Program-made: the position numbers and the translations under genes
Origin: a virus
DNA length: 64,000 nucleotides
Reading direction: 5' to 3' (one strand)
IMG/VR virus record: IMGVR_UViG_3300017527_000515
Span: 51,458-115,457 of that record
The notes under the pieces: model-generated
What the model saw: only the letters and a program-made list of their open reading frames with translations
What the model was told of the DNA's origin: nothing
Databases searched by the model: none
Part shown: piece after piece, positions 1 through 64,000 of the stretch
Position numbering within the stretch: position 1 is the stretch's first letter
Layout of the letters: every line of letters starts with the position of its first letter

Positions 1-3000
1 GGTTCTTTAAAGCGTAGTTAGGTAATTTATAATAACCTGAATCTGGGCCAATTACTGGATTAGATATATTTGGTATGTTAGATAAGTCACTGTAATAGAT
101 CAGTCCCTCTTCTACTAATTTACCTGGGTCTATATCCACATATAAATCATACGGTGCTCCGTAGTTATTCTTAATAGTAACCAGTTGGCCTTCATTTATC
201 TGACCTACCTTAGAGTGCTCAGAGTAATATATATATTCACAGCCCTTCTCGCCAGCATGTAGGTCTTCAGTTTTAACGTATAAAACTACATCATCATACC
301 TGGTTTCGGTTACTGGTATTATCTCCAGTGTGAAGTGTTGGGGGGAGTCCCCTACGTATATTTCCACTAAATTTTCAGTTTTCTGTACGGACTCTGTAGG
401 CCACCACTCCTCACCGTAGTCAGAGAAAGTCATAACAATTCCGCCGGATAAATTAGAACCTATATCCTCAGCAACACCGTAAAGCTCCATCTCTGTAATC
501 TTTGTAGATTTGTGGAAGTCTGTATAAATTCTCCAACCCTTACAGATTATAGGCTCCCATTGGTGCTCTATTATTTGCCAATCTACCCTGCGGGCTGTTT
601 GCCATTCTTCAGCATTTGACACATCGAACGTCTGATAAGTAAAATAACCACTCTCCTGGCCGGAGTCTGCTCTGTGAGAATAATCCTGTATAACGTCAGA
701 GTATACTGGGTCCCACTCATAAATCACACTACTGGTGGGAGTAGCTATCATCTCACCGGTGGTGGGGTTCTTAAATAGATATTCAGCTACCTGATTATAG
801 GTTGGCGAGCCTTCGTAAAATTCCACATTGTCCAATATAATCTTAGTATATTCTGGTATAAGATCATAACGATAATCATCAGCATCGCCTAGAGTGTAAT
901 AGAAACCTCCATATGTAGAGGTAGCAAAGTTTCTAAAATTAAATTTTTCTTTGAAATAAATTTTAGATTTATATATCTTCTTCTCTTTCTCGTGTGGGAA
1001 ATGAATATATATAGCTATAGGATCTTCGTCGAAATCAAACACTGCCTGACTACCGTGTATGTACGTGGCGTGTAACCACACAGCTAACCACTCTTCATCA
1101 CCATTGACCCAAAAATAATGAGGATTACTAGGAACAACTCCTGGTCCGGCGTCGTAATTCCAATGTGTGCTAGACAAATCTGTAGTGAGACTATAACTAT
1201 CACAAGCCAAGCCATCAGGCACATTGTACACACCGTCACTGAGATTATCTAAACCATAGTGCACATTAAATCTTTGATACCAAAACTCTCCTGGCATATC
1301 TATACGTTTGTGGAATGTCCAATGAAATTCACCGAAAAGGCTAACCTCCCAGTTTATGTCCAAACACCTAGCTATATTATATTCTAAAATATTATTAAGG
1401 GCCTCGCCCTTCATCTCTACTTTTTCTATATTATACCTATGTCCTAGATCTATATCAAGGTATAATCTCTTTTGGGGATCATAACCGTGGGCGTATACCA
1501 ATAGCCCGCCGCTACCTTCTCCGTATAGCCTAAGGGGATTAAAAATTTCGCCCTGCTCTGGCTTACCTTCTATCTGATGGTACTGAGCATCCACTTCATT
1601 ACCGGTAACACTCTTACCCACATACATATTTATATTGTAAAAGGCAAGCATGTCGCCTTTATTTACAAAAACATCTATATCTATATCTATACCTTCTTGG
1701 GTTAATGAATACAAAGCATCGTTATAACCTCTATCGATATCTCTATCAACTAAGGACCATTCATATATAACCTGCATTGTACCGTCTCTTTTGGGACGTA
1801 CCACCATAACCTTGGCGCCCGATAACTCATCTCCTTTACGTGTTCCTGTAGTATGGCCACTTGAGCCAGTTTCATGGGGCGTTTTTCTATAATTTGGAGA
1901 ATCCAATGAGCACATAGCCCATATTTTTCTTATTCTACCGCTGGCATTAAATGGATGGTTGTAGTCTATTATAGTGCGATCATCGTTAGTTATCATGTAA
2001 TATTTACGAATTACTTGACCACTAACATCACCATCATTATTTCCTATTGCAGAAGACATTACGCCGGTGCTTGAAGATAACCAATCCCTGCGGCCGCCCT
2101 CTATACTATATTGAAATGGATTAAATGTTAATGCAGTCCTTTCATTGTTATCTAACAATCCAAATGCTTGATGAGTTTTTATTTTAAAACTAGACAGAGG
2201 AGAGTACCCATTAACTGGCGTAGTGCCATCCGTTTTAGTGGTTACATCTTGCCCATATTTATTAGTAAAGTTTAAATACCTAGCCAGATCATTGTCCACA
2301 ACCTCAACTGTGGAATCTACGTGAAGTGTACCACTGTGTATTTTAAAAGTATTATCGCTTGTGTACTCTACTTGTACCTCAGAGTACCCACCTATGTTCG
2401 TCCTAGATATACCCCTAGCTAGAGAGTTTGCTACCTCTCTGCCGCTGCCATTCAGTACTTCTCTAATCTTTACTATTTCTTCACCATAGCCATTTATATT
2501 TATTATAAATTCCGTAAGATCTTCTATATTGAATCTTTTATTTGGTTCATGTGATTGGGATTCACACGTAGCTCTTTCGCCTATCCACGGACATGGGTAG
2601 GAATATTCACTAAACTTTTCACAGGTAGTATTTCTACATTCATGGGATTCAGTAGAAAATATCTCTATCCCTCTTATAAAAAACTCATCGCCATCTGCGC
2701 CGTCCGCAATAGCTGGCCAAAATCTTAAGTCATTGATGTCGCCCTGCCACCACTGTTGAACTCCCACATTAATAACATAGGTGTGCCACTGATTATCTGC
2801 CTCTATATCAAATAGTATTTCTTTATCTTCCCCCCAATTAGCTGACTGTAGAGTTCTCCATTCTAACTTAGCTTGGGTAGGTAGTGGGTGATTACCTCTC
2901 TCGTCTCTGGGCCAAGGGTTATACTTCATCACTATACGAACAAAGTAATGGGTGATAGCATTAACGGGACGGAATACACTAAACCTACCTATAGTTCCCC

Positions 3001-3187
3001 ATTCTCCTAACAACGTACCGAACAGGAATCCTCCCCAACAACCATAGGTATGTATATTTCTGAAATATTCCCAACCATCTACCTCACCATTTCTAGAAAA
3101 GTCTGCAGAGTATCCAGTAGTACTGTCGTGTAAGCACTTGAGAGATTGAGTTATGGTAGCATCCTGTGCTATATAATTAGAACCCAT
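1..3187 (-). CDS. Large virion/tail-associated protein, partial (runs off the left edge, >=1062 aa); absent from the ORF track
   Basis: ATG at 3187 (MGSNYIAQDATITQSLKCLHD...) overlaps the end of the upstream gene. The frame is open in the stretches I translated and at position 1 (...PDSGYYKLPNYALKN). It contains a carbohydrate-binding-like segment (WHTYVINVG..WQGDINDLRFWP) and a domain shared with 9706..11271 and 20880..21845. Confidence 0.8.
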   Translation of the reverse strand, partial: MGSNYIAQDATITQSLKCLHDSTTGYSADFSRNGEVDGWEYFRNIHTYGCWGGFLFGTLLGEWGTIGRFSVFRPVNAITHYFVRIVMKYNPWPRDERGNHPLPTQAKLEWRTLQSANWGEDKEILFDIEADNQWHTYVINVGVQQWWQGDINDLRFWPAIADGADGDEFFIRGIEIFSTESHECRNTTCEKFSEYSYPCPWIGERATCESQSHEPNKRFNIEDLTEFIININGYGEEIVKIREVLNGSGREVANSLARGISRTNIGGYSEVQVEYTSDNTFKIHSGTLHVDSTVEVVDNDLARYLNFTNKYGQDVTTKTDGTTPVNGYSPLSSFKIKTHQAFGLLDNNERTALTFNPFQYSIEGGRRDWLSSSTGVMSSAIGNNDGDVSGQVIRKYYMITNDDRTIIDYNHPFNASGRIRKIWAMCSLDSPNYRKTPHETGSSGHTTGTRKGDELSGAKVMVVRPKRDGTMQVIYEWSLVDRDIDRGYNDALYSLTQEGIDIDIDVFVNKGDMLAFYNINMYVGKSVTGNEVDAQYHQIEGKPEQGEIFNPLRLYGEGSGGLLVYAHGYDPQKRLYLDIDLGHRYNIEKVEMKGEALNNILEYNIARCLDINWEVSLFGEFHWTFHKRIDMPGEFWYQRFNVHYGLDNLSDGVYNVPDGLACDSYSLTTDLSSTHWNYDAGPGVVPSNPHYFWVNGDEEWLAVWLHATYIHGSQAVFDFDEDPIAIYIHFPHEKEKKIYKSKIYFKEKFNFRNFATSTYGGFYYTLGDADDYRYDLIPEYTKIILDNVEFYEGSPTYNQVAEYLFKNPTTGEMIATPTSSVIYEWDPVYSDVIQDYSHRADSGQESGYFTYQTFDVSNAEEWQTARRVDWQIIEHQWEPIICKGWRIYTDFHKSTKITEMELYGVAEDIGSNLSGGIVMTFSDYGEEWWPTESVQKTENLVEIYVGDSPQHFTLEIIPVTETRYDDVVLYVKTEDLHAGEKGCEYIYYSEHSKVGQINEGQLVTIKNNYGAPYDLYVDIDPGKLVEEGLIYYSDLSNIPNISNPVIGPDSGYYKLPNYALKN

Positions 3188-3590
3188 ACGGTAGCCTCTT
3201 TAATTCGCATTTATTATAAATATGTTGAGGACACGACCCCTTACCGTCGTACCCGTTACATTTCCCACAATAATAGAATATTCTATTAGTCTTTCTAAGT
3301 CCGCCTGGGTCGGGCATTTGCCCCATAGCAATCCTAGTAAATATTCTATCTGAAAGATGTTTTCTAAATACTTTTTCTATTTCCTTCATGGTGTATCTGA
3401 CTTCTGCATCGCAATCATTACATGTCATTACCAATATATCACTTATGGTCCCATCTTTTAATTTATCTATATCATCCAGTTTGAATACTTCTGGGTGCTG
3501 CCACGCCTCCATAGTTAATCTCTGGTTGTACATAAGCCTTCCCTTGTCGCAAGAATCACACGGTAAATATCTTATCATATCACTAAACAT
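3177..3590 (-). CDS. Small Cys-rich, putative zinc-binding protein
   Basis: 137 aa with CDSC, CNDC, CGKC and further Cys; AGGAG RBS upstream; in operon orientation. Confidence 0.7.
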   Translation of the reverse strand: MFSDMIRYLPCDSCDKGRLMYNQRLTMEAWQHPEVFKLDDIDKLKDGTISDILVMTCNDCDAEVRYTMKEIEKVFRKHLSDRIFTRIAMGQMPDPGGLRKTNRIFYYCGKCNGYDGKGSCPQHIYNKCELKRLPYGF

Positions 3591-3600
3591 ATCCTACTCC

Positions 3601-6600
3601 TTATACAGCAGTACCAGCAAAAGTACCGCCTCCTAGTCCCCATTTATCTGTATACTCAGGATCGCCGCCTGCTAATATCATAGCCCTATCATACTTGGCC
3701 TGTTGTGTGTAAAATCTCAAAGAATAATATGAGTTGCCTGGATCTATAGGTTTACTAGCATCTCGTTCAAGGGGTGTGCCAATCCCAGCATGATCTACAT
3801 GTATATACCTACCACTAAATACATTCTCTGGGCCGCCGAATAACATACACTTTTCTCTCCTGAAGTTACTGGACCATGTGTAATAGTGACCGCCTGGCCT
3901 CCAGAAATCGTACTGCTTAAAGTCTTTGTATCTCCAATGCCTTTCGAATGGTAATTTTTCTGAATTTATCACCAGATTAGCTGAGGGAAATGACTCGCCT
4001 ATTGTGTTTAAAAATGCTTCACATTTATAAGGGGCTACTGGAGCATAGTTTATAGTATCACTAGATGGATCTAAATTATATGCATACTCATACAGATCTC
4101 GTTGCTCTTTAGCCTCTGTTTCATGTAGATTATCATATGTAACTCCTACTATGCGTTCGTCGTCGGGGTGTGATATTCCAGTAACAATTACTTTAGTTTT
4201 ATCCATAGCCACAACTTCTTTATCAGCAAATCTAGGAGAGCGTAGGGAGAAATATTGTCCCATGTTCAGTAGATTATCCTCGTGTTTTAAATGATCTCCA
4301 GGACCATCTAAATTAATACCCTGGCCGCCTATATCTGATAATTGTGAAGCTATATATTTTCTTTCATATGTTTTAATATTTTCGTATTTTATATCCACAT
4401 ATCTAGCGAAATATAACTCTACGCTGTCCACAGATATAAAGCTGCCTGCATAATTATTTAAAGTTACCTGCACGCTATTTGCTATTTTATTTGCCATCTC
4501 ATAAGGACCTACCAAGAAATCCATATATATAATATATTCTTCTTGGCCAGACGCTGGGTATTCTGGGGAACCAGCAGCTGAAGAAAGTCCTTTCGGTGAG
4601 CCGGTGCTTCCATCATTGAAATTACATGACACGCGTATACCAGGTCTAACCACTGTGTGTATGGTAGGCCTTGGTGGGTCCGAATCATTTAGCCCCTGAA
4701 TATCTCCCCATATACCCCGTACCACAACTCTAGATAAAGGAGCTACAGACACTGGAGTGTAATCTATCACTACACTTCCAGAATCCCATACAAAAGAGCC
4801 GGGTATATTCATATCACCAGCTGTTTCTGAGGCTGTATTGCCCAGATCCATCTCCTCTATAGTCTCCTCTTTGGGTAGATAATACAGTCTATCTCGTGTC
4901 ATCTCGGCTATCAATCCTCTGTTGTAATAACCATAAATATATCCTAGATTTATTCCGGTGTCTGGAGTTTTACCTATTATACCTTTACGTTCGGCAGCAT
5001 CAGCATCTTCGATGGTAAATGATGCTGAACTATCAAACAGCATGTTATCTTCATGTATCCAATCCGATCCGTAAGCCTTCTCATATATGTTGTCCTCGCC
5101 CTGGCCTGCATCCGTATCAGCGCCGCCACCTTCATCATTCCAATCTACTGGTTGTGATGCCACATACTCATTCTCACCGTACAGTACTTCAAATGCTCTA
5201 GGATGTGCACCACCTATGGACAATGTTGGATATACGGACAGAAATCCCTCTTCGAACTTCGGCGCTGTATATACTATTTTGTAATCACCTTCATCCAATA
5301 TAGTTCTATGCTCGTTTTTATAATAATCCCATATGTATGGTGCCTTCTTTAAATCTACAAAATCTAAGAACCCCACGGCTGTTGTCGTATCAGTGTCGGC
5401 GTCCTCATCCTCTCCGGGCTCTGTTACTGGTAATTCATTAGAAGCATTTCTTTCTATTTCCAGCCAATCCTCCTGCCAGGCCCAAGCAGCCTTTTGTTTT
5501 TTTAAATAGTAAAACACAGCTTTAGTTGCTATAGTACCTATGGGGTATGTGGGAAGTGGATAACTACTATTACCTTCATGATGCACTTCAAACAACTCAT
5601 CCCATCTGTATCTACCGCCCAAAGCTTCTGGATCATCCTCTACTTCCTCTTCGGTAGGCTCGACGGGTTTTCGCTCTTCATTTACAGCTGCACAAGTAGC
5701 CATGGTCATTTGATGGAAATATCTAAAAGGTTCGAACCCTTGATCTGGGGATATACCTACATACTTATCCTCATAAGCGTCGTCATAAGAGTTAAACCCT
5801 GAATAAAAACTGCTATGATCTAACATCAAAGGCATCCAATCAGCCTTTTGTAATATCCCATTCACTACAAACGGTATTATATGAGTAATATAATCCTCAC
5901 TTAAATATTTCTCTACGTATTCTCTACCTTCATTGCCAAACGGAGGTGGATACCAACCATTCTCAGCGTACTCTCCTAAATCTACTGGGCCCCTCTTAAA
6001 CACCCTACCGGCAAAGATTACTGAAGATGCCTCGGCATCACTATACCAAAAATCACAACCGCAGTCACAAGAGGATGCCCAATTACCTCTAACATCACCA
6101 AAAGCATCGTATTTATAAGGACCACAGTATCTATAGTCCCATCTCTTCAGTACTGTTCCACCGCCTACAAATTCTTTTTCTCCAGTAAGTGGGTTAACAT
6201 TACCGCCAGAATCGGGACCTACATAACCAGCTTGACAATTATTACATACAGTAAATTCATCATACATATCATAGCCGCGGCACACATTATAAGGAAACCA
6301 CATAGGCCCTTCCCATTTTTGCCATGAATGTAGATGATCTCCACAGTTAGGTACTTCAACGTGTTTATATGGAGCTGATAGTGGTGCATCCTGCTTGATA
6401 TCTATACAAAAACCTGATCTAGGCTGTAGTGCGTACTGTCTACCTTCCGCGCTATATCTATAGAATATATCCACGCCACGGCAGCCTTCTTTAACAATTT
6501 GTGTTACCATTTTAGTTGCGAATGAGTTTATAGTTCTCCCATTGTCGTCCTTGAAATGAGCCATGAATTGTACAGAGCCTCTAGATATACCATTTACCTC

Positions 6601-9255
6601 TAATGACCCTCCGCCGCCGAATATATTATACGGAGTACCCACAAGAACATTAGTTTCATTTTTACCACCCCCGTATTTTATTACACCTTCGCCAGGATTA
6701 TTGGTTAATTGTATGTAACCATAATCCAAGACTAGATCCCATTGGGAATTTCTAAACGTCATCTTGTGCTCTTCATCTACAGGTTGTAATACCGCCATAG
6801 CAGCGCCTATGTAATTATCGTCTTCTATAATAGATTCTAACTCTACCTCATCTGGTAAGCCGCCGGGTGGGTAATCCTCGCCGCCGATATAAACTAACTT
6901 GGCATTTATTATTTCCCAGTCATACACATAATTTATGTTTTTGTCTTCTAATTCTATAAGAATCTTATTTGATTGGCCTATCCCGCCCCAAAACTCACAG
7001 GATACATCTGTCTCTTCTACTTGCTCGTATGCGTAATCGAAATACCTTTCGCCAGTCCATAGGTTATCCAAGCTGAATGTTGATACTATTTCTGTGTCTT
7101 CGCCAAACCTAGCTCCGCCCATTGATACTATACTTGCAGTGGCTGTGGCGCCAGGCTCTATAGCTGTAGGAACTTTATTCTCCCAGCCAGTATCATTATC
7201 CTCATATAAATGTGTGTACTCTGTCTGTTTTACTACTCCGCCGTACCAAATACTATTCACTTCTCTCCATCTATATTCCCACGTACCATCTCCTAGATCT
7301 ACACATACTAGTAATAGGTTAGGATTGCTAGAATAATCTAGTCTTACTTCTGATGTCATAAAAAATCCAAACTCATCATCAGACGCCGATCTCGCTATAT
7401 ACCCCGGCGCTTCAGCAAATCCTCTAGATACAGTCTCCCTTAAAAAATTATATACATCTTCTTTTATTATTTTTGCTGGCCGCCCGAATATGTTATCATC
7501 TTTAATAGCATATACTCCGGTGAAATAACCCAACATACTTGATATTGGAATTCTGTTAGTGTTTATAACATAAACTTGTTTATTGGTATACGTTTGCCCT
7601 ATTGTTTTTATACGATCTCCTTTAATATTATTAGATCGTTTTGTGTATCCTGGGTCCCCAGCATCTCTACAAATCTCAGAATTAAAATAATTATTATCAT
7701 ATGGCGGATACACTACCGTAAGAGGAGCAAAATCAGGGAAAGTATGTTCTCTCACTAGATTTGGATAGTGTCTTTGTCCCCCCTCTGTACTAGTTCCTAT
7801 CTGTGCATGGTGGTACTCAACATCTTCTGCCTCAATATAGGCTTTGGTAAATTCCCTCATATGTAAAGGAGATGGCTGGCACAACCATAGTTTTTTACCT
7901 ACCATCTTACTGTCAGTAACTCCACTTTCGCCGGTATCATCCTCTATCTTTTTCCAATTAGTAAATGTATATATAGCAGGTGTATGTGGGTCATCAAAGT
8001 TGGGTTTGATATTATAGAAAGTATCGTATTCATCTTGACTGTCCCATGTAGATGCCCAGAATCTAAGCTCCAACACCTGGTTAGCTGTAATAGGCATACC
8101 AGCTTGTGTTCTAGTAGACGTAACATATATCCATTCACCAGTATAGCATGGGCATTCTGGTCGGGCGCCATTACATACTGGTCCGCCACCCTTAGCCCAT
8201 ACACCGTCTAATGCTAATTGTGCTCCTGTGTGGTCTTCCCACGCGCCGCCTTCTTGTGAAAGGTCCTCTAATACTCGAGTATTAAACGGTACAGCATCTG
8301 AGTGTGGGCACTTACAGAACTCTACTCTACCCCCATCATCAAATATATCTGGATCGCCTTCCAAGTATATGGTAGCACCGTATTCGTCTATGTGATATTC
8401 CCGGCCGGTATCTTCATCCCACCATTGGCATTTTTGAAATCTTGCGCGGTCGTTGAATAACTTATAGTTTAGTGGTAATCTATATCTATCATCATAACCG
8501 TCGTCATTCTCCCATGCTTGGGCTCGTTCCCAACCTTGCTTAGTGATAGTGATGTTATCAGGTTCTACATCTCCTGGAGATTTGCCAGCGGGGGATATAA
8601 TACCAAACCCCATCTGATATGGTCTGTATAAATTACATACTACAGGAAGTTCCGATAGACGGTCCTCAGCATCCTCACTCTCCGATATTATACTACAACC
8701 CTGTTCTCCTCTACCCCAACCATGACAATCACATTTACCGACACCGTCGCCCTCTGAATCATTATAGCCCCAAACATCATCGCGTTTTATGGATTTGAAT
8801 ATAGCATCTTTATCACCACCCAGAGATTTTTCTCCTAATCCAGTAACATATGGGTTAGGTGCGGTACAAATCCATTCCTCTGGATCATGTTCAGCGCCGG
8901 GCTCGTACGCACTACACCAACTACGTCTACCTAAGAAGTCACATTGGCCAAAATTGAACCCAGATGGTATCTCTGGTTTAGGGTCGTTTGGATTATCTGA
9001 TGTGTTGTCGGTCTCATAACTACAACTATAGCCTGCACCCTCGCCCTCGCCTTTCTTAAACCATGCGCACACTGGAGGCATGCCTTTTAGAAAGTACTGA
9101 CAGGTTCTCCAAGCCCTTGCTCCTTCGCCCGTGGATGCTCTCAGACCAGTAGAAACATCTGTATAGTTCCAATCAGAGTAAGGAGTTACGTCATCCCAAC
9201 AATATTCCCATTGGGTTCCGTCCTCAAATTTTACTGATATGCAATCTCCTGCCAT
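3601..9255 (-). CDS. Large (1884 aa) Cys-rich, acidic virion/tail-tip protein
   Basis: Long ORF coupled (TAATG) to the upstream gene; two Cys clusters; W/Y/D/G-rich; lies in the structural operon. Function is inferred from context only. Confidence 0.65.
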   Translation of the reverse strand: MAGDCISVKFEDGTQWEYCWDDVTPYSDWNYTDVSTGLRASTGEGARAWRTCQYFLKGMPPVCAWFKKGEGEGAGYSCSYETDNTSDNPNDPKPEIPSGFNFGQCDFLGRRSWCSAYEPGAEHDPEEWICTAPNPYVTGLGEKSLGGDKDAIFKSIKRDDVWGYNDSEGDGVGKCDCHGWGRGEQGCSIISESEDAEDRLSELPVVCNLYRPYQMGFGIISPAGKSPGDVEPDNITITKQGWERAQAWENDDGYDDRYRLPLNYKLFNDRARFQKCQWWDEDTGREYHIDEYGATIYLEGDPDIFDDGGRVEFCKCPHSDAVPFNTRVLEDLSQEGGAWEDHTGAQLALDGVWAKGGGPVCNGARPECPCYTGEWIYVTSTRTQAGMPITANQVLELRFWASTWDSQDEYDTFYNIKPNFDDPHTPAIYTFTNWKKIEDDTGESGVTDSKMVGKKLWLCQPSPLHMREFTKAYIEAEDVEYHHAQIGTSTEGGQRHYPNLVREHTFPDFAPLTVVYPPYDNNYFNSEICRDAGDPGYTKRSNNIKGDRIKTIGQTYTNKQVYVINTNRIPISSMLGYFTGVYAIKDDNIFGRPAKIIKEDVYNFLRETVSRGFAEAPGYIARSASDDEFGFFMTSEVRLDYSSNPNLLLVCVDLGDGTWEYRWREVNSIWYGGVVKQTEYTHLYEDNDTGWENKVPTAIEPGATATASIVSMGGARFGEDTEIVSTFSLDNLWTGERYFDYAYEQVEETDVSCEFWGGIGQSNKILIELEDKNINYVYDWEIINAKLVYIGGEDYPPGGLPDEVELESIIEDDNYIGAAMAVLQPVDEEHKMTFRNSQWDLVLDYGYIQLTNNPGEGVIKYGGGKNETNVLVGTPYNIFGGGGSLEVNGISRGSVQFMAHFKDDNGRTINSFATKMVTQIVKEGCRGVDIFYRYSAEGRQYALQPRSGFCIDIKQDAPLSAPYKHVEVPNCGDHLHSWQKWEGPMWFPYNVCRGYDMYDEFTVCNNCQAGYVGPDSGGNVNPLTGEKEFVGGGTVLKRWDYRYCGPYKYDAFGDVRGNWASSCDCGCDFWYSDAEASSVIFAGRVFKRGPVDLGEYAENGWYPPPFGNEGREYVEKYLSEDYITHIIPFVVNGILQKADWMPLMLDHSSFYSGFNSYDDAYEDKYVGISPDQGFEPFRYFHQMTMATCAAVNEERKPVEPTEEEVEDDPEALGGRYRWDELFEVHHEGNSSYPLPTYPIGTIATKAVFYYLKKQKAAWAWQEDWLEIERNASNELPVTEPGEDEDADTDTTTAVGFLDFVDLKKAPYIWDYYKNEHRTILDEGDYKIVYTAPKFEEGFLSVYPTLSIGGAHPRAFEVLYGENEYVASQPVDWNDEGGGADTDAGQGEDNIYEKAYGSDWIHEDNMLFDSSASFTIEDADAAERKGIIGKTPDTGINLGYIYGYYNRGLIAEMTRDRLYYLPKEETIEEMDLGNTASETAGDMNIPGSFVWDSGSVVIDYTPVSVAPLSRVVVRGIWGDIQGLNDSDPPRPTIHTVVRPGIRVSCNFNDGSTGSPKGLSSAAGSPEYPASGQEEYIIYMDFLVGPYEMANKIANSVQVTLNNYAGSFISVDSVELYFARYVDIKYENIKTYERKYIASQLSDIGGQGINLDGPGDHLKHEDNLLNMGQYFSLRSPRFADKEVVAMDKTKVIVTGISHPDDERIVGVTYDNLHETEAKEQRDLYEYAYNLDPSSDTINYAPVAPYKCEAFLNTIGESFPSANLVINSEKLPFERHWRYKDFKQYDFWRPGGHYYTWSSNFRREKCMLFGGPENVFSGRYIHVDHAGIGTPLERDASKPIDPGNSYYSLRFYTQQAKYDRAMILAGGDPEYTDKWGLGGGTFAGTAV

Positions 9256-9569
9256 TAGAGTTTTTTAACCTCCATAGTCATTTTACCTGTGAATTCATTA
9301 ACTGTGTACCAAATCTTCACTGGCTTATCATCAACGGTATCGTAATAACCTATAGACCTTGATTCTATACGAAAACTTTCCGGTACTCCAGGTACAGCAG
9401 AACCACGTTTTTTCTGATCGTAGGCCATTTTATTATCTAACGTCCACTGTCTCCCTTCGAAGTGAAGAGTCACTCTGACTATATTTATCTTTGGTATCTT
9501 CTTCCAGCCCATTTGGGTTTCTCTGATTATGGTGCCGTCAGAGTATTCTACTTCCCAACCTCGTCTCAT
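9255..9569 (-). CDS. Hypothetical protein, paralog of 13635..14093
   Basis: Start revised to ATG 9569 (MRRGWEVEYSDG), with GGAGG at 9574-9578. The track's TTG at 9587 lies inside the terminator U-tract. Confidence 0.7.
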   Translation of the reverse strand: MRRGWEVEYSDGTIIRETQMGWKKIPKINIVRVTLHFEGRQWTLDNKMAYDQKKRGSAVPGVPESFRIESRSIGYYDTVDDKPVKIWYTVNEFTGKMTMEVKKL

Positions 9570-9581
9570 ATTGCCTCCTAT

Positions 9582-9628
9582 AAACAAAAATAGGGAACAG
9601 ATATAGCACTACGCCATCTCTGTTCCCT
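9582..9628 (-). terminator. Intrinsic terminator downstream of 9706..11271
   Basis: Minus strand AGGGAACAGAGAT-loop-ATATCTGTTCCCT (stem about 13 bp), followed by ATTTTTGTTT. Confidence 0.7.
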
Positions 9629-9705
9629 TCCTTAACTTTAGAATAGAATTATACAGCGGCATGTAAATGCCTCCCTTTTCCTAAAAAATTCTTAACCTGT
9701 CCTAA

Positions 9706-11271
9706 TTACGCGTAGTCGAAATAGATACGGTAATTAATAGTGCTATTCGCGCCTACTTCTGATGCTCCAAGTTTTATATTGAGCCATACAGGATCAGCTA
9801 CCATACCTCCTGCGGTGCTAGTTCCTAAGGCTTCACTAGAGTCTGCGTCTGCTACAACAGCGAGACCTTCTTTGGTTGCATATAAATAGCTAGGTGGTAC
9901 ATCACTGCTTATATCAGCAGCGGTTACATTGGTTCTCCATTCATACCCGTCCATGGGGGCAGTGCCAGCATTATTACCTGGACCTACGGTACCAAATCTA
10001 AAATAAGTATCATTGTTACCTTCTCCGTGGTGTTCGAAGTTTCCATGGTTTTGAAGACCAAATTTAACTGTGTCAATCTCCACAGCGCCTGCCATGATTT
10101 CAAACAAGACACTCCTAACCGGAGATTCTGTGGATACTGTAACATTACCATAGTTTAAGTTGGTTATATCATATGCTGATGGTTGCGGAGGAGTACAGAT
10201 TAACATGAATTCATCACCGGCCGTTAAATCGGCACTCAAAGGTGCTGTAAATTTAACATACAAACCCCTACTACCTAGACGTGTCCAGCCAGTAGATGTA
10301 GTGTATGCAGTATCTGCGTCATCCCCCCTACTACTTCCCCATATAAATTGAGCTGTTCCTATTGGCGCCGAAGTGTTCGAACCTTCTGCGAATTGAACTT
10401 GCTGGCAGGTAATATCCCAAGCAGGGTCACAGGTATTAAAGATAGCATCGGTAAACTTAACCATCAGCCCCTTAGTCCCTACCTTGTACCAATAATTTGC
10501 ATATAACAGTTCTATACCAGTAAGGTTGTCATCCACATTTCCAGTAGATTCCCAGGTAAGAACAGGTACATTACCAGTACCAGCACCCATAGTAGTACCG
10601 TTAGTAGTACTAATTGCTAAGGTGTATTGGATAGTAGTATTCCAGTTGTAATAACCTCCAGTTGTGATCGTTCCAGTGTAACTATTAGTTCCACCCTTAG
10701 AAGGTGTCCCTATACTTACCTCTTTATTAACAACTATGGTGTATGTCTCATCAAAAAATCCATTGTATGTACCAGAAACGGAAACATAGTTATTCGTTTC
10801 TGCATTGGGTGAGCCAGTTGAGTTATTAACCGAACCACCTACTTCGGTTTTAGTTCCCCAACCTAACTCTAGATGTGCTGTATTAGTACCACTCCATACA
10901 GTCATACTAGCTGAGCTGCCGAGAGTTCCAGAATATAATTTAAACTGGTTATCGTCCCAAACACACTGAGCTTGATCCCAGGCTGTAGTGGCCTGGCCTG
11001 CATTATGCATGGCTTCTGTAATATCTTTTGCAACAAATCTGGGGTCAAGGTCTACGCCGCTTGCCAGCGTAATACCAAGAGGGCTTGCCGGGCTTCCATC
11101 TATCTTAAGATAGAGTCTATTGTTTGTGGTACCTATATTAAATGTGTCATCTACAGGAGCTGTAGCCAACGAATAGCCTCGGGTACCTCTTCCCCAATTG
11201 GTTCCTCCACCAGTGCCACCTACACCGGCCTCAGAAATGTCGTATTGTACCCATCGAGTTACTGCACTCAT
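9706..11271 (-). CDS. Virion structural protein (521 aa, T/G-rich, beta-rich)
   Basis: AGGAG RBS; Thr/Gly-rich; N-terminal domain shared with 20880..21845 and 1..3187; followed by a terminator. Confidence 0.7.
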   Translation of the reverse strand: MSAVTRWVQYDISEAGVGGTGGGTNWGRGTRGYSLATAPVDDTFNIGTTNNRLYLKIDGSPASPLGITLASGVDLDPRFVAKDITEAMHNAGQATTAWDQAQCVWDDNQFKLYSGTLGSSASMTVWSGTNTAHLELGWGTKTEVGGSVNNSTGSPNAETNNYVSVSGTYNGFFDETYTIVVNKEVSIGTPSKGGTNSYTGTITTGGYYNWNTTIQYTLAISTTNGTTMGAGTGNVPVLTWESTGNVDDNLTGIELLYANYWYKVGTKGLMVKFTDAIFNTCDPAWDITCQQVQFAEGSNTSAPIGTAQFIWGSSRGDDADTAYTTSTGWTRLGSRGLYVKFTAPLSADLTAGDEFMLICTPPQPSAYDITNLNYGNVTVSTESPVRSVLFEIMAGAVEIDTVKFGLQNHGNFEHHGEGNNDTYFRFGTVGPGNNAGTAPMDGYEWRTNVTAADISSDVPPSYLYATKEGLAVVADADSSEALGTSTAGGMVADPVWLNIKLGASEVGANSTINYRIYFDYA

Positions 11272-11291
11272 AAAACTGTCCTCCTTAATTG

Positions 11292-12905
11292 TTATTCGGG
11301 CTCGTCTTCTATTCTAAATTCAAACGTGAATGGTTCCATCACGTTGCCTGCGAAATCTTTTGCCCTTACTTCTACTCTAAATACCTTGCCATAAAAATAA
11401 ATGGTGTCCGTAGTAGGAGTGATAGATGCGCCTAAATTTTTCTCGCTCCAAGGCATGCCGACTATACTAGCGCCTAGACTTATGGACTCTTTAGGCGTCG
11501 ATCTGAAAAAATAAGCGTCGGTGCCGGTATTAGGACAGCTAGCTAAATTTTCTGCGGTGCCCCTCACAACTACCTGACTTCCAAAGCCATAATCCTGTGT
11601 ACGATTATCATACTCTACTATGTAACCAGAGGTTAAATAAAAATCTCTCTCCAGGGCATCACCATTATCATTCTCTGTATGTACCGTAACTGTAGTAGCT
11701 CCGGTCAGGTCAGCGAAATCATTTGGAGAGTCAAAACACATTGTATACCCATCTGTTATCGGGGTATAGGTGTTGCCCGAAGTCACAGTCTCACCTATTA
11801 TAAAATATGATCCTGAGGTTACTACATTATGGACATCATCAGTTAAATCTACACATATTGTTCCTGATGCGGAAGCATATTCTTCTATATCCAAAGAGAA
11901 ATTAGAAATCTTTAGAGATAACAAATCTACATCGAAAGTCCAGCCATTAGTTCCAGACACTCCACTGATAGCTTCGTAATAATAATACCCTATTGTGCCT
12001 GATACAACCTCACCCTCAAAGGAGTAAGACACCAAGTCAACTGGGAAATCTATCCCTGAGAACGATGTGTGGCCACATACACCATCAAAATAATAAAACC
12101 CAGACGTTGTAGCGGTAGATTCTATATCTAAAGGTATATCTATTACCGATCCTGATATTACTGTAGCTTCCCACTCCGCGGCCTGCCTATCCTTCTCTAA
12201 TCCATTTAACATGTGAAATCTGTAAGTATATTTATCTGGATGAAACTCTACAGGATATCCAGCTAAAAATAATTCACAATCTTGTGATTGGGTACCTTCG
12301 TAATCCAATGCACCCATCGTAAAATAATGTGTGAAATTTTCTATCCCAGAGTTTATAACTTGATCCTCTGGCGGGCCAGGAATTAACGGATCGTAATGCC
12401 CACCTGCTGTATAATGAGCTTCATAATCATCGTCTATCTCCTCATCACCGAAGATCCAATAAGTTCCTAATATATTATCTGATGATGGATATAATTGGCC
12501 ACCTGTGTATTTTATTCTGGCATCTAAGGCGCCAGATATCTTAGTCAGGCCAGTGAAATATTGTAGGTCTACATCATCCGTTCTTGTTAATCCACTATTA
12601 GTGGTTGGTATAGAATAGTCTACCAATGCTACAGCCATTCCACTCTCAGTAGGATGAGTTTCATATTTATGTGCTGTACTTGTAAAACCATCATGCTGCA
12701 CAGCGCCACTCCAAGTAGCAAAATACTCATGGTATGTGGTGATAGTGCCGCTTATTTCTGGAAGTACTACGTAGTCCGCACCTATATCGCGCTGGCCTAT
12801 ATTCTCCAACTGACCAGCTATAAAAGAAGAATATATGTCTCCGATTCCTGAAGCAACTGAGAAAAAAGATGATTCAATATATATGTCAATGGTACCATCT
12901 GGCAT
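11292..12905 (-). CDS. Virion protein with Ser-Gly repeats and a C-terminal Ig-like strand set
   Basis: 537 aa with 17 SG dipeptides; the C-terminal YGKVFRVEVRAKDFAGN resembles bacterial Ig-like domain ends. Confidence 0.65.
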   Translation of the reverse strand: MPDGTIDIYIESSFFSVASGIGDIYSSFIAGQLENIGQRDIGADYVVLPEISGTITTYHEYFATWSGAVQHDGFTSTAHKYETHPTESGMAVALVDYSIPTTNSGLTRTDDVDLQYFTGLTKISGALDARIKYTGGQLYPSSDNILGTYWIFGDEEIDDDYEAHYTAGGHYDPLIPGPPEDQVINSGIENFTHYFTMGALDYEGTQSQDCELFLAGYPVEFHPDKYTYRFHMLNGLEKDRQAAEWEATVISGSVIDIPLDIESTATTSGFYYFDGVCGHTSFSGIDFPVDLVSYSFEGEVVSGTIGYYYYEAISGVSGTNGWTFDVDLLSLKISNFSLDIEEYASASGTICVDLTDDVHNVVTSGSYFIIGETVTSGNTYTPITDGYTMCFDSPNDFADLTGATTVTVHTENDNGDALERDFYLTSGYIVEYDNRTQDYGFGSQVVVRGTAENLASCPNTGTDAYFFRSTPKESISLGASIVGMPWSEKNLGASITPTTDTIYFYGKVFRVEVRAKDFAGNVMEPFTFEFRIEDEPE

Positions 12906-12918
12906 CTAAATCCCCTCA

Positions 12919-13623
12919 TTAGGTATATGAATAATGTAATGTTATTACAAAGTCATGAACCCCGTAAGGAACAGACCCGTTTATATTGTCTAACCATGGC
13001 CTGACAATTAGGTAATCACCCTGTCTACCTGAAGTGGGGAATGAATAAATCATATCAAAATCACCGTAGTAATAGTCCACACCACTAACTGTGGTATTAC
13101 CCTTAAGAGTTATGTTGTATTCTGGTGCAAATGGGTCTTCTGGTTCTAATGTACCAGGGTCAACCGGGCCGCCATACTTAACAACAGAAGGGGCTTGTTC
13201 TGTGCCGCCTGACCAACTATAGTTGGCACAGGATGCTTTTACCCTATCGGAATCTATCAGAAAATTATTTATGGAACTGTGAGTAACACTGTCCCATGCA
13301 GTTAAACGGTTATTGTAATTTTCACCCGATGTCACCTCAAATACTATGGAGTTTCTAAGGTCAAACCCACTAACCGTAGTCGACGGGTCCTGAGCAGGAT
13401 AGAAAGATTCTATACTAGGGACCTGTCTGTTAAATATCCTCCACATAGTATCACCTGTAACTTCATACCAAGTAGCCAGAGGCAGTTCGCCTGGTAAGAT
13501 GTGAGATCTAGTACCAGCTGTATTAGGGCTCACTAAGTTGGGGCTGGTGAAGACTACTGTTGATAGGTCATGCCAGCTCGGTGTATCATATTCATAAAAA
13601 CTTGTAGTTATAGTAACAGCCAT
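12919..13623 (-). CDS. Putative virion protein, paralog of 14104..14808
   Basis: 234 aa; LTAWDS and C-terminal LHYSYT match LEAWDD and FRYLYT in 14104..14808; GGAGG RBS. Confidence 0.65.
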   Translation of the reverse strand: MAVTITTSFYEYDTPSWHDLSTVVFTSPNLVSPNTAGTRSHILPGELPLATWYEVTGDTMWRIFNRQVPSIESFYPAQDPSTTVSGFDLRNSIVFEVTSGENYNNRLTAWDSVTHSSINNFLIDSDRVKASCANYSWSGGTEQAPSVVKYGGPVDPGTLEPEDPFAPEYNITLKGNTTVSGVDYYYGDFDMIYSFPTSGRQGDYLIVRPWLDNINGSVPYGVHDFVITLHYSYT

Positions 13624-13634
13624 CTTTTTTCCTC

Positions 13635-14093
13635 CTAACTAGTATACTTCCATGCTTTGCTCATGTGTTTAGGCAGGGGCTCGCGGCCTACGAACACATC
13701 GCCTATTTTGAATTTGGTATCTATTGAATCTTGCTTCAGCATTATTTTCCATGTCTGAACACAATGTGGTTCCAAACATTTTACTTGTATTGAATGAAAC
13801 ACCCTACTACCATCTACACCTAAACTACATTCTATCAAAGGCATATATGCTTTAAACTTAGGTATAAGTATTACCTTGCCTGTACTTAAAACATACGATA
13901 ACTCCATAAAACCATCGGGTATATCATCCCAGCCTGTCTCAAATAAATTATTACCCTTTATTATCTTTCCATCTGGATATCTAACCATAAAATAACAATT
14001 GTATGGGTTAACACTAACCACCGTGTTAGATGCCCCGTAAACCTTCGCGTCCTGTTCTGTCATGTGGCTAAAATTTGGTAATTGGTTGTCCAT
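13635..14093 (-). CDS. Hypothetical protein, paralog of 9255..9569
   Basis: Start revised to ATG 14093 (MDNQLPN), preceded by AGGAGAGG; motif YFMVRYPDGKII..GWDDIP. Confidence 0.65.
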   Translation of the reverse strand: MDNQLPNFSHMTEQDAKVYGASNTVVSVNPYNCYFMVRYPDGKIIKGNNLFETGWDDIPDGFMELSYVLSTGKVILIPKFKAYMPLIECSLGVDGSRVFHSIQVKCLEPHCVQTWKIMLKQDSIDTKFKIGDVFVGREPLPKHMSKAWKYTS

Positions 14094-14103
14094 AATCCTC
14101 TCC

Positions 14104-14808
14104 TTAAGTATATAAATATCTAAATCCAAACACCGGTGTGTTATGGAATGTTACAGAGTCTGTTTCAAGCCTGATATAAACGTTGAAGAACACTACCTCG
14201 TCTGTTATATGTGTCAGACCAACCCCCTGGAAAGCTACCCTATCACTGCTGCCTCTTAAGAACGCCCCGCCGTTGGTGCTCCCGTCCCATGGATATGGCA
14301 TTACCCCGCCATTACCAGCCTTAGCGGCATCGGTATTTATGGCGTTGACATGACTTTCATTACCGCTGTTGGCGCTACCTGTTAGTACCTCTGAAGTATA
14401 TGTGCTAAAAGAGAAATCATCCCAAGCTTCTAGATACAACTGCCCCTCTATGGTACCACTGGTAGATACTCCAAATGCGTAGGATTTAGTATTAGGTGAA
14501 TCCAATCTACTAGCGGAAGGCACTCTATACATTGTTGCGCCGGACTCCATAAACACATACGGAATAACATAACTGGTCACTGCTGGTCTAATCGTAGGAG
14601 ATCTACTTCCAGAAGCTAATGTCATTTGTGTTTCATCAGCTATTAGATGTGGATTCCAATCGTCTATGCCTCCACCTGTGAAAATAACAGTATCCACCCC
14701 AGGAGTGATCTCTCTCCACACCGAGCCGCCTGTGCCGCCCGTATGAAAATCGTATCTCTCATCTACGTCAGAGTGGTTATAAAGAAATTTTAAATAAGGC
14801 TCTGCCAT
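14104..14808 (-). CDS. Putative virion protein, paralog of 12919..13623
   Basis: 234 aa; GGAGG RBS; shares motifs with 12919..13623. Confidence 0.65.
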   Translation of the reverse strand: MAEPYLKFLYNHSDVDERYDFHTGGTGGSVWREITPGVDTVIFTGGGIDDWNPHLIADETQMTLASGSRSPTIRPAVTSYVIPYVFMESGATMYRVPSASRLDSPNTKSYAFGVSTSGTIEGQLYLEAWDDFSFSTYTSEVLTGSANSGNESHVNAINTDAAKAGNGGVMPYPWDGSTNGGAFLRGSSDRVAFQGVGLTHITDEVVFFNVYIRLETDSVTFHNTPVFGFRYLYT

Positions 14809-14816
14809 GATTCCTC

Positions 14817-17800
14817 CTATGAAACTCTATAAATAACCGGTGTTATCTTACTTTTATCTGTAACATCTTTGTCATGTACCTGGATTCTAATGGTCTGCTC
14901 GTCTACTCCATCTCCGGCCCCAAGTACTATAAAAGATACATCTCTGAATCTAGGCATTCCACGCAAGCATTTTTTAGGATCAAAGCCGGTAAACCATGGC
15001 ACCTCACTATGTCTTGTATAGAACCTATAACTATCTCTAAGTTGATTCTTATTTTCCGATATATCTTTTACTCTCACCCCTACAGAATATTCCTTTCCGT
15101 ACTGTAGATCATAAGGTAAATCTATTGATACTTTGTAGTGATTTATACTCACTTGTTCTATAGTTGTGTCTGGATTATGCTCTAATCCAGCGTGGTATAC
15201 TATCCTGGAATTAAGAAAAACTTCTAACGTATCTATATCTACACCCTCACCGGCATCTTTAATCTCAAAATATAACTTTGTGTCCAATGGCACTTGGTCC
15301 TCTTCTCTGGCAGGATCTTCGGCCTCTAAGTAAGGAGAATTATAGTCTGGTATAATTCTAAACCAGTAGTCTGTATAAATAAAATTAGGTTCAGCTGCCG
15401 TGTCGAACACCTCTATATGTACATAAATTAAAGCATTGTGGTGGTATATATCTGGGTTATCATATCTAAACTCTATACCCAGAACGCCGCCTCCTGCATC
15501 GAAATATTCCAAAGTTACCCTATCGTTGTTAGGGGGCCAGCCATATTTCTCTATTACATCATAGTAGCCTGTATCATAGTGAACATCATCTACTGTCCAT
15601 ACCTCTCTAACATAGAACTTAAGAGAGTCTCCGTTAAGACTGAAAGCAAATGGCCTCATTCTAATCCATATATCAGTCTCTCTAGGATTTTTCTCGCTCC
15701 AGAATGCGGGGACTGCGTCCTCTACGAATATAAACTGATCTAGTCTGACATTAGTTTTTAAGGTAGAACTGTATTGCCCGTCTACCCAATGGCTGTGTTT
15801 ACTCATATTTAACTGACTAAACATCAAATCATAAATTGAATCCAGCTGGAACAGTCTATGTGGTATAGGCTGGCCATCTTCTAATTTACACTTTGGTGAA
15901 CACCCGGCGACGTCCATATCTTTATAGTATTGCCAATACCAAAGTGGTTGTGGTAATATTAAAGGTCTAGCTTGCTCCTCTAGTTCGTTATCAGGATCGG
16001 AAGTGTCGGTTAAGTAATATCCTGGAGGAATTCCCCATTGACTTACTTCCAATACTTGTCTTATATAATTATTCCTTGGTTGTCTATTTGAAGTAGTAGC
16101 ACACTTAGAAGATAAAGGGTCTGAAGTATCACCTGGAGTTTTATCCCATGTAATACAATCCCAAATACAACTCATGTTGTAGAACTCAGACGGCGGGCCA
16201 TCTTCTCTTTCGGGCGTTCTTTGAAACCATGGCCAGCACGAACTCACATCTGCTGAATTGAAGGACGGGTCTACCCAATTAGCGCCGGGCTGACCAAAAA
16301 AAGAATAATTTAAAGTATAGACCCTAGGCTCTGTGACTATTTTTTCGCTGCCGCCTGTTTCATGTGGATAGGCTAATATTTTGAATGGATCGAATAATTG
16401 CCTCATACCATACAAACGACCAAACTCCCATGATTTTTGAAACATCGATGCGTCGCCGAACCCACCATTATACTCTACTTTCCCGTCTACCAATATACTA
16501 TTCCAGCAATACTCACTCCCTGTAAACGCCGAACTTTTATCTGCCCTGACGCTGACAATAGTTGGACCTGTGTATAGTCCGCCGGGAGTATAACCTACAA
16601 ATGCTCTTCCATCTTTATCAGTTAATGTCTTGCCGTCTACGGGAGTAAACTGCGCTCCCAGATCGCTGCTATCGTCTGAGAATTCTATATTAACATCTCT
16701 TAGTCCTACACCAAATTGATCTCTAGTCTGAACATATATAGCAGTAGAGTCTGGTCCTATTGTGTATTGCTGTAACATATATATGGAAACATTGTGCGTG
16801 TAAGGTAAAAGAGTGTCCTGTTGATAGTTATAAGTAGCCCACGACTCAGTAATTTTGTGGCCACTATCATTCTTTGTGGTAGCCTTCCTCATTAACTTAT
16901 ATATATTAAACTGATCAAAGACTATGTCATATACCTCAAAATGATCTTTATTATTTTGATCTACGTTAGTAAGAAACATAGACTTCCATTTTAAGTATGA
17001 ATCATAAGGACGTATAAATAGTAGCTGACTACCGTTAATTCCTGCTACTGCTGCTACTTCTGTACTCCATCTAGCACCAGTAATTCTAGCATACTCTCCA
17101 CTTGTGGCGTATTCTAATCTTGTACCTGAATAAATATCATGCTTATACATAGTTCCATATCTACTATCTCCAGCATATCCTATGGAACTTACTAAATATA
17201 CATTATTAAAAAATGTTATCTGATCTCCGAACGCATATTGATAGAATAATGGACTGTTTAGAAAAACTCTGTCTCCATTTATAAAACTGACCGTGACCTT
17301 TTCTGTAGCGCCTACATTATCTGTATCTGAGCTAGGTCCTAGAAACAGAGTGTCGCCGGGCTCTAATCTATTAGCACTGCTTATATCTAAATAGTTCTGG
17401 CCAGAGGGTGCTGCAAAACCAAAAGATCTATGATAATGTTCAGCGGCCATTGCTTCTATATCATAATGGAAATTGCCAGTGGTGTATTTAACATGTTGTT
17501 GCTTTAGATCTAAAGTTAAAAATCCAGTATTGGTTTCCCATCTTTTAATTATACACTGCTCACTACTACTAAGTGGATTTCCGTACCCATCATAATCTGG
17601 CACTCTCTCTACAGTAATAAAAGTTACGCCATCTATCATTTCTGTAAGATTCAGCGGACCGCAATATTCTATACCTACCAAGGTGTTATCTGGATGTATG
17701 TTGGAAGATAAAGTATAGTCCGCTATTAATCCTCCGGCGGTGTTCTTTATCCTCATCCTAGTATCAGCTTCCGAGGTATTAATAGAACCAAAAGTACCTG

Positions 17801-17852
17801 CCTGTGCAGTCAGGGTAAAATTGGAATATTGCAAGTTAACATTAGTCGCCAT
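14817..17852 (-). CDS. Virion protein with invasin-type (Big_1-like) and further Ig-like domains (1011 aa)
   Basis: VQTRDQFGVGLRDVNIEF...TDKDGRAFVGYTPG is Big_1-like. The C-terminus has an Ig-like PYLEAEDP...GVDIDTLEVFLN...VRVKD segment. The N-terminal ~450 aa are paralogous to 17864..19255. Confidence 0.7.
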   Translation of the reverse strand: MATNVNLQYSNFTLTAQAGTFGSINTSEADTRMRIKNTAGGLIADYTLSSNIHPDNTLVGIEYCGPLNLTEMIDGVTFITVERVPDYDGYGNPLSSSEQCIIKRWETNTGFLTLDLKQQHVKYTTGNFHYDIEAMAAEHYHRSFGFAAPSGQNYLDISSANRLEPGDTLFLGPSSDTDNVGATEKVTVSFINGDRVFLNSPLFYQYAFGDQITFFNNVYLVSSIGYAGDSRYGTMYKHDIYSGTRLEYATSGEYARITGARWSTEVAAVAGINGSQLLFIRPYDSYLKWKSMFLTNVDQNNKDHFEVYDIVFDQFNIYKLMRKATTKNDSGHKITESWATYNYQQDTLLPYTHNVSIYMLQQYTIGPDSTAIYVQTRDQFGVGLRDVNIEFSDDSSDLGAQFTPVDGKTLTDKDGRAFVGYTPGGLYTGPTIVSVRADKSSAFTGSEYCWNSILVDGKVEYNGGFGDASMFQKSWEFGRLYGMRQLFDPFKILAYPHETGGSEKIVTEPRVYTLNYSFFGQPGANWVDPSFNSADVSSCWPWFQRTPEREDGPPSEFYNMSCIWDCITWDKTPGDTSDPLSSKCATTSNRQPRNNYIRQVLEVSQWGIPPGYYLTDTSDPDNELEEQARPLILPQPLWYWQYYKDMDVAGCSPKCKLEDGQPIPHRLFQLDSIYDLMFSQLNMSKHSHWVDGQYSSTLKTNVRLDQFIFVEDAVPAFWSEKNPRETDIWIRMRPFAFSLNGDSLKFYVREVWTVDDVHYDTGYYDVIEKYGWPPNNDRVTLEYFDAGGGVLGIEFRYDNPDIYHHNALIYVHIEVFDTAAEPNFIYTDYWFRIIPDYNSPYLEAEDPAREEDQVPLDTKLYFEIKDAGEGVDIDTLEVFLNSRIVYHAGLEHNPDTTIEQVSINHYKVSIDLPYDLQYGKEYSVGVRVKDISENKNQLRDSYRFYTRHSEVPWFTGFDPKKCLRGMPRFRDVSFIVLGAGDGVDEQTIRIQVHDKDVTDKSKITPVIYRVS

Positions 17853-17863
17853 AAATTATCCTA

Positions 17864-19255
17864 TTAATCCGAAGGAGATTCAACTCCTCCCTGCTGTGCA
17901 GTAGCTGTTATCTTAACTTCTCTAGCAGCCGTACCTGCTGTATATGTAGTTTCAGCTACACCGTCTGAATCAGTATTAGCTGGGTTAGGCCCAGTAATAG
18001 CACCATTAGCATCGTCATCTGTAAAATATACTAATTTACCGCCAATCGGTAAATTGTGTTGATCTTTAACAATGGCTGTAATCTGCGAAGTGTTAACTCC
18101 ATTGGCCGGTAAAATAGCTGGGTTAGCCCTGAGACTTATACTTGTAATAAACGGCTCTAAGGTTGATAGCTGATAGCTGTATGTGCCATCAGAAAATGTA
18201 TAAGTAGCCCCATAGTAAGTGGCTTTCCTCTGCAGCCTATACACATTAACACCTTCCATTGTTAAATCATAAATAGGTATAACCGTAGCTTGATCATCTT
18301 CCACATTGTCCATAGTCATAGAACCAAAGCTATCGTTGAAATTGTCTGGATTCAAAAATATAATATTGGTAGTTCGAACATAACATATAGAATTAAACTT
18401 AGGCCAGTTGAACGCGTCATTAGCTGGGGTATCTTGCCAATCCCTATCAAATATATAATTAGGCACATCGAAGAAAGTACAAGCATCTACATTTTTATAC
18501 TCACCGCCAGCAAATCTAGTCTGGTAAGATCCTGTGTAAGCATTAAATTGATATAAAGCACCGTCAGCGCTGGACACGCCGTCCCAGTTGTTGAAAACCC
18601 AAATGTTATTGTAGAAGGATGCTGGGTCTCCGTACCTATCTTGGTAATCATTACCGACACCAGAGGCGGTTGGGCCCTCATAAGCATAAGTAGTTGAACC
18701 ATTTAGGTTAACATTATAAATAGTCTCCTGACCAGTAGCCTGTACTGTAACAGAGTTCACAGATATGTCTTCTCTTTGGCCATTAGCATTAGGGCCAAGT
18801 GATATAGTCATACCACTTTGCAGTTTGGCTATTAGATCAAAGTCAGCCTGTTTAGTTTTGGGCTGATACATACTCAACACTGAGGAACTTGTCGAGGCGT
18901 TGCTTTTGAATCTTAGATGGTAGTGTTCTATGGCCATAGCTTCGGACTGATATTTATGAGAAGCATCTGGTACCATAGTGAAATTATCTCGTTGTTTTAG
19001 AACATAATTCTCTAGATTCCAGCGCTTTATACGTATAGTATCGCTGCCTGGGTTTTCCAATGTCCAGAAATTTCTGCCATCATACTCCATACTGACTATT
19101 TGAGTAGATATAGTAGTGTCTAGTGGGTATGAATAGGCCTGGGTACCATCATCAGTCTTTACAATCATGGCGTCTTGGGACTGGTCCATCATATAAAAGT
19201 AACCATCTATCATGGTTACATTTTGCCTAAGTAATGTTATATTTTCATAAGCCAT
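17864..19255 (-). CDS. Virion protein with C-terminal invasin-type Ig (Big_1-like) domain (463 aa)
   Basis: ANPAILPANGVNTSQITAIVKDQHNLPI...TDSDGVAETTYTAG is a typical Big_1 pattern. Confidence 0.75.
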   Translation of the reverse strand: MAYENITLLRQNVTMIDGYFYMMDQSQDAMIVKTDDGTQAYSYPLDTTISTQIVSMEYDGRNFWTLENPGSDTIRIKRWNLENYVLKQRDNFTMVPDASHKYQSEAMAIEHYHLRFKSNASTSSSVLSMYQPKTKQADFDLIAKLQSGMTISLGPNANGQREDISVNSVTVQATGQETIYNVNLNGSTTYAYEGPTASGVGNDYQDRYGDPASFYNNIWVFNNWDGVSSADGALYQFNAYTGSYQTRFAGGEYKNVDACTFFDVPNYIFDRDWQDTPANDAFNWPKFNSICYVRTTNIIFLNPDNFNDSFGSMTMDNVEDDQATVIPIYDLTMEGVNVYRLQRKATYYGATYTFSDGTYSYQLSTLEPFITSISLRANPAILPANGVNTSQITAIVKDQHNLPIGGKLVYFTDDDANGAITGPNPANTDSDGVAETTYTAGTAAREVKITATAQQGGVESPSD

Positions 19256-19923
19256 TATTTAATACCTCCGGTTATTTCACCTATATTCACGCTCTTTATT
19301 TCTTCTTCTGGTATAGCTATCCAAGTTGGTGGTACGTAAAGAGCTGTCTTCAGTTCAGGATCTCTGACAAATGCCTTTAGTTCTTTTATTCTATCTATAG
19401 GTTTGGTTTTAATAGGCTCAAGCTTTCTATTAATACCTCTATCGACCGTTGTCAGAATTACCATAGGTCCGCGTATTCTCTCTATAGCTGCACGTATCTC
19501 AACTAAGTATCTGTTCTTCAGATTAGCTGTAAAATCATGCACGCGGCACCCTAGATTAAAAAAGACGCCTTTTCTGGATAAAATACTACCGAACAAATTA
19601 GGAAGATTTCCTACTTCCTGGTAGCAACCATTGTCCAGTACCATAACAAACATGTTCTTGCAGCCACTAACTGCCACCTGACCTAGGGCAGCCAGCTCTC
19701 TGATAAGGTCGCCCTCACCTACAAAAAGAAACACACGCTTGTCAGTACTCAATGCTATACCTAGAGCAAACGAAACTGATATACCAAAATAATCTTCCAT
19801 GTAAAAAGATCCCGGCCTATCATACTTATAAGCTTCCTTACACAACTCCTTGCCGGAAAATATTGCTATGTCAGAATCAGAAAATAACTTTACTAACTCC
19901 TTTATTACTGTATACCTCTTCAT
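19255..19923 (-). CDS. ComE-like / phosphonopyruvate decarboxylase C-terminal (ThDP-binding PP) domain protein, degenerate
   Basis: MKRY...DRPGSFYM...ALGIALS.DKRV...GEGD...KN...VLDNGCY..VG aligns by eye to ComE/AepY-C (DRPxNFYMLGSMG, GDG...DN). Confidence 0.8.
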   Translation of the reverse strand: MKRYTVIKELVKLFSDSDIAIFSGKELCKEAYKYDRPGSFYMEDYFGISVSFALGIALSTDKRVFLFVGEGDLIRELAALGQVAVSGCKNMFVMVLDNGCYQEVGNLPNLFGSILSRKGVFFNLGCRVHDFTANLKNRYLVEIRAAIERIRGPMVILTTVDRGINRKLEPIKTKPIDRIKELKAFVRDPELKTALYVPPTWIAIPEEEIKSVNIGEITGGIK

Positions 19924-20357
19924 CCTAACACCCCCTCTCCTATAACCACTAGTCCTGGTACGGATTTAGATTCAGATGCTATGGCTGCCTTAGCCAGAGG
20001 TTCTTTGTAATTATCATCCATTATGTATGCCTCTGGGAAATCATAAGCCAACTTCGAATCTTCATCCCCGTACCCTATTACTAGAAAGGGTATACGATGA
20101 TCTATATTAAAATTAAATAGACTAGTGAGATCATATGCAAATCTCATGTCCATCAGCACACCACCTTTAACCCCGCCAACATAGGCGCCAGACACCAAGC
20201 CTAATGCTAAACGCTCGTTGGCTGTAGGTATGTAGTGCATGAAATCAGGTTTCATAGTCTTGTATAAGGGAGCCAAACCCTTACAAGCCACACCTGCAAA
20301 AAATCTATAATTTAACTCCTTACATAAAAACTTCCAGAAATCCTTAGCCTTTACCAT
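19920..20357 (-). CDS. ComD-like / phosphonopyruvate decarboxylase N-terminal (PYR) domain protein, degenerate
   Basis: FFAGVACKGLAPL...YIPTANERLALGLVSGAYVGG...RIPFLVIG aligns to AepY-N/ComD (FFxGVPCS, NEGxAxxxAxGAxLGG, IPxLLI). ATGA overlap with the partner gene. Confidence 0.8.
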   Translation of the reverse strand: MVKAKDFWKFLCKELNYRFFAGVACKGLAPLYKTMKPDFMHYIPTANERLALGLVSGAYVGGVKGGVLMDMRFAYDLTSLFNFNIDHRIPFLVIGYGDEDSKLAYDFPEAYIMDDNYKEPLAKAAIASESKSVPGLVVIGEGVLG

Positions 20358-20365
20358 AAATCCTC

Positions 20366-20869
20366 CTATTCTTCTAACTGTGTATAGACTCTAGATGGTG
20401 GCCTCCACTCCACTACGTATTCAAATTCATCACCTGATATACGGAGGTCATCTGTAACCTCTATACCATTCACAGTCATCTCTATACTATTTATATCTAT
20501 ACCATACGACGGGTGAAGATCGGTTATAGTAACCTGTACATTCTCCTGAATACCATGTGTGTAATCAGATGGGTACACCGCGGTAACAAATGGCGGACGT
20601 GAGTCTGCCGCGAGCGGCTCCCAATTCACCTGTTTAGATATATGAGCAACAGCCTTCTCTACTTCCAGGTCCAGATCCAACTCGTCAGTAACGTTTATAT
20701 AATAAGGTGGTATTGTACCACTGGTTGTTATGTGCGGCTCATCAGTAGCCACTTCTATAACCCAGATAGCTTCGCCTTCAGCTCCCTTAGGAACTACCTG
20801 TCTATATGTAATACCACATACTATAACCTTACTTGGATTTAATGAATTACGTACCTGAAAATAGGCCAT
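20366..20869 (-). CDS. Virion protein with a C-terminal Ig-like domain
   Basis: PPFVTAVYP...TITD...GIDINSIEMTVNG resembles the Ig-like repeats of 14817..17852. Confidence 0.6.
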   Translation of the reverse strand: MAYFQVRNSLNPSKVIVCGITYRQVVPKGAEGEAIWVIEVATDEPHITTSGTIPPYYINVTDELDLDLEVEKAVAHISKQVNWEPLAADSRPPFVTAVYPSDYTHGIQENVQVTITDLHPSYGIDINSIEMTVNGIEVTDDLRISGDEFEYVVEWRPPSRVYTQLEE

Positions 20870-20879
20870 TTAATACTCC

Positions 20880-21845
20880 TTACGAACTATAATCAATCTG
20901 GTTGACCATATTCTTAATACCATATCTACCTATAGCGTCTACTGTACCATAGGCTGATGTGGGTTCAAATTCAGGGTCATTCATTCTCATCAGTTGCACC
21001 TTAGAAGCTAATCCTATGTATGTGCTAGAAGGTTCTGTACCAGCTACCACAGTTATATCGCTTCCTGCCGGATTTAAACTATCGATGATAAAATACTCAG
21101 GTACACCGTCGCTGCCTACAATAGCCATAGCATCGCCAGCTACTGCGCCAGTTCCACCACTCGTATATATAACAGAACCACCTGAGTAGGTAGTTAATAC
21201 CGCAGCTTCTTTGATCTGTACTCCTGCTAGATCCTCAGTGCTGATAGTCAAATCCAACCCCAACATATCCAAACAATCATTGGATGTTCCAGAAGAAACC
21301 GCTACCGCAGATTTATCCAGACCAGTATAAGCATCGCCAATTGAGCCTGAGATAATCTTAAACTTACCATTTTCAAATTCCACAGAACAATTTTTATAGG
21401 CCATGATAAACCCATTATCGCCAGCGCTCCACTGCATACCCTCAGGTAATGCACGAATCTTATCTTCCATATCTGCAGCTACCTGATCTCCAGGAAGATT
21501 AGAGCCGGATGCGTGGTCTAGTTCTATGTTATACCAACCAGTTTGATTGTAACCACTGACAGTGGTGTCTAAAGAAATCCTAAAGGTATTCTGTCCAGTA
21601 TCCAACTGAAACACATTACCCTTGAATCCAGAACTCTTTAACCACCCAGATTTGGCTTCTGTAATATACAGATCTGGGATGGCAGTTCTGTTTGTGTTGT
21701 CGCTGTAAGCAGTAGTCGACACCACCATGACTATCTGCTCGTCGCCCTCGTACCCTGTCGGAACTAAGCTGTTAACATCAACAGTAACTCTCTTATTCGT
21801 TCCAGGATAATTCACAAGATCTTGAGTGTCTACACTTAGAGCCAT
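20880..21845 (-). CDS. Virion structural protein (321 aa)
   Basis: GGAGG RBS; central domain shared with 9706..11271. Confidence 0.65.
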   Translation of the reverse strand: MALSVDTQDLVNYPGTNKRVTVDVNSLVPTGYEGDEQIVMVVSTTAYSDNTNRTAIPDLYITEAKSGWLKSSGFKGNVFQLDTGQNTFRISLDTTVSGYNQTGWYNIELDHASGSNLPGDQVAADMEDKIRALPEGMQWSAGDNGFIMAYKNCSVEFENGKFKIISGSIGDAYTGLDKSAVAVSSGTSNDCLDMLGLDLTISTEDLAGVQIKEAAVLTTYSGGSVIYTSGGTGAVAGDAMAIVGSDGVPEYFIIDSLNPAGSDITVVAGTEPSSTYIGLASKVQLMRMNDPEFEPTSAYGTVDAIGRYGIKNMVNQIDYSS

Positions 21846-21860
21846 TATTTATTCCTCCTA

Positions 21861-22433
21861 TTATGAATAAAAATATCTTACTCCATAAGTAACATAATAT
21901 GGGCAGTTGTCTGATGTACATTCCCAGCCCCATACATGTCCCTTAGCATGAAGTTTCATATAATAATCTCCGTGATCGGAGAATCCCTCTAGAGGGTCTT
22001 GCCATTCTTCCAACCCCAACATAGTTCTTGTTCTAGACCGCATACTGGCTATCTGTTCTTCTGTCCAGTCGTCATCTTCATGATAAGCACACGGCATCCA
22101 ACAATAACCCACGTGATCGTGCTTGTTATATTGGGGTAAATTACCATACATTGTAGTACCAATTTCAAATTGCCACTGTAAAAACTTTTCAAATGGTTCG
22201 TCATGGCCGCCTGCCACCCTGGCTTGCCATGCTGCCCAATCTCCATTATACATGCTGGTGTATTTGGCTTCGTCATTAACTCTGGCCTGGTCCTCCGCCT
22301 CTCTGACGTCCACATAATCACCATCGTCATTTATATTGTAGTTTGGCTGATATATGTTTCTGACATAGTTCCACTTCTGTCTATCAGTCCAACCGTATTT
22401 TATTTCAACACACCCTGGGCTACAGCCTGGCAT
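21861..22433 (-). CDS. Hypothetical Cys/Trp-rich protein
   Basis: 190 aa; CSPGC, CWMPC and C-x4-C motifs; AGGAG RBS. Confidence 0.6.
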   Translation of the reverse strand: MPGCSPGCVEIKYGWTDRQKWNYVRNIYQPNYNINDDGDYVDVREAEDQARVNDEAKYTSMYNGDWAAWQARVAGGHDEPFEKFLQWQFEIGTTMYGNLPQYNKHDHVGYCWMPCAYHEDDDWTEEQIASMRSRTRTMLGLEEWQDPLEGFSDHGDYYMKLHAKGHVWGWECTSDNCPYYVTYGVRYFYS

Positions 22434-22435
22434 AT

Positions 22436-22864
22436 TTATCTCCTGTAGTTGTAAAGTTCGTTATCTCTATCTACCACATAGGTAGGATAGAGTAGATTGT
22501 ATGCGTGTTTTTCGTTCTCATGTCCAGAAGTATCTATTACTAAATAATCTTTGTTTTCTAAATTGGGTATTCCTTTGAGTGTTGGGTCATACTCTATACG
22601 AGCGTCTTTAAGATCCGCTATCTCAGCTTCGTTGTATGAAACTTCTCCCCATTTTAGGTCTCCCACATAGACATTTGTCACTAAGACTATCAGCTGTGAA
22701 CAAAAATCTAAACGTATAGTGTCATTATCATTAATCTTATCCGCTTGTTTCATGGCTGGGCCAGAGAAATATGCCCCTGTTAAATTAATGATGCCTGCTT
22801 CAGGTCTTAGGGCTGTGTCCCAGTGTAATTCTAACCTGAACCTTTCCGATAATAAAAACTTCAT
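22436..22864 (-). CDS. Hypothetical protein
   Basis: 142 aa; GGAGG RBS; tightly packed in the operon. Confidence 0.65.
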   Translation of the reverse strand: MKFLLSERFRLELHWDTALRPEAGIINLTGAYFSGPAMKQADKINDNDTIRLDFCSQLIVLVTNVYVGDLKWGEVSYNEAEIADLKDARIEYDPTLKGIPNLENKDYLVIDTSGHENEKHAYNLLYPTYVVDRDNELYNYRR

Positions 22865-22873
22865 AATTCCTCC

Positions 22874-23524
22874 TTATATCCAAAGCGGTGTATATGGTAT
22901 AGATACACTGCCCTGGCCTGTCTTACCAGATGCTGGGCTTTCACTTCCTCCCACTTGAATTGCTACACCTATTTCTAAAGTATCATTACGGCCAATACCA
23001 CCCGCTGACACATTACCAGCTTCACTGAATGTAGTAACACCGGAAAACAAAATACCCGGATTAGCATCCGCCGAATCAGATGTGGTACCTTGGCCTTCTG
23101 ATATATTCCTAATAACATATGTAGGAACTGGTGTATTACCATACTGGCCTGTCACCCATTGCTGCATTCCCCAAGTCTCCTGACCTGGTAGCAGAGGATC
23201 ATCTTTACTAAAACCGTAACTGGTAACAAACCAGTCTCCAGTAATAGAAGCTACAGCTTCCCCACAAGCGGCGGGGTTGACAGTTGCTGCCTCAGTGTTG
23301 GCATTTGTACATTCCTCAGTAGGAGAAGTATCGTAGATAGGGCCTCCCGTACCACTATATATAGCTATACTTAGTGTCTGTGTAGGCCTATCATAGGTGT
23401 ATTGGGGACTCCAATTCCCCACACAGTACAATCTCTGTGTGTTGGGATTATAGCCCCAGTTTGCAGATACAACACACGCTCCACCGAAAGAAACCGTTGT
23501 GCCTGCTCCAATAATAATTGCCAT
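22874..23524 (-). CDS. Putative tail-tube-fold / distal tail protein
   Basis: The beta-strand pattern (CVVSANWGYNP..RLYCVG...PTQTLSIAIY...WFVTSYGFS) resembles tube-fold proteins; paralog of 24345..24953. Confidence 0.5.
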   Translation of the reverse strand: MAIIIGAGTTVSFGGACVVSANWGYNPNTQRLYCVGNWSPQYTYDRPTQTLSIAIYSGTGGPIYDTSPTEECTNANTEAATVNPAACGEAVASITGDWFVTSYGFSKDDPLLPGQETWGMQQWVTGQYGNTPVPTYVIRNISEGQGTTSDSADANPGILFSGVTTFSEAGNVSAGGIGRNDTLEIGVAIQVGGSESPASGKTGQGSVSIPYTPLWI

Positions 23525-23569
23525 TTTGTATCCCTCCTGGACGTTCTATTAAACTACAGGTTACTTAAT

Positions 23570-23776
23570 TTACTTAACATTCTTACATTGAACGAACATT
23601 CCGTAGTCACATTGATATCGTCTATCACAGCTTTTACAGTTGTTCTTTTTATATACTTCAAGCCTGGCTCTTAGCTGCCTGGCCGTTAGGTATTTATATC
23701 CGCCCATTAGTGATTCTGGGCTACCTGGTTTTGCCCGGTTAACTGCTCTTCTTTTTGCACATCCTCCACATGCCAT
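23570..23776 (-). CDS. Small basic Cys-rich protein
   Basis: 68 aa; MACGGC..., CKSC-x5-C-x7-C; GGAGG RBS. Confidence 0.6.
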   Translation of the reverse strand: MACGGCAKRRAVNRAKPGSPESLMGGYKYLTARQLRARLEVYKKNNCKSCDRRYQCDYGMFVQCKNVK

Positions 23777-23787
23777 TATTTCCCCTC

Positions 23788-24018
23788 CTAATTAGTAGTA
23801 GCAACTAAAGTAACATGAGACTCCCACCAATCAGTATTCTGTATCTGATTGAGTGCGGCGTTAGTTACATATCCTCTAAAAGTCTGACCGCCTACATCCT
23901 GGAGTTCATTATAAGCCTTGAGCCCAGGTGTATCACTTACAATAGTATAGGTAATAGTAGCTATACCTATTATATCGTAACTTACATTAAGTGATGTACA
24001 TTCTATAAACTCAGCCAT
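23788..24018 (-). CDS. Hypothetical small tail-tip protein
   Basis: 76 aa; AGGAG RBS; operon context. Confidence 0.6.
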   Translation of the reverse strand: MAEFIECTSLNVSYDIIGIATITYTIVSDTPGLKAYNELQDVGGQTFRGYVTNAALNQIQNTDWWESHVTLVATTN

Positions 24019-24029
24019 ACTTGATCTCC

Positions 24030-24332
24030 TTAATAATTAAAGTTCAACCCATCCTCATCTATATATCGAGGTGGGCCAACTTCTCTGCCTTGGTAATAAT
24101 TACCTGACCTATCTCCTATCCTGGAGAATTGAGCTGACACCAGACCACCCTCCACGCCCTGCCCTCTAAATTCTGAACTAGCTGGAAGAGATGTGGTACA
24201 TTCATATATGGTTATGTCATTAATTTCTGCGCCGAAAGTATGCAACATTAAGCGACCATCGGCCACCGGCATTGGTGCCGAAGCTCGTAGTCTATATTGT
24301 AATCCTTGGTATGAATCACCTGTATGTGCCAT
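24030..24332 (-). CDS. Hypothetical protein
   Basis: 100 aa; AGGAG-AAGG RBS; operon context. Confidence 0.6.
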   Translation of the reverse strand: MAHTGDSYQGLQYRLRASAPMPVADGRLMLHTFGAEINDITIYECTTSLPASSEFRGQGVEGGLVSAQFSRIGDRSGNYYQGREVGPPRYIDEDGLNFNY

Positions 24333-24344
24333 TTATCCTTCTCC

Positions 24345-24953
24345 TTAATCAGTTATGCTAAATGCAAAAGAGTATGAAGCTATTGGTATCTCTCCTGGAT
24401 TCATATCCAAAGAGAAACTCTGTAAGTACAAAATAGGACCATTATCTATCACGAAATTATCATACTCCAATGTGCTAGATGTATCAAAGGGTATTGGTCC
24501 GCCAGTATAAATGAGACCGTACCCATCTTCTTGTTCGGTTTCCATATAAACCGTGGCAGGGCCTGATCCAGCGTTAGCATTTATCGTGCTGTATTTCCTG
24601 CCAGTAGATTGGCCGCCAGGTATACTAGCTAATGTTTCTACAGGGCCAGCCACATAAGATGCGCCCTCTCCGGCTGGGATAAAATAAACTACATTAAGAT
24701 CGCAGTCATAGCGCCTCACCCAAGGTATGGAAACACCAGCTTTACCTATACAACCTGTATGTATTCCACTGTCTTGTTGAGTGGATGTAACGGCATATCC
24801 AGTAATGGATACTGTGCCCATAGTAGGCCCCACCAATATCTCACCGCCACATTTCTTAATTATCTCTGGACGAGTGCTGCTATTCACGGAAATGATGCAC
24901 CCTTCCAAATCAAGTTCTAAATTTCCTACTAGCCTACAACAATCATCAGCCAT
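24345..24953 (-). CDS. Putative tail-tube-fold / distal tail protein
   Basis: CIISVNSS...PTMGTVSITGYA...GVSIPW...LYLQSFSLDMNPGEIPIASYSF; similar to 22874..23524. Confidence 0.5.
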   Translation of the reverse strand: MADDCCRLVGNLELDLEGCIISVNSSTRPEIIKKCGGEILVGPTMGTVSITGYAVTSTQQDSGIHTGCIGKAGVSIPWVRRYDCDLNVVYFIPAGEGASYVAGPVETLASIPGGQSTGRKYSTINANAGSGPATVYMETEQEDGYGLIYTGGPIPFDTSSTLEYDNFVIDNGPILYLQSFSLDMNPGEIPIASYSFAFSITD

Positions 24954-24963
24954 GATTAGCTCC

Positions 24964-25365
24964 TTATCTTGTTATATCATCATCAAAATAAGTACCGTAA
25001 GCAGGACCACCGTGAACAATAGTACTATGGTCGTGTATGGGTACTGCTATGATGTTAAGCAATCCTATTTCCCCTGTCTGTGCGAAAAACCAAATTGCAT
25101 TTTTATAAGGCTGTTTATGTGTATAAACAACTGAGGCCTCATCTCTATCAGTCGGGGATATGCCGCCCACCAATTCATCTTCCACTACGAAACCTCTTAT
25201 AAGATCACTAGCATTTGGTCTATCATCAAAATAGCCAGGAGGCGGGTCGTCGCCCAACCTTACAAAATAACCACTAGTCTCTCTCTTAGAGAGAGGTATC
25301 TTAATTTGTATCTGCTGGCCAGGTATTAGATATACAGAACTAGATGATATTTCTTCTTGTGCCAT
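24964..25365 (-). CDS. Putative central spike/tip protein with an HxH motif
   Basis: C-terminal VPIHDHSTIVHGGPAY; lies directly after a hub-like gene. Confidence 0.45.
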   Translation of the reverse strand: MAQEEISSSSVYLIPGQQIQIKIPLSKRETSGYFVRLGDDPPPGYFDDRPNASDLIRGFVVEDELVGGISPTDRDEASVVYTHKQPYKNAIWFFAQTGEIGLLNIIAVPIHDHSTIVHGGPAYGTYFDDDITR

Positions 25366-25973
25366 TATGCATCTCCTTGCTGCTCAACAAAATTTACCTG
25401 CATGATAACACCAGGTTTCTTGCCTTGGTCTTTTATTCTATCTACATTAGGCTGGTTCTGTGCTCGAGTACTAGTTACCTCTCCTTTCTTTAACACATCA
25501 CCACCGCCCGTCTCAATGGTGGGATCTTCCGGCGTATACGCCAACTTACCGGTTCTGAGGCCAGGCCTAGTGACACTGTTTATTGCCACCCAAGTACCTC
25601 TAGTTGATCTACATCGTCTAGTATATTTCTTACCATCCAATCTAGATAAAATATCATTTCCACTTATGCTCAATATAACAAAGATTGGGTCATCTCTACA
25701 AGGAGTTATATTAGCGGTCCTACATATACCAGTAAATATTAAATTAGCTGGGGAGTCTTGGCCTGCCCTTATAACAACCTGCTTTCCAAAGATATTACCC
25801 ACAGTTCCAGCCCTGACTTTCATAGAAGCTGAGAAGGTAGATATCTGCCCTCTGGATCTATCCACATTAAATGACATTATTATATTATCAGAAGCCATAG
25901 CAGCAGACGGAGTAACAGCTATTAAATTTCCCAGTGTTATAGAAGCCCTGATCTTTACCATTTGTATTGCCAT
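25365..25973 (-). CDS. Putative baseplate/tail hub domain protein
   Basis: IMSFNVDRSRGQISTFSASM...VVIRAG...LIFTG...LSISGND fits the N-terminal barrel of hub (gp27/Tal-like) proteins; second gene after the TMP. Confidence 0.55.
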   Translation of the reverse strand: MAIQMVKIRASITLGNLIAVTPSAAMASDNIIMSFNVDRSRGQISTFSASMKVRAGTVGNIFGKQVVIRAGQDSPANLIFTGICRTANITPCRDDPIFVILSISGNDILSRLDGKKYTRRCRSTRGTWVAINSVTRPGLRTGKLAYTPEDPTIETGGGDVLKKGEVTSTRAQNQPNVDRIKDQGKKPGVIMQVNFVEQQGDA

Positions 25974-25982
25974 AATTTCCTC

Positions 25983-28067
25983 CTATTGCTCGATTGGACA
26001 GTTATGTATTGTAACCTGTACTTTGTCGCCTGCTCTAATAACATCGTGCGTCATACTTATTGCCCATCGATCTCCGAATCCATCTATTCTTACCTTAAAG
26101 GTCATATTATCACCAACACTATCTATGATTGTGCCTGTAGCTCCTACATCCTCATTCATCTTTGCAGTAGGGCCGCCATCCACAGGAGTTAGACCACCTA
26201 CCATATACGGACCTTCTGTTACTGATACTGTGTACGCACCTTGATCAGAGTATGCATATCTTATGGAGTTTACTATACCTCCGCTATTACCAGTGCCGCC
26301 TAGTTGAGGATTACAACTTGGACCACAAGTATATACAGTCTCAGTCACTGAACTATTCATGTAGTCATAAAGAGTTTCTGCCATTTGCTGAGCTTTGAAT
26401 TGTGCGTTATCATAATCCTCATCTTTAATGAATGAGTATGTTAGCGCCATACCACCGCCCTGCATATTATCCATAGCCTGTTCTAATTTCGTGTCTTCAA
26501 AATCCTCAACAGTTGTAGGATCATTATCGTGAAGTGGTAATTGATCTATAGGGCCAGTAACGCCGGGTCCTCTATATCCTATTGGCGCCGGTATTTCCTC
26601 TACAACTATAGGCGCCACATAATATTTTAAATCTTCTGCTATTTCGAGACAGCGGGGAGTGCCCCCAGCTGTGATACCGTTTGGGTCTTGCACTACAATA
26701 CACGGGGTTGTAACATCTGCATACACCCATATCTCTGTAACCAAAATACCCTTCGTCTTTGAGTGGGGAAACACAGTGCCAGTATATTCAGTATCTAAAT
26801 CCTCGCCCAATATTTCAGCGTATTTACATGTGGGATTTATAAAATATGCAGTCTCATGCCCATAAGAATAGGCGTCATTAGGTCTGGTATCTTTACCAAA
26901 TACTATGTAAGGTACCTTTTGATCGTTCTCATCTTTATAAGCAACAGCATAATCCCTACCTTCTGTTAACTTTCTGGATGTTTTTCTCTGAGTTTCTATA
27001 GTTAACATTAGAGTAGAGTTATCTTCTGTCATAGCCTCTAAAGTATTTTGATCATTTTTAGGTCTAGCAAAACATTCCTCTATGTCTAACCCTACTAAAA
27101 ATACTGCTGATATGCCTGTAAGAAGATCAGTTGTGACACCCCTTATGGTTTCGAATCTAAACTCTGGCGGGACCGGAACTATTACACCATCGTCGGGGTT
27201 TACTTCCTCGCCCTGACCAGTCCAGCACTCAGCGCCATATATATCTGGATTATATGTATTGAGATCTTGTATTTCTCCCATAAACGGACCATTCTCTGAG
27301 CCCTCAGTATCTCCTATTATTAAAGGTATAGATGTTTGATTAGCATATTGAATAGTAGTGTCTTTAGTTACAAACTCTCTTGGCGGTTCTTTATATATAG
27401 CATATCCCAATACTGCATCCCAAGGATTGTTGTCATCTATTTCATATAAATTATCTATACCATCGTTATACGCTGTGTCTAACTGGGGGTCTTTAAATAC
27501 TATAGTAGCGTATCTACTGAAAGATTCCCTATGACAATTATCTAGCATATCCTTCATACTATATATGGTTGTGGCATTGGTTCCCCATATAGGCTGCCAT
27601 ACCATTTCTTTTCTTGTTACTAATGGTTGGCCGCCTGTCACCATCACAGCAGTAATATCATCTTTATATTGTCCTAATTGGGTCTCATAATATATATCAG
27701 TTATGCTGCCTGATCTACCACCAATAGGTACAAACTCCACTTGCCCATCTGCAGTTACCATGGCTTCATAGAAATACCCTCCGCCATCTTCTGCTGAATG
27801 ATGTATCAACGACATATTAATTACTGTCCTAGCATCCATTCGTTTTATATCAAGGTCAATTAGATTACCTCCTATTGATGGGGTAGCGCAATCTATTTCA
27901 TTAACTCTTAAAACATCATATGCTAGATTTTCTGGGCCTTCGCATTCCACATAGTCAGACTCTCTTACCAAATCAACATCATTGAAATGCTCCCACGTAT
28001 CTTGGTCTATTATACGAGACCCGGTTTCCTCAGCATTGTTATTTGTTTGATATAACTCTTGAGGCAT
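25983..28067 (-). CDS. Putative tail-tip/baseplate hub protein (694 aa)
   Basis: First gene after the TMP; acidic; hub-like segments (DITAVMVTGG; GIVNSIRYAYSDQGAYTVSV) and a C-terminal OB-like segment. Confidence 0.5.
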   Translation of the reverse strand: MPQELYQTNNNAEETGSRIIDQDTWEHFNDVDLVRESDYVECEGPENLAYDVLRVNEIDCATPSIGGNLIDLDIKRMDARTVINMSLIHHSAEDGGGYFYEAMVTADGQVEFVPIGGRSGSITDIYYETQLGQYKDDITAVMVTGGQPLVTRKEMVWQPIWGTNATTIYSMKDMLDNCHRESFSRYATIVFKDPQLDTAYNDGIDNLYEIDDNNPWDAVLGYAIYKEPPREFVTKDTTIQYANQTSIPLIIGDTEGSENGPFMGEIQDLNTYNPDIYGAECWTGQGEEVNPDDGVIVPVPPEFRFETIRGVTTDLLTGISAVFLVGLDIEECFARPKNDQNTLEAMTEDNSTLMLTIETQRKTSRKLTEGRDYAVAYKDENDQKVPYIVFGKDTRPNDAYSYGHETAYFINPTCKYAEILGEDLDTEYTGTVFPHSKTKGILVTEIWVYADVTTPCIVVQDPNGITAGGTPRCLEIAEDLKYYVAPIVVEEIPAPIGYRGPGVTGPIDQLPLHDNDPTTVEDFEDTKLEQAMDNMQGGGMALTYSFIKDEDYDNAQFKAQQMAETLYDYMNSSVTETVYTCGPSCNPQLGGTGNSGGIVNSIRYAYSDQGAYTVSVTEGPYMVGGLTPVDGGPTAKMNEDVGATGTIIDSVGDNMTFKVRIDGFGDRWAISMTHDVIRAGDKVQVTIHNCPIEQ

Positions 28068-28077
28068 ATCCTTCTCC

Positions 28078-31000
28078 TTAACCTACACCAGGTCTTGTAG
28101 CGAAGTTCTGTGCATCTTGTGCGTATCGTCTGGCTTCACCGACTTCATACTGCATACGCCCCTCGAACCTAGTTACTCTGCTGGTTATTTCACTTATGTT
28201 ATTTCTATTAGTATTAATATCATGTGTGACCTGATTCATAGCTTCTGACACTGCGCTTTGTATTTCAGGCTTCACATTATTAGCTGTCAAGGCTTTGGAT
28301 TCTAGGTTAACCATTCTTTCCTCTAATTCTCCCTTGACTGTTATTAGTTTGTCCTGTACATCAACTACTGCGTTAGATATTGAATCTAGGCTGTCTGCTC
28401 CTACAGATCCATTAGCTGATGGATTAACATCTACAGTGGCATTAGCCAGCGCCTGGCTTATAGCATTGGATATTTCCGAAGCTACTCCAGCAGCATCTAC
28501 AGGTACGGTAACGTCGGCAGTATCAACCCTGACCACAGCGCTGTCGGTGTCTACCTTAACTACCGCGCCCTCCAAGTCTACTGGTACCTTAGCATCAGTT
28601 GTATCTACCCTAACTTTAGCGTCAGCTTCTACTTTAACTTCTGATGATTCTATAGCACTCTTAACCTGATCTGCTATCTGACTAGCTACTTCACTACCAT
28701 CTATTTTAACAGTGGTTGAGGTTAAGGATGCTCTAGTCAAATTATCATCTACCATACCGCCCGCCTGGAATCCCTTAGGTAGTATGGTTTCTCCCTTCTG
28801 AGCAAACACCGTACCAGTTTGGGCAACAACTCCACCATTATGCATCACTGGTCTAGATTTATTACTACTAAACGTGTCTTTATAAAACTGTTTAGGTACT
28901 TCGTAGAAACCCTGTTTCATTGCTTCGAACATTCTTCCCAGCTTCTCTCTTGCTGAGAAACCTCGGGTTTCTTTCTCGAAATCTTGTTTACGACCCTGGC
29001 CAGCTATTTTTATCTGGTCTCTTACTGCTCTTAGCTCAGCAGGTTCCAGTTTACCCTTACCGAATCTACCATATAACATAGCCAATGAGTCTACAGTTGC
29101 TGCGTCTTTGGCCATACCGAATTGGTTAGCTATATCCTCAGCATTAATGGCTGCTTTTTCCAACATGGCCTTAGCAGCAGCAGCGCCTACCTCATCCCCT
29201 GCTTCTTTAAGTCTGACATACTCTTTAAATAGATGAGGACTGGCAAGAAATGCCAATCTAGGATCTTTTATTCCATATTTATTCTCATCAACCTTTTTAC
29301 GAACGTCATGGAAATTTTTAGTAAGTTTTATATCCTTCATCAGAGGCTTGATCTTGTTCATGTCTACATTGCCGGACATAACCATAGCTTCTAGACTTTT
29401 TAACTCATCTTGTCTATTAAAGTTTGGATCATTCTCTGATAAATATCTTAACTTATTGTAATATTCATAGGCCAGCTGGGTATCTCTACCTATACCTGCC
29501 GTACCGTATAGATTTTCTAAAACATTACGATCCGGTGCTTGAGGATCTACCTCGCCCTGCATAGCCTTTCTGCTTATACCAGCCACTAGTTGAGCTCTGG
29601 CTACCTTAGCACGTGTATCCTGTAGTTTCTTACCTGGGTTCGCACCTGGGGTGGCCTCGTATCCAGGACCCACCGTTGGAAGCGGTAGTTGCCCTCTGGC
29701 CATAGCTTCTTTTCTTTCTTTATATGCTAATTCATTAAGGTCATATTTAGATTGAACACCGTGGGATAGACCTTCCGCACTAACTATACCGGTTTTAGAA
29801 TCGAACGTATAGTTGAATAGCCCTTTACCCTTAGGTGCTGGTAATATACCAGGCTCTCTCAGTGCGTCATAAACTTCTTTATCCCTCTTAAGAGCTTGTC
29901 TATTCTCGCGTTGTATTGTTTTAGCATGCTCTGCTTGAATCTGGTTATAAACATCCACATTACCAGAAGCCTTTGCCGCAGCAAGTTGTTCTTCGTAGGT
30001 ATGCTTACCTACTAATGCTTTCTCAGCGAACGCCTGCTCATTCAAAGCTGCCAATCTCTTACTTTCTTCCTGAACAGTTAACTCAGCAAATCTAGCAGTA
30101 GGTTGTCCAGCACCAAATGATGGATCTGGGTCTACTATACCTGTATTAACTCTATATGCTTTATTGTTTGCAAAAGTACCTTGATCTCGGCGTGCTGTAG
30201 TCATAGCGTCATCTGGCAAACCACCTACTATGTTACCGTTCTCATCCAGCTCAACTATCTCTCCATTTATCTCGGTGAATCTTCTAGCCAGACCGCCCTC
30301 TGCATACTTCTTACGCTTCATCCTACCGCCCATGCCTTTTTTATCTATAGCATCAAGTATATTAGTCTTGGTGTCTTTACTGGTAAGATAACTAAATGTA
30401 CGGGCATCACTTCCCATTTCAGCAAGTTCTTCTTCTGTAGCTTCTACCTCACGGCCGAAGTAAAATTCTTTAGCAGTCTTAAGCCATTCGCCTATCTGGC
30501 CTATAATACCGCCTTCGGCGTAATGCTTACGCTTCATCCTACCGCCCATGCCTCTAAACTCTGCTGGTTCGGATAAGGCTATACCATACTTATGGTATAT
30601 GTCATTTTTCATATCATCACTGAGTAATTTTCCCGCGCCTATATTACGGAGAAACTCCCCAATTTTTCTTTTTTTCTCATGGCGTTGCTTAAGAGCGTCT
30701 AGTTGTTGTTTTAGTTTTTCCTTTTCTTCTTTAGATCGTACCGGCTCAGTTTTAGGTACGAAAGGTTTTATCTTACCACCATCACCATACTTCTTAATCA
30801 TGCCGCCCATACCCTTACTATCTATGTCACCTGCGGCATCAAGTATATTTTTCTTGGTTTCTTTGCTGGTTAGATAGCTAGTGGCTCGACCGCTTTCGGC
30901 GCCTCTGGCTAAATCTTCCTCACTTACTTCTACATCCCTACCAAAAAAGAAATCCTTTGTTGTCTTTAGCCAATCTTTGATGCGGCCCGCCATTCCGCCT

Positions 31001-34000
31001 TCGGCGAAATGCTTACGCTTCATCATGCCGCCGCCGCCTTTATTGTTGTGCGGGTCTACTGCATCAAGTATGTTCTTTTTAGTATCCTTACTTGTTAAGT
31101 AACTAAATGACCTGGCGTCTTCTGCCATTTCAGCTAGCTCTTCTTCTGTAGCTTCAACTTCGCGGCCAAAATAAAACTCTTTGGCGGTCTTTAGCCAATC
31201 ACCAATCTGGCCCATAATACCGCCCTCAGCAAAACCAGTGAACAATTTAGTATATTCCTCTACTAACGGGCTCTTAATTTCTCCAGCTTTGACTAATTTC
31301 ACAAACTCTGCAAAGTTTTCTCGGCCAAATTTAGAAGCATCTCCTGTGAATCTCTCAGCATATTTAGACACTGGAGGTTGGGCTATAAAACTATCCATGA
31401 AATCCTTCATCTTCTGAAGTCTTTCTTTAGTTAGGGTCTTAGCTATCTCTGGATCATCTATATGTTTACCTATTAATGATGGATCTTTTAAGAATTTCTT
31501 TACAGCTGATTCTGTTACATGGCCTCCTATCTCATGCTCAAATCCGCCCGCTACTACTTTTCTTCTTGATGCTAAATCAGAAGCTTTAGCCAAGCCTCTA
31601 GAAGATGAAACTATATCTTGTCCCTCTTTAAAAGTAGTAGTTAGCTTTTGTCCTTCCTTAGCCTTAGTACTTACCTTTAGATTAGGATTAGTCATAAGAC
31701 CGGCTACAGGATGATTAGATCTAGCTAGTTTAAATTCCTCGTTAAGTATGTCTATATTTTTAGCTAAATCGGCCTTATTGGTTGCTTTACCTACAGACCC
31801 TGATAAATCCACTGCTGTATCTAGAGATTTAAGAGCCTTTCCTGATTTACCTAGATGCTTTATAGACCCAGGTACAAATGGCAGCACTGCTAGACCGGCC
31901 AATCCTCTACTCAAGGGACCCAGTTTCTCATCAGTGATAACATCTATACCAGTTATAGCTTCTTGAGCGCTTTTAACATCACCCACTATAGGGGAAGCGT
32001 CTAATACAGTAGAAGTAGCAAGCTTACCAAAAGACTTTAATTCGTCTTTAGTAGGAGGTCTGTAAATCTCATCATATTCTGCCTTGGTCATAAATGGTTT
32101 TCCTGTAATGGTGCTAACAGGAGCTCCATACGCAGATCTCATTTTGCGGCCTGAAGGACCTACATATAAAGGATTAGTTTCATCATACTCCCTAGAAGAA
32201 ACCAACTTGTCAGGAAATCCTCCGTTAGCCATCCCCGGAGGTAATTGACCTTCCTTATTCATATATTCAAGAGCAGACATTCCTAACTTAGAAGCAGATG
32301 CTGCTTTGATTACATATTCACCTGGGCTTAACATGGCAGGGACCTTGTCTTCTTTAGGACCACCTTCACCGAACACTTTACCGCCCTGAGCTCTGCCCGT
32401 TCTTTTCTCATGCTCAGTTCTTGAGTCTATAGATTTCACATTGAATTTGGGGTCTGTGTACGGGACTTTTTGTATTCTACGAAGTCTTTCCGCCTCGTGT
32501 TGATCATAACCCTTATCCACAAACGCCTGTCTATTAATATCTGGAGCTTTAGATTTAATAACATCCAGCAATGCTTTGATGCCACCATCAATATTATTTA
32601 GAACTGATGTTTGATCAGTCAATACCCCAGTTTGTGCATCAATACTCTGTTTTATTTCCCCCTGACCAGCAGCAGTTTTTTCAGTCTGTACGTTTATAGA
32701 CTGATCCACCTTGTTAAATCCAGTCTTGTTTTCCTCTATTAGTCTTAACCTGGTTTCCTCATGTGCATTAGCTCTTTCTGCCGCGGCCTCTTCTAATTGA
32801 TTTTTATATTCCTGTAGCTGTAATAATTTCTTATTCAGCTCTATTAGCTCAGTTACTCCTTGAGGTGTTCTCCCCTCTTCTATATCTTTTTTATTTAGAC
32901 CTATTATATTCTCTCTTGCTGTCTGTACTGCCTTAATCTTGCTGTCTATAAGAGAAATAATCTTTTGGGTTTCCGCCTGTCTCTGTCTGGCCGCAGCAAT
33001 ATGATCTGGCATCTGTGGACCAACAAAAGATTGCTCGGCTGGTGTATAACTTCTTAAATATTTTAAGGCCTCTGACTCGTAAGCAAAACCACCGCCTTGT
33101 AGCCCTGGTAGTTTACCATACTTATTTATGTATTCTAAATTCTTACGACCTAATTTAGCTGCAGATGCTTGGTTTATTACGAATTCTCCAGAGCTAAGCA
33201 TGGCCATTATGTTATCATCTTTTGGTCCACCTGGTCCGAATATAGCTCCGCCAGCGGCCTTTTTAATAGCCGAATCAACCACCTTCACTTCTAAAGGATC
33301 TCCTAACTTGCTTATCATCTGTTCCATATAACCGGCTACAGATGTAAGACCTTCTTTTGATCCTCTGGTACTTTCTGCTATACTAGATAGATGGTCTATC
33401 ATTAGCTCTTGATTAGATGCTAGACCCATCTTCTGGAATTCTTTTCCGTACTGTTCTTTTAAGGAATTCTTTAAGCCTTCGAATTTACTGGTTAACTCAT
33501 CAATTTGCTCTACAGTTATACCCCTACGTTCTTTCTTACCCTCAGCATTTATTATCTCATCGGGGGCCGCCTTTAGAAACGCACCGGCCTGTTCTTGTAT
33601 AGCTTTAGCAGTTGCTTTGAGTTCTGGAGACACATTATTGTTTCTAGTTATACGTTCTAGATCAGTCATAAGTGTTAGGACTGGATCAGTTTGTCTCTTA
33701 AATCTCTCATCCTGTTTTTGCTGCTCTTTAGCGCGAGCTTCGCCTTCGTATTTAGAATCTAGAGACAGATAACGCTGCAGCAACTCAGACGTTTGGCCTT
33801 GCTGCTGCATGGCTCGGAGGATCTCTGCTTCCTCAACGTTTCTTCTGGTGTCAAATTCCTTTAGGTTAATTCCACCTCTGGCTGCCTCTAATCTAGTGGC
33901 TGGGTCTACAAGCTGTAATGCGTCTGCTCCACTTCCGCCAAGAAATTTATCTGTTTTAGCTCTGAACTCTTTAATACTAGCTAATTCATCTATAGCGTCC

Positions 34001-37000
34001 TGTACTGATACTTCGGTAAGTGCGTCATTAAGTTTGAACATAGCCTCACCTAATAACACTGTTCCGTTATAGGCTGCGACCACAGCGGGGTTCATAGCAT
34101 TAGCTAGACTATCAGCATATTTTTTAGTAGACTCTATAGTCTTATCTAATTCTTTCGCAGCATTGGCATTCTCACCAGCTGCTGATTTGGCGTATTCAGC
34201 TCTTCTCTTCTCTGCTTCGGCTAACTTTTTCTCAGCCTCCATCAACTGTTGATGAATTCTCATCTTACCTTCATCTACAGATCTTTGTTGTTTAGATATT
34301 AGCTCGTCTCTTTCAGATTTTATACCAGCAATTTCCGAGTCCATACCCTCTAAGGCAGACAGTTGGTTATAAACACCATCTTCCTGGTATTTTTGTCTTA
34401 GCTGCTCTAGTCTAACTATTTCCTGTTCGGTCCTTGTTATGATGTCCTGAGTGCTCTTAAAAGCAGTCATAAAACCTCTAAGGTCTTCATCAGCAGAGGC
34501 GAAAATTCTCTGCTGTGTGGACATCCCACTTCGTTCTAGAGGTAGTTGTGCGTCTCCTGCGAAACCACGAGTGTCTCTATTTAGAAAGGCACCTAAGCTA
34601 TACTTTCTGGCTACCTCTAATTGAACAGCCTGATTGGCCAAGTCTCTAACAAAATCTTGTACCTGTTTGCGTATACCCTCAAACAGTTCCAATCTATGCA
34701 TAGTATCTGCATTGCCCTCCATTTCTCTAGTGAGCGCAGCTATTTCACTGTTCACGCCGCCAGTAGTCTGGGCCAATGCATCTAGAGCTTGCTGGGCATT
34801 ATAAAACACATCCAATGCTTGTTTCTGTGCTTCAGAGTCCAAAGGCTTTTTAAGGTCTTCTTGGGCTCTTTTAGATTGATCAAGTAATTCCGTTATTATC
34901 AATTCAGCTACTTGTGGCCATTCACTGGCTATCTTATCCAGTAGTTCTCCTCTCTGCTCAGATAGTCTTTCTATGTCTGCTTTTCTAACTCCAGGACCAG
35001 TTAGTTCAGCGAAAGTCCCGGCCAATGTAGAAGCTAGGGCAGCCGCTAAAATTTTCTTTAGGCCGCCAGCACCGCCTTTAGAAGCCTCGTCTCTAAGAAC
35101 CGCAGCCCTTTTCTCTATCTCAGCCTCCGGTAAGTCCTGTAAACCGGTTAGTCTGGCCTTAAATGCTTCTCTTATGCCTTCTCTGGTAGTACCAGTTATC
35201 TCTTTTACTCGGTTCTCAAAATCACCCTTGAACTCCTTACCTGCTGAGCCTAAATCTTTTAAGGTACCGATAGATACATCACCAGATTCTCCCACTTCTT
35301 TGAGTGTTTTACCTAGCTCTTTACCGAATTCCTTAGCTGATTCTGGTAGCTCTTCTCCTGTTATCTTAGATGCTGCCTGCATAGCGGCGTATAGAACTAG
35401 AGAAGCTCCACCTATACGTTTAACGTTGGTTTCACTTATACCAAATGCTCTAGCTAGTGCTATTGTTCCAGTCTCAAGATTGGCTAGGCTAGCTACTATA
35501 GTATTGAAATCCAAAGATTTTTGTTCGGCAGCTATTGCTTTTTCTAAAGCTGCTACCTCAGACTGTCCAGTGGCTATTCTACCCTCGTCTCCTGCCTTTT
35601 TGGCTTCCAATAAAGCAGCTTTTTGGCCAACTAATTGCTCGTTCATCACGGCCAACGCTGCTGATGAATTACTCTTACTGAATGATTGGAATGCAGCAAC
35701 GGCTGCTGAGACCTTCAATAAATTCTTAGAGTTAAAGAAAGTTTTTTCAGATAATTTCTTCTCTGCTTCTTGTATAGCAACCAGCTGTTTGAGCTCATCA
35801 CTCTCAGCAAAGCCAGGGATTGATTTTAGTTTGGGTATTGGAATTGGCCCGCCTACTCCGGGTAAAGCAGTAAACCCCCTCAATCCTAACTTTGTTCTAG
35901 GACCAGCGTCAGTTTTAAATCTCTCGGTAAGTTCGTTAGACTGTAATCCTCTGAAAGATCTTTGTAGATATTCCTCTCTGCTCAAACCTGCTCCAGGTAA
36001 TAACCTAGAAGGACTTAGACCTACAGCAGCCTGTCCTCTACCAAAGGTGGTGAATTTGTTCATGGTGTCTACTAAAACATTTATCCTTTCTTCCAGAACT
36101 GCACGTTCTCTAGGACTGGCACCTTCTCTAGCGCCTGCTGCTTTATGTATTTCATGGGCTATCAACAGAGATATACGTCTTGCTTCTGCTCCACCCTGCT
36201 CATCTTCTGGTCTACTATCAAATTCTGCCACTCTTTCCTGTAGACCTATTATTTTATCAGTAAGTACCTGATTGGTCTGACCCAATGAAACTAACTCTTC
36301 CAGGCTGGTAGCTATAGGATCTAAGGCAGTAACATTACTCTTAGTTAAGTTGTTTATATCTTTAGATAATGTAGCCCCTACCACATCACCAAGTACAGTA
36401 CTTTTTTCTATAAATCCTTTTATTTCCTCTGGGGTAGCATCAGGGCCTATAACAGTCCCTATACCTTGTTGTGTAGCTGTAATAGTTTCTATTGCCACCT
36501 TAGCTCTAGCTAATTCTTCTCTACGTTGTATAAGAGCTTGTCGTCTTACATCAGCAGACCTGAAGTTTTGAGCAGCTCCCTGGTATTGAGGTTGATTTAA
36601 TAGAGCTAGTTGTTTTACAGTAAGATCCTGTACACTACGAACACCAGTATCTATATTATCCAAACCCTCAGGTAATCCAGCCAACAAACCAGAGGTGACT
36701 TTCACAGATTCCTGACGAGCCTCTTCTATAGCTATATTTTCAGCAAGAACTCTAGTACCTTGCTCTATAGTCTTAGACAGATCAGCAAACACAGCTGCGT
36801 ATTGTACAACCACTTGGTTATTCTTAAGTACAGCTTGTTGTGCTAATAGCTCCTGATATACCTCCTCAGAAGCATCGGAAGTTTTTTCTAATGATCCTGC
36901 TTTATCAAATCTTCGTACAGATTTATTATATTTTTCCATGGGCTCTAAGAAATATTTTCTAGTATCTGATGCCCATTGCTTCTGTAAATTAGTAACTTCG

Positions 37001-40000
37001 CCAAACTCTCCGGTTTGAAAATTAAACCCTCTCTGACCTTGTAGTGCTGTGGTTGTGGATATATCACTATAGAATCTAGCACCTAGATCAAAATCTTTCT
37101 TGAATGCTTTCTCGTCTAAACCTACTATACCGGCAGCGGCTCCTGTTACAAAGGTACTTAAGTTCTCTAATCTGTTTTCTAATTCTGACTGTACTCTACC
37201 AGCAGGGAATATGGCTTCTACCATATCTGCTACTTCGTCAATAGATTTGGTTTCTAACTCGCCGACACCTTCTTTGGCTTTATAATTATAATAGGTAACA
37301 AAAGCTTCTAGAACCCCGTCTACATTCTTCTTTACCTCTACTACACCCTGCTGACCAGCTATACCTGCTCTGGCTGCGGGCTGAGTTAAGAATGTTACTA
37401 TGTCGCCGGTAACTAATTTAGTTCCTTTCTTGGCCTCTTTTTGTATTATACCAGATCCTTCCAATAGCGCCTTAGTAATATCCTTAGCGGCGCCTATAAC
37501 AGCTCTTCTTGTAGGAAATACCTGTTGTAATATAGTAGCCCCTTGCAAGTCTCTACCTTGTATCTCTGGAAGATTTAGAAACTCAGGGAAGTTTATAGTT
37601 GATCTACCACCTGCTGCAGTAGGATCAAACAGTGTAGATGTGCCCTTGGGAGCATTTGGAAATTTAAGTGCTCTCTCTAACTCTCTTTGGGCATTTGCCG
37701 CATTTATAACTGGATCTACTTCCACAGCAAACTGGAAGCCCCTAAGTAGTTCCGGGTCTCCTAGTAATCTAGCTATAGTATCTCTATCTACAGCTGAAGC
37801 TCCTGGAAATTTGAATATACCAGCTAGAGTTTTATTAAAATCCTTAGCTGTACCATCATATATTTTTTTAAGTTTTCCTAAAGCATCTTGTAGAGTAGAT
37901 ATATCTTCATCAAACGCTGTAGACAGTGGATTCTGTGATCTGGCCAACAGAAGATCATTTAACCTGCCGGTTAGCATCTCCATTTGTTTAGCTGGAGAAA
38001 CCTTAACTATATCTTTTAATAAAGGACCGAATCCTGGTACTTCCCCTAAAGCAGTGCCTAATATATTCTTTATCGATTCCCCAAAATCTACCTTAGTTAG
38101 ATCCTGAGTGAATCTCTTCAATACATCTATATCAGTCTTGGCCAGTTCCAAAGCGCTGGCTCTTTGTAGGTTAGCTATATATTCTTTATAGTCGCCAGAT
38201 AGTTTAAGTATAGCGTTACCTTGTTTATCATAACTCAACACTAGCTCATTATTTACCATGGCTAGTTCGTTAGCCCACTTGGTAGCATCTTTTTGTATAT
38301 CACCTAATGCTATTAGAGGATGAGTGTAATTATCTGATGCTTTTCTAACCTCTTTTAACTTAGGATCTGCCTCTACCGCGTTAACTTCTTTTACTTTCTT
38401 TTGTAATCTATCATATTGTCTAGATAGGGTAGTTAAATTCTTAATTTGATCTTCTTGTACTCTTCTGGAATTATATACAGACTGTGCATAATCCTGAGCA
38501 GTCATTCCTGTTTCTTGTATTCTACTTGCGAGTTCCTTGAAAGCCGGAATTAATGCTCCTACTGTTATAGCCATAGGAGTTATAGCCTTAAGCAATCCTG
38601 GATCAGTATCACCTATAAATTTAGCAAACTGAGCACCAGCTTCTCCGAAGTACTTACCGAATAATTCAAATGCTCTGCCTGAATTTTTAGCTACCTCCTC
38701 CATCACATTTATTACAGCTATAGTAAGATCGTCTTTCCATCCAGGTATCTTAGTAGCAAGTAGTTGTCCTACATCAGTGAATAAATCAGTGCGCTCGGCC
38801 CATTTCTTAACTTCGTCACCTAGCCCTTCTATTGTTTTACCCATCTCCTCGGCAGAAGTTCCTCCGGCAGCTGCCCATGTGTTAAACGCCATACCAGCTT
38901 CTTTGATTACGTATGTTAATTTTCCAAAACCAGAATGTAGATCATCTAAACCAGCAGCCTTTAGAGCATCCGGGACGCCTTTAGCAAAAGACTTTATACC
39001 TTCTAACTGAGGTCCTCCTTTGCCTCCGAAAATCTCAAAGGCAGATATGTCGAACTCTTTAGATACAGATCTAACAAAAGCGTCTATTACTCCTTTACCC
39101 TTACCAAATACTTCCACTAACTTATCAAATATATCCACTCCCTTAGCAGCATAACCAAAGAATAATGTAAGCGCTGCACCGGCAGCTTTAACCGGGGTAG
39201 GTATAGCGGACATGAATTCGAATACGGTCTTAAGAGCTTTAAGTCCACCCTTGAACACTGGGAATATAAACTTACCAAGCTCCATCTTCAGCTCAGTAGC
39301 AGCTGCTCTGGTTTGCTCTAACTGTTTAGCGTACGTTTTCATAATCTCAACGTTACGTCTTTCAGCCGAGCCCTTAGAGTTAGTACTGTCCTCTATGGCG
39401 TCCAGTACCTCATCCCAATTATCCATAGCAACCAACAGTGCGTTATACTGTCGGGTGCCACCTAGAGATTGTGCTACATTAAGTTTTTGGGCATTAGTAA
39501 GCATAGCCCACTGTTTGGACAGATCAGATAAAATATCAAAACCACGTCTATTCTCGCCGGTTGCTGTTATAGTAGGAATACCTATTTCTCCAAGAGCCTT
39601 AGGACCCTTTTCCGAGAATAAACGACGGGCAATGAATCTCATCGCCGTACCGACTTCCTTACCAGACTGTCTGGTTACAGAACCGATACCAGCCACAATA
39701 CCATTTAACTCATTGAATGTGAAACCAGCATTCTTGGCTGCTGCAGCAGACTTCTTGATAGCGTTGGCCATATCAGCAGCGGTAATAGCGTGTCTGGCCT
39801 CAGTTTCACTCCAAGCGTCTAGTGCCATATCCGCTGATCCCATCTCAGTTCCGAATGATTTCATGGCAGCAGTTAGTGCCTCTGTAGCTTCTGAGGCTGA
39901 CAGTGTAGAAACGTTAGCTGCTAGAGTAGAAACTCTTGTTCTTTCTATAACTTCTGATTGTTTTAAACCTTGTTGTGCAAAGATCTTCATACCACGAAGA

Positions 40001-43000
40001 ACTTCATTTATACTAACTCCGTATTCTTTTGCGAACATTACAGCAGACTGAGTTAGAGCATCAAAGTCAGCTTCTAGTGGGTTCATAACCATACGAAGCT
40101 GTGCTATACTAACTTCTATGTCAGCCAATTCACCTACTGAATCCTTAAGTTGTTGTACCCCACCATATACTAAGGTAGCTGCAGCTCCCCACATAATAAC
40201 ACGTCTGGCAGCAGATCTAAATGTTCCGCCTGCCATGTGCATCTTATCTATAAGGTCTGTAGTTCTATGGGTGTAATTCTCAACTTTACCAGCTGTATCA
40301 TCAGTGGTCTCGCCGAACTTTTTAAAGTCGTGTCTGAAATTTCTTAGAACATTGCCAGCAGAGTCTGTCACCTTCTCAAAATAACTAAAGGATTCTCCCA
40401 CTCTGGGACCAGTTCCTGGTGTGTCTGACTCAGGACCAGGCCTTTCGGCAAATTGTTTAAATTTCTCTATATTTCTTCTATGTAATGCTTGCTGTTGGTT
40501 AGGAGGTAAGAAAGTAGGAACCTTAACAGCGCCAGTCTCATACTCTCCGAAGGCTCCGCGCTGTAACCTACCTAGGTCTATCTTTCCGTATACCTGCTCT
40601 ATTTGTTTTAGATATTGTAGTAGAGATCTAACCTGAAATTTCTTCTCTACGTCTGTCTGGAATTCGTCTGATAAATTAAACCTAGAATACTGAGATAATG
40701 CTTCTCTTAGTACCCTAGCCCTCTTAGCTACCTTTTCAAAATCCCATGCCTCTGTAGCATCTCTCCCCTTTCTCTCGAAAAGATCTACATCCATCAGCAC
40801 TCTCTTGGCAGCTTCATCCACGTCAGCTAGTTCATCTACTAGCTTTCTAATCTCTTCGGCCGGGGCCCCTAAGCCTCCAGCTTCAAGTTTATCTATTAAG
40901 TTTTTATATATACCCCTGGTGCGCTCGTCGCCCTCACCAAAAGGTTGTTTGGTTTTTTTATACAGATCTTCCGGTGTCTGGAATACCCCAGCCTGTTTAG
41001 CTAGATCTGGTAGTAAGAATCTTCTGTCTTTGGTATATATGTCTGTAGTTTTACCTAGACTCTTAACTATAAACTCACGTGATTTCTCCACTCTCTTTCT
41101 GAAGTCAGAAAACTCTCTTGTAGCAGGGCCCTGAGCGTTTGCTACATCGAATACCTCTTCTGCCTGTTTGGCCTGGAAAATAAGAAAATCACCCATAGAT
41201 ATACGCCAAAGCTGCCACGCCTTCATAGATTCTTGGAAGGTTATGTAGTCTCCTTCTACTAACTCAGTCAGTAATTTAGAGAACTGTGGGCCTGTGGGTG
41301 GAGCTTCCCCTGCTCCGCCAGAGAGAGCAGATTTAATATCAGTGTGCATCTTCTCTATGTTTTCATTAAAATTTAGATCACTTAAACCAGACTGTATGGC
41401 TATAGACCCCTGATGTAGCTCTGAGATAGCAGCTAGCTGATCTTTAAGAGGATCAGGAAATTTCTTTACCTTATCTTTACCTAAAGTTCTTTCTTCTGGA
41501 GTACCGCCAGTAATCTTTTCTCCGAACGTAGCTCTACCGTATTCAGGATCTTCCTTCATAGCCTGGCCAATATCTTTAGCTCTATTCTCGGCCGCTTTAA
41601 AGTTAGCTCTGGTTTCTTTGTACACCCCTTCTTTGCCTTCCATGAACTCAAAGGCTTTCCTAGAAAGTTGTACGTACTCCTCTATGAATTCATCTGATTG
41701 CTCAGTAACTCCATAGATCTTATCTAACTCTTGTTCTAATAGGTAAGATTTTAGATTTCTAGCTTTGGAGAATGCCGGAGATTTACCACTAACTCTCTTA
41801 CGTAGTTTACTAACGAGGTCTTGGTGTTCCTCTGGTACATCTTCTATACTGGTAGATAAATCTAGTACATAGTTATTTACTAGTTCTCTAGCTGTCTTCA
41901 GTGTCTCTAGATCTGACTTCAGTCTTTCTGGGTCGAAGCCGAATGTTACTGATTTAGCGGGTGTGGTTAGACCAGCATCTTCAGAAGGTATAAAGTCTAT
42001 AGATGCTTGGACTCCTGGAGCAGCCTGTCCTGACTGCACAAGAGCGCCTAGATATACATTAAGCTGAGATCTATAGTCCTCTAGCTTCTGTCTAATATGT
42101 TCTGGTATTTCTTTATCTAATATATCTGCTAGGGCTATGGTACCTTCTGGTCCTATGGCTCTAGATATACTTTCAAATTTAGCGAAGGTCTCACCGGTAG
42201 TTTTAATATCAGATATTTTTTCTACCTGACCTTGTGCGTTTTTATAGGCTACATCAATGAAGCCAGTGATGGGACCTCTGACTCCCTCAACAAACTCTTT
42301 AGGCTTCAGGTATACAAATTTTTCTATCTCTACCTCTCCACCTCTACCAGCAGCCTCAGCCTCATCCTTAATTTTCTTCTGCATTTTTGCATGGAGAGCT
42401 GTACCAATATCGAATGCTGATTGTACATAATCACTCTTTAGCTCTTCTGCATCAAGTCCTAACAACTGTCCTGTGATGGCTTCTAGTTGAGACCCCTGAC
42501 GGTTGCCCTTTATCAGTTCTCCTAAGTCTGCGCCGCCACCTTTAAACTTACTAGCAGTAAATACATTATTCAGATTTGTAAAAAATTGTTTTTTAAGTTG
42601 ATTATATTCTTGTTCTAAATTAACATCAGCTCCCCTAGGACCTACTTCTACTCCTGGGAAGTATTTCTTCTGTAATTTATCGAACTCAGGTTTACCTATG
42701 TTCTCAGAGTGTCTATCAAAATCACTTGATATTTTTTTATAATCTTTTAGCTGTGATTGTAGGCTTCTTATCGAAGCTTCGCCATGCTGATCGTGTTGAT
42801 CTCTAATCTCCGACAGTGCTGATTTTGTTTGTTGCTGTGGGGCAAAGTCAGGATTAAGCTGGTCGGTATAATCTCTTCTGGCGCCAGTACCACCGCCGCC
42901 GCCAAAGAACACTCCCACACCTTGGGCTACACTGTGTATATGTACTGGAACTACTCCTCCAGTCATAGGGAATTGTCCGCCGACACCGCCTCCACCAAAT

Positions 43001-46000
43001 ATAGTACCAGAACCTCCCGGACCGTGTATGCCCTTAGCTTCTTCTCTCATAGCCTGGCCCTGGATAGCAGCGGCCTGCATGTCCTGGGAGAATTTATAGC
43101 TTCTAGCACTTTGTCCAGTGGCCTTAGGTCTGGAAAGATCACTGGCTTCTGGAAATAACGATAGAGTTGTTATACCTTCCTTGGCTCTAGTAGATAAGAC
43201 ATCTAATATCCTATCCATTTCGTAAACTATTTCAGCTTTGGCTGCCAGCTCCTGGGCATAACTCTCAGCTGCTACTTCTACTTCTTCTTTATTAAAATCT
43301 GGATCTTTAGAAAGTAGCTTTTCTCCATGCTTTCTAAAATCCTTCAATAGCTTCTCAGAAACATCTATCTTCTCTTCCCTAGTCAACGTGGGAACTCCCA
43401 CAAGATCAGCCAGTTTTTCTATCTCTTTAATCTGATCTTCTGGAGCCTTTTTTAATATATCTCTAGTAAGACTAGGTAATTCTTCCTCTAGTAGAACTCT
43501 GCTTTTTAGAGCATCTAGACTTCTGTCGACTTTGGTTATATCAAATCCTTCAGCTTGAAGCTTCTTAAACTCATCGTCTATTAGTAATTGGTCTCTATGG
43601 ATATTATCCAGAGTACTCTTGACTAATTGAGAATAAGCTCCAGCATCTAAACCTTCAGCAGCTTCAGCTATAGCGTCTTGTATGTTTCTAGCAGTAGCCT
43701 TGGCTTGTTTATATTTCTTTAATAATTCCTCTTGCTCTTTAGGTTTCTTTCTTAAGAATTGTACACCTTGAGGCACAGTAGGTTCCCCATACCTCTCCGT
43801 GAATCTCTTTTCTTGTCCCTTAAGATTAGATTCCTGACGTGTTATATATAATGGTAGATTAGGAACTGTGATATGTTCACGTACATTGATACCACCTGCT
43901 GCTATTTCTTCTTGTATAAGATTTTTAGCATAAGATTTAGGATCTCCTATCTGCGCACGCTTATCTGGGGATAGCTTTTCTATATTCCTTAGAATACCTT
44001 CCATGGCGCCTTCTCTTACCTGGTCTGCCATTTCGCGGAAGAATGATTCTAAACCAGTAGCCTTGACTGCCATGTCAATCAGCTCGTCTCTATCAGCTCT
44101 GCTCAAATCGAAGGAGCTATACTCAGTACCTCTAGCTTCATAAAGTTGCTCTAGTTCTTTTCGTATAGTAGAGGTATCCATCTTACCAAGTCTTAGCTTG
44201 GTAGACTTATTAACTGCCGCTTCAAAGTCTGCTATCTCACCCTCTGGGAGTAAGGAAGCCCATAGTTCAGTTACCCCATCATACCCTTGTGCTATACGGC
44301 TTTGTATTTCACCGGCTATGGTAGACCCACCAGCATGCTTAACATCCATACCCTTCTGGATGGCAAACCTAAATACCTCATTAAATTTGGTATAAAAGTC
44401 TCTGGCTATCTCATCCTGGCTGCCGCCTAATATTCCTAGATTAGGATTACGGCCAGAGAAGCCCTCACTGGGTTTAAATTCAGCCCCTCCAGTACCTAAC
44501 AGACCAGAACCGAATCCAACACTAGATTCTGCTAATCTATTAAGTCTGTACAGAGCTTCTGTTTCAATACCTGTATGAATCTTAAATAATTGGGCCTCTA
44601 CCGCATCCCTGTATTTAGATTCGAAAAGCCTGCTTCTGACTGCTGCCTGGATCTCATCTACAAAAGTGGTACCCATAGCAGTGTCTAACTCTTCTATAGC
44701 TTTATATATATCCTCAACAAAGCTTACTCTTTTTTCTATACCGCCTTGTTGTTTAACCGCCTTAAGCTCACTAGCTACATCGCCGAATGGAGATTCTACA
44801 TCTCCTACCTGTTTTAGTAGTACGTCTCTGCTGGAACTAGATAGTATAGTATCCTGTATTATACCTTTTAGTACCTCATTAATGCCTTCTACACCTGTAC
44901 CACCTAGACCTAAAATACTCAACTGCTCACTAGGAGTAGCATACTCTAATGTAGGAGTCTTTAGGGCAGCTGTGGGATCATCTGGATCTATAGATGCCTG
45001 ACCAGTTAGAAACGGTTTGACTAAGAAATCAAACCCCTTCTCTTTAGGGAATTTCTTATAAAAAGACTCAGCCATTTCTGACAAGATGGCATCACCTGTA
45101 GGTTGTTGGGAACCAAGCGCATCAGCAGTGAATATATCTCTATATACAGATTGTAGGCTATCGTTGAACTCAGCTACACTCTTATGATGTTTGGCTATCT
45201 CCTCTCTAGCTTCTGCAGTTCTAGCAGTATGTACAGCTATTTCATCACCATCGAAGTCCAACTTGGCGGTATGAGCAGCGTACTTTGGAGTAACCTCTGA
45301 CACGGCCCTGGCCAGTTTGTCCATCAAAGCAGATAATTCATCTACTCTGGTTTGATCCACCGGCATATCGTTAGCGTCTGCTTGTCTAAATAACTGCTCA
45401 CGCTGTTCATGTAGACCTTCGATTATCCCTTTAACCGGAGCTATTATATCGTTTAGTTCATCTAGATTTAAGTCTGGCGCGCCTGGAACCACAAACGCAT
45501 TCTTAGCTCTTTCTCCCTGCGTACCAGATAGTAGTTCTGCCTCGTAAGGAACAATAGAAGATACTCCAGTAAATGGATAACGGATAGCCTCCACAAAAGT
45601 TTTAGTTCTTTCTAACTCTTGTGCAGCCAGTTCGGAAAGAGGACCATCATCACCTACCAAATCCTCTAGTCGTTCTCTATAACTTAGTATATCATATAAC
45701 GTACCGTCTATCTTACTAGTCTGAGCACGCGGTCCTTTCTTGCCAAATTGAATCTTCTGCTCAAACTCAGATATAGGCAATTTTTTAGCGGTAACTTCTG
45801 GTATACCTAATTGGTGCTGCCTTAGTACTGGGAATCCAGCCTTACGTTGTTTGGCTATTCTTTTGCCGTGCTTTGTCGAAACAGATTGTATATCATTTAT
45901 AACATCAGCCAGCGTATTGGCCGCATCATCTGGTAGTTCTGATGAAACAGAAGCTAAAGCTTTTTGGAAGTCCGTAAATTCCTGTGTCCTATCCACTATA

Positions 46001-49000
46001 GCATTAGTGGCTTTCTTCATTACAGCTGGGAACTTACGTGAGAATACAGCTGTACCTATAGCACCTTCTTTACCTACCGCGGCCTCAGCCAAACCGTGGA
46101 AATAATCTATCTTGGCTTTCTGTAGGTTATCAAGTGCCTGTTCGTATTTAAATTGTAACTCTGCGTCTACATCAATACCTAATTTAGCTGCTAGTTCTAG
46201 GCCTTGACCCTTCTGTACATCAGCAGCTAAGCGATACAGTTTCTTCTCAGTGACTGCCATCTCGTTAGCCATGAGTTTGTGCTTATCTTGAAGTGCCGCT
46301 AGTAGATCATTAGGGTCATCAGTAGCTCTACTCTTGAATCTGGAGTCACTCTCTAATACTTTCTTGAACATAGCTATGTTGTCAAACTCACCTTGTTGTA
46401 TTTCAGCTATGCCTTTTACTACAGTATTATATGTCTCTTGTGCTGACGGTCCTTTACCTATTAATAAGTCAGATGCTCTACCTATAGCTGTAGCTAAGGC
46501 AGCCTGCTCTGATTTAGTGCCTAATTGTTTTTGTAGAAATTGCTGTACGTTCTCGAACTCTGTTGGCCCTCTTCTTACTTCTTCGCCGTCTATTATCCTA
46601 GCCGGAGCCTCAGTCTTAGATAGAGCGTTAGTTAGAGTATCAAATATCTTTCTGAGATCAGCCGGTGCTTCTGGAGACTTTGAGTATCTAAGATTTTGAG
46701 CCTGTTTCAACATCTCCGCTACTTCTTCGAACACTCTTTTCTGTACAGTAGTAGCCAACTCACCCTTACCGGTTAGTAGATCGCTTTGGGCTGACTGTCT
46801 AGACAGAAGCTCTGCTTGCTTTTCTGCTGCTCTAGGATCTCCAACTCGGAGCATCTCGTTGAGCTCCATCTCCAGTTTTTCTATGTCAGCTTGTAGAGTG
46901 GCCGGTCTATCTAATAACTCTTTGGCCTTCTTGGCCATATTAACCACGTGCTGTAGTCTACGACCTATATTTTCTACACCTCGCTCTCCGCCTATCAGTT
47001 CCTCTGCGTAAGTACCTCTTGCTAAAGCTCCTGGTACATAGAAAGGCTCGCTCTCTCCAGCCTGACCACCTACCTTAGGTATGTCAAGGAAGAAAGGTTT
47101 GGAGAATTTCTTAGTATCAAATATAGTATCTTTAAGGGTACGCGGATCTGTTTCATCAGCTTTTTCGCTAAGAATACCAGTAGTTTGGTCAAAGTACTTA
47201 ACGGAGCTCAGGGTTACCTTATCAAGAACATTTATCTGTCTTTGTTGTAGCGTACCTGTCTCATCAGCCATGAACTGTAGGGCCTTTAAGAACTCCAATT
47301 GTTTTCTCTGATTGGCGTTGGTAGAGCTCGTGATTTCATCAATTAAAGCAGACTGCTCTCCGAATACAGTAGAGTACGCTGACAATACTGGTATATCCAC
47401 ACTGGCGCCCTTTATACCTCTACGCACATCTTCTTTGCGCCACGGCTCGGTTTCCCCCGTCTCCTGTACAATAGATAGGAACTTAGTACCTACTATACTC
47501 TTACGTCTCTCACCAAATTCATCTATAACAGTGGAATAGTAATTAGACATAGCCTCTAGAGCTTTAGCTCGTTCAGCTATGATCATTTCCATCTGGCGTT
47601 TTTCTTCTTCTGTGTCTCCTGAGGCTTTAGATTTAGCTAGGGCAGCGGCTAATTGTTTTATCTTATCAGTATCACCGACGGTTTCAAAACCTAAAGCGCT
47701 TGATACCTGGCTAAGCTCACCTGCCTTACCGCCACCACCTAATAATCTCTCGTACTGATTTTGGGAGAATTTGGTAGGTAGTGTAGTGAATCCCCGTTCA
47801 CCAACGTCTGTTATGTTACCAAGTACTGCCTCTAGAACTTCAGGCTGTAGACCACGTTTACCTATACCGACTGAACTTATTCTAACATCGATGGCTTTTT
47901 CTTTTACTAATGCCCCACCTATCTCATCTGTAAATAATTTCTTTATTTGTTTGATTCCAGTTACATCATCTGCTAAGCCGGTCTCGCCGCCTGCCAGCTG
48001 TCTACCTGTAATTGCCTGGAATGCTTCGGCTGCTTTCTTGAAAACTCCAGCCTGTTGTGCCTGCTCTTCTGGTACTACTATAGCAGTTTTAGCGTCTCTA
48101 AATAGGTCCAGTATGAATTTATTACCAGACGCTGTTAGCATTTTCTTCAGTATAGCTACATCAAAACCCTCTGATGTCAGCTTCTTTTCATACTTATCTA
48201 CTACCTCTGCCAGAAGCTCTCCCATGCTCCTAGGCAACACTGCCACACCTAGGCCAGCCTTCTGTCTCTCCTCATCAGTAAGGACCTTGACTTTAGCTTT
48301 TGGGAATGCCTGTAGAATTTTACCTATCTCAGTAGCTTCGCCTTCTTCTAACCCTCCAGGAGAAACACTTACCCCCTTAGATCCGTATCGGGATGTGAAC
48401 TTTCTACCGAAGGAGTTTAGGAATACCTCTGTCAATCTGGCTTGCTGTACCTCTACCTCCTCACCGCGGACTACAGTAATAGCACGTTGAATCTCATCTA
48501 TGAAAGCCTGGTCGGCTCTACCTTTATATTGTTCTGGTACACCGAGCACCTCTTGGATTTTGTCCAACACAACTGCAATATCTTTATCTTTTATTGGTCC
48601 TGCTTGTAGATCACTAACCCCAGGCGCAGTTTCCAACCCACCACGGATTCTACCTCCGGGGGCTGGTCTTACTAATGTTTTAGTTATAGTAGTCAGCGCT
48701 TTAGCCAAATTACCAGACACTAGAATCTGATCTTCCATTGTACCGGCAGTATGGCGTAGTTCTGTAAGAACATTAAAACCATAACCCTTTGTGCCTAATC
48801 GTCCTGCAGATATCAGTTCGGATTCCCTCTCAGATCTTAGAGCTGGAAATTCAGTCCCTATACCTTCAAGAGTTGTGGCTTTAAATTCCTTTGCTAGTCT
48901 GTCTAACTCTGTCTTGGATGAGGATATAGCATTGGTAACACCAGCTATATTCCTACCAGTCTGAGTAAATTGAGCTCCGAACGGAGCAAGTTCAGGAAGG

Positions 49001-52000
49001 ATGTCGGTGTACATTTTGGTAGAAAAGGCATCCAATGCACCTAGATATTTGGTACCTTTGTCAGTCTGGCCAGGTCTGTAAAACTCTCCTTTACCAGCAA
49101 GTGCTTCTGGTATGCCTAAGGAAGATACAGTACGTACACCCTCTTTTAAAAGTTGTTGATTAGTTATGTAAGAATCTCTTACTATCTCGTTTAATCTAAC
49201 ATTAAGATTCTTTATGAACTCCTTCTGGGCTGCAGGATCTAGATCTCTACGGCCTTCATCAGCGTAAACATCTGATGTTCTTGTTAGAAGGTTTAATACG
49301 TTTTCTTGCTGCAAACCACGACGTGGGCGGCCAGGCTCTATTAAAGGTAGAGACTGTACCACTTGGTTGATTGCGTTCTCATACTCACGGATGGCTTTGT
49401 CGAATTGGGGCTTAGAACCTAATCCTTTTAGGGGCTCTACCCCAGTTTTTTCGCTGCCTTTTAGAACTCTCTGGATAACATCATAGATATTTTCGAACTC
49501 TATTTTGTCCATAGACTTCACAATATCATATGCTGATAGCCCTGCTGCTCTAAGGGCATCTAACAACTTATTTACATCTCTGTCTACTTCATTAGCCTTT
49601 AAGGCTTTCTCCATGTCAGCTATTAATCTAGATCCGCCCCTACTCTTACTTCCTCCTAATTGGACGGCGCTTACATAAGCTGCACTAGGAATCTGCTCTC
49701 TCAATGCTTGTAGGTTTGCCTCGTTAGCGCGGGCATAGTCCTCCAACATCTGGCGAGCCAGATCTCTAGCCTTGTCTAATTTTAATCCAGCAGGCTTAAC
49801 ACCAACTTCTCTAATCTGAGCAGCAAAATTCTTTTCATATACTAAAGCTTGTTGTTCTTGTAGCTTCTCATATATCTGCTCAAAACCAGTCTTAAACGTA
49901 CCAAACTTCTGCAGTGCTCTCTGACTACCTCTAGCAGTTTCAAAGGCAGGCGCACCTGTTTTAGTCAGCCTAGCTGCCGGTAGACTTACAGTTCTCACTA
50001 GCTTTTCTTCTTTTAATGTTCTAGCAGCTTCAGTTCTACCGACAGTAGCTTTGAATACTTGCTCTAGTGTGGCTCTGTCTTGCCCCAGAACCTTGTTTAA
50101 TTGTTTTACTATGTCAGCACTAGGCAACACACCTTTGATATCGGTTTGTTTAATGTTTACCAGATCGCCTTGAAATCTCTCTATTTCTTTAATCTGTTTG
50201 ATCTGATCTGCAGTGACGCCCTTTAACCATTCAGCTATTTTGCCAGTAAGGTTGGCGGGGGAAGGGAAATTAGCTGCTAGTTCGGTAGCTAACACATCAG
50301 TTAGTTCTTTAACCATGGACTCGGGGCTGCCTTTGGTGGCTGCACCGCGGCCCTTAACGAATAACTGTCTCTTGATTGCCTCGACATTAGCTATCTGGAA
50401 AGCGTGTTGTTTGCCAGCTTCTTTTACATTAGCGCCTGAAACAACCTTGAAGAAATCCTGTACGCTCTTCTCAGAACCGTCTCTTACGATCGACCAACGA
50501 TCGCCTGCTTTTTTAAACTCGGAATTTAATGTAGTAACTATATAGTCTTGTAGATCTACTAATGAAGATGATAGATCATTAATACGTTGTTGTATAAGTT
50601 GTTTATGTTTCTCTTGTGCCTTAGACGAGAAAGTCCCTTCGAATTCTAAGTTGATTCCTTTTTTAGTAGCTGGTAAGGCAGCATCTGGGTATGCACTTAC
50701 AGATGCTGGTCCTCTTAGCCTTGAGTTTAACAAGTCTATTTGTTTAATTAAAGGACTTAGATCCTTAGAACCTTGCCCAGGCAGAGCTGGGGCAGGCCTC
50801 GGAGCAGGTTGTCTGGTTGCCTTCTCAAAAGATTCTGCGGCTTTAGTCAGCTTCTTTGAGGCTTCTGTTGCTTCTTTAAGACCGGCCTCAAATGCTTTAT
50901 CAGTTTCTTGTGGAGATTTGTTTATTTTCTTCTGTACTTCATTAACTAAAACTCTTAGCTGGTCTAATTTCTTTGTGTTTTCACCAGCTATACCTCTGCC
51001 TGCAGCCTCTTTAATAGGAGTAGGCTTCATCTCTCTTAATACTTTTACTAATATATCTTGCTCTGAGGTGATCGTAGCTAGATCTTTTTTGTCTCTGGTC
51101 CCAGATGCAACTTCTTTGGTGACCTTTGCTACTTCAGCCTGGCTCTCTCTGATTACCTGCTTGATGAGTTTACTTATCTCACCGAAATAATTCTTTATAT
51201 CTTTAGCTGGAAGATCGGGTAGATTAGACTTACCACCTGACGGGGTCGCAGCCTTAGAACTCTGATCTAATTTCTTAGTTAAACTATCAGTACTCTTGAC
51301 CACCTGTTTCATGGTGTTATCAAGTTGTTTTATTTCTTTAGGAGCACCTAGTTGTTTGGCTCCAGAAGGTTTATATTCCAGCTCTACTTGTTTAGATATA
51401 CGTTCGAACTTAGTTAGGAAGTCGTCAAAGACTTTCTTGAACTTATCAGAGTCCAATATTTTCCCTGGTACATCTTTTACAGATCTAAATTTCTCTGCCA
51501 TCTTCTGCTTGGTGTCTCTAACAGCATCACCAAGGTCTCTCATTATACTTTCTTGTTCTTTGGTGAGAGTCTTAACAGATTTCTTTAAATCCTTATAATC
51601 CTGGGACAGTTCCTTGGCTTCTTTTCTAAGGTCAATAAGAGACTTTATTACCTTGGGAATCTCTGTGACGTCTATTCCACCATCAGATTTCTTAAGCTTA
51701 GCTATGGCCTCCACTGCTTTGGTGGTAGCGTCTGCACTTCTTTGAATTGATTTGTAGGTTTTGGTAGCCTCTTGTATCGACTTGCCGAGTTCAGTGGATA
51801 CACTAGATCTAATGGAATCACCAATAGCCTTGGAAATAATTTTTGAACCTTCGGGGCCCAGTTCTACACCAGTTTGTCTTGATAGGGATGTATTAAGTTT
51901 ACCTATAGCAGCAGCAACTTGCTTATCTACATTACGTAAAGCAGCCTCCACACTCTTAGTGTGTTCAGGACCACTGCGCTGACCACGTTTAGACATCTCC

Positions 52001-52323
52001 CTAAGGATAGAGTTCGCCGTATCCAGGGAGACATTCTTGACTATTCTCTCTAGGTCACCTTTATTTATAGGTTTTTCAGATGGTTTGCCTGCTGGTCCGC
52101 CAGTCTGTTGGTTTCTTAAGACTCTACGTAGACTGATCTCTAGTTGTTTACTGAGTTCATTAGACAGAGTCTTATTGGCGTCTTTGGACACCTTGTCCAT
52201 GACTTTTCCAATCTCACCTGCTAATTTCTTCTCATCTACTCCAGCAGACTTCGAAGGTCTGCCAACACTTTTTTGGGCTCCTCTGCCCTCAAAAATGTTG
52301 TGATTGATGGTGTACTCGGCCAA
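28078..52323 (-). CDS. Giant tape-measure polyprotein (8081 aa): two-barrel RNA polymerase, PD-(D/E)XK nuclease, TP901-type TMP core and C-terminal cassettes
   Basis: TTG start with GGGAGGTG RBS; canonical TMP position after the tube and chaperone genes; domain motifs are listed in the sub-features. Confidence 0.9.
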   Translation of the reverse strand: MAEYTINHNIFEGRGAQKSVGRPSKSAGVDEKKLAGEIGKVMDKVSKDANKTLSNELSKQLEISLRRVLRNQQTGGPAGKPSEKPINKGDLERIVKNVSLDTANSILREMSKRGQRSGPEHTKSVEAALRNVDKQVAAAIGKLNTSLSRQTGVELGPEGSKIISKAIGDSIRSSVSTELGKSIQEATKTYKSIQRSADATTKAVEAIAKLKKSDGGIDVTEIPKVIKSLIDLRKEAKELSQDYKDLKKSVKTLTKEQESIMRDLGDAVRDTKQKMAEKFRSVKDVPGKILDSDKFKKVFDDFLTKFERISKQVELEYKPSGAKQLGAPKEIKQLDNTMKQVVKSTDSLTKKLDQSSKAATPSGGKSNLPDLPAKDIKNYFGEISKLIKQVIRESQAEVAKVTKEVASGTRDKKDLATITSEQDILVKVLREMKPTPIKEAAGRGIAGENTKKLDQLRVLVNEVQKKINKSPQETDKAFEAGLKEATEASKKLTKAAESFEKATRQPAPRPAPALPGQGSKDLSPLIKQIDLLNSRLRGPASVSAYPDAALPATKKGINLEFEGTFSSKAQEKHKQLIQQRINDLSSSLVDLQDYIVTTLNSEFKKAGDRWSIVRDGSEKSVQDFFKVVSGANVKEAGKQHAFQIANVEAIKRQLFVKGRGAATKGSPESMVKELTDVLATELAANFPSPANLTGKIAEWLKGVTADQIKQIKEIERFQGDLVNIKQTDIKGVLPSADIVKQLNKVLGQDRATLEQVFKATVGRTEAARTLKEEKLVRTVSLPAARLTKTGAPAFETARGSQRALQKFGTFKTGFEQIYEKLQEQQALVYEKNFAAQIREVGVKPAGLKLDKARDLARQMLEDYARANEANLQALREQIPSAAYVSAVQLGGSKSRGGSRLIADMEKALKANEVDRDVNKLLDALRAAGLSAYDIVKSMDKIEFENIYDVIQRVLKGSEKTGVEPLKGLGSKPQFDKAIREYENAINQVVQSLPLIEPGRPRRGLQQENVLNLLTRTSDVYADEGRRDLDPAAQKEFIKNLNVRLNEIVRDSYITNQQLLKEGVRTVSSLGIPEALAGKGEFYRPGQTDKGTKYLGALDAFSTKMYTDILPELAPFGAQFTQTGRNIAGVTNAISSSKTELDRLAKEFKATTLEGIGTEFPALRSERESELISAGRLGTKGYGFNVLTELRHTAGTMEDQILVSGNLAKALTTITKTLVRPAPGGRIRGGLETAPGVSDLQAGPIKDKDIAVVLDKIQEVLGVPEQYKGRADQAFIDEIQRAITVVRGEEVEVQQARLTEVFLNSFGRKFTSRYGSKGVSVSPGGLEEGEATEIGKILQAFPKAKVKVLTDEERQKAGLGVAVLPRSMGELLAEVVDKYEKKLTSEGFDVAILKKMLTASGNKFILDLFRDAKTAIVVPEEQAQQAGVFKKAAEAFQAITGRQLAGGETGLADDVTGIKQIKKLFTDEIGGALVKEKAIDVRISSVGIGKRGLQPEVLEAVLGNITDVGERGFTTLPTKFSQNQYERLLGGGGKAGELSQVSSALGFETVGDTDKIKQLAAALAKSKASGDTEEEKRQMEMIIAERAKALEAMSNYYSTVIDEFGERRKSIVGTKFLSIVQETGETEPWRKEDVRRGIKGASVDIPVLSAYSTVFGEQSALIDEITSSTNANQRKQLEFLKALQFMADETGTLQQRQINVLDKVTLSSVKYFDQTTGILSEKADETDPRTLKDTIFDTKKFSKPFFLDIPKVGGQAGESEPFYVPGALARGTYAEELIGGERGVENIGRRLQHVVNMAKKAKELLDRPATLQADIEKLEMELNEMLRVGDPRAAEKQAELLSRQSAQSDLLTGKGELATTVQKRVFEEVAEMLKQAQNLRYSKSPEAPADLRKIFDTLTNALSKTEAPARIIDGEEVRRGPTEFENVQQFLQKQLGTKSEQAALATAIGRASDLLIGKGPSAQETYNTVVKGIAEIQQGEFDNIAMFKKVLESDSRFKSRATDDPNDLLAALQDKHKLMANEMAVTEKKLYRLAADVQKGQGLELAAKLGIDVDAELQFKYEQALDNLQKAKIDYFHGLAEAAVGKEGAIGTAVFSRKFPAVMKKATNAIVDRTQEFTDFQKALASVSSELPDDAANTLADVINDIQSVSTKHGKRIAKQRKAGFPVLRQHQLGIPEVTAKKLPISEFEQKIQFGKKGPRAQTSKIDGTLYDILSYRERLEDLVGDDGPLSELAAQELERTKTFVEAIRYPFTGVSSIVPYEAELLSGTQGERAKNAFVVPGAPDLNLDELNDIIAPVKGIIEGLHEQREQLFRQADANDMPVDQTRVDELSALMDKLARAVSEVTPKYAAHTAKLDFDGDEIAVHTARTAEAREEIAKHHKSVAEFNDSLQSVYRDIFTADALGSQQPTGDAILSEMAESFYKKFPKEKGFDFLVKPFLTGQASIDPDDPTAALKTPTLEYATPSEQLSILGLGGTGVEGINEVLKGIIQDTILSSSSRDVLLKQVGDVESPFGDVASELKAVKQQGGIEKRVSFVEDIYKAIEELDTAMGTTFVDEIQAAVRSRLFESKYRDAVEAQLFKIHTGIETEALYRLNRLAESSVGFGSGLLGTGGAEFKPSEGFSGRNPNLGILGGSQDEIARDFYTKFNEVFRFAIQKGMDVKHAGGSTIAGEIQSRIAQGYDGVTELWASLLPEGEIADFEAAVNKSTKLRLGKMDTSTIRKELEQLYEARGTEYSSFDLSRADRDELIDMAVKATGLESFFREMADQVREGAMEGILRNIEKLSPDKRAQIGDPKSYAKNLIQEEIAAGGINVREHITVPNLPLYITRQESNLKGQEKRFTERYGEPTVPQGVQFLRKKPKEQEELLKKYKQAKATARNIQDAIAEAAEGLDAGAYSQLVKSTLDNIHRDQLLIDDEFKKLQAEGFDITKVDRSLDALKSRVLLEEELPSLTRDILKKAPEDQIKEIEKLADLVGVPTLTREEKIDVSEKLLKDFRKHGEKLLSKDPDFNKEEVEVAAESYAQELAAKAEIVYEMDRILDVLSTRAKEGITTLSLFPEASDLSRPKATGQSARSYKFSQDMQAAAIQGQAMREEAKGIHGPGGSGTIFGGGGVGGQFPMTGGVVPVHIHSVAQGVGVFFGGGGGTGARRDYTDQLNPDFAPQQQTKSALSEIRDQHDQHGEASIRSLQSQLKDYKKISSDFDRHSENIGKPEFDKLQKKYFPGVEVGPRGADVNLEQEYNQLKKQFFTNLNNVFTASKFKGGGADLGELIKGNRQGSQLEAITGQLLGLDAEELKSDYVQSAFDIGTALHAKMQKKIKDEAEAAGRGGEVEIEKFVYLKPKEFVEGVRGPITGFIDVAYKNAQGQVEKISDIKTTGETFAKFESISRAIGPEGTIALADILDKEIPEHIRQKLEDYRSQLNVYLGALVQSGQAAPGVQASIDFIPSEDAGLTTPAKSVTFGFDPERLKSDLETLKTARELVNNYVLDLSTSIEDVPEEHQDLVSKLRKRVSGKSPAFSKARNLKSYLLEQELDKIYGVTEQSDEFIEEYVQLSRKAFEFMEGKEGVYKETRANFKAAENRAKDIGQAMKEDPEYGRATFGEKITGGTPEERTLGKDKVKKFPDPLKDQLAAISELHQGSIAIQSGLSDLNFNENIEKMHTDIKSALSGGAGEAPPTGPQFSKLLTELVEGDYITFQESMKAWQLWRISMGDFLIFQAKQAEEVFDVANAQGPATREFSDFRKRVEKSREFIVKSLGKTTDIYTKDRRFLLPDLAKQAGVFQTPEDLYKKTKQPFGEGDERTRGIYKNLIDKLEAGGLGAPAEEIRKLVDELADVDEAAKRVLMDVDLFERKGRDATEAWDFEKVAKRARVLREALSQYSRFNLSDEFQTDVEKKFQVRSLLQYLKQIEQVYGKIDLGRLQRGAFGEYETGAVKVPTFLPPNQQQALHRRNIEKFKQFAERPGPESDTPGTGPRVGESFSYFEKVTDSAGNVLRNFRHDFKKFGETTDDTAGKVENYTHRTTDLIDKMHMAGGTFRSAARRVIMWGAAATLVYGGVQQLKDSVGELADIEVSIAQLRMVMNPLEADFDALTQSAVMFAKEYGVSINEVLRGMKIFAQQGLKQSEVIERTRVSTLAANVSTLSASEATEALTAAMKSFGTEMGSADMALDAWSETEARHAITAADMANAIKKSAAAAKNAGFTFNELNGIVAGIGSVTRQSGKEVGTAMRFIARRLFSEKGPKALGEIGIPTITATGENRRGFDILSDLSKQWAMLTNAQKLNVAQSLGGTRQYNALLVAMDNWDEVLDAIEDSTNSKGSAERRNVEIMKTYAKQLEQTRAAATELKMELGKFIFPVFKGGLKALKTVFEFMSAIPTPVKAAGAALTLFFGYAAKGVDIFDKLVEVFGKGKGVIDAFVRSVSKEFDISAFEIFGGKGGPQLEGIKSFAKGVPDALKAAGLDDLHSGFGKLTYVIKEAGMAFNTWAAAGGTSAEEMGKTIEGLGDEVKKWAERTDLFTDVGQLLATKIPGWKDDLTIAVINVMEEVAKNSGRAFELFGKYFGEAGAQFAKFIGDTDPGLLKAITPMAITVGALIPAFKELASRIQETGMTAQDYAQSVYNSRRVQEDQIKNLTTLSRQYDRLQKKVKEVNAVEADPKLKEVRKASDNYTHPLIALGDIQKDATKWANELAMVNNELVLSYDKQGNAILKLSGDYKEYIANLQRASALELAKTDIDVLKRFTQDLTKVDFGESIKNILGTALGEVPGFGPLLKDIVKVSPAKQMEMLTGRLNDLLLARSQNPLSTAFDEDISTLQDALGKLKKIYDGTAKDFNKTLAGIFKFPGASAVDRDTIARLLGDPELLRGFQFAVEVDPVINAANAQRELERALKFPNAPKGTSTLFDPTAAGGRSTINFPEFLNLPEIQGRDLQGATILQQVFPTRRAVIGAAKDITKALLEGSGIIQKEAKKGTKLVTGDIVTFLTQPAARAGIAGQQGVVEVKKNVDGVLEAFVTYYNYKAKEGVGELETKSIDEVADMVEAIFPAGRVQSELENRLENLSTFVTGAAAGIVGLDEKAFKKDFDLGARFYSDISTTTALQGQRGFNFQTGEFGEVTNLQKQWASDTRKYFLEPMEKYNKSVRRFDKAGSLEKTSDASEEVYQELLAQQAVLKNNQVVVQYAAVFADLSKTIEQGTRVLAENIAIEEARQESVKVTSGLLAGLPEGLDNIDTGVRSVQDLTVKQLALLNQPQYQGAAQNFRSADVRRQALIQRREELARAKVAIETITATQQGIGTVIGPDATPEEIKGFIEKSTVLGDVVGATLSKDINNLTKSNVTALDPIATSLEELVSLGQTNQVLTDKIIGLQERVAEFDSRPEDEQGGAEARRISLLIAHEIHKAAGAREGASPRERAVLEERINVLVDTMNKFTTFGRGQAAVGLSPSRLLPGAGLSREEYLQRSFRGLQSNELTERFKTDAGPRTKLGLRGFTALPGVGGPIPIPKLKSIPGFAESDELKQLVAIQEAEKKLSEKTFFNSKNLLKVSAAVAAFQSFSKSNSSAALAVMNEQLVGQKAALLEAKKAGDEGRIATGQSEVAALEKAIAAEQKSLDFNTIVASLANLETGTIALARAFGISETNVKRIGGASLVLYAAMQAASKITGEELPESAKEFGKELGKTLKEVGESGDVSIGTLKDLGSAGKEFKGDFENRVKEITGTTREGIREAFKARLTGLQDLPEAEIEKRAAVLRDEASKGGAGGLKKILAAALASTLAGTFAELTGPGVRKADIERLSEQRGELLDKIASEWPQVAELIITELLDQSKRAQEDLKKPLDSEAQKQALDVFYNAQQALDALAQTTGGVNSEIAALTREMEGNADTMHRLELFEGIRKQVQDFVRDLANQAVQLEVARKYSLGAFLNRDTRGFAGDAQLPLERSGMSTQQRIFASADEDLRGFMTAFKSTQDIITRTEQEIVRLEQLRQKYQEDGVYNQLSALEGMDSEIAGIKSERDELISKQQRSVDEGKMRIHQQLMEAEKKLAEAEKRRAEYAKSAAGENANAAKELDKTIESTKKYADSLANAMNPAVVAAYNGTVLLGEAMFKLNDALTEVSVQDAIDELASIKEFRAKTDKFLGGSGADALQLVDPATRLEAARGGINLKEFDTRRNVEEAEILRAMQQQGQTSELLQRYLSLDSKYEGEARAKEQQKQDERFKRQTDPVLTLMTDLERITRNNNVSPELKATAKAIQEQAGAFLKAAPDEIINAEGKKERRGITVEQIDELTSKFEGLKNSLKEQYGKEFQKMGLASNQELMIDHLSSIAESTRGSKEGLTSVAGYMEQMISKLGDPLEVKVVDSAIKKAAGGAIFGPGGPKDDNIMAMLSSGEFVINQASAAKLGRKNLEYINKYGKLPGLQGGGFAYESEALKYLRSYTPAEQSFVGPQMPDHIAAARQRQAETQKIISLIDSKIKAVQTARENIIGLNKKDIEEGRTPQGVTELIELNKKLLQLQEYKNQLEEAAAERANAHEETRLRLIEENKTGFNKVDQSINVQTEKTAAGQGEIKQSIDAQTGVLTDQTSVLNNIDGGIKALLDVIKSKAPDINRQAFVDKGYDQHEAERLRRIQKVPYTDPKFNVKSIDSRTEHEKRTGRAQGGKVFGEGGPKEDKVPAMLSPGEYVIKAASASKLGMSALEYMNKEGQLPPGMANGGFPDKLVSSREYDETNPLYVGPSGRKMRSAYGAPVSTITGKPFMTKAEYDEIYRPPTKDELKSFGKLATSTVLDASPIVGDVKSAQEAITGIDVITDEKLGPLSRGLAGLAVLPFVPGSIKHLGKSGKALKSLDTAVDLSGSVGKATNKADLAKNIDILNEEFKLARSNHPVAGLMTNPNLKVSTKAKEGQKLTTTFKEGQDIVSSSRGLAKASDLASRRKVVAGGFEHEIGGHVTESAVKKFLKDPSLIGKHIDDPEIAKTLTKERLQKMKDFMDSFIAQPPVSKYAERFTGDASKFGRENFAEFVKLVKAGEIKSPLVEEYTKLFTGFAEGGIMGQIGDWLKTAKEFYFGREVEATEEELAEMAEDARSFSYLTSKDTKKNILDAVDPHNNKGGGGMMKRKHFAEGGMAGRIKDWLKTTKDFFFGRDVEVSEEDLARGAESGRATSYLTSKETKKNILDAAGDIDSKGMGGMIKKYGDGGKIKPFVPKTEPVRSKEEKEKLKQQLDALKQRHEKKRKIGEFLRNIGAGKLLSDDMKNDIYHKYGIALSEPAEFRGMGGRMKRKHYAEGGIIGQIGEWLKTAKEFYFGREVEATEEELAEMGSDARTFSYLTSKDTKTNILDAIDKKGMGGRMKRKKYAEGGLARRFTEINGEIVELDENGNIVGGLPDDAMTTARRDQGTFANNKAYRVNTGIVDPDPSFGAGQPTARFAELTVQEESKRLAALNEQAFAEKALVGKHTYEEQLAAAKASGNVDVYNQIQAEHAKTIQRENRQALKRDKEVYDALREPGILPAPKGKGLFNYTFDSKTGIVSAEGLSHGVQSKYDLNELAYKERKEAMARGQLPLPTVGPGYEATPGANPGKKLQDTRAKVARAQLVAGISRKAMQGEVDPQAPDRNVLENLYGTAGIGRDTQLAYEYYNKLRYLSENDPNFNRQDELKSLEAMVMSGNVDMNKIKPLMKDIKLTKNFHDVRKKVDENKYGIKDPRLAFLASPHLFKEYVRLKEAGDEVGAAAAKAMLEKAAINAEDIANQFGMAKDAATVDSLAMLYGRFGKGKLEPAELRAVRDQIKIAGQGRKQDFEKETRGFSAREKLGRMFEAMKQGFYEVPKQFYKDTFSSNKSRPVMHNGGVVAQTGTVFAQKGETILPKGFQAGGMVDDNLTRASLTSTTVKIDGSEVASQIADQVKSAIESSEVKVEADAKVRVDTTDAKVPVDLEGAVVKVDTDSAVVRVDTADVTVPVDAAGVASEISNAISQALANATVDVNPSANGSVGADSLDSISNAVVDVQDKLITVKGELEERMVNLESKALTANNVKPEIQSAVSEAMNQVTHDINTNRNNISEITSRVTRFEGRMQYEVGEARRYAQDAQNFATRPGVG
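30310..31233 (-). repeat. Three imperfect ~65-aa repeats inside the TMP C-terminal region
   Basis: (F/Y)AEGG..G.I.(D/E)WLKT.K(E/D)F.FGR(E/D)VE..EE(E/D)LA......R..SYLTSK(D/E)TK.NILDA at about 31010-31233, 30810-31008 and 30310-30522; also visible at DNA level. Confidence 0.9.
31290..31560 (-). other. Zincin-like metallopeptidase module (within TMP)
   Basis: FEHEIGGH (31519-31536), then VSKYA and ENFAE, the HExx(x)H...SxYA...ExFAE pattern of phage and toxin zincins. Confidence 0.55.
31860..32010 (-). other. Pre-toxin-TG-like segment (within TMP)
   Basis: VLDASPIVGDVKSAQEAITGIDVITDEKLGPLSRGLAGLAVLPFVPG matches the PT-TG consensus (DxxPxxGxxKxxxEAxTGxDxxTGEKL..xxR). Confidence 0.7.
39150..40215 (-). 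other. TP901-family tape-measure core domain (aa ~4035-4390)
   Basis: AQLRMVM...FAKEYGVSINEV..GMKIFAQQG...STLAANVSTLSASEATEALTAAMKSF...AITAADMANAIKKS...VTRQSGKEVGTAMRFI..R...LSDLSKQW..LTNAQKLNVAQSLGGTRQYNALL. Confidence 0.9.
41880..42420 (-). other. PD-(D/E)XK (RecB/Cas4-like) nuclease domain (aa ~3300-3480)
   Basis: GTALH (H ~3311), EVEIE, GFIDV, SDIKT (D ~3372) and YRSQLNVY give the complete RecB-family motif series. Confidence 0.8.
44300..48800 (-). other. Single-chain two-barrel RNA polymerase (beta-like then beta'-like), aa ~1180-2680 of the TMP
   Basis: MEDQILVS (M1196), GRKFTSRYGSKGV (48370-48408), IDVRISSVGIGKRG..EVLE (D1479), IVGTKFL (G1612), GKEGAIGTAVFSRK (G2084), IRYP (R2248), DFDGDEIAVH (DFDGD at 45244-45258, D2356). 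Confidence 0.88.
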
Positions 52324-52373
52324 GTGGGCACCTCCCTAAGTATTGTTTACTTTAAGTACCTTGTGTTCCTAAC

Positions 52374-53393
52374 CTATCTCTTCCGGCGACGCGCTTTCTT
52401 TTTAACAGCGGTCTTGTCCTTGATCATCTGTGCTTCTCTTGGCGTGGTGTAATCTATGTCCTCATAAAGTTCATGAGACTTAGTTACGATAACTTCTTCT
52501 TTGTTAAATGCTGATAACTTACCTTTGTTGCCATGTCTATTTTTATCTCTCTCGGCTGCGTCCTCTCTAGTCCTTTCCTCGTAATACGATTTCATATACG
52601 CATCGAGAGCGTCATCGTCTTCGACGATGGTGTCTGGCGGTCTATCCTTTGGCATCATTTCATACACGTTCTGATAGAAATTAGACCAGTACGCCAGATT
52701 TAACATGTCATTTGTATATTGTGATGTCGGCACACCAAATAATGGGTCCGACACCTTCTGACTTGTAACATAACGTATCCTCCACAAGCTATGTCGTGCC
52801 AGATATCTTATTGTCTTAGTATCTATACCTGATCTAAACCTTAGAAACTTTGTTAGTACTACATCTCTGAAGGCTAAATCATTTTCTTTCAGTAAGTCCT
52901 CAAAAGTTTCCCAACATTTGTTGCCTTCTTCGTCTTCTACACATGCCCAACAAAAATATAAAGCTCGTTCCTCTTCAGCCTTGCTTTCTGCTGACATTAT
53001 GAGCTTCGACGTTCTTTTATATTCTAAAGTGAGGATCTGCTCATCAATCTTGGTTATAATTTTCTTAACCCTGTCCTGATTAGCTTTAACCTTAGTAGTC
53101 TTACTAAGGATCACCTCTTGGGCTTCTTTCTGAATCCTAAGTTGATCTAATTTATCTTGATCCTCCTCAGTGAATATATTTCTTTCCCTGATTAGAACCT
53201 CAAGATCTTCTATAGGCAACATACCGGACTCTACGGCTCTTTTATAAGCTTTATCATATATAAGGTCTGCCTTTGCTTTAAGCTCGTTGTCGGGCTGTCT
53301 AATAAACAACAGGCGGCCTTCTAAATTGAGCAGCTCAGTGCCGGTAAATATCCGAGTTAGATATCGTTCAACGTCTTCAGACTTTAATTCCAT
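52374..53393 (-). CDS. Tail assembly chaperone-like protein 2 (339 aa)
   Basis: Immediately upstream of the TMP; helical; N-terminal ~190 aa paralogous to 53393..54172. Confidence 0.65.
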   Translation of the reverse strand: MELKSEDVERYLTRIFTGTELLNLEGRLLFIRQPDNELKAKADLIYDKAYKRAVESGMLPIEDLEVLIRERNIFTEEDQDKLDQLRIQKEAQEVILSKTTKVKANQDRVKKIITKIDEQILTLEYKRTSKLIMSAESKAEEERALYFCWACVEDEEGNKCWETFEDLLKENDLAFRDVVLTKFLRFRSGIDTKTIRYLARHSLWRIRYVTSQKVSDPLFGVPTSQYTNDMLNLAYWSNFYQNVYEMMPKDRPPDTIVEDDDALDAYMKSYYEERTREDAAERDKNRHGNKGKLSAFNKEEVIVTKSHELYEDIDYTTPREAQMIKDKTAVKKKARRRKR

Positions 53394-54172
53394 TATTCAG
53401 AAGTCTCTTCCTTTTTAGTAGTTTTCTTGGCTGCAGTTTTCTTGGCTGTAGTCTTACTTTTTCTGGGCGCTCGTTTCTTAGGAGCAGGCTTCTTTTCAAC
53501 TTTAGCCTTCTCCTCTTCTTCTACAGCTTCAAGAGCTTTGGCTGCTTCAGCAGCTTTTTCTAAGATGTCTGTTTCAACCTCTTTCATGGCCTGTGCTTCC
53601 GGTGTTTTTTCCAGGAAGTCAGATTCCAATCCTTGGAGGTACAACATGATTTCAAAGCGTGCTTTAAGTGCCAGGGCTTGATTCTTCTCTCTAAGATAAT
53701 CTTCATAACTATCCCAGACCTTCTCGCCCTTACTGTCAACTACCATACAGGAAGTTAGATATTCTAATCTGGCGTCATCGGCTAGCTGTTCACATGTATT
53801 AGCCATAGGACCATTAAGGCGCTGGTTCCACTGAAACAATTCATCCCTTGCCTCAGCTACTTCCACCGCCAAATCACGTTTATCATCCATAGCTTCCGCG
53901 GTATCTAGGGCCCAGATCTTTTCATTGAGCTGGTTGGTTAGTTCCTGAGCTCTCTGTTCAAACTCGGGGCCAATAATACCTCTACGACGTAAGATGTCCA
54001 TCATCTCAGCACTCGTAGTGATCCCCTCAGTTAGGGATCTAGTAAATGTCCTACTATAGTTCCAGTCCGCTTCCCTAATGTCGTTGGCATTAGGAGCTAC
54101 GACATGGTACTCCTTCTGATCCGGTCCGAGGAAAGTCCTCTTCTCAACATCTTTCTTTTCTTCGTCTGCCAT
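53393..54172 (-). CDS. Tail assembly chaperone-like protein 1 (259 aa) with a Lys/Ala-rich tail
   Basis: Lies between the tube and TMP genes; GGAGG RBS; acidic helical body; KKPAPKK..AKKTAAKKTTKK C-terminus. Confidence 0.65.
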   Translation of the reverse strand: MADEEKKDVEKRTFLGPDQKEYHVVAPNANDIREADWNYSRTFTRSLTEGITTSAEMMDILRRRGIIGPEFEQRAQELTNQLNEKIWALDTAEAMDDKRDLAVEVAEARDELFQWNQRLNGPMANTCEQLADDARLEYLTSCMVVDSKGEKVWDSYEDYLREKNQALALKARFEIMLYLQGLESDFLEKTPEAQAMKEVETDILEKAAEAAKALEAVEEEEKAKVEKKPAPKKRAPRKSKTTAKKTAAKKTTKKEETSE

Positions 54173-54196
54173 TGTATAATCCTCCGTGTCCTTATA

Positions 54197-54445
54197 TTAT
54201 TGTCTCTGGACTCTAATAACGTCTTCAGAGACAGCCTGGTATTCCACTTTATATTGATCATCCATTTTACGATGGATGTTTCTGATACAATTGTTTCCAA
54301 CCCTAAGAATCTTGGATCTTAGAGGTCTAAAGTGGGGTTCGGGACAGGCAACCTGTGCAAAATCCAGCGCCTGTTCAAACATGAATGTAACCTCTTCCTT
54401 TATCAGATCCTTGAGTTTCTGCATATGTTTATCCTCTACTGCCAT
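54197..54445 (-). CDS. Hypothetical protein (82 aa)
   Basis: GGAGG and AGGA upstream of the ATG; in operon orientation. Confidence 0.7.
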   Translation of the reverse strand: MAVEDKHMQKLKDLIKEEVTFMFEQALDFAQVACPEPHFRPLRSKILRVGNNCIRNIHRKMDDQYKVEYQAVSEDVIRVQRQ

Positions 54446-54461
54446 GTCCTATAATCCTCCT

Positions 54462-54499
54462 GTAAATTTAAGGGCGGGGGAAGCTAAGCAACCCCCGCC
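54462..54499 (-). terminator. GC-rich hairpin (terminator or attenuator) after the tail tube gene
   Basis: Minus strand GGCGGGGG-TTGCTTAGCTT-CCCCCGCC, followed by CTTAAATTTAC (weak U-tract). Confidence 0.55.
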
Positions 54500-54512
54500 T
54501 CCTGTGTTCCTA

Positions 54513-56111
54513 TTATCCGTTTCTGCGGATTTTGTTGCCTGACAAGATATCAGCCAGATCAACTTCACCCTTAACAACATACAAGTCATTAGTTGAACGG
54601 AAACCAAAGGTCTGGGTAGCATTCGAGCCCAGATCCAAGGTGTAAGCTTCATCAGTAATCTTCAAATGCTCAACAACGATGGTCTTCAATGGATACTCTT
54701 GATCATCTTCAATGTACGTACCCATCGTACTATTATACCAATAATCCTGACCAATCAGCTCGTTGTCTGCGCCAAGAATCTTACGGTCAGCACCAGTTCC
54801 ACCACCAGCTTCCTCATCAGTCTGAGCGTAAACTTTCACCACTAGTAGAAGATTGTCCTTACCAAACAAGTCGGCAAGATCGATCTCATCTAGGTCGCCA
54901 GATTCAAACTCGGTCAATTTACCAGCAAAACGAGCCCAATGTTCTAGATCGCCAGCTGTAGTATCCATAGTCACTGTGATAGGAATCGGCAGTGTTAATG
55001 GACGGTCATAAGGACCAAGATGACCTAACTCTGTGAGAGCTTCACGGGTAAGATCAGATGTGATTGTAGCAGATGTGAATCTCCATGCTATAGCGTCTTC
55101 CCATCCAGCAGCGTAAGTCTCATCCGGGTCAATCAGGTAAACTTCTACCTGGCCCTGACGAAGAGCTCCTACTGATTCGGGTCTGTCGTCGGCATCTAGA
55201 ATTTCAAAGTATTTATTGCTGGTAGTTGAATCATAAGCATCGGCAGCATAAATAACCTCGACTCTGTCTCCGGCCACAGGCGCGTTAGCACCAGTCGGAA
55301 AATACAAGGTATCTGTGGCTGAATTATACACGTAGTTTTCAGCGTCAGAAGCAACACCAGCTTCAACTTCCATATTCACCGCTTCGCCGACTGTGTTATT
55401 AAACCAAGTGACACCTGGAGCGCCTGACAATGTTCGCCTTAAGAAACCCATAGTACCATCACTCAAATCAACGATGTTTCCACCGTCTGTTGCGATTGTC
55501 ATCTGTGTTTCAGCAGCAACATCCAAATATTCAAAATTTACGAATCTACCATCATTCAATAACCACATCTTCTGGTCTGTTTCAGCACCATAGTTCTCGG
55601 TCGCGTTAGCACCAGTGGTGTAACTAAACTCTAAACTATTAATATAAACCTCATCCATCCACATGGTCTGGTCGATGTTATCGGCCAGTGTACCTAGTGA
55701 ACACTCGTCCTGGACAGGAGCCCATAGCGAAACACCGGTTAAATTACCACACGTAATAGCGAAGTCGGGTAGACCAACACCGTGGTAGTAATCACCTGTC
55801 TCAGCACCGTACTCATCCACAACGGCCAAGTTTGCACCGCTGGAAGTAGGGGCCATCAGCATGTCTCTCTTCTCGCCTGCTGCGACCTGAGCCAGAATAG
55901 CAAGTGTGCGAACATCTCCAAAATCGTTGGTATTCAGCGTAACCGCCACAGCGGGTACGTCGTCGACCACGTCGACAATGTCCAAATGACCAAGCTCGAA
56001 GATATCCTCGGAGGTGAATGTCGTGGTGCTTCCAAGAGACTGGACCCTATAAAGAACCTCACCGTTGCACCATACACTCTGTGATGCATAGATTATTCTA
56101 TTTCTAGCCAT
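54513..56111 (-). CDS. Major tail tube protein with a tandemly duplicated tube fold (532 aa)
   Basis: Lies between the terminator and chaperone/TMP genes. The two halves match: RVQS..EDIFELGHL..VAVTL vs RFTS..EALTELGHL..ITVTM, and YTTGANATENY vs LDLGSNATQTF. Strong RBS and a downstream hairpin. Confidence 0.8.
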   Translation of the reverse strand: MARNRIIYASQSVWCNGEVLYRVQSLGSTTTFTSEDIFELGHLDIVDVVDDVPAVAVTLNTNDFGDVRTLAILAQVAAGEKRDMLMAPTSSGANLAVVDEYGAETGDYYHGVGLPDFAITCGNLTGVSLWAPVQDECSLGTLADNIDQTMWMDEVYINSLEFSYTTGANATENYGAETDQKMWLLNDGRFVNFEYLDVAAETQMTIATDGGNIVDLSDGTMGFLRRTLSGAPGVTWFNNTVGEAVNMEVEAGVASDAENYVYNSATDTLYFPTGANAPVAGDRVEVIYAADAYDSTTSNKYFEILDADDRPESVGALRQGQVEVYLIDPDETYAAGWEDAIAWRFTSATITSDLTREALTELGHLGPYDRPLTLPIPITVTMDTTAGDLEHWARFAGKLTEFESGDLDEIDLADLFGKDNLLLVVKVYAQTDEEAGGGTGADRKILGADNELIGQDYWYNSTMGTYIEDDQEYPLKTIVVEHLKITDEAYTLDLGSNATQTFGFRSTNDLYVVKGEVDLADILSGNKIRRNG

Positions 56112-56237
56112 AATGTCTCAATCCTCCTATGATATTAATTATCTCGGAAAAATTATCAGGTTGGGTTTAAAAATACAAATCAATCCTACATACCATTACC
56201 GGACTGAGGCGGTCTAATAATAGTAGTCCTTTCCCTC

Positions 56238-57203
56238 CTACATATAAGTGTAGGTAACTAAATCAAATGATACTTTCGACCTGTAGGCATTCAGGTCGCT
56301 TAACATAACTTCATTACGATCTCTAGTCATAACCAGTGGCAAGCTGACATGACGCGAAGTTACATTCATAAATTCCATATTTCCAATAATATGTGATGCA
56401 TGCTCTCTATTGAATAGAGAGGTTAGTTTATTATCGTTTTCCTTACGGCCATACCATGTTCCGTCGTAATCTAACATAGTTCCTAATGGAAAATTATATA
56501 GTGGTGCGCTTTTGTTGAATAGAGAATCTACTAGCTCCTCAACTATGTCGTTTCTCTCAGCTGGGTTGGTTGCAAAGACATGTAAATCCACCTTACGTGT
56601 CTGTTTTTTACCGCCACCTAGCTGATAACCAGCCTTATCTGTACCATGCATATCTATAACTATAACTGGGGGATCGGCTGCCTCAACAGCTGCCCATTCG
56701 TCCACCAGACTAACATAGTTCCAGTGGTAGTCTATATAATAAGGTATCACAGTACCGTCGGTGATAATACGACCGTCTAAATAATCTATCATATATTCAT
56801 CTTCTGGTATAATCATGCCATCAGAATCGTATACATTAATCCTGTCAGACTGTTCTGGTATACCCAGAATCTCATTACCTTCCATATCTGTACCAGACAC
56901 AACCACATATGGAGCACACTGGCCTGTACCTGACATTACAGTTCCAGAGTCTAAATACACCCATCCACGGCCTCGTTCTGTTGGACTGGGAGCAAACCCG
57001 TCTGTGTCCTCACACCACTCTGTAAGAGCTTCAAACACCATGAAATCTGTTTCACAGAATTCCTCCGTGTCCAGCTTCTGTAATGGTGCCAGTTGCTCAA
57101 ACTCGATAAATTCAAACAGTCCTACATGCTTGAGGTGATAATATAGGCTCAAGTCTTCCTTACGTAAGCTTCTCATTTCACTGCCATGGAAAGTATAACC
57201 CAT
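56238..57203 (-). CDS. Putative tail terminator / tail completion protein
   Basis: Start revised to ATG 57203 (TAATG coupling, AAGGAG RBS). PPVIVID..GYQLGGG...KVDLHVFATNPAERNDIVEEL is a terminator-like pattern; directly upstream of the tube gene. Confidence 0.6.
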   Translation of the reverse strand: MGYTFHGSEMRSLRKEDLSLYYHLKHVGLFEFIEFEQLAPLQKLDTEEFCETDFMVFEALTEWCEDTDGFAPSPTERGRGWVYLDSGTVMSGTGQCAPYVVVSGTDMEGNEILGIPEQSDRINVYDSDGMIIPEDEYMIDYLDGRIITDGTVIPYYIDYHWNYVSLVDEWAAVEAADPPVIVIDMHGTDKAGYQLGGGKKQTRKVDLHVFATNPAERNDIVEELVDSLFNKSAPLYNFPLGTMLDYDGTWYGRKENDNKLTSLFNREHASHIIGNMEFMNVTSRHVSLPLVMTRDRNEVMLSDLNAYRSKVSFDLVTYTYM

Positions 57204-57841
57204 TATCTCGCTATCTCCTTCTGTGATTCCTTGATTGCTTCGGATATCCAATCATTCATATTCTCTTCCACATAGTCATCAGCCGGGCTGAATATGTCAA
57301 CAGGAGGTGTGTTAGAAAAAGGATACTTAACTACATCCTGTTTGGGATAAACCTCACGCCATCTACGTCTTAAACCACCTGTCAATCTCAACAGGTAAAT
57401 TCTTTTTTTAATAGGTACAGCTCTATCAAATGGTTGTATATTAGGACGTTTGTCATACATGGCGATGTATTGTTCCTCATCTATCTCCACAAACGTACCT
57501 ATTGTTCCCTCTAGTATGTTTTCTACTATTCTAAGACTGCCCTGATTCCAGTTGAACGTGTCAAGTGCGGGGGTCATTAGTTTAGTCTCTTTCCTACCTT
57601 CCACTATCCATTCGAATCCTAATAGAGCCTCTTCGAATTCATCCCTGTAATATATAGGGTTCGTTCTAGACCTTCTATCTGTAACACGGCCAGTTAATTC
57701 TATATCGTAAGTAGATAGTATAATATCCTGTATGTTAGGTATATAATAGTTCTCTAGGTTCTCTATCAGTCTTTCTTGTACCAGCCTATCGAATTGTATT
57801 ACCTTCTTTTTTACGGCCACTCTGGATAATTCAGTTGCCAT
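57203..57841 (-). CDS. Putative neck/tail completion protein
   Basis: 212 aa; coupled on both sides; position in the head-tail joining block. Confidence 0.5.
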   Translation of the reverse strand: MATELSRVAVKKKVIQFDRLVQERLIENLENYYIPNIQDIILSTYDIELTGRVTDRRSRTNPIYYRDEFEEALLGFEWIVEGRKETKLMTPALDTFNWNQGSLRIVENILEGTIGTFVEIDEEQYIAMYDKRPNIQPFDRAVPIKKRIYLLRLTGGLRRRWREVYPKQDVVKYPFSNTPPVDIFSPADDYVEENMNDWISEAIKESQKEIAR

Positions 57842-58446
57842 TATTGATAATCCTTAATGATCTCACCACTGTCTATACTAGGCTTCTCTGTGGTGAAAGC
57901 TGTAATAATTAGAACAGCCTGAGTGCCCAATCCTCTTAGGACTGGTGGTTTAGAGATCTTACACTCTACCCCATCTACCACTATTCTGGAGCTGTTCTTA
58001 AATAGGTCATAATATTTAGGATCGGCTTTAAGCTGGACCAATGTGCTGCCTTCTGTACCCGCGGCCGTAAACGTGATAGAGTTTCTGGAACCTCGTGCTC
58101 CTGGGTCCCAAGTTACAACACAGTCTGCCCATACCTTCCTCTTGATGGTCAAATAACCTTGGCCTCTACATACCGGGCACCTGCCGAATTTAAAGTACCT
58201 GTAATTTATACCGGTGCCTCCGTTGTCTTCATACTCGCCCTGCTTTAAGATAGCCTCGGTAGGAGTCCACTTACATTTCCCTGTAGAATTATCGGTGAAC
58301 TTGTCATAGTAACAATTAGGACACTCGAGCTTCTTAGGCTGCTTATAAACCTCAACCTTGCGGCTCAGTCCCTTAATGACGTTCCGAATGGCTTTCTTGT
58401 GTTTTTCTTTAACACGCTTGCTTATGCGAGTTCTGTGTATTGGCAT
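57841..58446 (-). CDS. Putative head-closure (stopper) protein with a CxxC...CxxC insert
   Basis: CPNC and CPVCRGQGY, followed by a beta-barrel-like RIVVDGVECKI..P..RGLG segment. Confidence 0.55.
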   Translation of the reverse strand: MPIHRTRISKRVKEKHKKAIRNVIKGLSRKVEVYKQPKKLECPNCYYDKFTDNSTGKCKWTPTEAILKQGEYEDNGGTGINYRYFKFGRCPVCRGQGYLTIKRKVWADCVVTWDPGARGSRNSITFTAAGTEGSTLVQLKADPKYYDLFKNSSRIVVDGVECKISKPPVLRGLGTQAVLIITAFTTEKPSIDSGEIIKDYQ

Positions 58447-58462
58447 ATTGGATTATCCTCTA

Positions 58463-59437
58463 TTATTCTACCCTAACTCCCTCAATACCTCTCAGTATTA
58501 AAGACTGAACTAAATCATCTAGCTGCTTGTTTAAATCATCCAATAAGTCATCTCTAAAATTAAATCCTGGCGATGGGTCGTAGATGGACCCTTCATCTTT
58601 TATAAGAGCGCCGTCTTCGATAGCATCATGCCAATTCTCTTGCTGCAATAGCCTCTTAGCAGTATATAATACATACGCTTGCTGTGTTGCATTAGTTACT
58701 GTTAGTGGTGGTGGCGGTGGACAGTCGTTAAAAGCTTCCAGGATCTGTCTATCAGAATGTCTGAAAGTGTAGTACCATATATCCACTCCTCTAGTATTAT
58801 CACATGTACCAGAACATACCACCTCTGTTACGTTAATGCAATCCTCAAACATTAAGTATCTGTATCCATTTATTGTTGGATTAGCCGTGGTGTTGAATTG
58901 TACTCCTCCCATAGTTACACAGGTAGGCCATCCCTTCTCGTCCAGCTCGTATGTCATACCATCAGGGTGAATAGAAGAGGCAGCTTCTTCACCGTATTCT
59001 CTGTTTAGATCTATGGGGTCACCGATTAACCTACGTATCTCATCTACCACTAGTTTTTCTTCATCTGTCATACTCATCTCTGGTGGGTAGCATGGATCAT
59101 AAAATAGATCTGCTCCTTCGCCGCGGACGGCATCACTCCACCCGCTGACTACTCCAGATGTTGTAGATAGATAATATCTAGATTGATACCAGTTGTCTGA
59201 TGTACCAGGATCATACGCTGTATATCCCGGCCTACTTTCACCGTTGTCTACCGCATAATAATAGGTAGTAGGTGTTGCCAAAGTTATATATGACAGATTA
59301 GAATTCACTATACCTAGATCAGTAAGAGCTATAGGAGTAGTCATTAATTCATCCTCTGCTCTCCTAATCTCTACTCTGTCATAGACTTGTATAACTTGAC
59401 TAATGTTGTCTACTATGACTGTTAATCGTATTGCCAT
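58463..59437 (-). CDS. Putative head-tail adaptor
   Basis: VDEIRRLIGD...FRHSDRQILEAFN...PPP.T pattern and a helical C-terminus; first gene of the neck block. Confidence 0.55.
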   Translation of the reverse strand: MAIRLTVIVDNISQVIQVYDRVEIRRAEDELMTTPIALTDLGIVNSNLSYITLATPTTYYYAVDNGESRPGYTAYDPGTSDNWYQSRYYLSTTSGVVSGWSDAVRGEGADLFYDPCYPPEMSMTDEEKLVVDEIRRLIGDPIDLNREYGEEAASSIHPDGMTYELDEKGWPTCVTMGGVQFNTTANPTINGYRYLMFEDCINVTEVVCSGTCDNTRGVDIWYYTFRHSDRQILEAFNDCPPPPPLTVTNATQQAYVLYTAKRLLQQENWHDAIEDGALIKDEGSIYDPSPGFNFRDDLLDDLNKQLDDLVQSLILRGIEGVRVE

Positions 59438-59449
59438 TGTCTATGCCCC

Positions 59450-61639
59450 TTAAGTTAAATTTCCTGGTGGCGGAAAGGCGCTCATTTGAGGCCTAAAGTC
59501 CACCGCTCCAGCTTTCATTGATGGTGTGTTAGTAAGATCGGCTTCCATTTCAGGCTTGCCGACATCCACTACGCCCTCTCTAATGGTGGCGCCTATTACG
59601 AACTCTACGTTATCTAAATAGAATCCATTACTTCCTGTGGATTCCATTGTTAATTTTTTTAGATTAATTGGTGCTGTTAAGCCAAAATCTTCTAGAGGTA
59701 TTAGAACTCTCTGCCATTGATTTAAGTTTATTGTTTCTAAGTATGCAGATAATAATAATGAGTTGCCGTCCTCAAAGTATAGCTGTGTGTCTGCAGTCCA
59801 TTGTTTTAAATTTATATACATACTAAGTAGATCATAATCATCTACGTTGTTGTCGTGTGTATCTTGAAAGCGTATCTTTTTATTATTAGTAAATCCAGTA
59901 GCATCTAAACCATTTGTGCCTTCATATTTAGCGTAGGCTGCTTCAACTCCATGACCTGTGTGGGCCCAATCTCCGCCAGAGTCATGTTCACCAGTACCGT
60001 TCCAGATAACAAGGGAACACTCTTCGCCACATACGGTATCCACATAGATAACTTCATAATCAGTGGTATCACCGTTGCCATGGACAAAGCCTGTAATTTT
60101 AAAATAATTCTGTTCAGAGAAAGCAATAGTCTTTTCTTTCTGATCCATATCTGTGGGGCTTTCCCATATAAGCTCGTACGGGCCAGCTATTCCAGAAGTG
60201 GTGCTTCTCTCTATTTCCCAATGGTACGCGCTCACAGAGCCGTCAAGTGAGGTGCCGAACACTGTTAGTTCGTAATAACAATCATTCTTAACTACCACTA
60301 CGGTAGTTTCTATAGCTAAATTCTTTAATTCACAAGCAGTATGGTCAACCCATCCATCATTCCAATATGCACAGAGTTCTACAGTTACGTCATCAGATAC
60401 TGGTGTATTGCTGTATATGTAAGTTTTAGGAACGTCATTTACGTTGTCTATATTACCTTCATCATTCCATTCCCAATCGTACTCTTCACCCGCTCCTGCT
60501 GTACCTACTCTGCTATCGTTGGATGTTAGGTTATTAAATATTACTCCGCTTGTTACCGCCACCGGATCTGGTACTTGGTCGAAATCTACAGTAGGACCGC
60601 CGAAATATAACTGATAAAAATTCTCGTTATAATATACAGTCTGGTCATCAAAACCGTCGTTCCAATGTACCGCTATGGACACATTATGTGTTCCAGGATC
60701 GGTGAAGGCACCAGGCGACGCCGTATGGCCATACCAAGAAGTACCTTCACCGTTGGTGTGGGGAACTATATCTGAAACAGCATGACCGGCACTAACGGTG
60801 TTTGTGTCGTCCGCTATAGTCCAGTCTATACTGGTTATTCTGCTGTACGGATTACTACCATTGTAATCGAATGTTACCACTGTATCTGGTGTCTCTACCT
60901 GGTTGCTGCCATTGTCCTGATTACAATCTATATCTGGACTAGGTGCCGGATACTTAATTCTTATATCCTCAGTACCAGTTACCGTACCACCACAGTGATC
61001 TTCTATTACTATCTGTACTGTATAGTCTCCTGCTGCACTCCAACTGTGAGATCCTCCCGCTGCTCCAGGGAGGTTATTATCTTCATTTCCATCATCCCAA
61101 TCATAATGTGTGAATCTAACATAGTTAACATAGTATATAGGCTCACTATCATCGTATAGATACATGTGTTCCATGGTAGTACCTGACCAGTCCCATGTAT
61201 GTATATCATTACTATTGTTAGATGATGAATATGTAACACCGGCCACTCCATCTGTGGGGAATGACCAAATCAAACTAGGTAATAGATTTTTCTTTACCTG
61301 AGTGGGATTTGTATAAGTACTAGCTCCTGTTAATGGTATCTCAACTGCTCCCCACTCACCTAATACTGAGCAGTCAGTTCCCATTCTATCTCCACCTACC
61401 CAAAATACTACTACAACCACATCTCCCGCGGCCACAGTACCGTCCTGTCCAACCCAATCACCGTCTCCTAGATTAATATTCCAGTAGCCGGAAGCCTCCA
61501 CTGTTCTAACTGCATTCCATGTAGAAGGAGAAGACCCGGCACCCACCTTACAGAAATAGCCCTGATACTGCACATTTGAGCTACTCAAAGTACCATCATC
61601 TAGAGAACAGAAACCATCAAATGTTATATTAAGTGCCAT
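59450..61639 (-). CDS. Virion protein with PKD/Ig-like repeats and a C-terminal CBM-like domain (729 aa)
   Basis: YDWDDG..SHSWSAAGDYTVQIVIED and FTDPGTHNVSIAV are PKD-like; NQWQRVLIPLEDFG...FYLDNVEF is CBM-like. Confidence 0.65.
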   Translation of the reverse strand: MALNITFDGFCSLDDGTLSSSNVQYQGYFCKVGAGSSPSTWNAVRTVEASGYWNINLGDGDWVGQDGTVAAGDVVVVVFWVGGDRMGTDCSVLGEWGAVEIPLTGASTYTNPTQVKKNLLPSLIWSFPTDGVAGVTYSSSNNSNDIHTWDWSGTTMEHMYLYDDSEPIYYVNYVRFTHYDWDDGNEDNNLPGAAGGSHSWSAAGDYTVQIVIEDHCGGTVTGTEDIRIKYPAPSPDIDCNQDNGSNQVETPDTVVTFDYNGSNPYSRITSIDWTIADDTNTVSAGHAVSDIVPHTNGEGTSWYGHTASPGAFTDPGTHNVSIAVHWNDGFDDQTVYYNENFYQLYFGGPTVDFDQVPDPVAVTSGVIFNNLTSNDSRVGTAGAGEEYDWEWNDEGNIDNVNDVPKTYIYSNTPVSDDVTVELCAYWNDGWVDHTACELKNLAIETTVVVVKNDCYYELTVFGTSLDGSVSAYHWEIERSTTSGIAGPYELIWESPTDMDQKEKTIAFSEQNYFKITGFVHGNGDTTDYEVIYVDTVCGEECSLVIWNGTGEHDSGGDWAHTGHGVEAAYAKYEGTNGLDATGFTNNKKIRFQDTHDNNVDDYDLLSMYINLKQWTADTQLYFEDGNSLLLSAYLETINLNQWQRVLIPLEDFGLTAPINLKKLTMESTGSNGFYLDNVEFVIGATIREGVVDVGKPEMEADLTNTPSMKAGAVDFRPQMSAFPPPGNLT

Positions 61640-61642
61640 CTA

Positions 61643-62101
61643 TTATTGTTCTCCCCAGGTAATTAAATAAGGCGCGTTAGGTCCTATTATTTTAATCCAA
61701 AAACCTGAAATCTCCTGGTGTATACCATCAGAATAAACCAATTGGAAATTATGAGGGCTGCTGGTAGGTGTTGACCCTGCAACATAACTCCAGAAAAATT
61801 GGTTATCACCTAGATAGGTGTTTGCTACTTCTACTATAGTTTCTACGCCTGATACTGTCGCGTAGAGATCATCAATTTGTTCAAGTACGTAGTTTTCAAA
61901 CTTAGATACAGTTACATCATCATGAACATGCTCGTGTGCTGTGCTATCCCAATATCCGTACATAATAGGTACAGCTATTAACTGCCAGCCATATTCTAAT
62001 TGTATAGATCCAGAACCACCCACACCACTGATGGTAGTTCCCTCACCACAACAAGTGAGATCATAACCGGCCCAGGCTATGTAGTTCATGTTCATTGGCA
62101 T
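61643..62101 (-). CDS. Hypothetical virion protein
   Basis: 152 aa; IQLEYGWQLIAVP...GFWIK motif; operon context. Confidence 0.6.
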   Translation of the reverse strand: MPMNMNYIAWAGYDLTCCGEGTTISGVGGSGSIQLEYGWQLIAVPIMYGYWDSTAHEHVHDDVTVSKFENYVLEQIDDLYATVSGVETIVEVANTYLGDNQFFWSYVAGSTPTSSPHNFQLVYSDGIHQEISGFWIKIIGPNAPYLITWGEQ

Positions 62102-62632
62102 TTAGCTAGGATCTCCCATCTTATACGGAGCACAATCGGCTTCGTCTCTGTACCAAGCGTAAACAACACCAGAGGTAGTCGTACCTGACCACGTAGTGTC
62201 GCTGTCGTATTTAATTTTAGTAATTGTGTAATCTGATTGACCCAAACCAACCTTCCTAATTGTTTGACTTGAGGTAGCGATAGCGTTTTCTCTGAGGACG
62301 TCTTCAACTGAAATATTATAATGCCTGTTTTGTTTCTCGAGGTCGTATATACTTTCTGGGTTGACGATAACCTCTTCAGTATTGGTGATAAATCCAGAGC
62401 AGGTGGCGTAGATAATATACTCCCCTGCCGTAGGAATGTTTTCCTCGGATCTATATATTCCGGGCTCTACTATTGACTCCGTCAGAGTCCCATCAATTGG
62501 AGGACTAAGCGGAAAGTCATTCATTTGTCTGATATCGTAATATACCGTCTGACCGCCTGCCAACTGCCCGGTGTTCTCATCTATAAGCGAGACCAAGATC
62601 GGAAATATTTCGTTTTTGTCAACCCTTATCAT
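62102..62632 (-). CDS. Hypothetical virion protein (Ig-like)
   Basis: 176 aa; LTES..EPGIY......AGEYIIYA; GAGG RBS. Confidence 0.6.
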   Translation of the reverse strand: MIRVDKNEIFPILVSLIDENTGQLAGGQTVYYDIRQMNDFPLSPPIDGTLTESIVEPGIYRSEENIPTAGEYIIYATCSGFITNTEEVIVNPESIYDLEKQNRHYNISVEDVLRENAIATSSQTIRKVGLGQSDYTITKIKYDSDTTWSGTTTSGVVYAWYRDEADCAPYKMGDPS

Positions 62633-62659
62633 AAAGACTTTTCCTCGCTATCCTATTTT

Positions 62660-64000
62660 TTATCCCACCACAGTCTGTTTGGTTACCCAATCAGCACCGT
62701 TGAATTTTTGATGTATAAAATCTTCTCCAGAAATTCCCATTCTCCAGGAGCCACTTGTTGTAGCGTCTCCAAAGTACATAAAACTATCTGATGGCATTTC
62801 TACTCTATCAGATCCAAGTGTAAGTCTGTTCGTGTTATCTGTTGAGAAACCAAGTTGGCTAGAGCCTGCTAGATACATACCCGTATCGGCATCGTTCTTG
62901 AATGAGTACGAAGGGACATTTGCATTACCATACATTCCTTGGAGCTGTAATGGAAATTCTACATGTGATATTTGAGTCCCATTACCTAAACGAACACCCT
63001 TCATTATTGTTCCGCCGCCTTTGTCAGCATCCCCAACAGATCTAATTTCGCAATAGCCGCTTGCGCCATAAAAAGCCCATCTCCCCTCGTCTGGGTCCTC
63101 ACCTGTTTTACCTATAATAACGGCGGGAGCAGTTCCTGAAGCAACAATATCAAACCCATTTGAATCAAGATCACCGCCAAGCTGAGGTGATGTGTCCTCA
63201 ACTATAGCACTAATACCTCCACTTCCTATTCCTGTTAGATTAGAACCATCACCATAGTATGTTACTGCGGTGACCTCATTAGTTACATTTATGCCTGATG
63301 TAGCTGTGGTTTCTAATACTTTATCACCAGCATAATAAAGTTCGGCTGCTCCGTCTGGATCTCCTTTTAGAATAGTAGTGGATACAGAAGCAGCACTATC
63401 ACTTTTTAATTCCCAAGTACCACCGTCTGATGTATTTTGAAGTACAGCATTTCCAGAATCTAAGTCAAAACTAACCCAGTCAGTAGCAGTATTAAAATAA
63501 AACCTATATGATTCGGCATCTCTATCAAAATAAGCTATAGAAGCAGCACCAGTTCCTCTTAGTTGAATAGAGTCTGAGTGAGTATTTGTTATTTGAAAGA
63601 CATCTCCTCCAAATCCAAAATGAGTTACATATCCGGCAGAGCTATGAAGGTGAAACCCTCCAGTAGAAGTTTCAAAAGACTTGCTTCCGTTATGATATAT
63701 CTGAACTGCTCCATCTGGAACAAGTAATATACCATGTTCTTCGCCGCCAGTGCTATTTCTTACTTTAATATGAAGTTGTTTAGAATTTTCGGTTGATATT
63801 ATTTCATTATATATTGGACCACAAAAGAAATCTATTCCTTCTCCAGAATCGCTATATATAGTTGCACCATCAGCAGTTGTTTCAAATGCTTTTGTACCGG
63901 AATAATAAAGTTCATATGCTCCGTCTGGATCAGCACTAAATAACATATTATAAGCAGTGTTGCCTGCATTTCTAGCTTGTATTCTAAATGGTGCGCCATA
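62660..64000 (-). CDS. Tail fibre protein, partial (start lies beyond the right edge)
   Basis: The frame stays open from 63946 to 64000 (YGAPFRIQARNAGNTAYNML). Repeats DGAYELYYSGTKAFETT, DGAVQIYHNGSKSFETS and DGAAELYYAGDKVLETT, plus IVEDTSPQLGGDLD and PSYSFKNDADTGMY, are typical of phage fibres. Confidence 0.75.
   Translation of the reverse strand, partial: YGAPFRIQARNAGNTAYNMLFSADPDGAYELYYSGTKAFETTADGATIYSDSGEGIDFFCGPIYNEIISTENSKQLHIKVRNSTGGEEHGILLVPDGAVQIYHNGSKSFETSTGGFHLHSSAGYVTHFGFGGDVFQITNTHSDSIQLRGTGAASIAYFDRDAESYRFYFNTATDWVSFDLDSGNAVLQNTSDGGTWELKSDSAASVSTTILKGDPDGAAELYYAGDKVLETTATSGINVTNEVTAVTYYGDGSNLTGIGSGGISAIVEDTSPQLGGDLDSNGFDIVASGTAPAVIIGKTGEDPDEGRWAFYGASGYCEIRSVGDADKGGGTIMKGVRLGNGTQISHVEFPLQLQGMYGNANVPSYSFKNDADTGMYLAGSSQLGFSTDNTNRLTLGSDRVEMPSDSFMYFGDATTSGSWRMGISGEDFIHQKFNGADWVTKQTVVG

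Follow-up and report, generated by a model that had tools for sequence, protein, structure and literature searches.

The closest described counterpart of the giant protein analyzed here is gp96 of Thermus phage P23-45, a 5002-aa tape measure protein (TMP) with an N-terminal virion RNA polymerase (RNAP), which was correctly cited as a precedent in the original prediction for this locus; the study of this protein (PMC10770324) demonstrated its virion location and polymerase activity, found the fused polymerase in virions and presented a model. The flat enzyme is thought by its authors to be adapted for tail passage, and they propose that transcription is concurrent with translocation (PMC10770324); the abstract of a preprint gives a tail length of 800 nm for the 5002 aa. 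The only described TMP-fused polymerase (P23-45, 2024) had counted as a peculiarity confined to a few phages of Thermus. Other virion RNAPs are giant polypeptides, too, for which Chaban et al. (2024, PMC10770324) note fusion to large parts that have no known function. [quoted passage not shown]

The current analysis concerns a window of 64,000 nucleotides from the IMG/VR record IMGVR_UViG_3300017527_000515, a linear fragment that is ~40% complete (CheckV). A single 8081-aa ORF of 24.2 kb had been predicted at positions 28078 to 52323, and the ORF listing reproduced exactly these coordinates on the minus strand, with a TTG start codon preceded by a strong Shine-Dalgarno sequence (Table 1). The product is, to judge from its sequence, the tail TMP of a tailed phage that has not been cultivated and is probably large, an assignment that is solid for the TMP core. 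The predicted TP901-type core at aa ~4035-4390 was recovered as PF10145 (PhageMin_Tail; 92.3 bits versus a cut-off of 33.2, E 5e-26), and 16 PHROG families of TMPs matched the core region (best E 4.8e-83). Hydrophobic segments are located at aa 4370-4399 and aa 4577-4602.

Table 1. Features of the giant ORF and its upstream flank (nucleotide positions refer to the window).
Feature	Residues (aa)	Position	Strand	Basis or remark
Whole ORF (P0001)	1-8081	28078..52323	-	8081 aa + stop, zero Cys
Shine-Dalgarno AGGGAGG		52331..52337	-	7 nt 5' of TTG start (52321-52323)
Four upstream genes (339, 259, 532, 337 aa)		52374..57251	-	~50-65% identity beside the giant gene in related contigs
Lys-rich N-terminal region	1-580	50584..52323	-	variable across family
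Conserved folded region like RNAP beta N-terminal lobes	581-1110	48994..50583	-	conservation, fold matches
Beta-like catalytic half	1111-1687	47263..48993	-	ordered motifs
RYGSKG, beta-type Lys motif of putative second barrel	1312-1317	48373..48390	-	motif conservation
Beta'-like clamp core and active-site double-psi beta-barrel	1688-2403	45115..47262	-	Foldseek
DFDGD, metal-binding Asp triad	2356-2360	45244..45258	-	motif
Rest of polymerase block	2404-3050	43174..45114	-	conserved; invariant NExxRFAIQKGMDVKHAG, aa 2648-2665
Gly-rich linker with short hydrophobic core (VPVHIHSVAQGVGVFF)	3100-3150	42874..43026	-	composition
PD-(D/E)XK (RecB/Cas4-type) nuclease-like domain	3290-3490	41854..42456	-	motifs at aa ~3320-3424
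Tape measure core (PF10145, aa 4096-4289)	3824-4470	38914..40854	-	Pfam, PHROG
Helical ruler, conserved	4471-6350	33274..38913	-	mostly helical
GGxxFGPGGPxxDxxxAxLSxGEFV...GG motif, copy 1	6353-6415	33079..33267	-	conserved
GGxxFGPGGPxxDxxxAxLSxGEFV...GG motif, copy 2	6642-6704	32212..32400	-	conserved
PT-TG pre-toxin domain (PF14449)	6770-6832	31828..32016	-	46.8 bits vs cut-off 23.5, E 3e-12
Zincin-like module, HEIGGH ... SKYA ... ENFAEF	6835-7030	31234..31821	-	zinc motif spacing non-canonical
Three 75-aa repeats and one Lys/Glu-rich unit	7024-7335	30319..31254	-	GMGGxMKRKHYAEGG linkers
C-terminal region	7800-8081	28081..28926	-	common to ~half of family

The giant TMP belongs to a large, widespread and undescribed family of uncultivated phages. 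An exhaustive HMMER search retrieved 102 cluster representatives, almost all of them matching at an equal relative position, and the relatives in ~100 clusters (50% identity) retain the domain order of the giant ORF, including 61 giants of 5013-8081 aa in which the predicted fusion of RNAP and TMP recurs; PF10145 was detected in 21 giant homologs. Screening of the IMG/VR contigs with a degenerate DNA pattern for the active-site motif QKLDFDGD yielded 36 contigs bearing the pattern, 32 of which are true relatives, so that at least 32 contigs carry the giant gene. By contrast, tblastn of the polymerase piece versus 50,697 phage records gave zero matches, a search for related loci with one protein as the query returned nothing, and the RNAP, the nuclease and the neighboring genes matched no PHROG family.

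In front of the TMP core, motifs of RNAP beta and beta' had been predicted at aa ~1180-2680, and the sites RYGSKG and DFDGD are indeed found there. Taken together, the block looks like a single-chain polymerase of ~2500 aa in a head-to-tail beta-beta' layout comprising lobes, beta motifs, clamp and DFDGD barrel. The N-terminal ~1100 residues, predicted to be coiled or of low complexity, proved to be composite: only aa 1 to ~580 are variable and Lys-rich, whereas aa 581-1110 are conserved, folded and similar to the beta lobes, which provided the top four matches among 48,161 chains in the fold search. The beta half contains MEDQILVS (aa 1196), FGRKFTSRYGSKGV (aa 1312), IDVRISSxGxxKRGLQxxxLE (aa 1478), VGTKFL (aa 1611) and FGE (aa 1653), five motifs that are invariant in 16 sequences and arranged in the order of E. 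coli RpoB, with two of the spacings within 2 aa. Over the entire block, the E. coli RpoB/RpoC succession of FEDxI, RxGxKG, P(V/I)D(I/V)...LE, VG..., FGE, GKxG..., RxP...S.I..(F/Y)E and DFDGDxxAVH is matched, and the distance from the last of the beta motifs to the start of the beta' part is ~35 aa, as expected for two subunits fused head to tail. Natural beta-beta' fusions exist, e.g., in Helicobacter. The Foldseek matches of the beta' part were at the top nearly all beta'/RpoC1/A'/Rpb1-type chains; they cover the N-terminal 500 aa of beta' including the clamp, and the beta'-type double-psi beta-barrel carries the DxDGD signature. A bridge helix and a trigger loop are expected within aa 2404-3050. 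Against a background of 30-60% identity among the relatives, the catalytic motifs are retained: D[FY]DGD is present in 60/61 giants and DHDGD in the remaining one, which leaves the three Asp residues intact in 61/61, and 58/61 have R[YF]G[ST]KG or a closely similar motif.

The distance of this polymerase from cellular RNAPs is nevertheless considerable, and the block is too diverged for recognition by HMMER or Pfam. No cellular RpoB or RpoC was among the matches of the exhaustive search, Pfam provided no RNAP model for 16 beta-region sequences at E values up to 10 and only a sub-threshold Rpb1_2 match on the giant ORF, and phmmer of aa 1101-2800 versus PDB sequences gave nothing meaningful. 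An hhalign comparison with the single E. coli RpoB sequence aligned the RHGNKG site alone (E 0.18, i.e., weak), and that with E. coli RpoC was confined to the catalytic motifs with weak statistics. The AF2 model of the beta-barrel region around RYGSKG has a pLDDT below 50, and a Foldseek search with the aa 581-1780 model retrieved only generic helical repeats (probability below 0.1). In contrast to cellular RNAPs, the block is devoid of cysteines and thus of Zn-binding elements, contains large insertions, e.g., of ~160 aa between the RYGSKG and PIDV motifs, has no known alpha, omega or sigma partners and is located inside a virion structural protein. A beta'-type DxDGD motif was not detected in any other ORF of the contig, which means little because the contig is only ~40% complete; head genes and early genes are likewise not seen on it.

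The predicted Gly-rich linker at aa ~3100-3150 is reflected in a Gly content of 21% at aa 3101-3200. It is followed, between the RNAP and the TMP core, by the motif set of the nuclease that had been proposed for aa ~3300-3480, and aa ~3290-3490 represent a candidate RecB/Cas4-type PD-(D/E)XK nuclease at the level of motifs and leads. The invariant residues are the His of GTALH, E3334, D3357, D3372-x-K3374-T and Q3420-x-N-x-Y3424; in alignments of 12 and 14 sequences the H, E, GxxD, DxKT and QxNxY positions are invariant, and the pair DxK...QxNxY is kept in 49/61 giants. PF12705 appeared below the threshold in 2/12 members (best E 0.0018), and the ESM Atlas places the region closest to clusters of PD-(D/E)XK proteins (score 0.94-0.95, lead level). 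A profile search of the nuclease alignment versus the PDB was empty, and phmmer of aa 2701-3700 versus PDB sequences found nothing meaningful.

The comparison with gp96 revealed a similar plan. In both giant TMPs the core is preceded by an RNAP that is two-barreled in gp96 and probably so in the 8081-aa protein, with the Lys site ahead of the Asp barrel and its DFDGD metal site, and both proteins have hydrophobic segments and a peptidase-type module further along the chain. They also unite polymerase and TMP core in one Cys-free chain: cysteine is absent from the giant ORF (0/8081, versus roughly 1% across the remaining ORFs of this contig) and from gp96 (0/5002), and the whole family contains 22 cysteines in 439,755 residues. 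The avoidance is as strict in the polymerase and the nuclease as it is in the ruler, which fits a single constraint on the whole chain, polymerase included. The active gp96 enzyme, a member of the single-subunit clade, is a flat molecule of ~800 aa without a clamp, whereas the architecture of the 8081-aa TMP is of another type, with a block of ~2500 aa, beta-like lobes and a beta'-like clamp. Its polymerase starts at ~aa 580 and not near the N terminus, and the chain, which is 60% longer than gp96, additionally harbors the nuclease, which is conserved, and the hypervariable zone of cassettes. Sequence homology was not found in phmmer searches versus PDB sequences, gp96 fragments included (E up to 1), and blastp and the family HMM produced only chance-level or coiled-coil matches with gp96. 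Because of this lack of sequence similarity and the absence of a clamp from gp96, the 8081-aa fusion probably arose separately and looks like a second case of a TMP-fused virion RNAP.

The C-terminal zone is the most changeable part of the protein, aa ~6400-7800 being hypervariable across the family. It had been predicted to be an xxxGG-delimited array of cassettes, and this description holds for a variable cassette zone with a PT-TG domain, but part of the presumed array consists of three 75-aa repeats, which were delimited by eye and by slicing (a self-BLAST for internal repeats retrieved none), and of the conserved GPGGPxxDxxPAxLSxGEFV motif, which occurs in two or three copies. The predicted peptidase and toxin cassettes likewise stood only in part. 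The PT-TG domain is genuine and also present in a relative (P0005), but it lies internally, ~1250 aa short of the C terminus, and no toxin domain was found at the extreme C terminus; the residues that follow PT-TG include the terminus common to about half of the family. The zinc motif of the adjacent module reads HEIGGH (HExxxH) instead of the canonical HExxH, which ~20/57 relatives have in their C-terminal zone. The downstream element SKYA...ENFAEF is common to relatives bearing a canonical HExGH, and the ESM Atlas neighbors of the module are small metallopeptidases (0.91-0.92); the sequence thus suggests a zincin-derived module, whereas peptidase activity of the copy in the window is doubtful. 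Further C-terminal modules of the relatives include canonical HExGH zincins, a DEDD exonuclease and helix-hairpin-helix arrays, and phmmer of aa 6401-8081 versus PDB sequences gave nothing meaningful. As in polymorphic-toxin systems, a zincin-like segment comes after a true PT-TG domain here, and the variability is as strong as that of toxin tips. In contrast to these systems, PT-TG does not precede a terminal tip, and the modules are inserted between the conserved GPGGP...GEFV motifs and the half-family C terminus. This arrangement of variable modules between fixed flanks is more reminiscent of cassettes exchanged within a constant frame than of tip replacement. TMPs with C-terminal lytic or peptidase domains are familiar, e.g., Pb2 of T5 and the TMP motifs of mycobacteriophages, and here, too, the enzymatic modules are located in the distal part, which would be the first to leave the tail. 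The variable zone is no less likely to serve in penetration of the host envelope than to supply effectors.

On balance, we consider it probable that the protein is a TMP with three built-in enzyme zones that, by analogy with gp96, is stored in extended form, ejected and refolded for early transcription. Its layout would be that of a Lys-rich leader, a beta-beta' RNAP, a Gly linker, a nuclease, a TMP core, a helical ruler and interchangeable C-terminal modules. The Cys-free chain would be held extended in the lumen of the tail and set its length, which, scaled from the P23-45 value in the preprint abstract, would amount to ~1.2-1.3 um with the entire chain as the ruler and to ~0.7 um with a ruler that begins at the TMP core. 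Upon infection, the C-terminal end would exit first and help to breach the envelope, the hydrophobic core region might form or line a membrane channel, and the N-terminal polymerase and nuclease would enter last, right before the DNA, and then refold. The polymerase could transcribe the first genes of the entering genome without the host RNAP and possibly aid in pulling in the DNA, and the nuclease may act on DNA ends or on host DNA. The data establish the ORF, its family, the identity of the domains and the conservation of their motifs, and it is from gp96 that we infer packaging, ejection, refolding, activity and timing; the tail delivery, early-transcription role, nuclease-based takeover and proteolytic release envisaged in the original prediction are likewise readings of the domain layout. 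Since a clamp-bearing polymerase of 2500 aa is bulkier than the flat gp96 enzyme, tail passage would need an unfolded state. A bolder version can be put forward only tentatively: a complete RNAP of the cellular beta-beta' type, fused independently of P23-45, in a Cys-free chain that passes in an unfolded state through a tail of >1 um and refolds into a membrane-tethered machine that transcribes and perhaps imports the DNA, with a nuclease beside it and swappable C-terminal modules that open envelopes or disable the host.

An unlikely alternative is that the polyprotein is cut in the cell prior to assembly, so that polymerase and nuclease serve as non-virion enzymes of middle/late transcription and recombination and the virion receives just the TMP core and what follows it. 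The Gly-rich linker and the less conserved stretches aa 3050-3250 and 3500-3650 part the enzyme block from the TMP core, a zincin-like module is located within the chain, and a folded, clamped polymerase of this size is hard to accommodate in a tail tube. On the other hand, the fused polymerase of P23-45 was found in virions (PMC10770324). The cysteine avoidance in the enzyme block, unlike E. coli RpoB and RpoC with 7 and 15 cysteines, argues for a constraint shared with the virion part, and no split forms of the fusion occur across ~100 clusters apart from contig fragments. T7 RNAP pulls in T7 DNA by transcribing it, and a membrane-anchored polymerase might accordingly serve mainly as a motor that draws a very long genome out of a very long tail, with the nuclease trimming or opening the leading end and expression being secondary. 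This somewhat less likely scenario would suit the tethering of the polymerase to a presumably channel-forming TMP core in one chain, the large estimated genome (115 kb at ~40% completeness) and the uniform orientation of all genes on the contig, which is suitable for entry-coupled transcription, and it agrees with the transcription during translocation proposed for P23-45 (PMC10770324). It is, however, compatible with early transcription by a TMP-borne polymerase, and the data do not separate import from expression. Highly improbable is an inactive relic, i.e., catalytically dead polymerase- and nuclease-like regions kept as ruler length or scaffold. The beta barrel is recognized neither by Pfam nor by fold, the Zn-binding cysteines of beta' have been lost and the zincin motif in the window is off-register, but the catalytic Asp, Lys and nuclease residues are the most conserved ones of the giants against a background identity of 30-40%, and mere filler sequence would not retain them. 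Finally, an artefact in the form of a chimeric contig or of several genes read through, conceivable for a metagenomic contig with a gene of such unusual size, is effectively refuted by a reading frame that is open across 24.2 kb and a domain order that recurs in 60 further giants, which stem from independent samples and databases; the ORF is genuine and not a chimera.

The same fusion idea reappears in a widespread family of ~100 clusters, where the polymerase is of another kind and far larger; this points to convergent evolution and to a general strategy of host-independent early transcription in long-tailed phages. Its clamp-bearing beta-beta' layout challenges a flat shape as a requirement for the passage of polymerases through tails, and the tape measure would emerge as a carrier of several enzymes. 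The predicted phage tails would be the longest yet. The near-total absence of cysteine, common to gp96, offers a simple signature, open to testing, by which proteins that have to pass the tail in an unfolded state could be recognized, and for structural work the family provides a minimal single-chain, Zn-free relative of cellular RNAPs.

A prophage origin was rejected: the active-site pattern gave 18 matches in ~186,000 species genomes, and the sole relative among them was a short contig assigned to a Woesearchaeota MAG, probably a viral sequence that was put into the wrong bin. With respect to the neighborhood, the four conserved genes upstream of the giant ORF matched no Pfam or PHROG family and presumably represent a tail module. 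Downstream, giant ORFs contain lectin, C1q and BclA-type domains, which are typical of fibres.

The RNA polymerase beta and beta' motifs originally predicted at aa ~1180-2680 of the giant tape measure protein (TMP) were recovered together with their order and a beta' fold, but the beta barrel is putative, being seen by neither Pfam nor Foldseek and reaching only E 0.18 in hhalign. With respect to the beta' side, the AF2 model of aa 1221-2420 (28-sequence MSA) has a mean pLDDT of 73.5, with 85-91 near DFDGD, and nearly all of its best Foldseek matches belong to beta', RpoC1, archaeal A', and eukaryotic largest subunits (probabilities of 0.9-0.99, weak E-values of 6e-3 upward). The family motifs GKEG...SRK, IRYPFTGVSSIVPYE, and KLDFDGDEIAVH are counterparts of GKQGRFRQNLLGKR, NRAPTLHRLGIQAFE, and NADFDGDQMAVH of RpoC, and the family profile aligned RpoC 458-485 in hhalign (E 0.0086). 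Of the 61 giants, the long family proteins of 5013-8081 aa, 60 have the Asp triad D[FY]DGD and one has DHDGD; the Lys motif of the beta type (RYGSKG) or a near variant lies 901-1077 aa away from the triad in 58. Five beta motifs are invariant among 16 aligned sequences and follow the order of E. coli RpoB with two nearly identical spacings (133 versus 135 aa and 42 versus 41 aa), and the beta'-like part starts ~35 aa past the last of them, as it would in a head-to-tail fusion. For aa 581-1780, AF2 (pLDDT 66.5) modeled aa 581-1110 and 1360-1610 with confidence, but not the surroundings of RYGSKG; this model gave no Foldseek match, and the beta-side Z-values of the fold comparison are middling. 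The case for the beta-like half rests on specificity and collinearity.

For the predicted PD-(D/E)XK nuclease, the conserved motif set stood, but database support is weak. Invariant in alignments of 14 and 12 sequences are the H of GTALH, E3334, G..D3357, D3372-I-K3374-T, and Q3420-x-N-x-Y3424, which we take to be the RecB/Cas4-type set. The domain lies at the same place in the chain of 52 relatives, and DxK...QxNxY is kept by 49 of the 61 giants. Among ESM Atlas clusters, PD-(D/E)XK proteins are the nearest (score 0.94-0.95); PF12705 was detected below threshold in 2 of 12 members, and a PDB profile search with the alignment found no match. The TP901 TMP core, expected at aa ~4035-4390, was clearly identified by PF10145 (aa 4096-4289, E 5e-26) and sixteen PHROG TMP families over aa ~3824-4570 (best E 4.8e-83, aa ~3824-4470), and hydrophobic segments are located at aa 4370-4399 and 4577-4602.

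ORFs of the window and regions of the giant protein (occurrence from BLAST coverage over 60 giants)
Feature	Position	Strand	Details
Giant ORF, uninterrupted (ORF listing)	28078-52323	minus	8081 codons
Antisense ORFs within the giant gene	34973-36271, 37400-38107, 39212-40051, 47771-48490, 50651-51190	plus	179-432 aa
Very large downstream ORFs	window 2-9255 and genome 27074-60712		2911, 2378, 1884, 1178, 1176, 957 aa
Adjoining upstream genes	52374-53393, 53393-54172	minus	339 aa, 259 aa
Further Cys-free ORFs	14104-14808, 57203-57841	minus	234 aa, 212 aa
Protein region	aa 1-550		variable
Protein region	aa 550-3050		universal
Protein region	aa 3250-3650		~43/60 by whole-protein BLAST; 52 relatives, fragments counted, when searched alone
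Protein region	aa 3650-5650		universal
Protein region	aa 5700-6400		over half
Protein region	aa 6400-7800		hypervariable save two short motifs
Protein region	aa 7800-8081		~half

The claimed precedent, gp96 of Thermus phage P23-45 as a TMP of ~5000 aa with an N-terminal virion RNAP, is correct: in this 5002-aa protein, DFDGD occupies residues 779-783, residues 327-1124 form an active fragment, and the polymerase structure is flat and clampless; gp96 was detected in P23-45 virions, and its proposed role is the transcription of pre-early genes at the TMP pore while DNA enters (PMC10770324). In the literature searched, P23-45 was the sole case tying tape measures to two-barrel polymerases, and no sequence similarity was found between gp96 and the giant family. 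The polymerase block of the giants, with its beta-like lobes and beta'-like clamp, is three times the size of that of gp96 and is closer to cellular-type enzymes than to gp96. The simplest reading is that the giants represent a second, independent polymerase-TMP fusion.

The giant chain contains no Cys in 8081 aa; ~80 would be expected, since other ORFs of the contig typically have ~1% (0 to 3.5%). Altogether, the 61 giants comprise 439,755 residues, of which 22 are Cys, and 49 of the proteins lack it entirely. gp96 is likewise Cys-free (0 in 5002 residues), in contrast to E. coli RpoB and RpoC with 7 and 15 Cys, respectively. We infer that the whole chain is a virion protein, stored extended and passing a narrow extracellular channel. 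The foremost of four alternatives is a polyprotein before assembly whose enzyme block stays unpackaged; the best internal argument for a virion fate of the whole chain is that the avoidance of Cys spans both enzyme block and ruler. If it behaves like gp96 and TMPs in general, such a virion chain would be extended in the tail and set its length. At the ratio of P23-45, for which a preprint gives an 800-nm tail for 5002 aa, the tail might be ~1.3 µm long if the whole chain measures and ~0.7 µm if only aa 3650-8081 do so. The variable C-terminal modules would exit first and act on envelope or host targets, the core would form the membrane passage, and polymerase and nuclease would be the last to enter; after refolding, they would transcribe the leading genes of the DNA as it arrives, independently of host RNAP, and may also help to draw it in. 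The second-ranked alternative regards the polymerase mainly as a DNA-import motor, and the third takes the polymerase and nuclease domains as inactive relics.

An assembly or annotation artefact, such as a chimera, ranks last and is effectively ruled out, given that giant proteins of the same architecture form a family (102 clusters; 32 IMG/VR contigs). A word-indexed search with aa 1150-2750 retrieved 21 proteins (5023-7864 aa, 30-63% identity), all with PF10145. The 102 clusters stem from an exhaustive HMMER search with aa 1221-2420 against 1.84 billion representatives, in which nearly all matches were giants aligned at an equivalent place in the chain or pieces of such giants cut short by a contig end, and none was a cellular RpoB/RpoC. 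The QKLDFDGD DNA pattern matched 36 IMG/VR contigs, 32 of them encoding relatives. Since ~186,000 prokaryotic species genomes yielded one true relative with this pattern, the family seems to consist of free phages, not prophages. This lone relative (CAZRJS010000021.1; aa 814-3480 aligned, 32% identity) is located on a 16-kb contig in a Woesearchaeota MAG, most likely a mis-binned viral contig, an archaeal or DPANN-associated host of this member being conceivable. Two distant Cys-free relatives, P0095 (5013 aa; DFDGD at aa 1528) and P0114 (2236 aa; DFDGD at aa 1597), match parts of the polymerase region only (E 1.6e-36 and 2.9e-5, respectively) and may be more remote branches of TMP-linked polymerases.

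The GG-delimited cassettes of the C-terminal zone are real as a sequence pattern, because three 75-aa repeats (aa 7024-7335) are linked through GMGGxMKRKHYAEGG and the zone is framed by two clear copies and a degenerate one of GGxxFGPGGPxxDxxPAxLSxGEFV, a motif matching PHROG TMP families. PT-TG (PF14449) is a real match at aa 6770-6832. With respect to the predicted peptidase, the nearest ESM Atlas clusters of the following segment are small metallopeptidases (0.91-0.92), and its SKYA...ENFAEF is common to relatives with HExGH...SxYA...ExxAE (E 7e-4 for the copy of relative P0016), but the activity of the zincin-like copy is doubtful, since its own motif, HEIGGH, is one residue longer than HExxH. 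The canonical HExxH occurs in this zone in ~20 of 57 relatives. Other relatives probably carry different enzymes in the hypervariable zone, where the family-unique segments of P0018 (aa 6419-7273) and P0022 lie: P0018 has an RNase_T (DEDD) exonuclease-type match, and P0022 has PolX/IMS-type Pfam matches and five helix-hairpin-helix-like (P)GIGK motifs (aa ~6490-6740).

The claim of a single unbroken ORF of ~24.2 kb was borne out, and AGGGAGG is found 7 nt upstream of its TTG start. ORFs of at least 150 aa outside the giant gene are all on one strand, except for one overlapping plus-strand ORF; the long plus-strand ORFs inside it most likely arise from its skewed composition (AT skew of -0.1 to -0.24) instead of being genes. 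The window forms the final 64 kb of one IMG/VR viral record, which belongs to the linear class with a CheckV completeness of ~40% at 115 kb, so that unseen genes cannot count as absent. Since these 115,457 bp are only ~40% complete, the phage may be a jumbo phage with a genome of up to roughly 300 kb. The large downstream ORFs look like an unusually large set of receptor-binding fibers; of the five largest scanned with Pfam, those of 2911, 2378, and 1176 aa contain F5/8 type C, ConA-like lectin, C1q/BclA_C, and DUF2341 domains, and those of 1884 and 1178 aa gave no match. Four genes before the giant gene are kept beside it at roughly 50-65% identity in seven related contigs. Directly upstream of the giant ORF, the 339- and 259-aa genes may be a paralogous pair replacing the usual G/GT tail chaperones: the N-terminal halves of their proteins are weakly similar, and tblastn of the 339-aa protein also matched the position of the 259-aa gene in four relatives (~20% identity, E down to 1e-6). 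The Cys-free ORFs of 234 and 212 aa, with neighbors at 0.4-3.5% Cys, could encode further tail-lumen or ejected proteins.

Follow-up and report, generated by a model that had tools for sequence, protein, structure and literature searches.

The window analysed here, a 64,000-nucleotide stretch of DNA from an uncultured large phage, contains a single minus-strand open reading frame encoding an 8,081-aa tape measure protein, the tail "ruler". Judging from its predicted fold and conserved sequence, the segment at aa ~3271-3494 of this protein is a genuine metal-dependent nuclease domain belonging to the RecB/Cas4-like branch of the PD-(D/E)XK superfamily, without an Fe-S cluster. By analogy with a known tape-measure-fused RNA polymerase (RNAP), the best overall explanation, which we consider probable on balance, is that the nuclease is delivered at infection, its favoured role being the end processing of the incoming genome.

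The giant protein, whose residue 1 is a TTG codon at 52323, carries in order RNAP motifs, the nuclease and the tape-measure core (Table 1). A first-pass annotation of the sequence had located the nuclease between an RNAP and the ruler, and this arrangement is borne out by RNAP motifs that extend to aa 2360 and PHROG tape-measure matches that begin at aa 3824. Two-barrel RNAP signatures (recognized as motifs at aa 1193-1318 and 2356-2360) and a tape-measure domain (PF10145, PHROG) are found in one polypeptide, and the region before the nuclease is, by its sequence signatures, a putative single-chain two-barrel RNAP. There is one DxDGD-type motif per giant homologue retaining the RNAP region (the variant in P0047 being DHDGD), GRK..RYGSKGV is present in 13/13 of the giants retaining this region and the ED motif in 11/13, and conservation across the giants extends to DFDGD, RYP, MEDQILVS and GRKFTSRYGSKGV. 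AF2 returned a poor model of aa 2150-2750 (pLDDT 51.5), with which Foldseek found nothing significant, many of the weak rows being RNAP largest subunits, and the ESM Atlas gave nothing informative for the RNAP region. The genes neighbouring the giant reading frame had no useful PHROG or Pfam match.

Table 1. Features of the giant tape measure gene and their positions in the window; motif coordinates were verified by translation of the minus-strand reading frame.
Feature	Residues (aa)	Position	Strand	Support
Giant ORF: tape measure with RNAP motifs, nuclease and C-terminal cassettes; cysteine-free	8,081 in all	28078..52323	-	
Beta-subunit-like RNAP motifs AGTMEDQILVS and GRKFTSRYGSKGV	1193 and 1306	48370..48747	-	
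DFDGD, metal-binding signature of two-barrel RNA polymerases	2356-2360	45244..45258	-	putative, motif only
Glycine-rich low-complexity linker, separates RNAP part from nuclease	3100-3150	42874..43026	-	read from sequence
PD-(D/E)XK (RecB/Cas4-like) nuclease domain	3271-3494 (HMM envelope)	41842..42513	-	HMM E 2.4e-72
Motif I GTALH (H3311), first long helix	3307-3311	42391..42405	-	H in 62/62; model helix 57-83
Acidic residue E3334, strand beta-1 (EIEKF)	3334	42322..42324	-	63/63; model strand 90-98
Motif II GFID (G3354, D3357), strand beta-2	3354-3357	42253..42264	-	G, D in 63/63
Motif III DIKT (D3372, K3374, T3375), strand beta-3	3372-3375	42199..42210	-	D, K in 63/63
Motif IV QLNVY (Q3420, Y3424), RecB-family QhxxY helix	3420-3424	42052..42066	-	Q, Y in 63/63
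Tape-measure core	3824-4456	38956..40854	-	PHROG tape-measure families, phrog_4211 E 5e-81
PhageMin_Tail (PF10145), within tape-measure core	4096-4289	39457..40038	-	Pfam E 8e-24
Pre-toxin TG (PT-TG) domain, C-terminal cassette region	6770-6832	31828..32016	-	PF14449 E 2.4e-11, exceeds cut-off

The nuclease motifs that had been reported at 41880-42420 are present in frame on the minus strand (aa 3302-3481), and a plus-strand reading of this interval is ruled out by stops throughout. The catalytic residues, described by the first-pass annotation as intact and correctly numbered there as D3372 and K3374, are invariant in a conservation set of 63 giant homologues (median identity 29%, range 23-66%), as are E3334, G3354, D3357, Q3420, Y3424 and, in 62/62, H3311; the fourth position of motif III is T or S. 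A further conserved motif, [FY]xAS..K.GG (S3258, G3263), lies ~50 aa upstream of the nuclease. Because seven catalytic residues are strictly invariant at this level of divergence, the homologues appear to have retained chemistry and not mere binding. The domain is very probably catalytically active. A loose composite of the motifs (H..E..GxxD..[DE]xK[TS]..QxxxY with spacing windows), used as a chance control, matched the real protein once (3311-3424) and had matches in 10/2,000 residue shuffles; conservation and fold together place the nuclease domain far beyond chance.

The AF2 model of a 300-aa segment containing the domain, based on an 11-sequence alignment, has pLDDT values mostly of 80-95 over approximately residues 70-260 and predicts a restriction-endonuclease-like fold with the element order alpha-beta-beta-beta-alpha-...-alpha-beta-beta-alpha, in which catalytic D3357 and D3372/K3374 fall in model strands 111-120 and 126-133. 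The best Foldseek match in the PDB was MGME1 (E 2.8e-4, probability 1.0), the other leaders being EXO5, EndoDinG, Cas4 SSO0001, LHK-Exo, RecE, RecB, AddA, AdnA and lambda Exo. VIA-align, run against 48,161 chains, returned PD-(D/E)XK nucleases without exception at ranks 1-21 (Z 6.2-10.8), headed by EndoDinG (9kqh; Z 10.8, rmsd 3.5 across 152 residues) and including Cas4 (7mi4; Z 9.2), LHK-Exo (Z 8.9), lambda Exo (Z 8.1) and RecE (Z 7.9). Among viral structures in BFVD there were 41 matches at E<=1e-3, of which those with names were nearly all phage exonuclease or Cas4-like, and the nearest named clusters in the ESM Atlas were viral PDDEXK_1/Cas4 (0.94-0.95). The RecB/Cas4-like PD-(D/E)XK identity originally read from the motifs is one on which AF2, Foldseek, VIA-align and BFVD agree.

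An HMM search against the PDDEXK_1 and Cas4 families, proposed by the first-pass annotation as a check, largely fails to recover this identity. The domain lies below the gathering threshold of Pfam PDDEXK_1 (PF12705), with no match at E<=10, and a six-frame PF12705 search of the genome left the embedded copy undetected, matching only a stand-alone gene at 12919-13638; the sole genome match to Cas_Cas4 (PF01930) was likewise the stand-alone nuclease, below cut-off. PDDEXK_1 was nevertheless the Pfam family matched by the largest number of relatives, if only by 3/11 and always sub-threshold (best E 0.0024). PHROG matches were weak (phrog_1706 'CRISPR/Cas associated', E 1.9e-4; phrog_1674 'exonuclease', E 1.6e-3), and PDB sequence searches, whether started from one sequence or from a profile, turned up chance matches only (FtsZ, Beclin, nucleoporins). 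Standard family models overlook a whole branch of RecB-like nucleases.

The nuclease domain lacks Fe-S cysteines, as had been noted at the outset, and so does not have the four-cysteine cluster of strict Cas4 (PF01930). This absence is not specific to the domain, the whole protein having 0 cysteines versus 98 expected. Cysteine is near-absent across the giant homologue family as well (25 in 522,505 aa), a composition that would be compatible with transit.

The same phage encodes a separate canonical Cas4-like PDDEXK_1 nuclease with a 4-Cys cluster (CxxCx5C plus N-terminal cysteines) in its replication module, which also contains a PDDEXK_15 nuclease. The motifs of the embedded domain match those of the stand-alone PDDEXK_1 protein one by one and in identical order, with ~30 additional residues between DxK and QhxxY. 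Close paralogy between the two was considered and rejected, the hhalign alignment covering the GTALH motif only (probability 2.8%). Since the phage has two other nucleases, the embedded copy is an extra with its own role.

We found 73 or more giant relatives, whose contigs reach 318 kb. The nuclease HMM matches 63/73 of these proteins, at a fixed position mostly 800-900 aa after DFDGD (range ~650-1,200) and ahead of the tape-measure core. Co-occurrence with the RNAP, a test suggested by the first-pass annotation, thus holds for most giants and breaks down in 10/73, which keep the RNAP and tape-measure core and from which the nuclease is cleanly absent. On the RNAP tree its presence is patchy, with approximately six separate absences and the domain carried by the deepest branches, and its divergence tracks that of the RNAP region (Mantel r 0.83; reached by 0/999 permutations). 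The nuclease has followed the polymerase region in its inheritance and has been cleanly lost more than once. An exhaustive phmmer search of 1.8 billion representatives for stand-alone relatives gave 20 matches, all of them giants or their fragments, a word-indexed profile search gave two, both from the profile's own alignment, and tblastn of GenBank phages gave no match to either the nuclease or the RNAP region. Across these sequence collections the nuclease domain is found only within giant tape measure proteins. Other enzymes have joined the chain in places: one clade of relatives has a DEDD RNase_T exonuclease added near the N-terminus and one deep-branching relative has helix-hairpin-helix (HhH) / Pol X-type DNA-binding domains, and the family therefore appears to collect nucleic-acid enzymes. 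Because 10 relatives keep the RNAP without the nuclease, and none is detectable by sequence in the fused polymerase gp96 of Thermus phage P23-45, the nuclease is not an obligate partner of the polymerase and is dispensable for both entry and polymerase function; it is a helpful accessory and not an essential machine part.

We predict that the nuclease is virion-borne and injected together with the phage's own transcription enzyme, which is probable because tape measures are expected to exit first and because the fused polymerase of P23-45 has been proven to be a virion enzyme (Chaban et al. 2024, PMC10770324). Upon infection, the tape measure protein would leave the tail first, and the nuclease would reach the host envelope or cytoplasm just before the DNA does. 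Its substrates at the point of entry would be DNA ends or single-stranded DNA, one possibility being that 5' resection prepares the genome for early transcription, for circularisation or for recombination. The first-pass annotation had put forward three candidate roles: attack on host DNA, processing of the ends of the entering genome, and supply of single-stranded templates to the RNAP. We favour end processing over bulk destruction of host DNA because no free DNA end other than the leading one of the phage genome would be present at that time. As a counterpoint, it would be risky for a phage to expose its own incoming DNA to a nuclease.

An unlikely extension of this explanation is that the nuclease and the fused polymerase constitute one entry-coupled machine, in which the leading genome end would emerge from the tape-measure channel and the tethered nuclease would resect one strand, feeding single-stranded DNA to the virion polymerase. 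Genome entry itself would then trigger pre-early transcription without host factors. The virion RNAP of N4 has unusual template requirements and wants single-stranded templates, and gp66, another virion polymerase, from a crAss-like phage, transcribes DNA in vitro when it is single-stranded or denatured and does not transcribe duplex DNA. If such a machine exists, the nuclease-less relatives must open their template some other way.

Delivery could equally be imagined to serve attack, with the nuclease degrading the host chromosome or the DNA of resident plasmids, prophages or co-infecting phages, for the purposes of host shut-off, nucleotide scavenging or competitor exclusion. Long-tailed phages have few tape measure chains per virion, however, and the nearest structural relatives (Cas4, MGME1, EXO5, RecB/AddA, lambda Exo, RecE) need a DNA end or motor-fed single-stranded DNA, neither of which an intact circular chromosome provides, so that we regard a weapon as fairly unlikely despite the invariant catalytic set, the toxin-associated PT-TG domain in the C-terminal region of the probably ejected polyprotein, the RNase_T and HhH / Pol X-type domains of relatives in a family that collects nucleic-acid enzymes, and the established concept of injected multidomain 'polyvalent proteins' (PMC5512222). 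Repeated loss of the nuclease fits an accessory role and does not discriminate between a weapon and end processing. Nuclease and RNA polymerase share one chain, and cap-snatching endonucleases and Rai1/Dom3Z are among the weaker VIA-align matches (Z 4.6-5.0), as might be expected if the domain served the fused polymerase by processing RNA, trimming or cutting either host RNAs or pre-early transcripts as they are synthesized, in the manner of the PD-(D/E)XK endonucleases of bunyavirus and influenza polymerases, or of Rai1/Dxo. Yet the strong matches (Z 8-10.8) and the sequence leads are all DNA nucleases of the RecB/Cas4/lambda-Exo type, the QhxxY motif is a hallmark of this DNA-acting branch, and 10 relatives keep the polymerase without the nuclease, making an RNA-processing role very improbable.

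It is decidedly unlikely that the domain is not an entry enzyme at all, having instead a role in the producer cell (tail or head-tail assembly, packaging), acting as a binding or structural module, or being cleaved off before assembly. A folded domain of ~25 kDa plus an RNAP would presumably not fit folded inside the tail tube, and the glycine-rich linker and the [FY]xAS..K.GG motif are possible processing sites. Against this, the seven catalytic residues are strictly invariant at 23-66% identity, and cysteine is avoided along the whole chain, enzyme domains included, which suggests one common fate. Virion proteins of P23-45, moreover, react with antibodies against an N-terminal 1,050-residue fragment of gp96 (PMC10770324), and the N-terminal part of gp96 is therefore present in virions. 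The patchy distribution on the RNAP tree, with its six or so absences, might alternatively reflect a selfish mobile nuclease that, in the manner of a homing endonuclease, entered the tape measure gene without breaking its frame. The chance of this seems close to negligible, given a fixed position, deepest branches that have the domain, absences that resemble clean deletions, and no stand-alone relatives in either the phmmer search of 1.8 billion representatives or the word-indexed profile search; we rejected mobile insertion on the co-divergence of the nuclease with the RNAP region.

Injection of a tape-measure-fused polymerase has so far been shown for one small group of Thermus phages only. 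A distinct lineage, uncultured and much larger, appears from its sequences to have the same fused architecture, to which most members add a conserved nuclease, and we found no report of such a nuclease in an RNAP-tape-measure chain in the literature searched. If delivered, the nuclease would be one of the earliest phage activities that the cell encounters, raising the question of how the entry of the DNA, the processing of its ends and the onset of transcription are coupled. Being small and free of cysteine, and having an active site that is easily knocked out, the domain is a practical biochemical entry to phages that cannot yet be cultured.

The domain shares its predicted core fold with RecB/Cas4-like nucleases (PDDEXK_1, PF12705; Cas_Cas4, PF01930), solved examples of which include Cas4 SSO0001 (4ic1), Cas4-Cas1-Cas2 (7mi4), AddA, AdnA, RecB, MGME1, EXO5 and EndoDinG (9kqh), and also their motif order: H in helix 1, an acidic residue in beta-1, GxxD in beta-2, DxK(T/S) in beta-3 and the QhxxY helix. 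Lambda Exo, RecE and YqaJ have this fold in common with it and are phage-encoded enzymes acting on DNA ends, but they are free-standing early proteins partnered with an annealing protein, whereas the domain described here is embedded. Lambda Exo is a ring of three. Tethering to a nucleic-acid motor is a feature that the phage domain shares with RecB, AddA, AdnA, Dna2 and EndoDinG (PMC13650095), although its partner is an RNA polymerase plus a tape measure and theirs is a helicase. Unlike Cas4, AddB and EXO5 it lacks Fe-S cysteines, and unlike strict Cas4 it resides in a phage structural gene. The polyvalent proteins of phages and conjugative elements, multi-enzyme polypeptides considered to enter together with the invading DNA and to act early (Iyer et al. 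2017, PMC5512222), likewise place several enzymes on one polypeptide. Tape measure, RecB and Cas4 each have zero occurrences in that paper, and in contrast to the proteins it describes, the carrier in our phage is the tail ruler itself.

The closest parallel in architecture is the proven tape-measure-fused virion RNAP, gp96 of Thermus phage P23-45 (Chaban et al. 2024, PMC10770324), whose group also includes P74-26, G20c and TSP4. No PD-(D/E)XK domain was detectable at the sequence level in gp96 by nuclease HMM or motif search, and a nuclease is not mentioned in the gp96 paper (PMC10770324). There is also no detectable sequence similarity between gp96 and the giant family; comparison of the RNAP region with gp96 was not significant by hhalign and gave no match by tblastn. 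The RNAP occupies the very N-terminus of gp96 (DFDGD at 779), whereas in the giant protein DFDGD is at 2356, behind ~1,100 residues of other sequence. In the published model for P23-45, the enzyme is delivered at the entry pore and transcribes the DNA during entry (PMC10770324). The 5,002-aa gp96 and the 8,081-aa protein have in common that each is a giant, cysteine-free tape measure with DFDGD two-barrel RNAP signatures placed before the ruler.

The nuclease motifs lie on the minus strand, within a single uninterrupted ORF (28078-52323, 8,081 aa); the plus strand of 41880-42420 has no open frame, with stops throughout. The source record is a contig of 115,457 bp from an uncultured virus, of which the window is the final 64 kb, and its CheckV completeness of ~40% indicates that the complete phage genome is probably much larger. 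Numbering residues from the TTG at 52323, the span described in the first-pass annotation corresponds to aa 3302-3481, and the motifs read there (GTALH, E, GFID, DIKT and QLNVY) match the minus-strand translation exactly (see table). A loose composite pattern of these motifs has one match in the giant protein and is found in 0.5% of residue shuffles. Approximately 50 aa upstream of the nuclease core is an [FY]xAS..K.GG motif (S3258 conserved in 56 of 63 homologues, G3263 in 57), itself preceded by a glycine-rich stretch of 50 aa; each of the two may act as a hinge or be a target of proteolytic processing.

Features of the giant ORF, its flanking genes, the phage's other nucleases and related loci. 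Unprefixed nucleotide coordinates refer to the window; G000 is this phage's record, G004 and G005 are genomes of relatives
Feature	Location	Strand	Evidence
GTALH	aa 3307-3311	-	translation
EIEKF	contains E3334	-	translation
GFID	aa 3354-3357	-	translation
DIKT	aa 3372-3375	-	translation
QLNVY	aa 3420-3424	-	translation
[FY]xAS..K.GG motif	42540-42560 (aa ~3255-3264)	-	
Glycine-rich stretch	42874-43026	-	
C-terminal region with K(R/K)xYAEGG-type cassettes	28753-33263	-	
Pre-toxin TG domain	31828-32016	-	E 2.4e-11
Big_1 Ig-like domain, flanking gene	17864-19255		Pfam/PHROG search
Weak tail-fibre match, flanking gene	62660-63946		Pfam/PHROG search
Cas4-like PDDEXK_1 nuclease, CxxCx5C, four-cysteine cluster	G000:C1:12493-13662, outside window	-	E 2.6e-29
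Small PDDEXK_15 nuclease, overlapping start of Cas4-like gene	G000:C1:13640-14032, outside window	-	
DEDD RNase_T in a relative's giant ORF (L018)	G004:C1:28216-28545	-	
DEDD RNase_T in a relative's giant ORF (L019)	G005:C1:23432-24022	+	

Direct sequence searches barely register the embedded domain. Pfam returned no match for the segment, PDB sequence searches gave chance matches only, and PHROGs matches were weak but fitting (phrog_1706 “CRISPR/Cas system associated”, E 1.9e-4; phrog_1674 “exonuclease”, E 1.6e-3). The RecB/Cas4-like assignment of the first-pass annotation gained little support at this level: PDDEXK_1 was the Pfam family with the largest number of matching relatives (3 of 11), all below threshold, and this copy itself had no Pfam match. 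In the ESM Atlas the segment adjoins viral PDDEXK_1/Cas4 clusters (0.94-0.95). These weaker leads agree with the fold searches. An AF2 model predicted from an alignment of the segment and ten relatives (mean pLDDT 69, pTM 0.67; residues ~70-260 mostly 80-95) has disordered tails at both termini and comprises a long helix with H3311, three strands with E3334, D3357 and D3372/K3374, a helical insert, a long helix with Q3420/Y3424, two strands and a helix. The layout of this model is that of a classical PD-(D/E)XK nuclease, with the acidic residues and lysine correctly placed. Three fold searches were concordant. Foldseek against the PDB (best E 2.8e-4) retrieved MGME1, EXO5, EndoDinG, Cas4 SSO0001, LHK-Exo, RecE, RecB, AddA, AdnA and lambda Exo; in VIA-align against 48,161 representative chains, ranks 1-21 were PD-(D/E)XK-class nucleases (EndoDinG Z 10.8, Cas4 Z 9.2, LHK-Exo Z 8.9); and a viral structure library gave 41 matches at E<=1e-3, the named ones nearly all phage exonucleases or Cas4-like. 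The restriction-endonuclease-like fold proposed from the sequence is therefore also the predicted one.

When 1.8 billion representatives were searched exhaustively with phmmer, just 20 matches emerged, all giant proteins or fragments thereof. Searching with the polymerase region recovered 68 giant tape measure proteins which, with the earlier matches, make up a set of 73, each 4,000 aa or longer. The domain HMM matches 63 of these (E 1e-31 to 1e-75), in every case downstream of the DFDGD motif and mostly at a distance of 800-900 aa. Despite identities to this copy of 23-66% (median 29%), H3311, E3334, G3354, D3357, D3372, K3374, Q3420 and Y3424 are invariant in all 63 homologues, so that the catalytic residues noted as intact here are conserved across the family; in the alignment this looks like purifying selection on an active site. 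P0025, a 343-aa homologue on a 27.7-kb contig, is made up of the nuclease domain alone; it may represent either a truly free-standing copy or part of a giant ORF that was split or frameshifted.

The carrier is solidly assigned by sequence as a tape measure protein, its core matching Pfam PhageMin_Tail at aa 4096-4289 (E 8e-24) as well as tape-measure families in PHROG (to E 5e-81). The putative polymerase is identified by its signature motifs, AGTMEDQILVS, GRKFTSRYGSKGV, RYP and DFDGDEIAVH, which are conserved in the giants retaining the RNAP region and which resemble motifs at the active site of cellular RNAP, in its beta and beta-prime subunits. AF2 modelling of this region was poor and Foldseek remained below significance, many of the weak rows being RNAP largest subunits. 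In one homologue, P0047, DHDGD replaces DFDGD at the polymerase metal site. Within its last 1,700 aa the giant ORF of this phage has a Pre-toxin TG domain, repeated cassettes and an HEIGGH motif of peptidase-like appearance. Almost all genes in the flanks (52374-63946 and 14817-28067, minus strand) lack PHROG or Pfam matches, leaving the structural module around the tape measure gene essentially without annotation.

The nuclease domain is absent from 10 of the 73 giants; in BLAST segment maps, the stretch that separates the polymerase part from the tape-measure core is cleanly shortened in these proteins. These ten occupy about six separate places on the polymerase-region tree (FastTree, midpoint-rooted; topology alone), and the domain is present on its deepest branches. 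Between pairs of homologues, the domain and the polymerase region diverge in parallel (Mantel r 0.83, reached by 0 of 999 permutations). On the evidence of these losses, deep-branch presence and co-divergence, we reject a mobile insertion in favour of vertical inheritance, and read the module as ancestral, repeatedly lost, and useful but dispensable.

The nuclease lacks Fe-S cysteines, as first remarked, and this is part of a chain-long absence: the 8,081-aa protein is devoid of cysteine, where the average of 1.21% in the other 73 ORFs on the contig would predict 98 (P about 1e-43), and the 73 giants combined have 25 in 522,505 residues. We infer that neither cysteines nor a metal cluster can be tolerated in a chain that has to cross the tail and cell envelope; cysteine lack may mark chains passing unfolded through the tail and oxidising periplasm. 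The phage has three PD-(D/E)XK nucleases including the embedded copy. The other two are encoded beside glycosyltransferases and near DnaJ, primase and DnaB genes. Motifs of the Cas4-like protein and the embedded domain correspond one by one, and the two are not close paralogues. The embedded nuclease would have a job different from replication and recombination.

Sequence and model together establish a predicted nuclease fold, with all catalytic residues conserved, at a fixed position in the polymerase-tape-measure chain. Such a nuclease would be delivered at infection and act at the entry site. The roles first suggested were host DNA degradation, processing of incoming genome ends and production of single-stranded templates. 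The closest structural relatives (among them RecB, AddA, AdnA, Dna2, Cas4-Cas1 and EndoDinG) act on DNA ends or motor-fed ssDNA. During entry the sole free DNA end would be the phage genome's leading end, and we therefore favour its processing over a bulk attack on host DNA. The template-maker idea is still alive given that gp66 of a crAss-like phage transcribes ssDNA, not duplex DNA, in vitro.

Some relatives carry further domains. In one clade a DEDD RNase_T (PF00929) exonuclease precedes the polymerase (~aa 380-580), giving two nucleases per giant protein; this domain is not found in the present phage's genome. In P0084, a deep-branching homologue of 7,557 aa, the precomputed Pfam annotation lists a tape-measure domain and, in addition, several DNA-binding families of the helix-hairpin-helix and Pol X / IMS types. 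The family thus collects DNA-handling enzymes.

The papers covered by the literature search contained no mention of a nuclease within a tape measure protein. This analysis contributes the nuclease's predicted fold and invariant active site, the distribution of the domain (63/73), its co-inheritance with repeated losses, the cysteine-free context and the way it differs from the Cas4-like gene of the same phage. The comparison case is gp96 of the Thermus phage P23-45, a tape measure protein of 5,002 aa in which a proven virion RNAP, with the DFDGD motif also seen in the giant ORF, makes up the N-terminal part; a nuclease goes unmentioned in that study (PMC10770324). Scanning gp96 with the domain HMM and motif detected no nuclease domain which, together with its absence from ten relatives with intact polymerase motifs, indicates that the domain is not obligatory. 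Both gp96 and the 8,081-aa protein are cysteine-free, and the P23-45 authors propose that their enzyme is positioned at a pore formed by the tape measure, where it transcribes the entering DNA (PMC10770324).

Follow-up and report, generated by a model that had tools for sequence, protein, structure and literature searches.

A giant viral reading frame carries peptides that recall the beta-prime subunit of cellular RNA polymerases, and the question raised by this locus is what such peptides do within a protein of this size. A sequence-only reading had pointed to four of them, and translation of the window (the whole 64,000-nucleotide stretch analyzed) placed all four on the minus strand, at the coordinates given below, within one open reading frame (ORF) of 8,081 aa. 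The start codon of this ORF is TTG, with GGGAGG just 5′ of it, and its N-terminus fits the family consensus M-x4-I-N-I-N. The source contig is 115 kb long with an estimated completeness of ~40%, and it probably derives from an uncultured, long-tailed giant phage with a non-contractile tail.

Tape measure part and overall layout of the giant ORF

According to translation, Pfam, and PHROGs, both the putative polymerase part and the tape measure part are encoded by this one ORF, which is laid out as follows.
28078..52323, minus strand: giant ORF of 8081 aa, a single open frame on translation
43774..49398, minus strand: putative single-chain two-barrel RNA polymerase module, aa ~976–2850 (colinear hhalign blocks, fold matches)
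41884..42336, minus strand: PD-(D/E)xK-nuclease-like motif block, aa ~3330–3480 (consensus, invariant D3372)
39124..40236, minus strand: tape measure core, aa 4030–4400 (Pfam, PHROGs, identity to siphophage proteins)
31828..32016, minus strand: Pre-toxin TG domain (PT-TG, PF14449; E 2.4e-11), aa ~6770–6832, in the C-terminal cassette region

From aa ~4030 on, the chain belongs to the TP901-type tail tape measure proteins. PhageMin_Tail (PF10145) matched aa 4096–4289 with an E of 7.3e-24 and 85.2 bits, above the curated cut-off of 33.2, the PHROGs tape measure match reached an E of 3.6e-74, and this part was 28–31% identical to the tape measure proteins of Bacillus siphophages. The polymerase is internal to the chain, with ~980 aa before it and ~1200 aa between it and the tape measure core. 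A Gly-rich and poorly conserved linker lies near aa 3190–3250, with 80% gaps at aa 3196–3235. The nuclease-like block shows the motifs G-T-A-L-H ... D3372 ... D-I-K-T ... Q-L-N-x-Y, and Pfam gave no match on aa ~3330–3480. PHROGs gave essentially no matches on 20 neighboring genes, which left these genes uninformative about the tail type. Tail sheath PF04984 was found in none of the five genomes searched, which is weak evidence compatible with a non-contractile tail.

Polymerase motifs, conservation, and models

The beta-prime-like half and the elements downstream of it are given below.
45184..46116, minus strand: beta-prime-like barrel (DPBB-A), aa 2070–2380 (motifs, invariant columns, model, fold matches)
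46030–46077, minus strand: VGKEGAIGTAVFSRKF, GK-x-G motif, aa 2083–2098
45574–45594, minus strand: VEAIRYP, R-Y-P motif, aa 2244–2250
45244–45258, minus strand: DFDGD, within AKLDFDGDEIAVH (aa 2353–2365)
aa 2368–2375, minus strand: RTAEAREE
44518..44664, minus strand: 49-residue helix, aa 2554–2602, bridge-helix candidate (model secondary structure, invariants)
44290..44418, minus strand: helix-loop-helix, aa 2636–2678, trigger-loop candidate (model, invariants, motif)
44335–44361, minus strand: IQKGMDVKH, aa 2655–2663

The three catalytic Asp were present exactly where the earlier reading had located them, and apart from DFDGD the 8081-aa protein has no D-x-D-x-D. Loss of this motif in homologs had been named as a refuting observation; D[F/Y/H]DGD was found at the equivalent place in 27 of 27 giant homologs, which shared 28–58% identity. 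In alignments of 26–30 sequences that were 26–35% identical overall, D2356, D2358, G2359, and D2360 were invariant, as was H2365 after the Asp loop. DFDGD as a chance motif was ruled out by this conservation. The beta-prime assignments GK-x-G, R-x-P, and DFDGD...H all fell on invariant columns of a 26-sequence full-length alignment (26% mean column identity), namely, G2084, F2094, E2245, R2248, P2250, T2252, and G2253 in the GK-x-G/R-x-P region, L2355, D2356, D2358, G2359, D2360, H2365, and R2373 in the Asp-loop region, and Q2656, G2658, D2660, V2661, K2662, and G2665 in the downstream motif. In this alignment, invariant columns were concentrated in the RNA polymerase motifs and the tape measure core. 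The 'KL' that had been noted where cellular enzymes have 'NA', just ahead of the Asp triad, is a conserved feature in its own right, with K2354 kept at ≥90% and L2355 without exception. Across >100 divergent relatives, neither barrel varies in its catalytic residues.

The model of aa 2030–2900 (pLDDT 79.2, pTM 0.68) showed strand 332–336 directly after the Asp loop and a helical-bundle insertion interrupting the beta-prime-like barrel internally. The comparison with Rpb1 that had been suggested bore out the assignment, as the modeled fold aligned with beta-prime/Rpb1, covering E. coli beta-prime residues ~280 to 1351. The sole polymerase-type Pfam match was RNA_pol_Rpb1_2 (PF00623), which lay exactly on the Asp loop (aa 2354–2377) and was the only family matched repeatedly among members (5 of 29), while RNA_pol_Rpb2_6 (PF00562) matched none of the 29 members, including the giant protein. 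The PF00623 score was 15.8 bits, below the curated gathering cut-off of 25.3; thus, the protein is not a member of PF00623 or PF00562 as defined, and the relation is at the superfamily or fold level. When hhalign was run against the single E. coli beta-prime, only the DFDGD motif was aligned, at the correct place, with a probability of 6.7%.

The downstream peptide IQKGMDVKH, which had been likened to the D-x-x-K element of single-chain polymerases, probably has another identity. It lies ~60 residues past the 49-residue helix, in which K2581 and G2585 are invariant, and belongs to the Q-K-G-M-D-V-K-H-A-G stretch, including H2663, carried by the helix-loop-helix. Its conserved K-H-A-G-G resembles the cellular trigger-loop F-H-x-G-G, and, going by model and motif, it is more likely a trigger-loop His motif than D-x-x-K; the His was kept at ≥90% in the alignments, at 26–35% overall identity. 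The hhalign comparison of aa 2549–2749 with E. coli beta-prime residues 650–1000 gave nothing backing the bridge-helix register.

The beta-like half spans aa ~980–1810, N-terminal to the beta-prime-like half, with the following features.
48121..48873, minus strand: beta-like barrel block, aa 1151–1401 (motifs; hhalign 94.7%, E 6.3e-8, against the second RNA polymerase family described below)
48727–48735, minus strand: EDQ, aa 1197–1199
48370–48408, minus strand: GRKFTSRYGSKGV, aa 1306–1318
46900..47904, minus strand: beta C-terminal-like block, aa 1474–1808 (hhalign 91%, E 1e-6, 253–283 columns)
46039..47268, minus strand: connector between the barrels with a clamp-like fold signal, aa ~1686–2095

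K1308, K1316, and G1317 were invariant in the GRKFTSRYGSKGV motif (G-x-K-x7-K-G). The C-terminal-like block opens with I-D-V-R-I-S-S-x-G-x-x-K-R-G-L-Q-x-E, comparable to D-I-V-L-N-P-L-G-V-P-S-R-M-N-I-G-Q of cellular beta. Near-complete genomes of related phages encode a second, compact RNA polymerase that matches Rpb2_6 and Rpb1_2, and three colinear hhalign blocks were obtained against its family (94.7%, E 6.3e-8; 91%, 1e-6; 60%, 8.6e-5); reciprocally, the profile of the second polymerase matched the EDQ block of a giant ORF. Based on these profile alignments, the beta-like half is judged homologous to the compact polymerase encoded elsewhere in related genomes, and this colinearity supported the earlier suggestion of beta followed by beta-prime in one fused chain.

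The model of both barrels together (aa 1175–2374) was weak, with a pLDDT of 70 and a pTM of 0.39. As the beta-like barrel was modeled at low confidence (pLDDT <50 around the K motif), the two-barrel active site is putative. Foldseek with this model returned helical-repeat noise, with some beta-prime matches far down and no beta/Rpb2 match, and hhalign against the single E. coli beta aligned only the K motif, at the correct place, with a probability of 0.3%. Among PDB sequences, a sequence search with the N-terminal 4000 aa found nothing at E up to 1, and the profiles of both halves picked up coiled-coil noise only, with no polymerase and no gp96 (the Thermus phage protein considered below). 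PHROGs assigned no family to the N-terminal half, and tblastn of aa 1334–3000 against 50,697 GenBank phage records gave no match. Judged by its conservation and fold, the flagged stretch likely encodes the catalytic, beta-prime-like half of a single-chain two-barrel RNA polymerase fused to a tape measure protein.

Relatives and known polymerases

The motif order of the giant protein is the same as that of E. coli RpoB/RpoC: E-D-x, G-x-K-x5-R-x-G-x-K-G, and D-I/V-x-x-N/S...G...R/K...G-Q/L-x-x-E, followed by G-K-x-G, R-x-P-T, and DFDGD-x-x-x-V-H. The spacing from DFDGD to the downstream motif is similar to that of cellular beta-prime, and the best fold matches across the whole catalytic core are beta-prime/Rpb1. 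However, beta and beta-prime are two chains in the cellular enzyme and one here, the K motif has Tyr/Phe instead of the cellular His, and the giant protein has large lineage-specific insertions. Moreover, unlike for cellular enzymes, no alpha, omega, or sigma partners were seen; by analogy, a self-contained enzyme that needs neither alpha nor sigma, as had been proposed, is plausible. QDE-1 from Neurospora, YonO from Bacillus prophage SPbeta, and gp66 of phi14:2, a crAss-like phage, share with the giant protein a single chain, a beta-like barrel (putative in the giant protein) followed by a beta-prime-like barrel, and D-x-D-G-D, and gp66, as proposed for the giant protein, is a virion-delivered enzyme within a very large protein.

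Among 1.8 billion proteins, the family accounts for about 110 cluster representatives; its members of 4100–5560 aa keep the same order of beta, beta-prime, and tape measure. The genomes of the relatives are 230–320 kb. The second RNA polymerase was found as ~1100-aa ORFs with DFDGD in relatives G001 (100% complete), G002, and G004; it was found neither in the 115-kb fragment nor in G003, one 89%-complete genome. The fused and free polymerases of this lineage look like paralogs.

To our knowledge, experimental evidence of a tape-measure-fused virion RNA polymerase comes from only one small group of phages, which infect Thermus. In P23-45, this protein is gp96, a two-barrel enzyme found in virions in fused form, fragments of which (1050–1200 aa) extend RNA (Chaban et al. 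2024, Nat Commun 15:317, PMC10770324). It performs promoter-specific pre-early transcription, its passage through the tail channel was argued from its flat, clamp-less shape, and a second, non-virion RNA polymerase, gp64, was proposed to be its paralog (PMC10770324). The gp96 type also covers Thermus phages P74-26, G20c, and TSP4. The tape measure identity of the chain, together with the gp96 precedent, was the decisive context missing from the sequence-only reading. The 'Moraphage' paper (PMC12619734) was unrelated.

In both proteins, a single chain carries a two-barrel polymerase with DFDGD (the second barrel being putative here) on the N-terminal side of a giant tape measure part, both phages are long-tailed (the giant phage probably so), and both lineages have a separate compact two-barrel polymerase, gp64 there and the ~1100-aa ORF in the relatives here. 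However, the family profile reached only 0.4% in hhalign when compared with gp96 residues 1–1200, and local HMMs built from four parts (beta, beta-prime, downstream, and tape measure) gave no significant match to gp96. As no similarity was detectable, the functional analogy rests on architecture; as judged by sequence comparison, this is the same kind of fusion in a different protein family. The tape measure part of gp96 has Peptidase_M23 and no PhageMin_Tail, whereas the giant protein has PhageMin_Tail and PT-TG. DFDGD is at 779 in gp96, with the polymerase at the very N-terminus, and at 2356 here, with the polymerase internal (aa ~980–2850). The module of the giant protein is ~2 times that of gp96, with big helical insertions, and has a clamp-like signal, in contrast to the clamp-less gp96. 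The proteins are 8081 and 5002 aa long, and the genomes are 230–320 kb and 84 kb (P23-45), respectively.

Possible roles of the fusion

We regard the giant ORF as likely to encode a tape-measure-fused virion RNA polymerase, a single-chain two-barrel enzyme at aa ~980–2850 of 8081, and the phage probably injects it together with its DNA. By analogy with gp96, a few copies of the 8081-aa protein would be built into the tail, the tape measure would be ejected at infection to form the entry channel, and the N-terminal polymerase would reach the cytoplasm at or before the DNA end. The first ('pre-early') genes could then be transcribed with neither host polymerase nor sigma factor. In relatives, the gene for the second ~1100-aa polymerase is probably among them, and that polymerase would then take over. 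The internal position and the apparently retained clamp-like region speak against gp96-like delivery.

In a polyprotein arrangement, cleavage, perhaps in the Gly-rich linker near aa 3190–3250, would free the polymerase from the tape measure, and the polymerase would either be packaged separately (head) or be active only in the producing cell instead of being delivered tethered. The gap-rich linker does split the polymerase from the rest, further enzyme-like cassettes (the nuclease-like block and PT-TG) suggest multi-part cargo, and the tail-tube lumen seems narrow for a ~1900-aa module that includes a clamp-like part. However, neither a protease nor a protease site was identified, ~60 full-length representatives and the more distant 4–5.5-kaa families all retain the fusion, no complete stand-alone polymerase was found among the 110 matches (short ones look like contig-end fragments), and P23-45 virions contain the fused form (PMC10770324). 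Such cleavage is considered unlikely.

An active polymerase might also serve mainly another purpose than gene expression, either by making replication primers or by pulling the ~290-kb genome in by transcription, as RNA polymerases do for the T7 genome. A very long genome and a very long tail would pose an entry problem, and a polymerase located DNA-proximally, at the tape measure's N-terminal end, would be well placed as a motor at the channel mouth. Yet this role is not separable here from early transcription, and both may hold together; as a main job it is improbable, given the promoter-specific pre-early transcription by gp96 (PMC10770324). Still less probable is an inactive relic, an old polymerase domain kept as a structural tape measure part with motifs retained for folding. 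Large helical insertions break up both barrels in the models, and in their protein-language-model features both halves look like tape measure proteins and not like polymerases (nearest named clusters in the ESM Atlas, 0.85–0.88, under the 0.9 level). However, such domains usually lose exactly the catalytic residues, whereas the three Asp, two Lys, and R-x-P are invariant here and the trigger-loop-like His is nearly so, despite low overall identity.

In the favored reading of a tail-delivered polymerase, the gp96-type architecture occurs in a sequence-unrelated, far larger family of uncultured giant phages, set apart by another tape measure family and by a polymerase that is near-cellular in size, lies within the chain, and may keep a clamp. 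More tentatively, the fusion may have arisen independently of the Thermus case by duplication of the phage's own compact polymerase, and may define a widespread giant long-tailed lineage in which the tail delivers the ~8000-aa ruler as a multi-enzyme cargo of a near-cellular-size, clamp-keeping polymerase, a nuclease, and toxin-like cassettes. If so, tail-delivered transcription would not be a curiosity of the Thermus case but a solution that recurs. An active enzyme would make host-independent, tail-delivered early transcription a recurrent strategy of long-tailed phages, would offer a new, very divergent branch for probing the minimal requirements of two-barrel polymerases, and would pose the problem of how, physically, an enzyme module of ~200 kDa moves through the tail tube or sits atop it. 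The database annotation is also corrected, as the family proteins have so far been labeled only 'tape measure protein'.

Giant ORF and its conserved residues

The flagged stretch (window 44300-46100, minus strand) was located inside one ORF of 8081 codons, running from window 52323 to 28078. Its start codon is TTG with GGGAGG seven bases 5' of it, and in a full-length alignment of 26 sequences the first residues of the giant protein fitted the consensus N-terminus of its family. The window represents the final 64 kb of a 115,457-bp IMG/VR record with a completeness of ~40% (CheckV), and all large genes of the record lie on one strand. On translating the giant ORF, all peptides quoted in the sequence-only reading were found in place, as listed below, and DFDGD was the single D-x-D-x-D of the protein.

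Peptides in the ORF translation
aa 2083-2098 (-): VGKEGAIGTAVFSRKF
aa 2244-2250 (-): VEAIRYP
aa 2353-2365 (-): AKLDFDGDEIAVH, with DFDGD at window 45244-45258
aa 2368-2375 (-): RTAEAREE
aa 2655-2663 (-): IQKGMDVKH

When aa 1900-2900 were searched against 5.8 billion proteins, 27 proteins of 5023-7930 aa were obtained at 28-58% identity; all 27 contained the tape measure domain PF10145, and their contigs were ≤318 kb. The sequence-only reading had hinged in part on conservation of DFDGD, and D[F/Y/H]DGD occupied the equivalent site in 27/27. The beta-like motif R-K-x-x-x-R-[YF]-G-x-K-G, ~1000 residues upstream, was found by regular expression in the giant protein and in 23 of the 27 homologs. 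Invariant columns, determined from the full-length alignment (26 sequences, mean column identity of 26%), formed four clusters.

Clusters of invariant columns
aa 1160-1800: includes E1197, D1198, K1308 and K1316
aa 2070-2440: includes G2084, R2248, P2250, D2356, D2358, G2359, D2360 and H2365
aa 2580-2665: includes K2581, G2585, Q2656, G2658, D2660, V2661 and K2662
aa 4040-4400: tape measure core

The family comprised 39 loci in IMG/VR. An exhaustive scan of 1.84 billion cluster representatives with a profile yielded 110 proteins (84 with E ≤1e-30), ~60 of which were full-length members of 6400-8000 aa. The order of beta-like half, beta-prime-like half and tape measure core was also observed in more distant proteins of 4100-5560 aa.

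Probable polymerase module

Pfam RNA_pol_Rpb1_2 matched the giant protein at 15.8 bits, below the cut-off of 25.3, and the match (aa 2354-2377, profile positions 138-161) fell precisely on the Asp loop. When 29 members were scanned singly, this was the sole family matched repeatedly. An AlphaFold2 model of aa 2030-2900 was generated from a 30-sequence alignment (mean pLDDT of 79.2, pTM of 0.68). In a Foldseek search against the PDB, the 50 best matches were all RNA polymerase largest subunits (50/50), with weak E values of 5e-3 to 5e-2. Against BFVD, the top matches were giant-virus and poxvirus RNAP subunits (E 6.7e-4), and part of a 'structural protein' from Cellulophaga phage phi14:2 came at rank 5. 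As the fold matches were exclusive and the alignments long, though each score was middling, a beta-prime-like fold is the only reasonable reading of the modelled half, in line with what the motifs alone had suggested.

The model contained a 49-residue helix (aa 2554-2602) with the invariant K2581 and G2585, followed ~60 residues later by a helix-loop-helix (aa 2636-2678) with Q-K-G-M-D-V-K-H-A-G-G at its low-confidence tip. By position and shape, these elements may correspond to the bridge helix and trigger loop. The trigger loop of cellular RpoC/Rpb1 contains F-H-x-G-G, to which K-H-A-G-G of the giant protein is similar, and the motif lies +300 from DFDGD, comparable to the +320 at which E. 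coli beta-prime has its bridge-helix motif. Thus, IQKGMDVKH, previously likened to a D-x-x-K element, is better placed in the putative trigger-loop/bridge region. No register for this region emerged when profiles were compared with E. coli beta-prime.

A second model, of aa 1175-2374 and thus spanning the putative beta-like barrel as well as the Asp loop, was weaker, with pLDDT of 70.4, pTM of 0.39 and pLDDT <50 around the K motif (K1308/K1316). Evidence for this half came from a second polymerase in related near-complete genomes G001 (268,764 bp, 100% complete), G002 and G004. Its ORF is 1088-1180 aa long with DFDGD at approximately residue 812-877, and Pfam Rpb2_6 and Rpb1_2 matched its first and second halves, respectively. 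It was absent from the 115-kb record (~40% complete) and from the 89%-complete relative G003. The second polymerase is a candidate non-virion RNAP and paralog of the tape-measure-fused one.

Second polymerase ORFs in G001, G002 and G004
L050:1715-5041 (-)
L051:995-4534 (+)
L052:1326-4589 (+)

The two families were compared block by block using hhalign, and the matches were colinear.

hhalign blocks, giant protein versus second polymerase
aa 976-1174 versus 138-266: 60%, E 8.6e-5
aa 1151-1401 versus 243-463: 94.7%, E 6.3e-8
aa 1474-1808 versus 405-687: 91%, E 1e-6
aa 2352-2382 versus 802-832: 24%, E 8.4e-4

A local HMM of the giant beta region also gave three colinear matches on the second polymerases, and in the reverse direction the EDQ block was matched in a giant ORF by the second-polymerase profile. 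These colinear matches therefore support the proposed arrangement of a beta-like followed by a beta-prime-like half in one chain. The module, at ~1900 aa, approaches the size of its cellular counterparts owing to large insertions. Catalytic residues are intact and invariant in the beta-prime-like and the putative beta-like barrel, the beta-like part is homologous to a recognisable polymerase, and both halves are encoded in one ORF.

Tape measure part and possible role

The C-terminal half of the giant protein is a tape measure. PhageMin_Tail was matched at aa 4096-4289 (Pfam, E 7.3e-24), the C-terminal 4081 aa matched PHROGs tape measure families (best E of 3.6e-74), and the core shared 28-31% identity with Bacillus siphophage tape measure proteins across 99% of its length. 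Further features were located along the chain.

Features outside the polymerase module
window ~42570-42760, aa ~3190-3250 (-): Gly-rich linker, poorly conserved, with aa 3196-3235 80% gapped in homologs
window 41884-42336, aa ~3330-3480 (-): putative PD-(D/E)xK-like block, consensus G-T-A-L-H ... D3372 (invariant) ... D-I-K-T ... S-Q-L-N-x-Y
aa ~6770-6832 (-): PT-TG domain, Pfam E 2.4e-11

The PD-(D/E)xK-like block, which lies after the polymerase and before the tape measure core, has a pattern resembling a Cas4/RecB-like nuclease. It recurred in relative P0084 (6409 aa; E 1.8e-13 with a local HMM), and a Pfam scan of the giant protein returned nothing on it.

The same kind of architecture is known from Thermus phage P23-45, whose gp96 is a 5002-aa tape measure protein with a two-barrel polymerase at its start (DFDGD 779-783) (Chaban et al. 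2024, PMC10770324). Virions contain gp96, and its fragments of 1050-1200 aa extended RNA (PMC10770324). Cell-free expression was successful for gp96, and a dendrogram built with HHalign covers 23 two-barrel families (PMC10770324). It transcribes the pre-early genes, including that of the second polymerase gp64, has a flat, clamp-less shape, and probably arose with gp64 by duplication (PMC10770324). Relatives G001, G002 and G004 likewise have two polymerases, apparent paralogs. However, gp96 gave no profile or HMM signal to either the polymerase or the tape measure part of the giant protein, which, judged by sequence, is not a member of the gp96 family. Moreover, the tape measure part of gp96 has Peptidase_M23 without PhageMin_Tail, whereas the giant protein has PhageMin_Tail; its polymerase lies inside the chain, has twice the length and may be clamped, and the genomes of its lineage are 3-4 times larger.

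By analogy, the giant protein would be built into the tail and ejected upon infection, with its C-terminal part forming a channel. At ~0.15 nm for each tape measure residue, should that ratio apply, the tail would measure several hundred nm. The N-terminal polymerase would then transcribe the incoming DNA end without the host enzyme and, where the genome has a second polymerase, hand over to it. Alternatively, the polymerase might serve chiefly in DNA entry or priming, or be an inactive relic, although the strict conservation of the catalytic residues argues against the latter. The giant protein might also be cut into separate products; the Gly-rich linker, which divides the polymerase part from the remainder, could act as a hinge or be where cleavage occurs.

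After 2024, a fusion of polymerase and tape measure is not surprising in principle; the giant family extends the single Thermus case to a large lineage of uncultured phages, and it offers a very divergent polymerase open to testing. The published survey of two-polymerase viruses was based on GenBank records. No match for the giant family was obtained in 50,697 GenBank phage records (tblastn, aa 1334-3000), and no paper describing it was found in the later literature.

Neighbours and relatives

PHROGs gave essentially no match for twenty same-strand neighbours (window 1-28067 and 52374-64000, including proteins of 694-1884 aa), and a tail sheath family was looked for in five genomes without success. 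By sequence, the structural module of this lineage is very far from described phages. The C-terminal ~1700 aa (window 28078-33300, minus strand, aa ~6340-8081) contained two copies of G-G-P-x-D/E-D-x-x-P/M-A-M-L-S-x-G-E-[FY]-V-I, several ~60-aa repeats that are nearly identical (A-E-G-G-I-x-G-Q-I-G-x-W-L-K-T-A-K-E-F-Y-F-G-R-E-V-E) and a tail rich in V-x-V-D.

The distant relatives were L042:2-6064 (IMGVR_UViG_3300039208_000165), P0096, P0097, P0100, P0107, P0120, P0125 and P0127, one of which is an open 2021-aa fragment. Conservation was much stronger in their tape measure core (E ~1e-118 to 1e-128) than in the polymerase region. The L042 ORF, on a 95-kb contig, carried still more canonical motifs, e.g., K-V-S-T-R-P-G-H-K-G.

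Two relatives had interrupted giant ORFs. In L036 (IMGVR_UViG_3300009702_000031), the ORF was broken only by two in-frame TAG codons (4630-4632 and 5647-5649), aligned with N1698 and L2064 of the giant protein. As TAG was the sole stop type, without TAA or TGA, in a frame that continued on both sides, the sequence suggests that TAG is an amino-acid codon in this phage. In L009 (the L003 contig IMGVR_UViG_3300033388_002657), the closest-but-one relative, two frameshifts were found near 2200 and 5560, one of which falls where the beta-like half gives way to the beta-prime-like half; these could be an assembly error or a real break.

Follow-up and report, generated by a model that had tools for sequence, protein, structure and literature searches.

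A 64,000-nucleotide stretch of a viral genome (IMG/VR record IMGVR_UViG_3300017527_000515, positions 51,458 to 115,457; hereafter termed the window) contains, deep within a giant open reading frame, a series of short motifs that resemble the β subunit of cellular RNA polymerase (RNAP). An earlier note, made from the sequence alone, had read these motifs as the β-like half of a polymerase; public sources label the protein as a tape measure only. In our assessment, window positions 47254-48885 very likely encode the β-like (DPBB-B) half of a single-chain two-barrel RNAP inside a TP901-type tape-measure protein. The polymerase is very probably complete and single-chain, and its source very probably is an uncultured jumbo phage. 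The arrangement is best understood as a variation on that found in Thermus phage P23-45, where the tape-measure-fused virion RNAP (vRNAP) gp96 is accompanied by a paralogous free enzyme, the nvRNAP gp64 (Chaban et al. 2024, PMC10770324; PDB 8H2M/8H2N). The fused polymerase described here represents a new, unannotated family.

The host protein, P0001, is a giant tape-measure protein of 8,081 amino acids, encoded by a single uninterrupted open reading frame on the minus strand (window 28078-52323). Its homologues fall into 103 clusters, mostly of 6.8-8.0 thousand amino acids, and where public sources name them, the name is “TP901 family phage tail tape measure protein”. The tape-measure core spans residues ~4053-4374 (39202-40167, minus) and is recognized by TIGR01760 (E 5.2e-43), PF10145 (E 5e-24) and phrog_4211 (E 1e-81). 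The RNAP module comprises residues ~1100-2800 (43924-49026, minus), as delimited by family homology, which is broken by a variable stretch at 1810-2040, and by colinear matches to the paralogue of ~1,100 amino acids. Module and TIGR01760 core are part of one polypeptide, an arrangement kept in about 60 full-length homologues, and the β-like and β’-like halves likewise share the uninterrupted frame, unlike the split subunit genes of the phiKZ/AR9 type. Twenty genes neighbouring P0001 have essentially no Pfam or PHROGs matches, a tblastn search of 50,697 GenBank phage records found neither a cultured relative nor a polymerase, and the clusters retrieved by an ESM Atlas feature search, all below 0.9, were either unnamed viral or tape-measure ones. 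The “Moraphages” (PMC12619734) were considered as a prior description of this lineage and rejected, as they represent a different, T4-like lineage.

The β-like half (residues ~1147-1690, minus strand) harbours four motifs, all of which lie on the minus strand and in one frame of 28078-52323, in the order and at the positions proposed earlier. The first, AGTMEDQILVS (residues 1193-1203; 48715-48747), is the counterpart of β GYNFEDSILVS; its EDQ is invariant in the family and pairs with WEDQ of the paralogue (hhalign) and with FEDS of E. coli β (semi-global hhalign). The second, the two-lysine motif GRKFTSRYGSKGV (residues 1306-1318; 48370-48408), corresponds to β GDKMAGRHGNKGV, and its pattern G-R-K-x3-R-x-G-x-K-G-V is invariant in the family. 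The third, IDVRISSVGIGKRGLQPEVLE (residues 1478-1498; 47830-47892), is the counterpart of the β motif DIxxNP..PSR..GQILE; it consists of IDVRISSVGIGKRG (residues 1478-1491; 47851-47892) followed by EVLE (1495-1498), and it pairs in hhalign with the paralogue segment IDVIV..KKRKNYGQILE, which in turn pairs with β. The fourth, IVGTKFL (residues 1610-1616; 47476-47496), is the probable counterpart of β VGYMYMLKL and pairs with CGTVFWGV of the paralogue; close by, the structural alignment to E. coli β stops at residue 1620, opposite β 1236.

Across an alignment of 58 homologues with about 30-70% identity, the residues of ED, GRK...R.G.KG and IDVRIS..G..KRG..E.LE show little or no variation. At least 95% of these sequences keep E1197, D1198 and Q1199 in the ED region, G1306, R1307, K1308, R1312, G1314, K1316, G1317 and V1318 around the lysines, K1489, R1490, G1491, L1492, E1495 and E1498 in the third motif, and K1614-F1615 in the fourth. 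The counterparts in E. coli β are E813/D814, K1065, K1073 and R1106, which line the catalytic centre of the cellular enzyme. Compared with cellular β/Rpb2 (PF00562), the family thus shows the same order of the four motifs and keeps the ED pair, both lysines, the arginine and the glutamate. It differs in that RHG is changed to RYG (the replacement of histidine by tyrosine, noticed before, is real) and GDK to GRK, no KxHAR element is seen after the fourth motif, and the β-like half is fused to the β’-like half in one chain.

An ungapped BLOSUM62 scan of E. coli β motif strings against the ~8,070 positions of P0001, calibrated with 2,000 shuffles, had its top positions at 1192 (ED), 1306 (two-lysine) and 1478 (..GQILE), which are the sites picked out in the earlier note and are colinear within 300 amino acids. 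The two-lysine site scored 38, a value reached by 3 of the 2,000 shuffles; taken alone, neither the ED score nor that of the third (NP) motif is significant, as 1166 and 238 shuffles, respectively, attain them. For the fourth motif, VGxxYxxKL, the scan of P0001 did not land on IVGTKFL, and this assignment draws its support from the pairing with the paralogue and from the structural alignment, and none from the scan.

Direct searches do not connect the family to known polymerases. The profile against which an alignment had been proposed, Pfam RNA_pol_Rpb2_6 (PF00562; gathering cut-off 23.4 bits), matched neither P0001 nor any of 31 family members nor the six-frame translation of the genome at E ≤ 10. 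No polymerase was found when the PDB was queried by phmmer with residues 1001-3000 and by hmmsearch with the family profile of 31 sequences, or when the first 3,000 amino acids of P0001 were compared with PHROGs and NCBIfam. The enzyme has diverged too far for HMMER, Pfam and PHROGs to identify it as a polymerase. Using hhalign, the family aligned to E. coli β at E 0.24 (local) or 0.029 (semi-global), and the lone match of the family profile was to GDKMAGRHGNKGV at β 1063-1076. The β profile used for the semi-global alignment was made from Enterobacterales-like β sequences at ≥ 86% identity and added little. This alignment paired the ED and lysine motifs as proposed before and placed the later motifs elsewhere; the alternative placement was rejected, since alignments by way of the paralogue bear out the original one. 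No similarity was detected by hhalign between the family and residues 327-1200 of P23-45 gp96. Several observations were counted against the preferred explanation: there is no direct significant link from the family to β, the motif segments are modelled with low confidence, the lysine motif has tyrosine for histidine, the KxHAR element is missing, a second RNAP is lacking in the window’s own partial genome and in one 89%-complete relative, and the module, in contrast to that of gp96, begins as far as 1,100 residues into the protein.

The connection is provided by an intermediate. Near-complete related phages (229-269 kb) encode a second, free-standing RNAP of ~1,100 amino acids (P0225 family, alignment A6), which is present in the related genomes G001, G002 and G004, absent from G003 (89% complete) and not seen in the window’s own record (40% complete). 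Of all relatives, this paralogue, itself undescribed, is nearest to the flagged region: the motifs are common to both, and colinearity extends through DPBB-A into a bridge-helix-like segment. In hhalign, the flagged half matches the paralogue with Prob 98.9 and E 1.4e-17 over 410 columns, all four motifs being paired; the full-length family yields E 1e-16, and the paralogue HMM matches window 48370-48873 (residues 1151-1318) directly (E 4.7e-5). The top ~45 PDB matches of the paralogue profile are, in turn, all RNAP β subunits (E 5e-4 to 0.04) and span the two-lysine and DIxxNP..PSR..GQILE motifs, and hhalign aligns the paralogue with E. coli β 1031-1120 (E 8.8e-5). Among Pfam profiles, Rpb2_6 matches the paralogue at E 0.002-0.005 (16.5-18 bits, below the 23.4-bit cut-off) and Rpb1_2 above cut-off. 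By way of this intermediate, the homology of the flagged half to cellular β is established at the level of sequence, and the original assignment as a β-like half is supported.

The paralogue also helps to judge the impression that the enzyme is nearer to cellular RNAP than expected for a virus. This holds only in part: the best solved relatives of the β-like barrel are cellular β subunits, but for the β’-like barrel (DPBB-A) the best match of the paralogue is P23-45 gp96 (hhalign E 8.3e-6, 74 columns). The two enzymes differ in build: the paralogue is compact, with a canonical spacer of 22 amino acids after the lysine motif and no tape-measure fusion, whereas the P0001 module is fused and carries insertions. 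Moreover, the paralogue is without the arginine of R.G.KG, which the P0001 family keeps, and the P0001 lysine motif resembles the cellular consensus more closely than the paralogue’s does.

The β’-like half starts with a clamp/N-terminal region at residues ~1690-1810 (46894-47256, minus), assigned by VIA-align structural matches: residues ~505-1200 of AlphaFold model 1 align with residues ~19-618 of Rpb1, A’ and β’ at Z 8-9.6 over 235-279 residues. The DPBB-A region follows at residues ~2040-2400 (45124-46206, minus), supported by PF00623, hhalign and a structural match to QDE-1. It holds RYPFTG (2248-2253) and KLDFDGD (2354-2360), the latter invariant in the family, with DFDGD at residues 2356-2360 (45244-45258, minus) and an insertion of about 70 amino acids between RYP and DFDGD. 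PF00623 matches 18 of the 31 family members (best E 3.9e-4), the lone match of the family profile on E. coli β’ is NADFDGDQMAVH (458-480; hhalign E 0.0085), and the region aligns with residues 767-835 of the paralogue (hhalign E 1.1e-4). Further downstream, residues 2580-2601 show a weak colinear hhalign match (E 0.12) to paralogue residues 884-905, the bridge-helix-like segment. The predicted structures are less informative for the β-like half: in both AlphaFold models its motif segments have a pLDDT <50 and no confident barrel is built, and β/RPB2 chains come up consistently but with Z 4-4.9, which is in the noise range (model residues 16-481 against E. coli β 693-1236). Foldseek returned no match at E ≤ 0.001 for either model, and a wide VIA-align search with model 2 yielded mostly generic helical matches (Z ≤ 6.6).

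A polymerase of this build could be active and yet be something other than a DNA-dependent transcriptase working within the fusion; it might be RNA-dependent or primer-making, like QDE-1, or become active after proteolytic release. Two-barrel enzymes do include QDE-1-type RdRPs and PolD (PMC10770324). Moreover, the DFDGD barrel of P0001 has QDE-1 as one of its best structural matches (VIA-align Z 9.9, 143 residues aligned). Tape-measure proteins are commonly processed. Yet the alignments with the N-terminal halves of Rpb1, A’ and β’ are considerably longer than the one with QDE-1, the nearest solved relatives of the β-like barrel are cellular β subunits, and the sole characterized fusion to a tape-measure protein, the gp96 vRNAP, is DNA-dependent and, in virions, is not released from the full-length protein (PMC10770324). 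We regard these variants as improbable.

The spacer after the lysine motif bears on a second alternative. From KG (1316-1317) to D1479 it measures 161 amino acids in P0001, in keeping with the ~160 estimated in the earlier note, compared with 22 in the paralogue and about 20 in cellular β. The excess is a real, lineage-specific insertion, as suspected, and consists of two pieces that appear as gaps in the paralogue. The first (residues ~1324-1357, ~34 amino acids; 48253-48354, minus) is a low-confidence loop with a pLDDT <50; the second (residues ~1368-1472, ~105 amino acids; 47908-48222, minus) is a helical domain with a pLDDT of about 90 in AlphaFold model 2 and an SGNKF motif conserved in the family. 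Such large insertions in both barrels (34 and 105 amino acids in DPBB-B, about 70 between RYP and DFDGD), together with catalytic loops that AlphaFold cannot place, the tyrosine in the lysine motif and the missing KxHAR element of β, would suit an inactive relic that serves the tape-measure protein as bulk, ruler or plug. However, the ED pair, the two lysines, the arginine and DFDGD are invariant over 58 sequences whose identity is otherwise no more than about 30-45%, a pattern expected under selection for catalysis, and the lysine motif, which departs less from the cellular consensus than its counterpart in the free enzyme, argues in the same direction; a relic is highly improbable. That the β-like motifs are coincidental, residues 1150-1690 forming an unrelated domain and polymerase descent being limited to the DFDGD region, has a very small chance of being right, given that the paralogue match coincides exactly with this region and keeps the motifs in register, that the corresponding paralogue segment matches cellular β significantly and that three independent E. 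coli motif strings have colinear top positions, even though there is no Rpb2_6 or PDB sequence match, the ED and NP scores each lie within the shuffle range and fold matches to β reach only Z 4-5.

If the module is an active single-chain RNAP within a tape-measure protein, as we prefer, the β-like half would supply the ED pair, the two lysines and the arginine to the catalytic centre, and the next ~1,100 residues would form the β’-like half with the Mg-binding DFDGD loop. By analogy to P23-45 gp96, the fused protein may be packed in the tail lumen of the virion and expelled into the cell at infection, where its RNAP module would transcribe the first-entering DNA independently of the host enzyme; the free-standing paralogue presumably would take over later, in a division of labour between the two enzymes.

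A bolder reading is tentative and, on balance, somewhat doubtful. It holds that a widespread, uncultured jumbo-phage lineage (more than 100 protein clusters, 229-269 kb) independently fused an RNAP with cellular-β-like lysine-barrel motifs to its tape measure, giving rise to an injected “transcription syringe” of 7-8 thousand residues; that the fused enzyme and its paralogue represent an unrecognized two-barrel family between the cellular/multisubunit and the compact phage single-chain clades; and that the 105-residue helical insertion is a new functional element. If so, this insertion by the lysine loop might serve tail threading or the recognition of promoters or DNA ends.

The findings suggest that polymerase delivery through the tail, followed by a free paralogue, is a solution shared by a large, environmentally widespread jumbo-phage family. 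The P0001 family would then offer a second, independent system to study the passage of a polymerase through a tail tube, and would also bear on transcription coupled to DNA entry and on the diversification of two-barrel RNAPs by duplication. As an intermediate sequence, the paralogue makes the family tractable for evolutionary placement.

Among known systems, the enzymes of phiKZ/AR9, crAss-like gp66, QDE-1 and YonO belong to the same two-barrel superfamily as P0001 and include phage-encoded and, in some cases, virion-packaged polymerases; those of phiKZ/AR9 comprise several subunits, whereas P0001 is a single chain. At the sequence level, the paralogue profile matched phiKZ gp71 in the PDB marginally (E 0.89) and did not match gp66 or QDE-1. 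A published survey of viral RNAPs employed the filter [RK]xP-x(20-100)-DxDxD, which would miss the P0001 family because the spacer of this pattern is 105 residues long there. In the literature searched, no paper beyond those on P23-45 and close relatives ties tape-measure proteins to two-barrel RNAPs.

The closest parallel is gp96, in which the RNAP is N-terminal and clamp-less, with a minimal active fragment of residues 327-1124 of 5,002 (PMC10770324). In contrast, the P0001 module is internal (~1100-2800 of 8,081 residues), has roughly double the size, carries insertions in both barrels and, according to a medium-confidence model, appears to possess clamp elements like those of the Rpb1 N-terminus. 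The phages differ as well, since the P0001 lineage consists of jumbo phages of 229-269 kb, while P23-45 is a thermophilic siphovirus of 84 kb. Common to both systems are a single-chain two-barrel RNAP with a DFDGD loop and a tape-measure core in one open reading frame, the order of DPBB-B followed by DPBB-A, and, as in the pair gp96/gp64, a free-standing paralogous RNAP encoded by related genomes of the lineage.

The 115,457-bp IMG/VR virus record, of which the window forms the final 64 kb, is 40% complete (CheckV), and its giant tape-measure protein P0001 (8,081 aa) is encoded by a single unbroken minus-strand ORF (window 28078-52323). The beta-like RNAP motifs read in the earlier note are all found in this one frame and in the order stated, namely AGTMEDQILVS (motif 1, residues 1193-1203), the two-lysine motif GRKFTSRYGSKGV (motif 2, 1306-1318), IDVRISSVGIGKRG (motif 3, 1478-1491, with EVLE at 1495-1498) and IVGTKFL (motif 4, 1610-1616). 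The DFDGD of the beta'-like part lies downstream (2356-2360), and the same minus-strand frame continues into a TP901-type tape-measure core (~4053-4374; TIGR01760, E 5.2e-43; PF10145, E 5e-24; phrog_4211, E 1e-81) and a PT-TG pre-toxin domain (~6770-6832; E 4e-12).

Ahead of the RNAP module, residues 1-1100 (window 49027-52323, minus strand) constitute a Lys/Glu/Ser-rich leader, which gave no family match and is probably coiled or of low complexity; the homology of relatives to P0001 begins only near residues 1100-1150. The C-terminal part (residues ~6000-8081, window 28081-34323, minus strand) harbours a HEIGGH string (6930-6935), two GGPK(D/E)D units (6365 and 6654) and several near-repeats with ...AEGG ends, and past the tape core it looks like a cassette-like effector region. 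In the relative IMGVR_UViG_3300033388_002657 (L003/L008; 59% identity) three or more ORFs (L003: 2..2188, 2218..5562 and 5522..9670) take the place of the single giant gene, with the interruption falling inside the RNAP module; frameshifts or errors of assembly could be the cause, or the gene could be truly split.

A full-library HMMER search yields 103 clusters of P0001 relatives, mostly 6,800-8,000 aa in length and none of them an annotated polymerase. In an alignment of 58 sequences covering this region (about 30-70% identity), the positions of importance in cellular beta are essentially invariant: E-D-Q (motif 1), G-R-K...R.G.K-G-V (motif 2), K-R-G-L..E..E (motif 3) and K-F (motif 4). The beta'-like K-L-D-F-D-G-D and R.P-F-T-G are conserved as strongly. 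When the E. coli beta motif strings (from the rpoB locus) were slid ungapped along the ~8,070 positions of P0001, the ED string, the two-lysine string and the string ending in ..GQILE each had their single best position at the site originally read; these positions are colinear, at most 300 residues apart and upstream of DFDGD. The two-lysine motif (score 38, reached by 3 of 2,000 shuffles) is the sole one significant by itself, and the scan with the motif 4 string missed the expected site.

The Rpb2_6 match by which the earlier note proposed to check its reading did not appear when the profile was run directly, whether against P0001, 31 family members or the genome translated in six frames; Rpb1_2 recurs as a weak Pfam match at DFDGD in 18 of the 31. 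PDB searches with the P0001 family, by sequence and by profile, returned no polymerase. Using hhalign, the only match of the family profile to E. coli beta is GDKMAGRHGNKGV (beta 1063-1076, E 0.24) and the only match to beta' is NADFDGDQMAVH... (beta' 458-480, E 0.0085), which are the right places, with weak statistics. AlphaFold models built from family alignments cover residues 1185-2384 (pLDDT 72.5) and 1140-1834 (pLDDT 67.9); all motif loops fall below pLDDT 50 in both, and Foldseek found no significant match for them. With VIA-align, model positions ~505-1200, equivalent to P0001 ~1690-2384, align with the N-terminal half of Rpb1, A' and beta' chains (Z 8-9.6, 235-279 residues aligned), the chains being those of Pol I, II and III, archaea, vaccinia, ASFV and plastids. 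QDE-1 matches as well (Z 9.9), and these model-based matches do support the beta'-like neighbour of the flagged half. The flagged half itself recurrently matches beta and RPB2 chains, weakly (Z 4-4.9) and in consistent, colinear ranges (model 16-481 versus E. coli beta 693-1236, plastid beta 557-953 and ASFV RPB2 822-1112).

The identity of the flagged half is settled by an intermediate, a free-standing paralogue of the tape-measure-fused module. Near-complete relatives carrying the giant gene (on contigs 229-269 kb long, one of them estimated as 100% complete) were searched for Rpb1_2, and three of them contain a second RNAP ORF of 1,085-1,178 aa (L056:4215-7520, minus, in G001; L057:2335-5589, plus, in G004; L058:2001-5534, plus, in G002). 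The window's 115-kb record (40% complete) and one 89%-complete relative yielded no such ORF. The paralogue scores over the cut-off for Rpb1_2 and reaches E 0.002-0.005 for Rpb2_6, is ordered beta then beta', and bears the motifs WEDQ, G/T-K-L-T-N-x3-N-K-G-V-I, IDVIV..KKRKNYGQILE, CGTVFWGV, ERFPCLG and LDFDGD. One public source lists it without a meaningful name. Beside the free RNAP gene, G004 encodes a helicase (ResIII/Helicase_C; L057:6439-8874, plus) with an interrupting LAGLIDADG domain suggestive of an intein or homing endonuclease, and G001 an RtcB RNA ligase (L056:1608-2795, minus; E 1.5e-107).

An alignment of eight paralogue sequences (A6) pairs with the flagged half over 410 columns (Prob 98.9, E 1.4e-17) with all four motifs in register, and with the full-length P0001 family at E 1e-16, adding colinear matches at DPBB-A and a bridge-helix-like segment; its HMM also matches window 48370-48873 (P0001 residues 1151-1318, E 4.7e-5). 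In the PDB the top ~45 matches of A6 consist entirely of RNAP beta subunits (E 5e-4 for mycobacterial beta, 1.3e-3 for Thermus and 0.038 for E. coli), aligned from the strand preceding the lysine motif to the end of DIxxN..PxRxNxGQILE, and hhalign places it on E. coli beta 1031-1120 (E 8.8e-5). Since the flagged half aligns with the paralogue and the paralogue with cellular beta, transitivity confirms, residue by residue, how motifs 2 and 3 were mapped. The mapping of motif 1 is supported by the paralogue register and by semi-global hhalign to E. coli beta. Motif 4 is supported by its pairing with the paralogue and by the point at which the structural alignment ends, but not by direct scoring. 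The impression of unusually cellular motifs holds for the beta-like barrel, but not clearly for the beta'-like one.

The long spacer between KG and IDV was correctly recognized (161 aa in P0001, against 22 aa for the paralogue and roughly 20 aa for cellular beta). In the profile alignment it consists of two pieces, ~1324-1357 and ~1368-1472, flanking a short conserved GLGxAxxP shared with the paralogue. The former is disordered in the AlphaFold models; the latter is a confidently predicted helical domain (pLDDT about 90) with its own family-wide SGNKF motif, and so a conserved addition, not mere filler. A helical hairpin of about 70 aa is a further insertion, located between RYPFTG and DFDGD. 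A published survey of viral RNAPs filtered for [RK]xP-x(20-100)-DxDxD and would skip P0001, because the spacer between those two elements measures 105 residues.

Public sources name P0001 relatives only as tape measures, and no relative was found among GenBank phages. The sole homologue among 185,579 species genomes (L070, JAUVDT010000035.1, 20,241 bp; 47% identity) is binned into a Gammaproteobacteria MAG, a placement that either hints weakly at the host or is an artefact of binning. Twenty neighbouring genes (window 1-28067 and 52374-64000), minus-strand throughout, matched next to nothing in PHROGs or Pfam; the lineage's virion module is dark matter.

In the literature searched, tape-measure proteins are tied to two-barrel RNAPs only for Thermus phage P23-45, whose gp96, the sole characterised analogue, carries such an enzyme in its N-terminal part (PMC10770324). 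The gp96 RNAP is found in virions within the full-length tape measure and transcribes pre-early genes, while gp64 is its paralogous non-virion RNAP (PMC10770324). Since a tape-measure-fused RNAP plus a free paralogue repeat the P23-45 logic, we infer by analogy that the P0001 module is probably a tail-delivered virion RNAP, which would begin transcription on DNA entering the cell. No similarity to gp96 emerged with the P0001 family profile, whereas the paralogue DPBB-A matches it at E 8.3e-6, and the two fusions may stem from either shared descent or convergence. The P0001 module differs considerably from the N-terminal gp96 RNAP: it is internal (~1100-2800), follows a ~1,100-residue leader without counterpart in gp96, is about twice as long and has elements resembling the Rpb1 N-terminal region.
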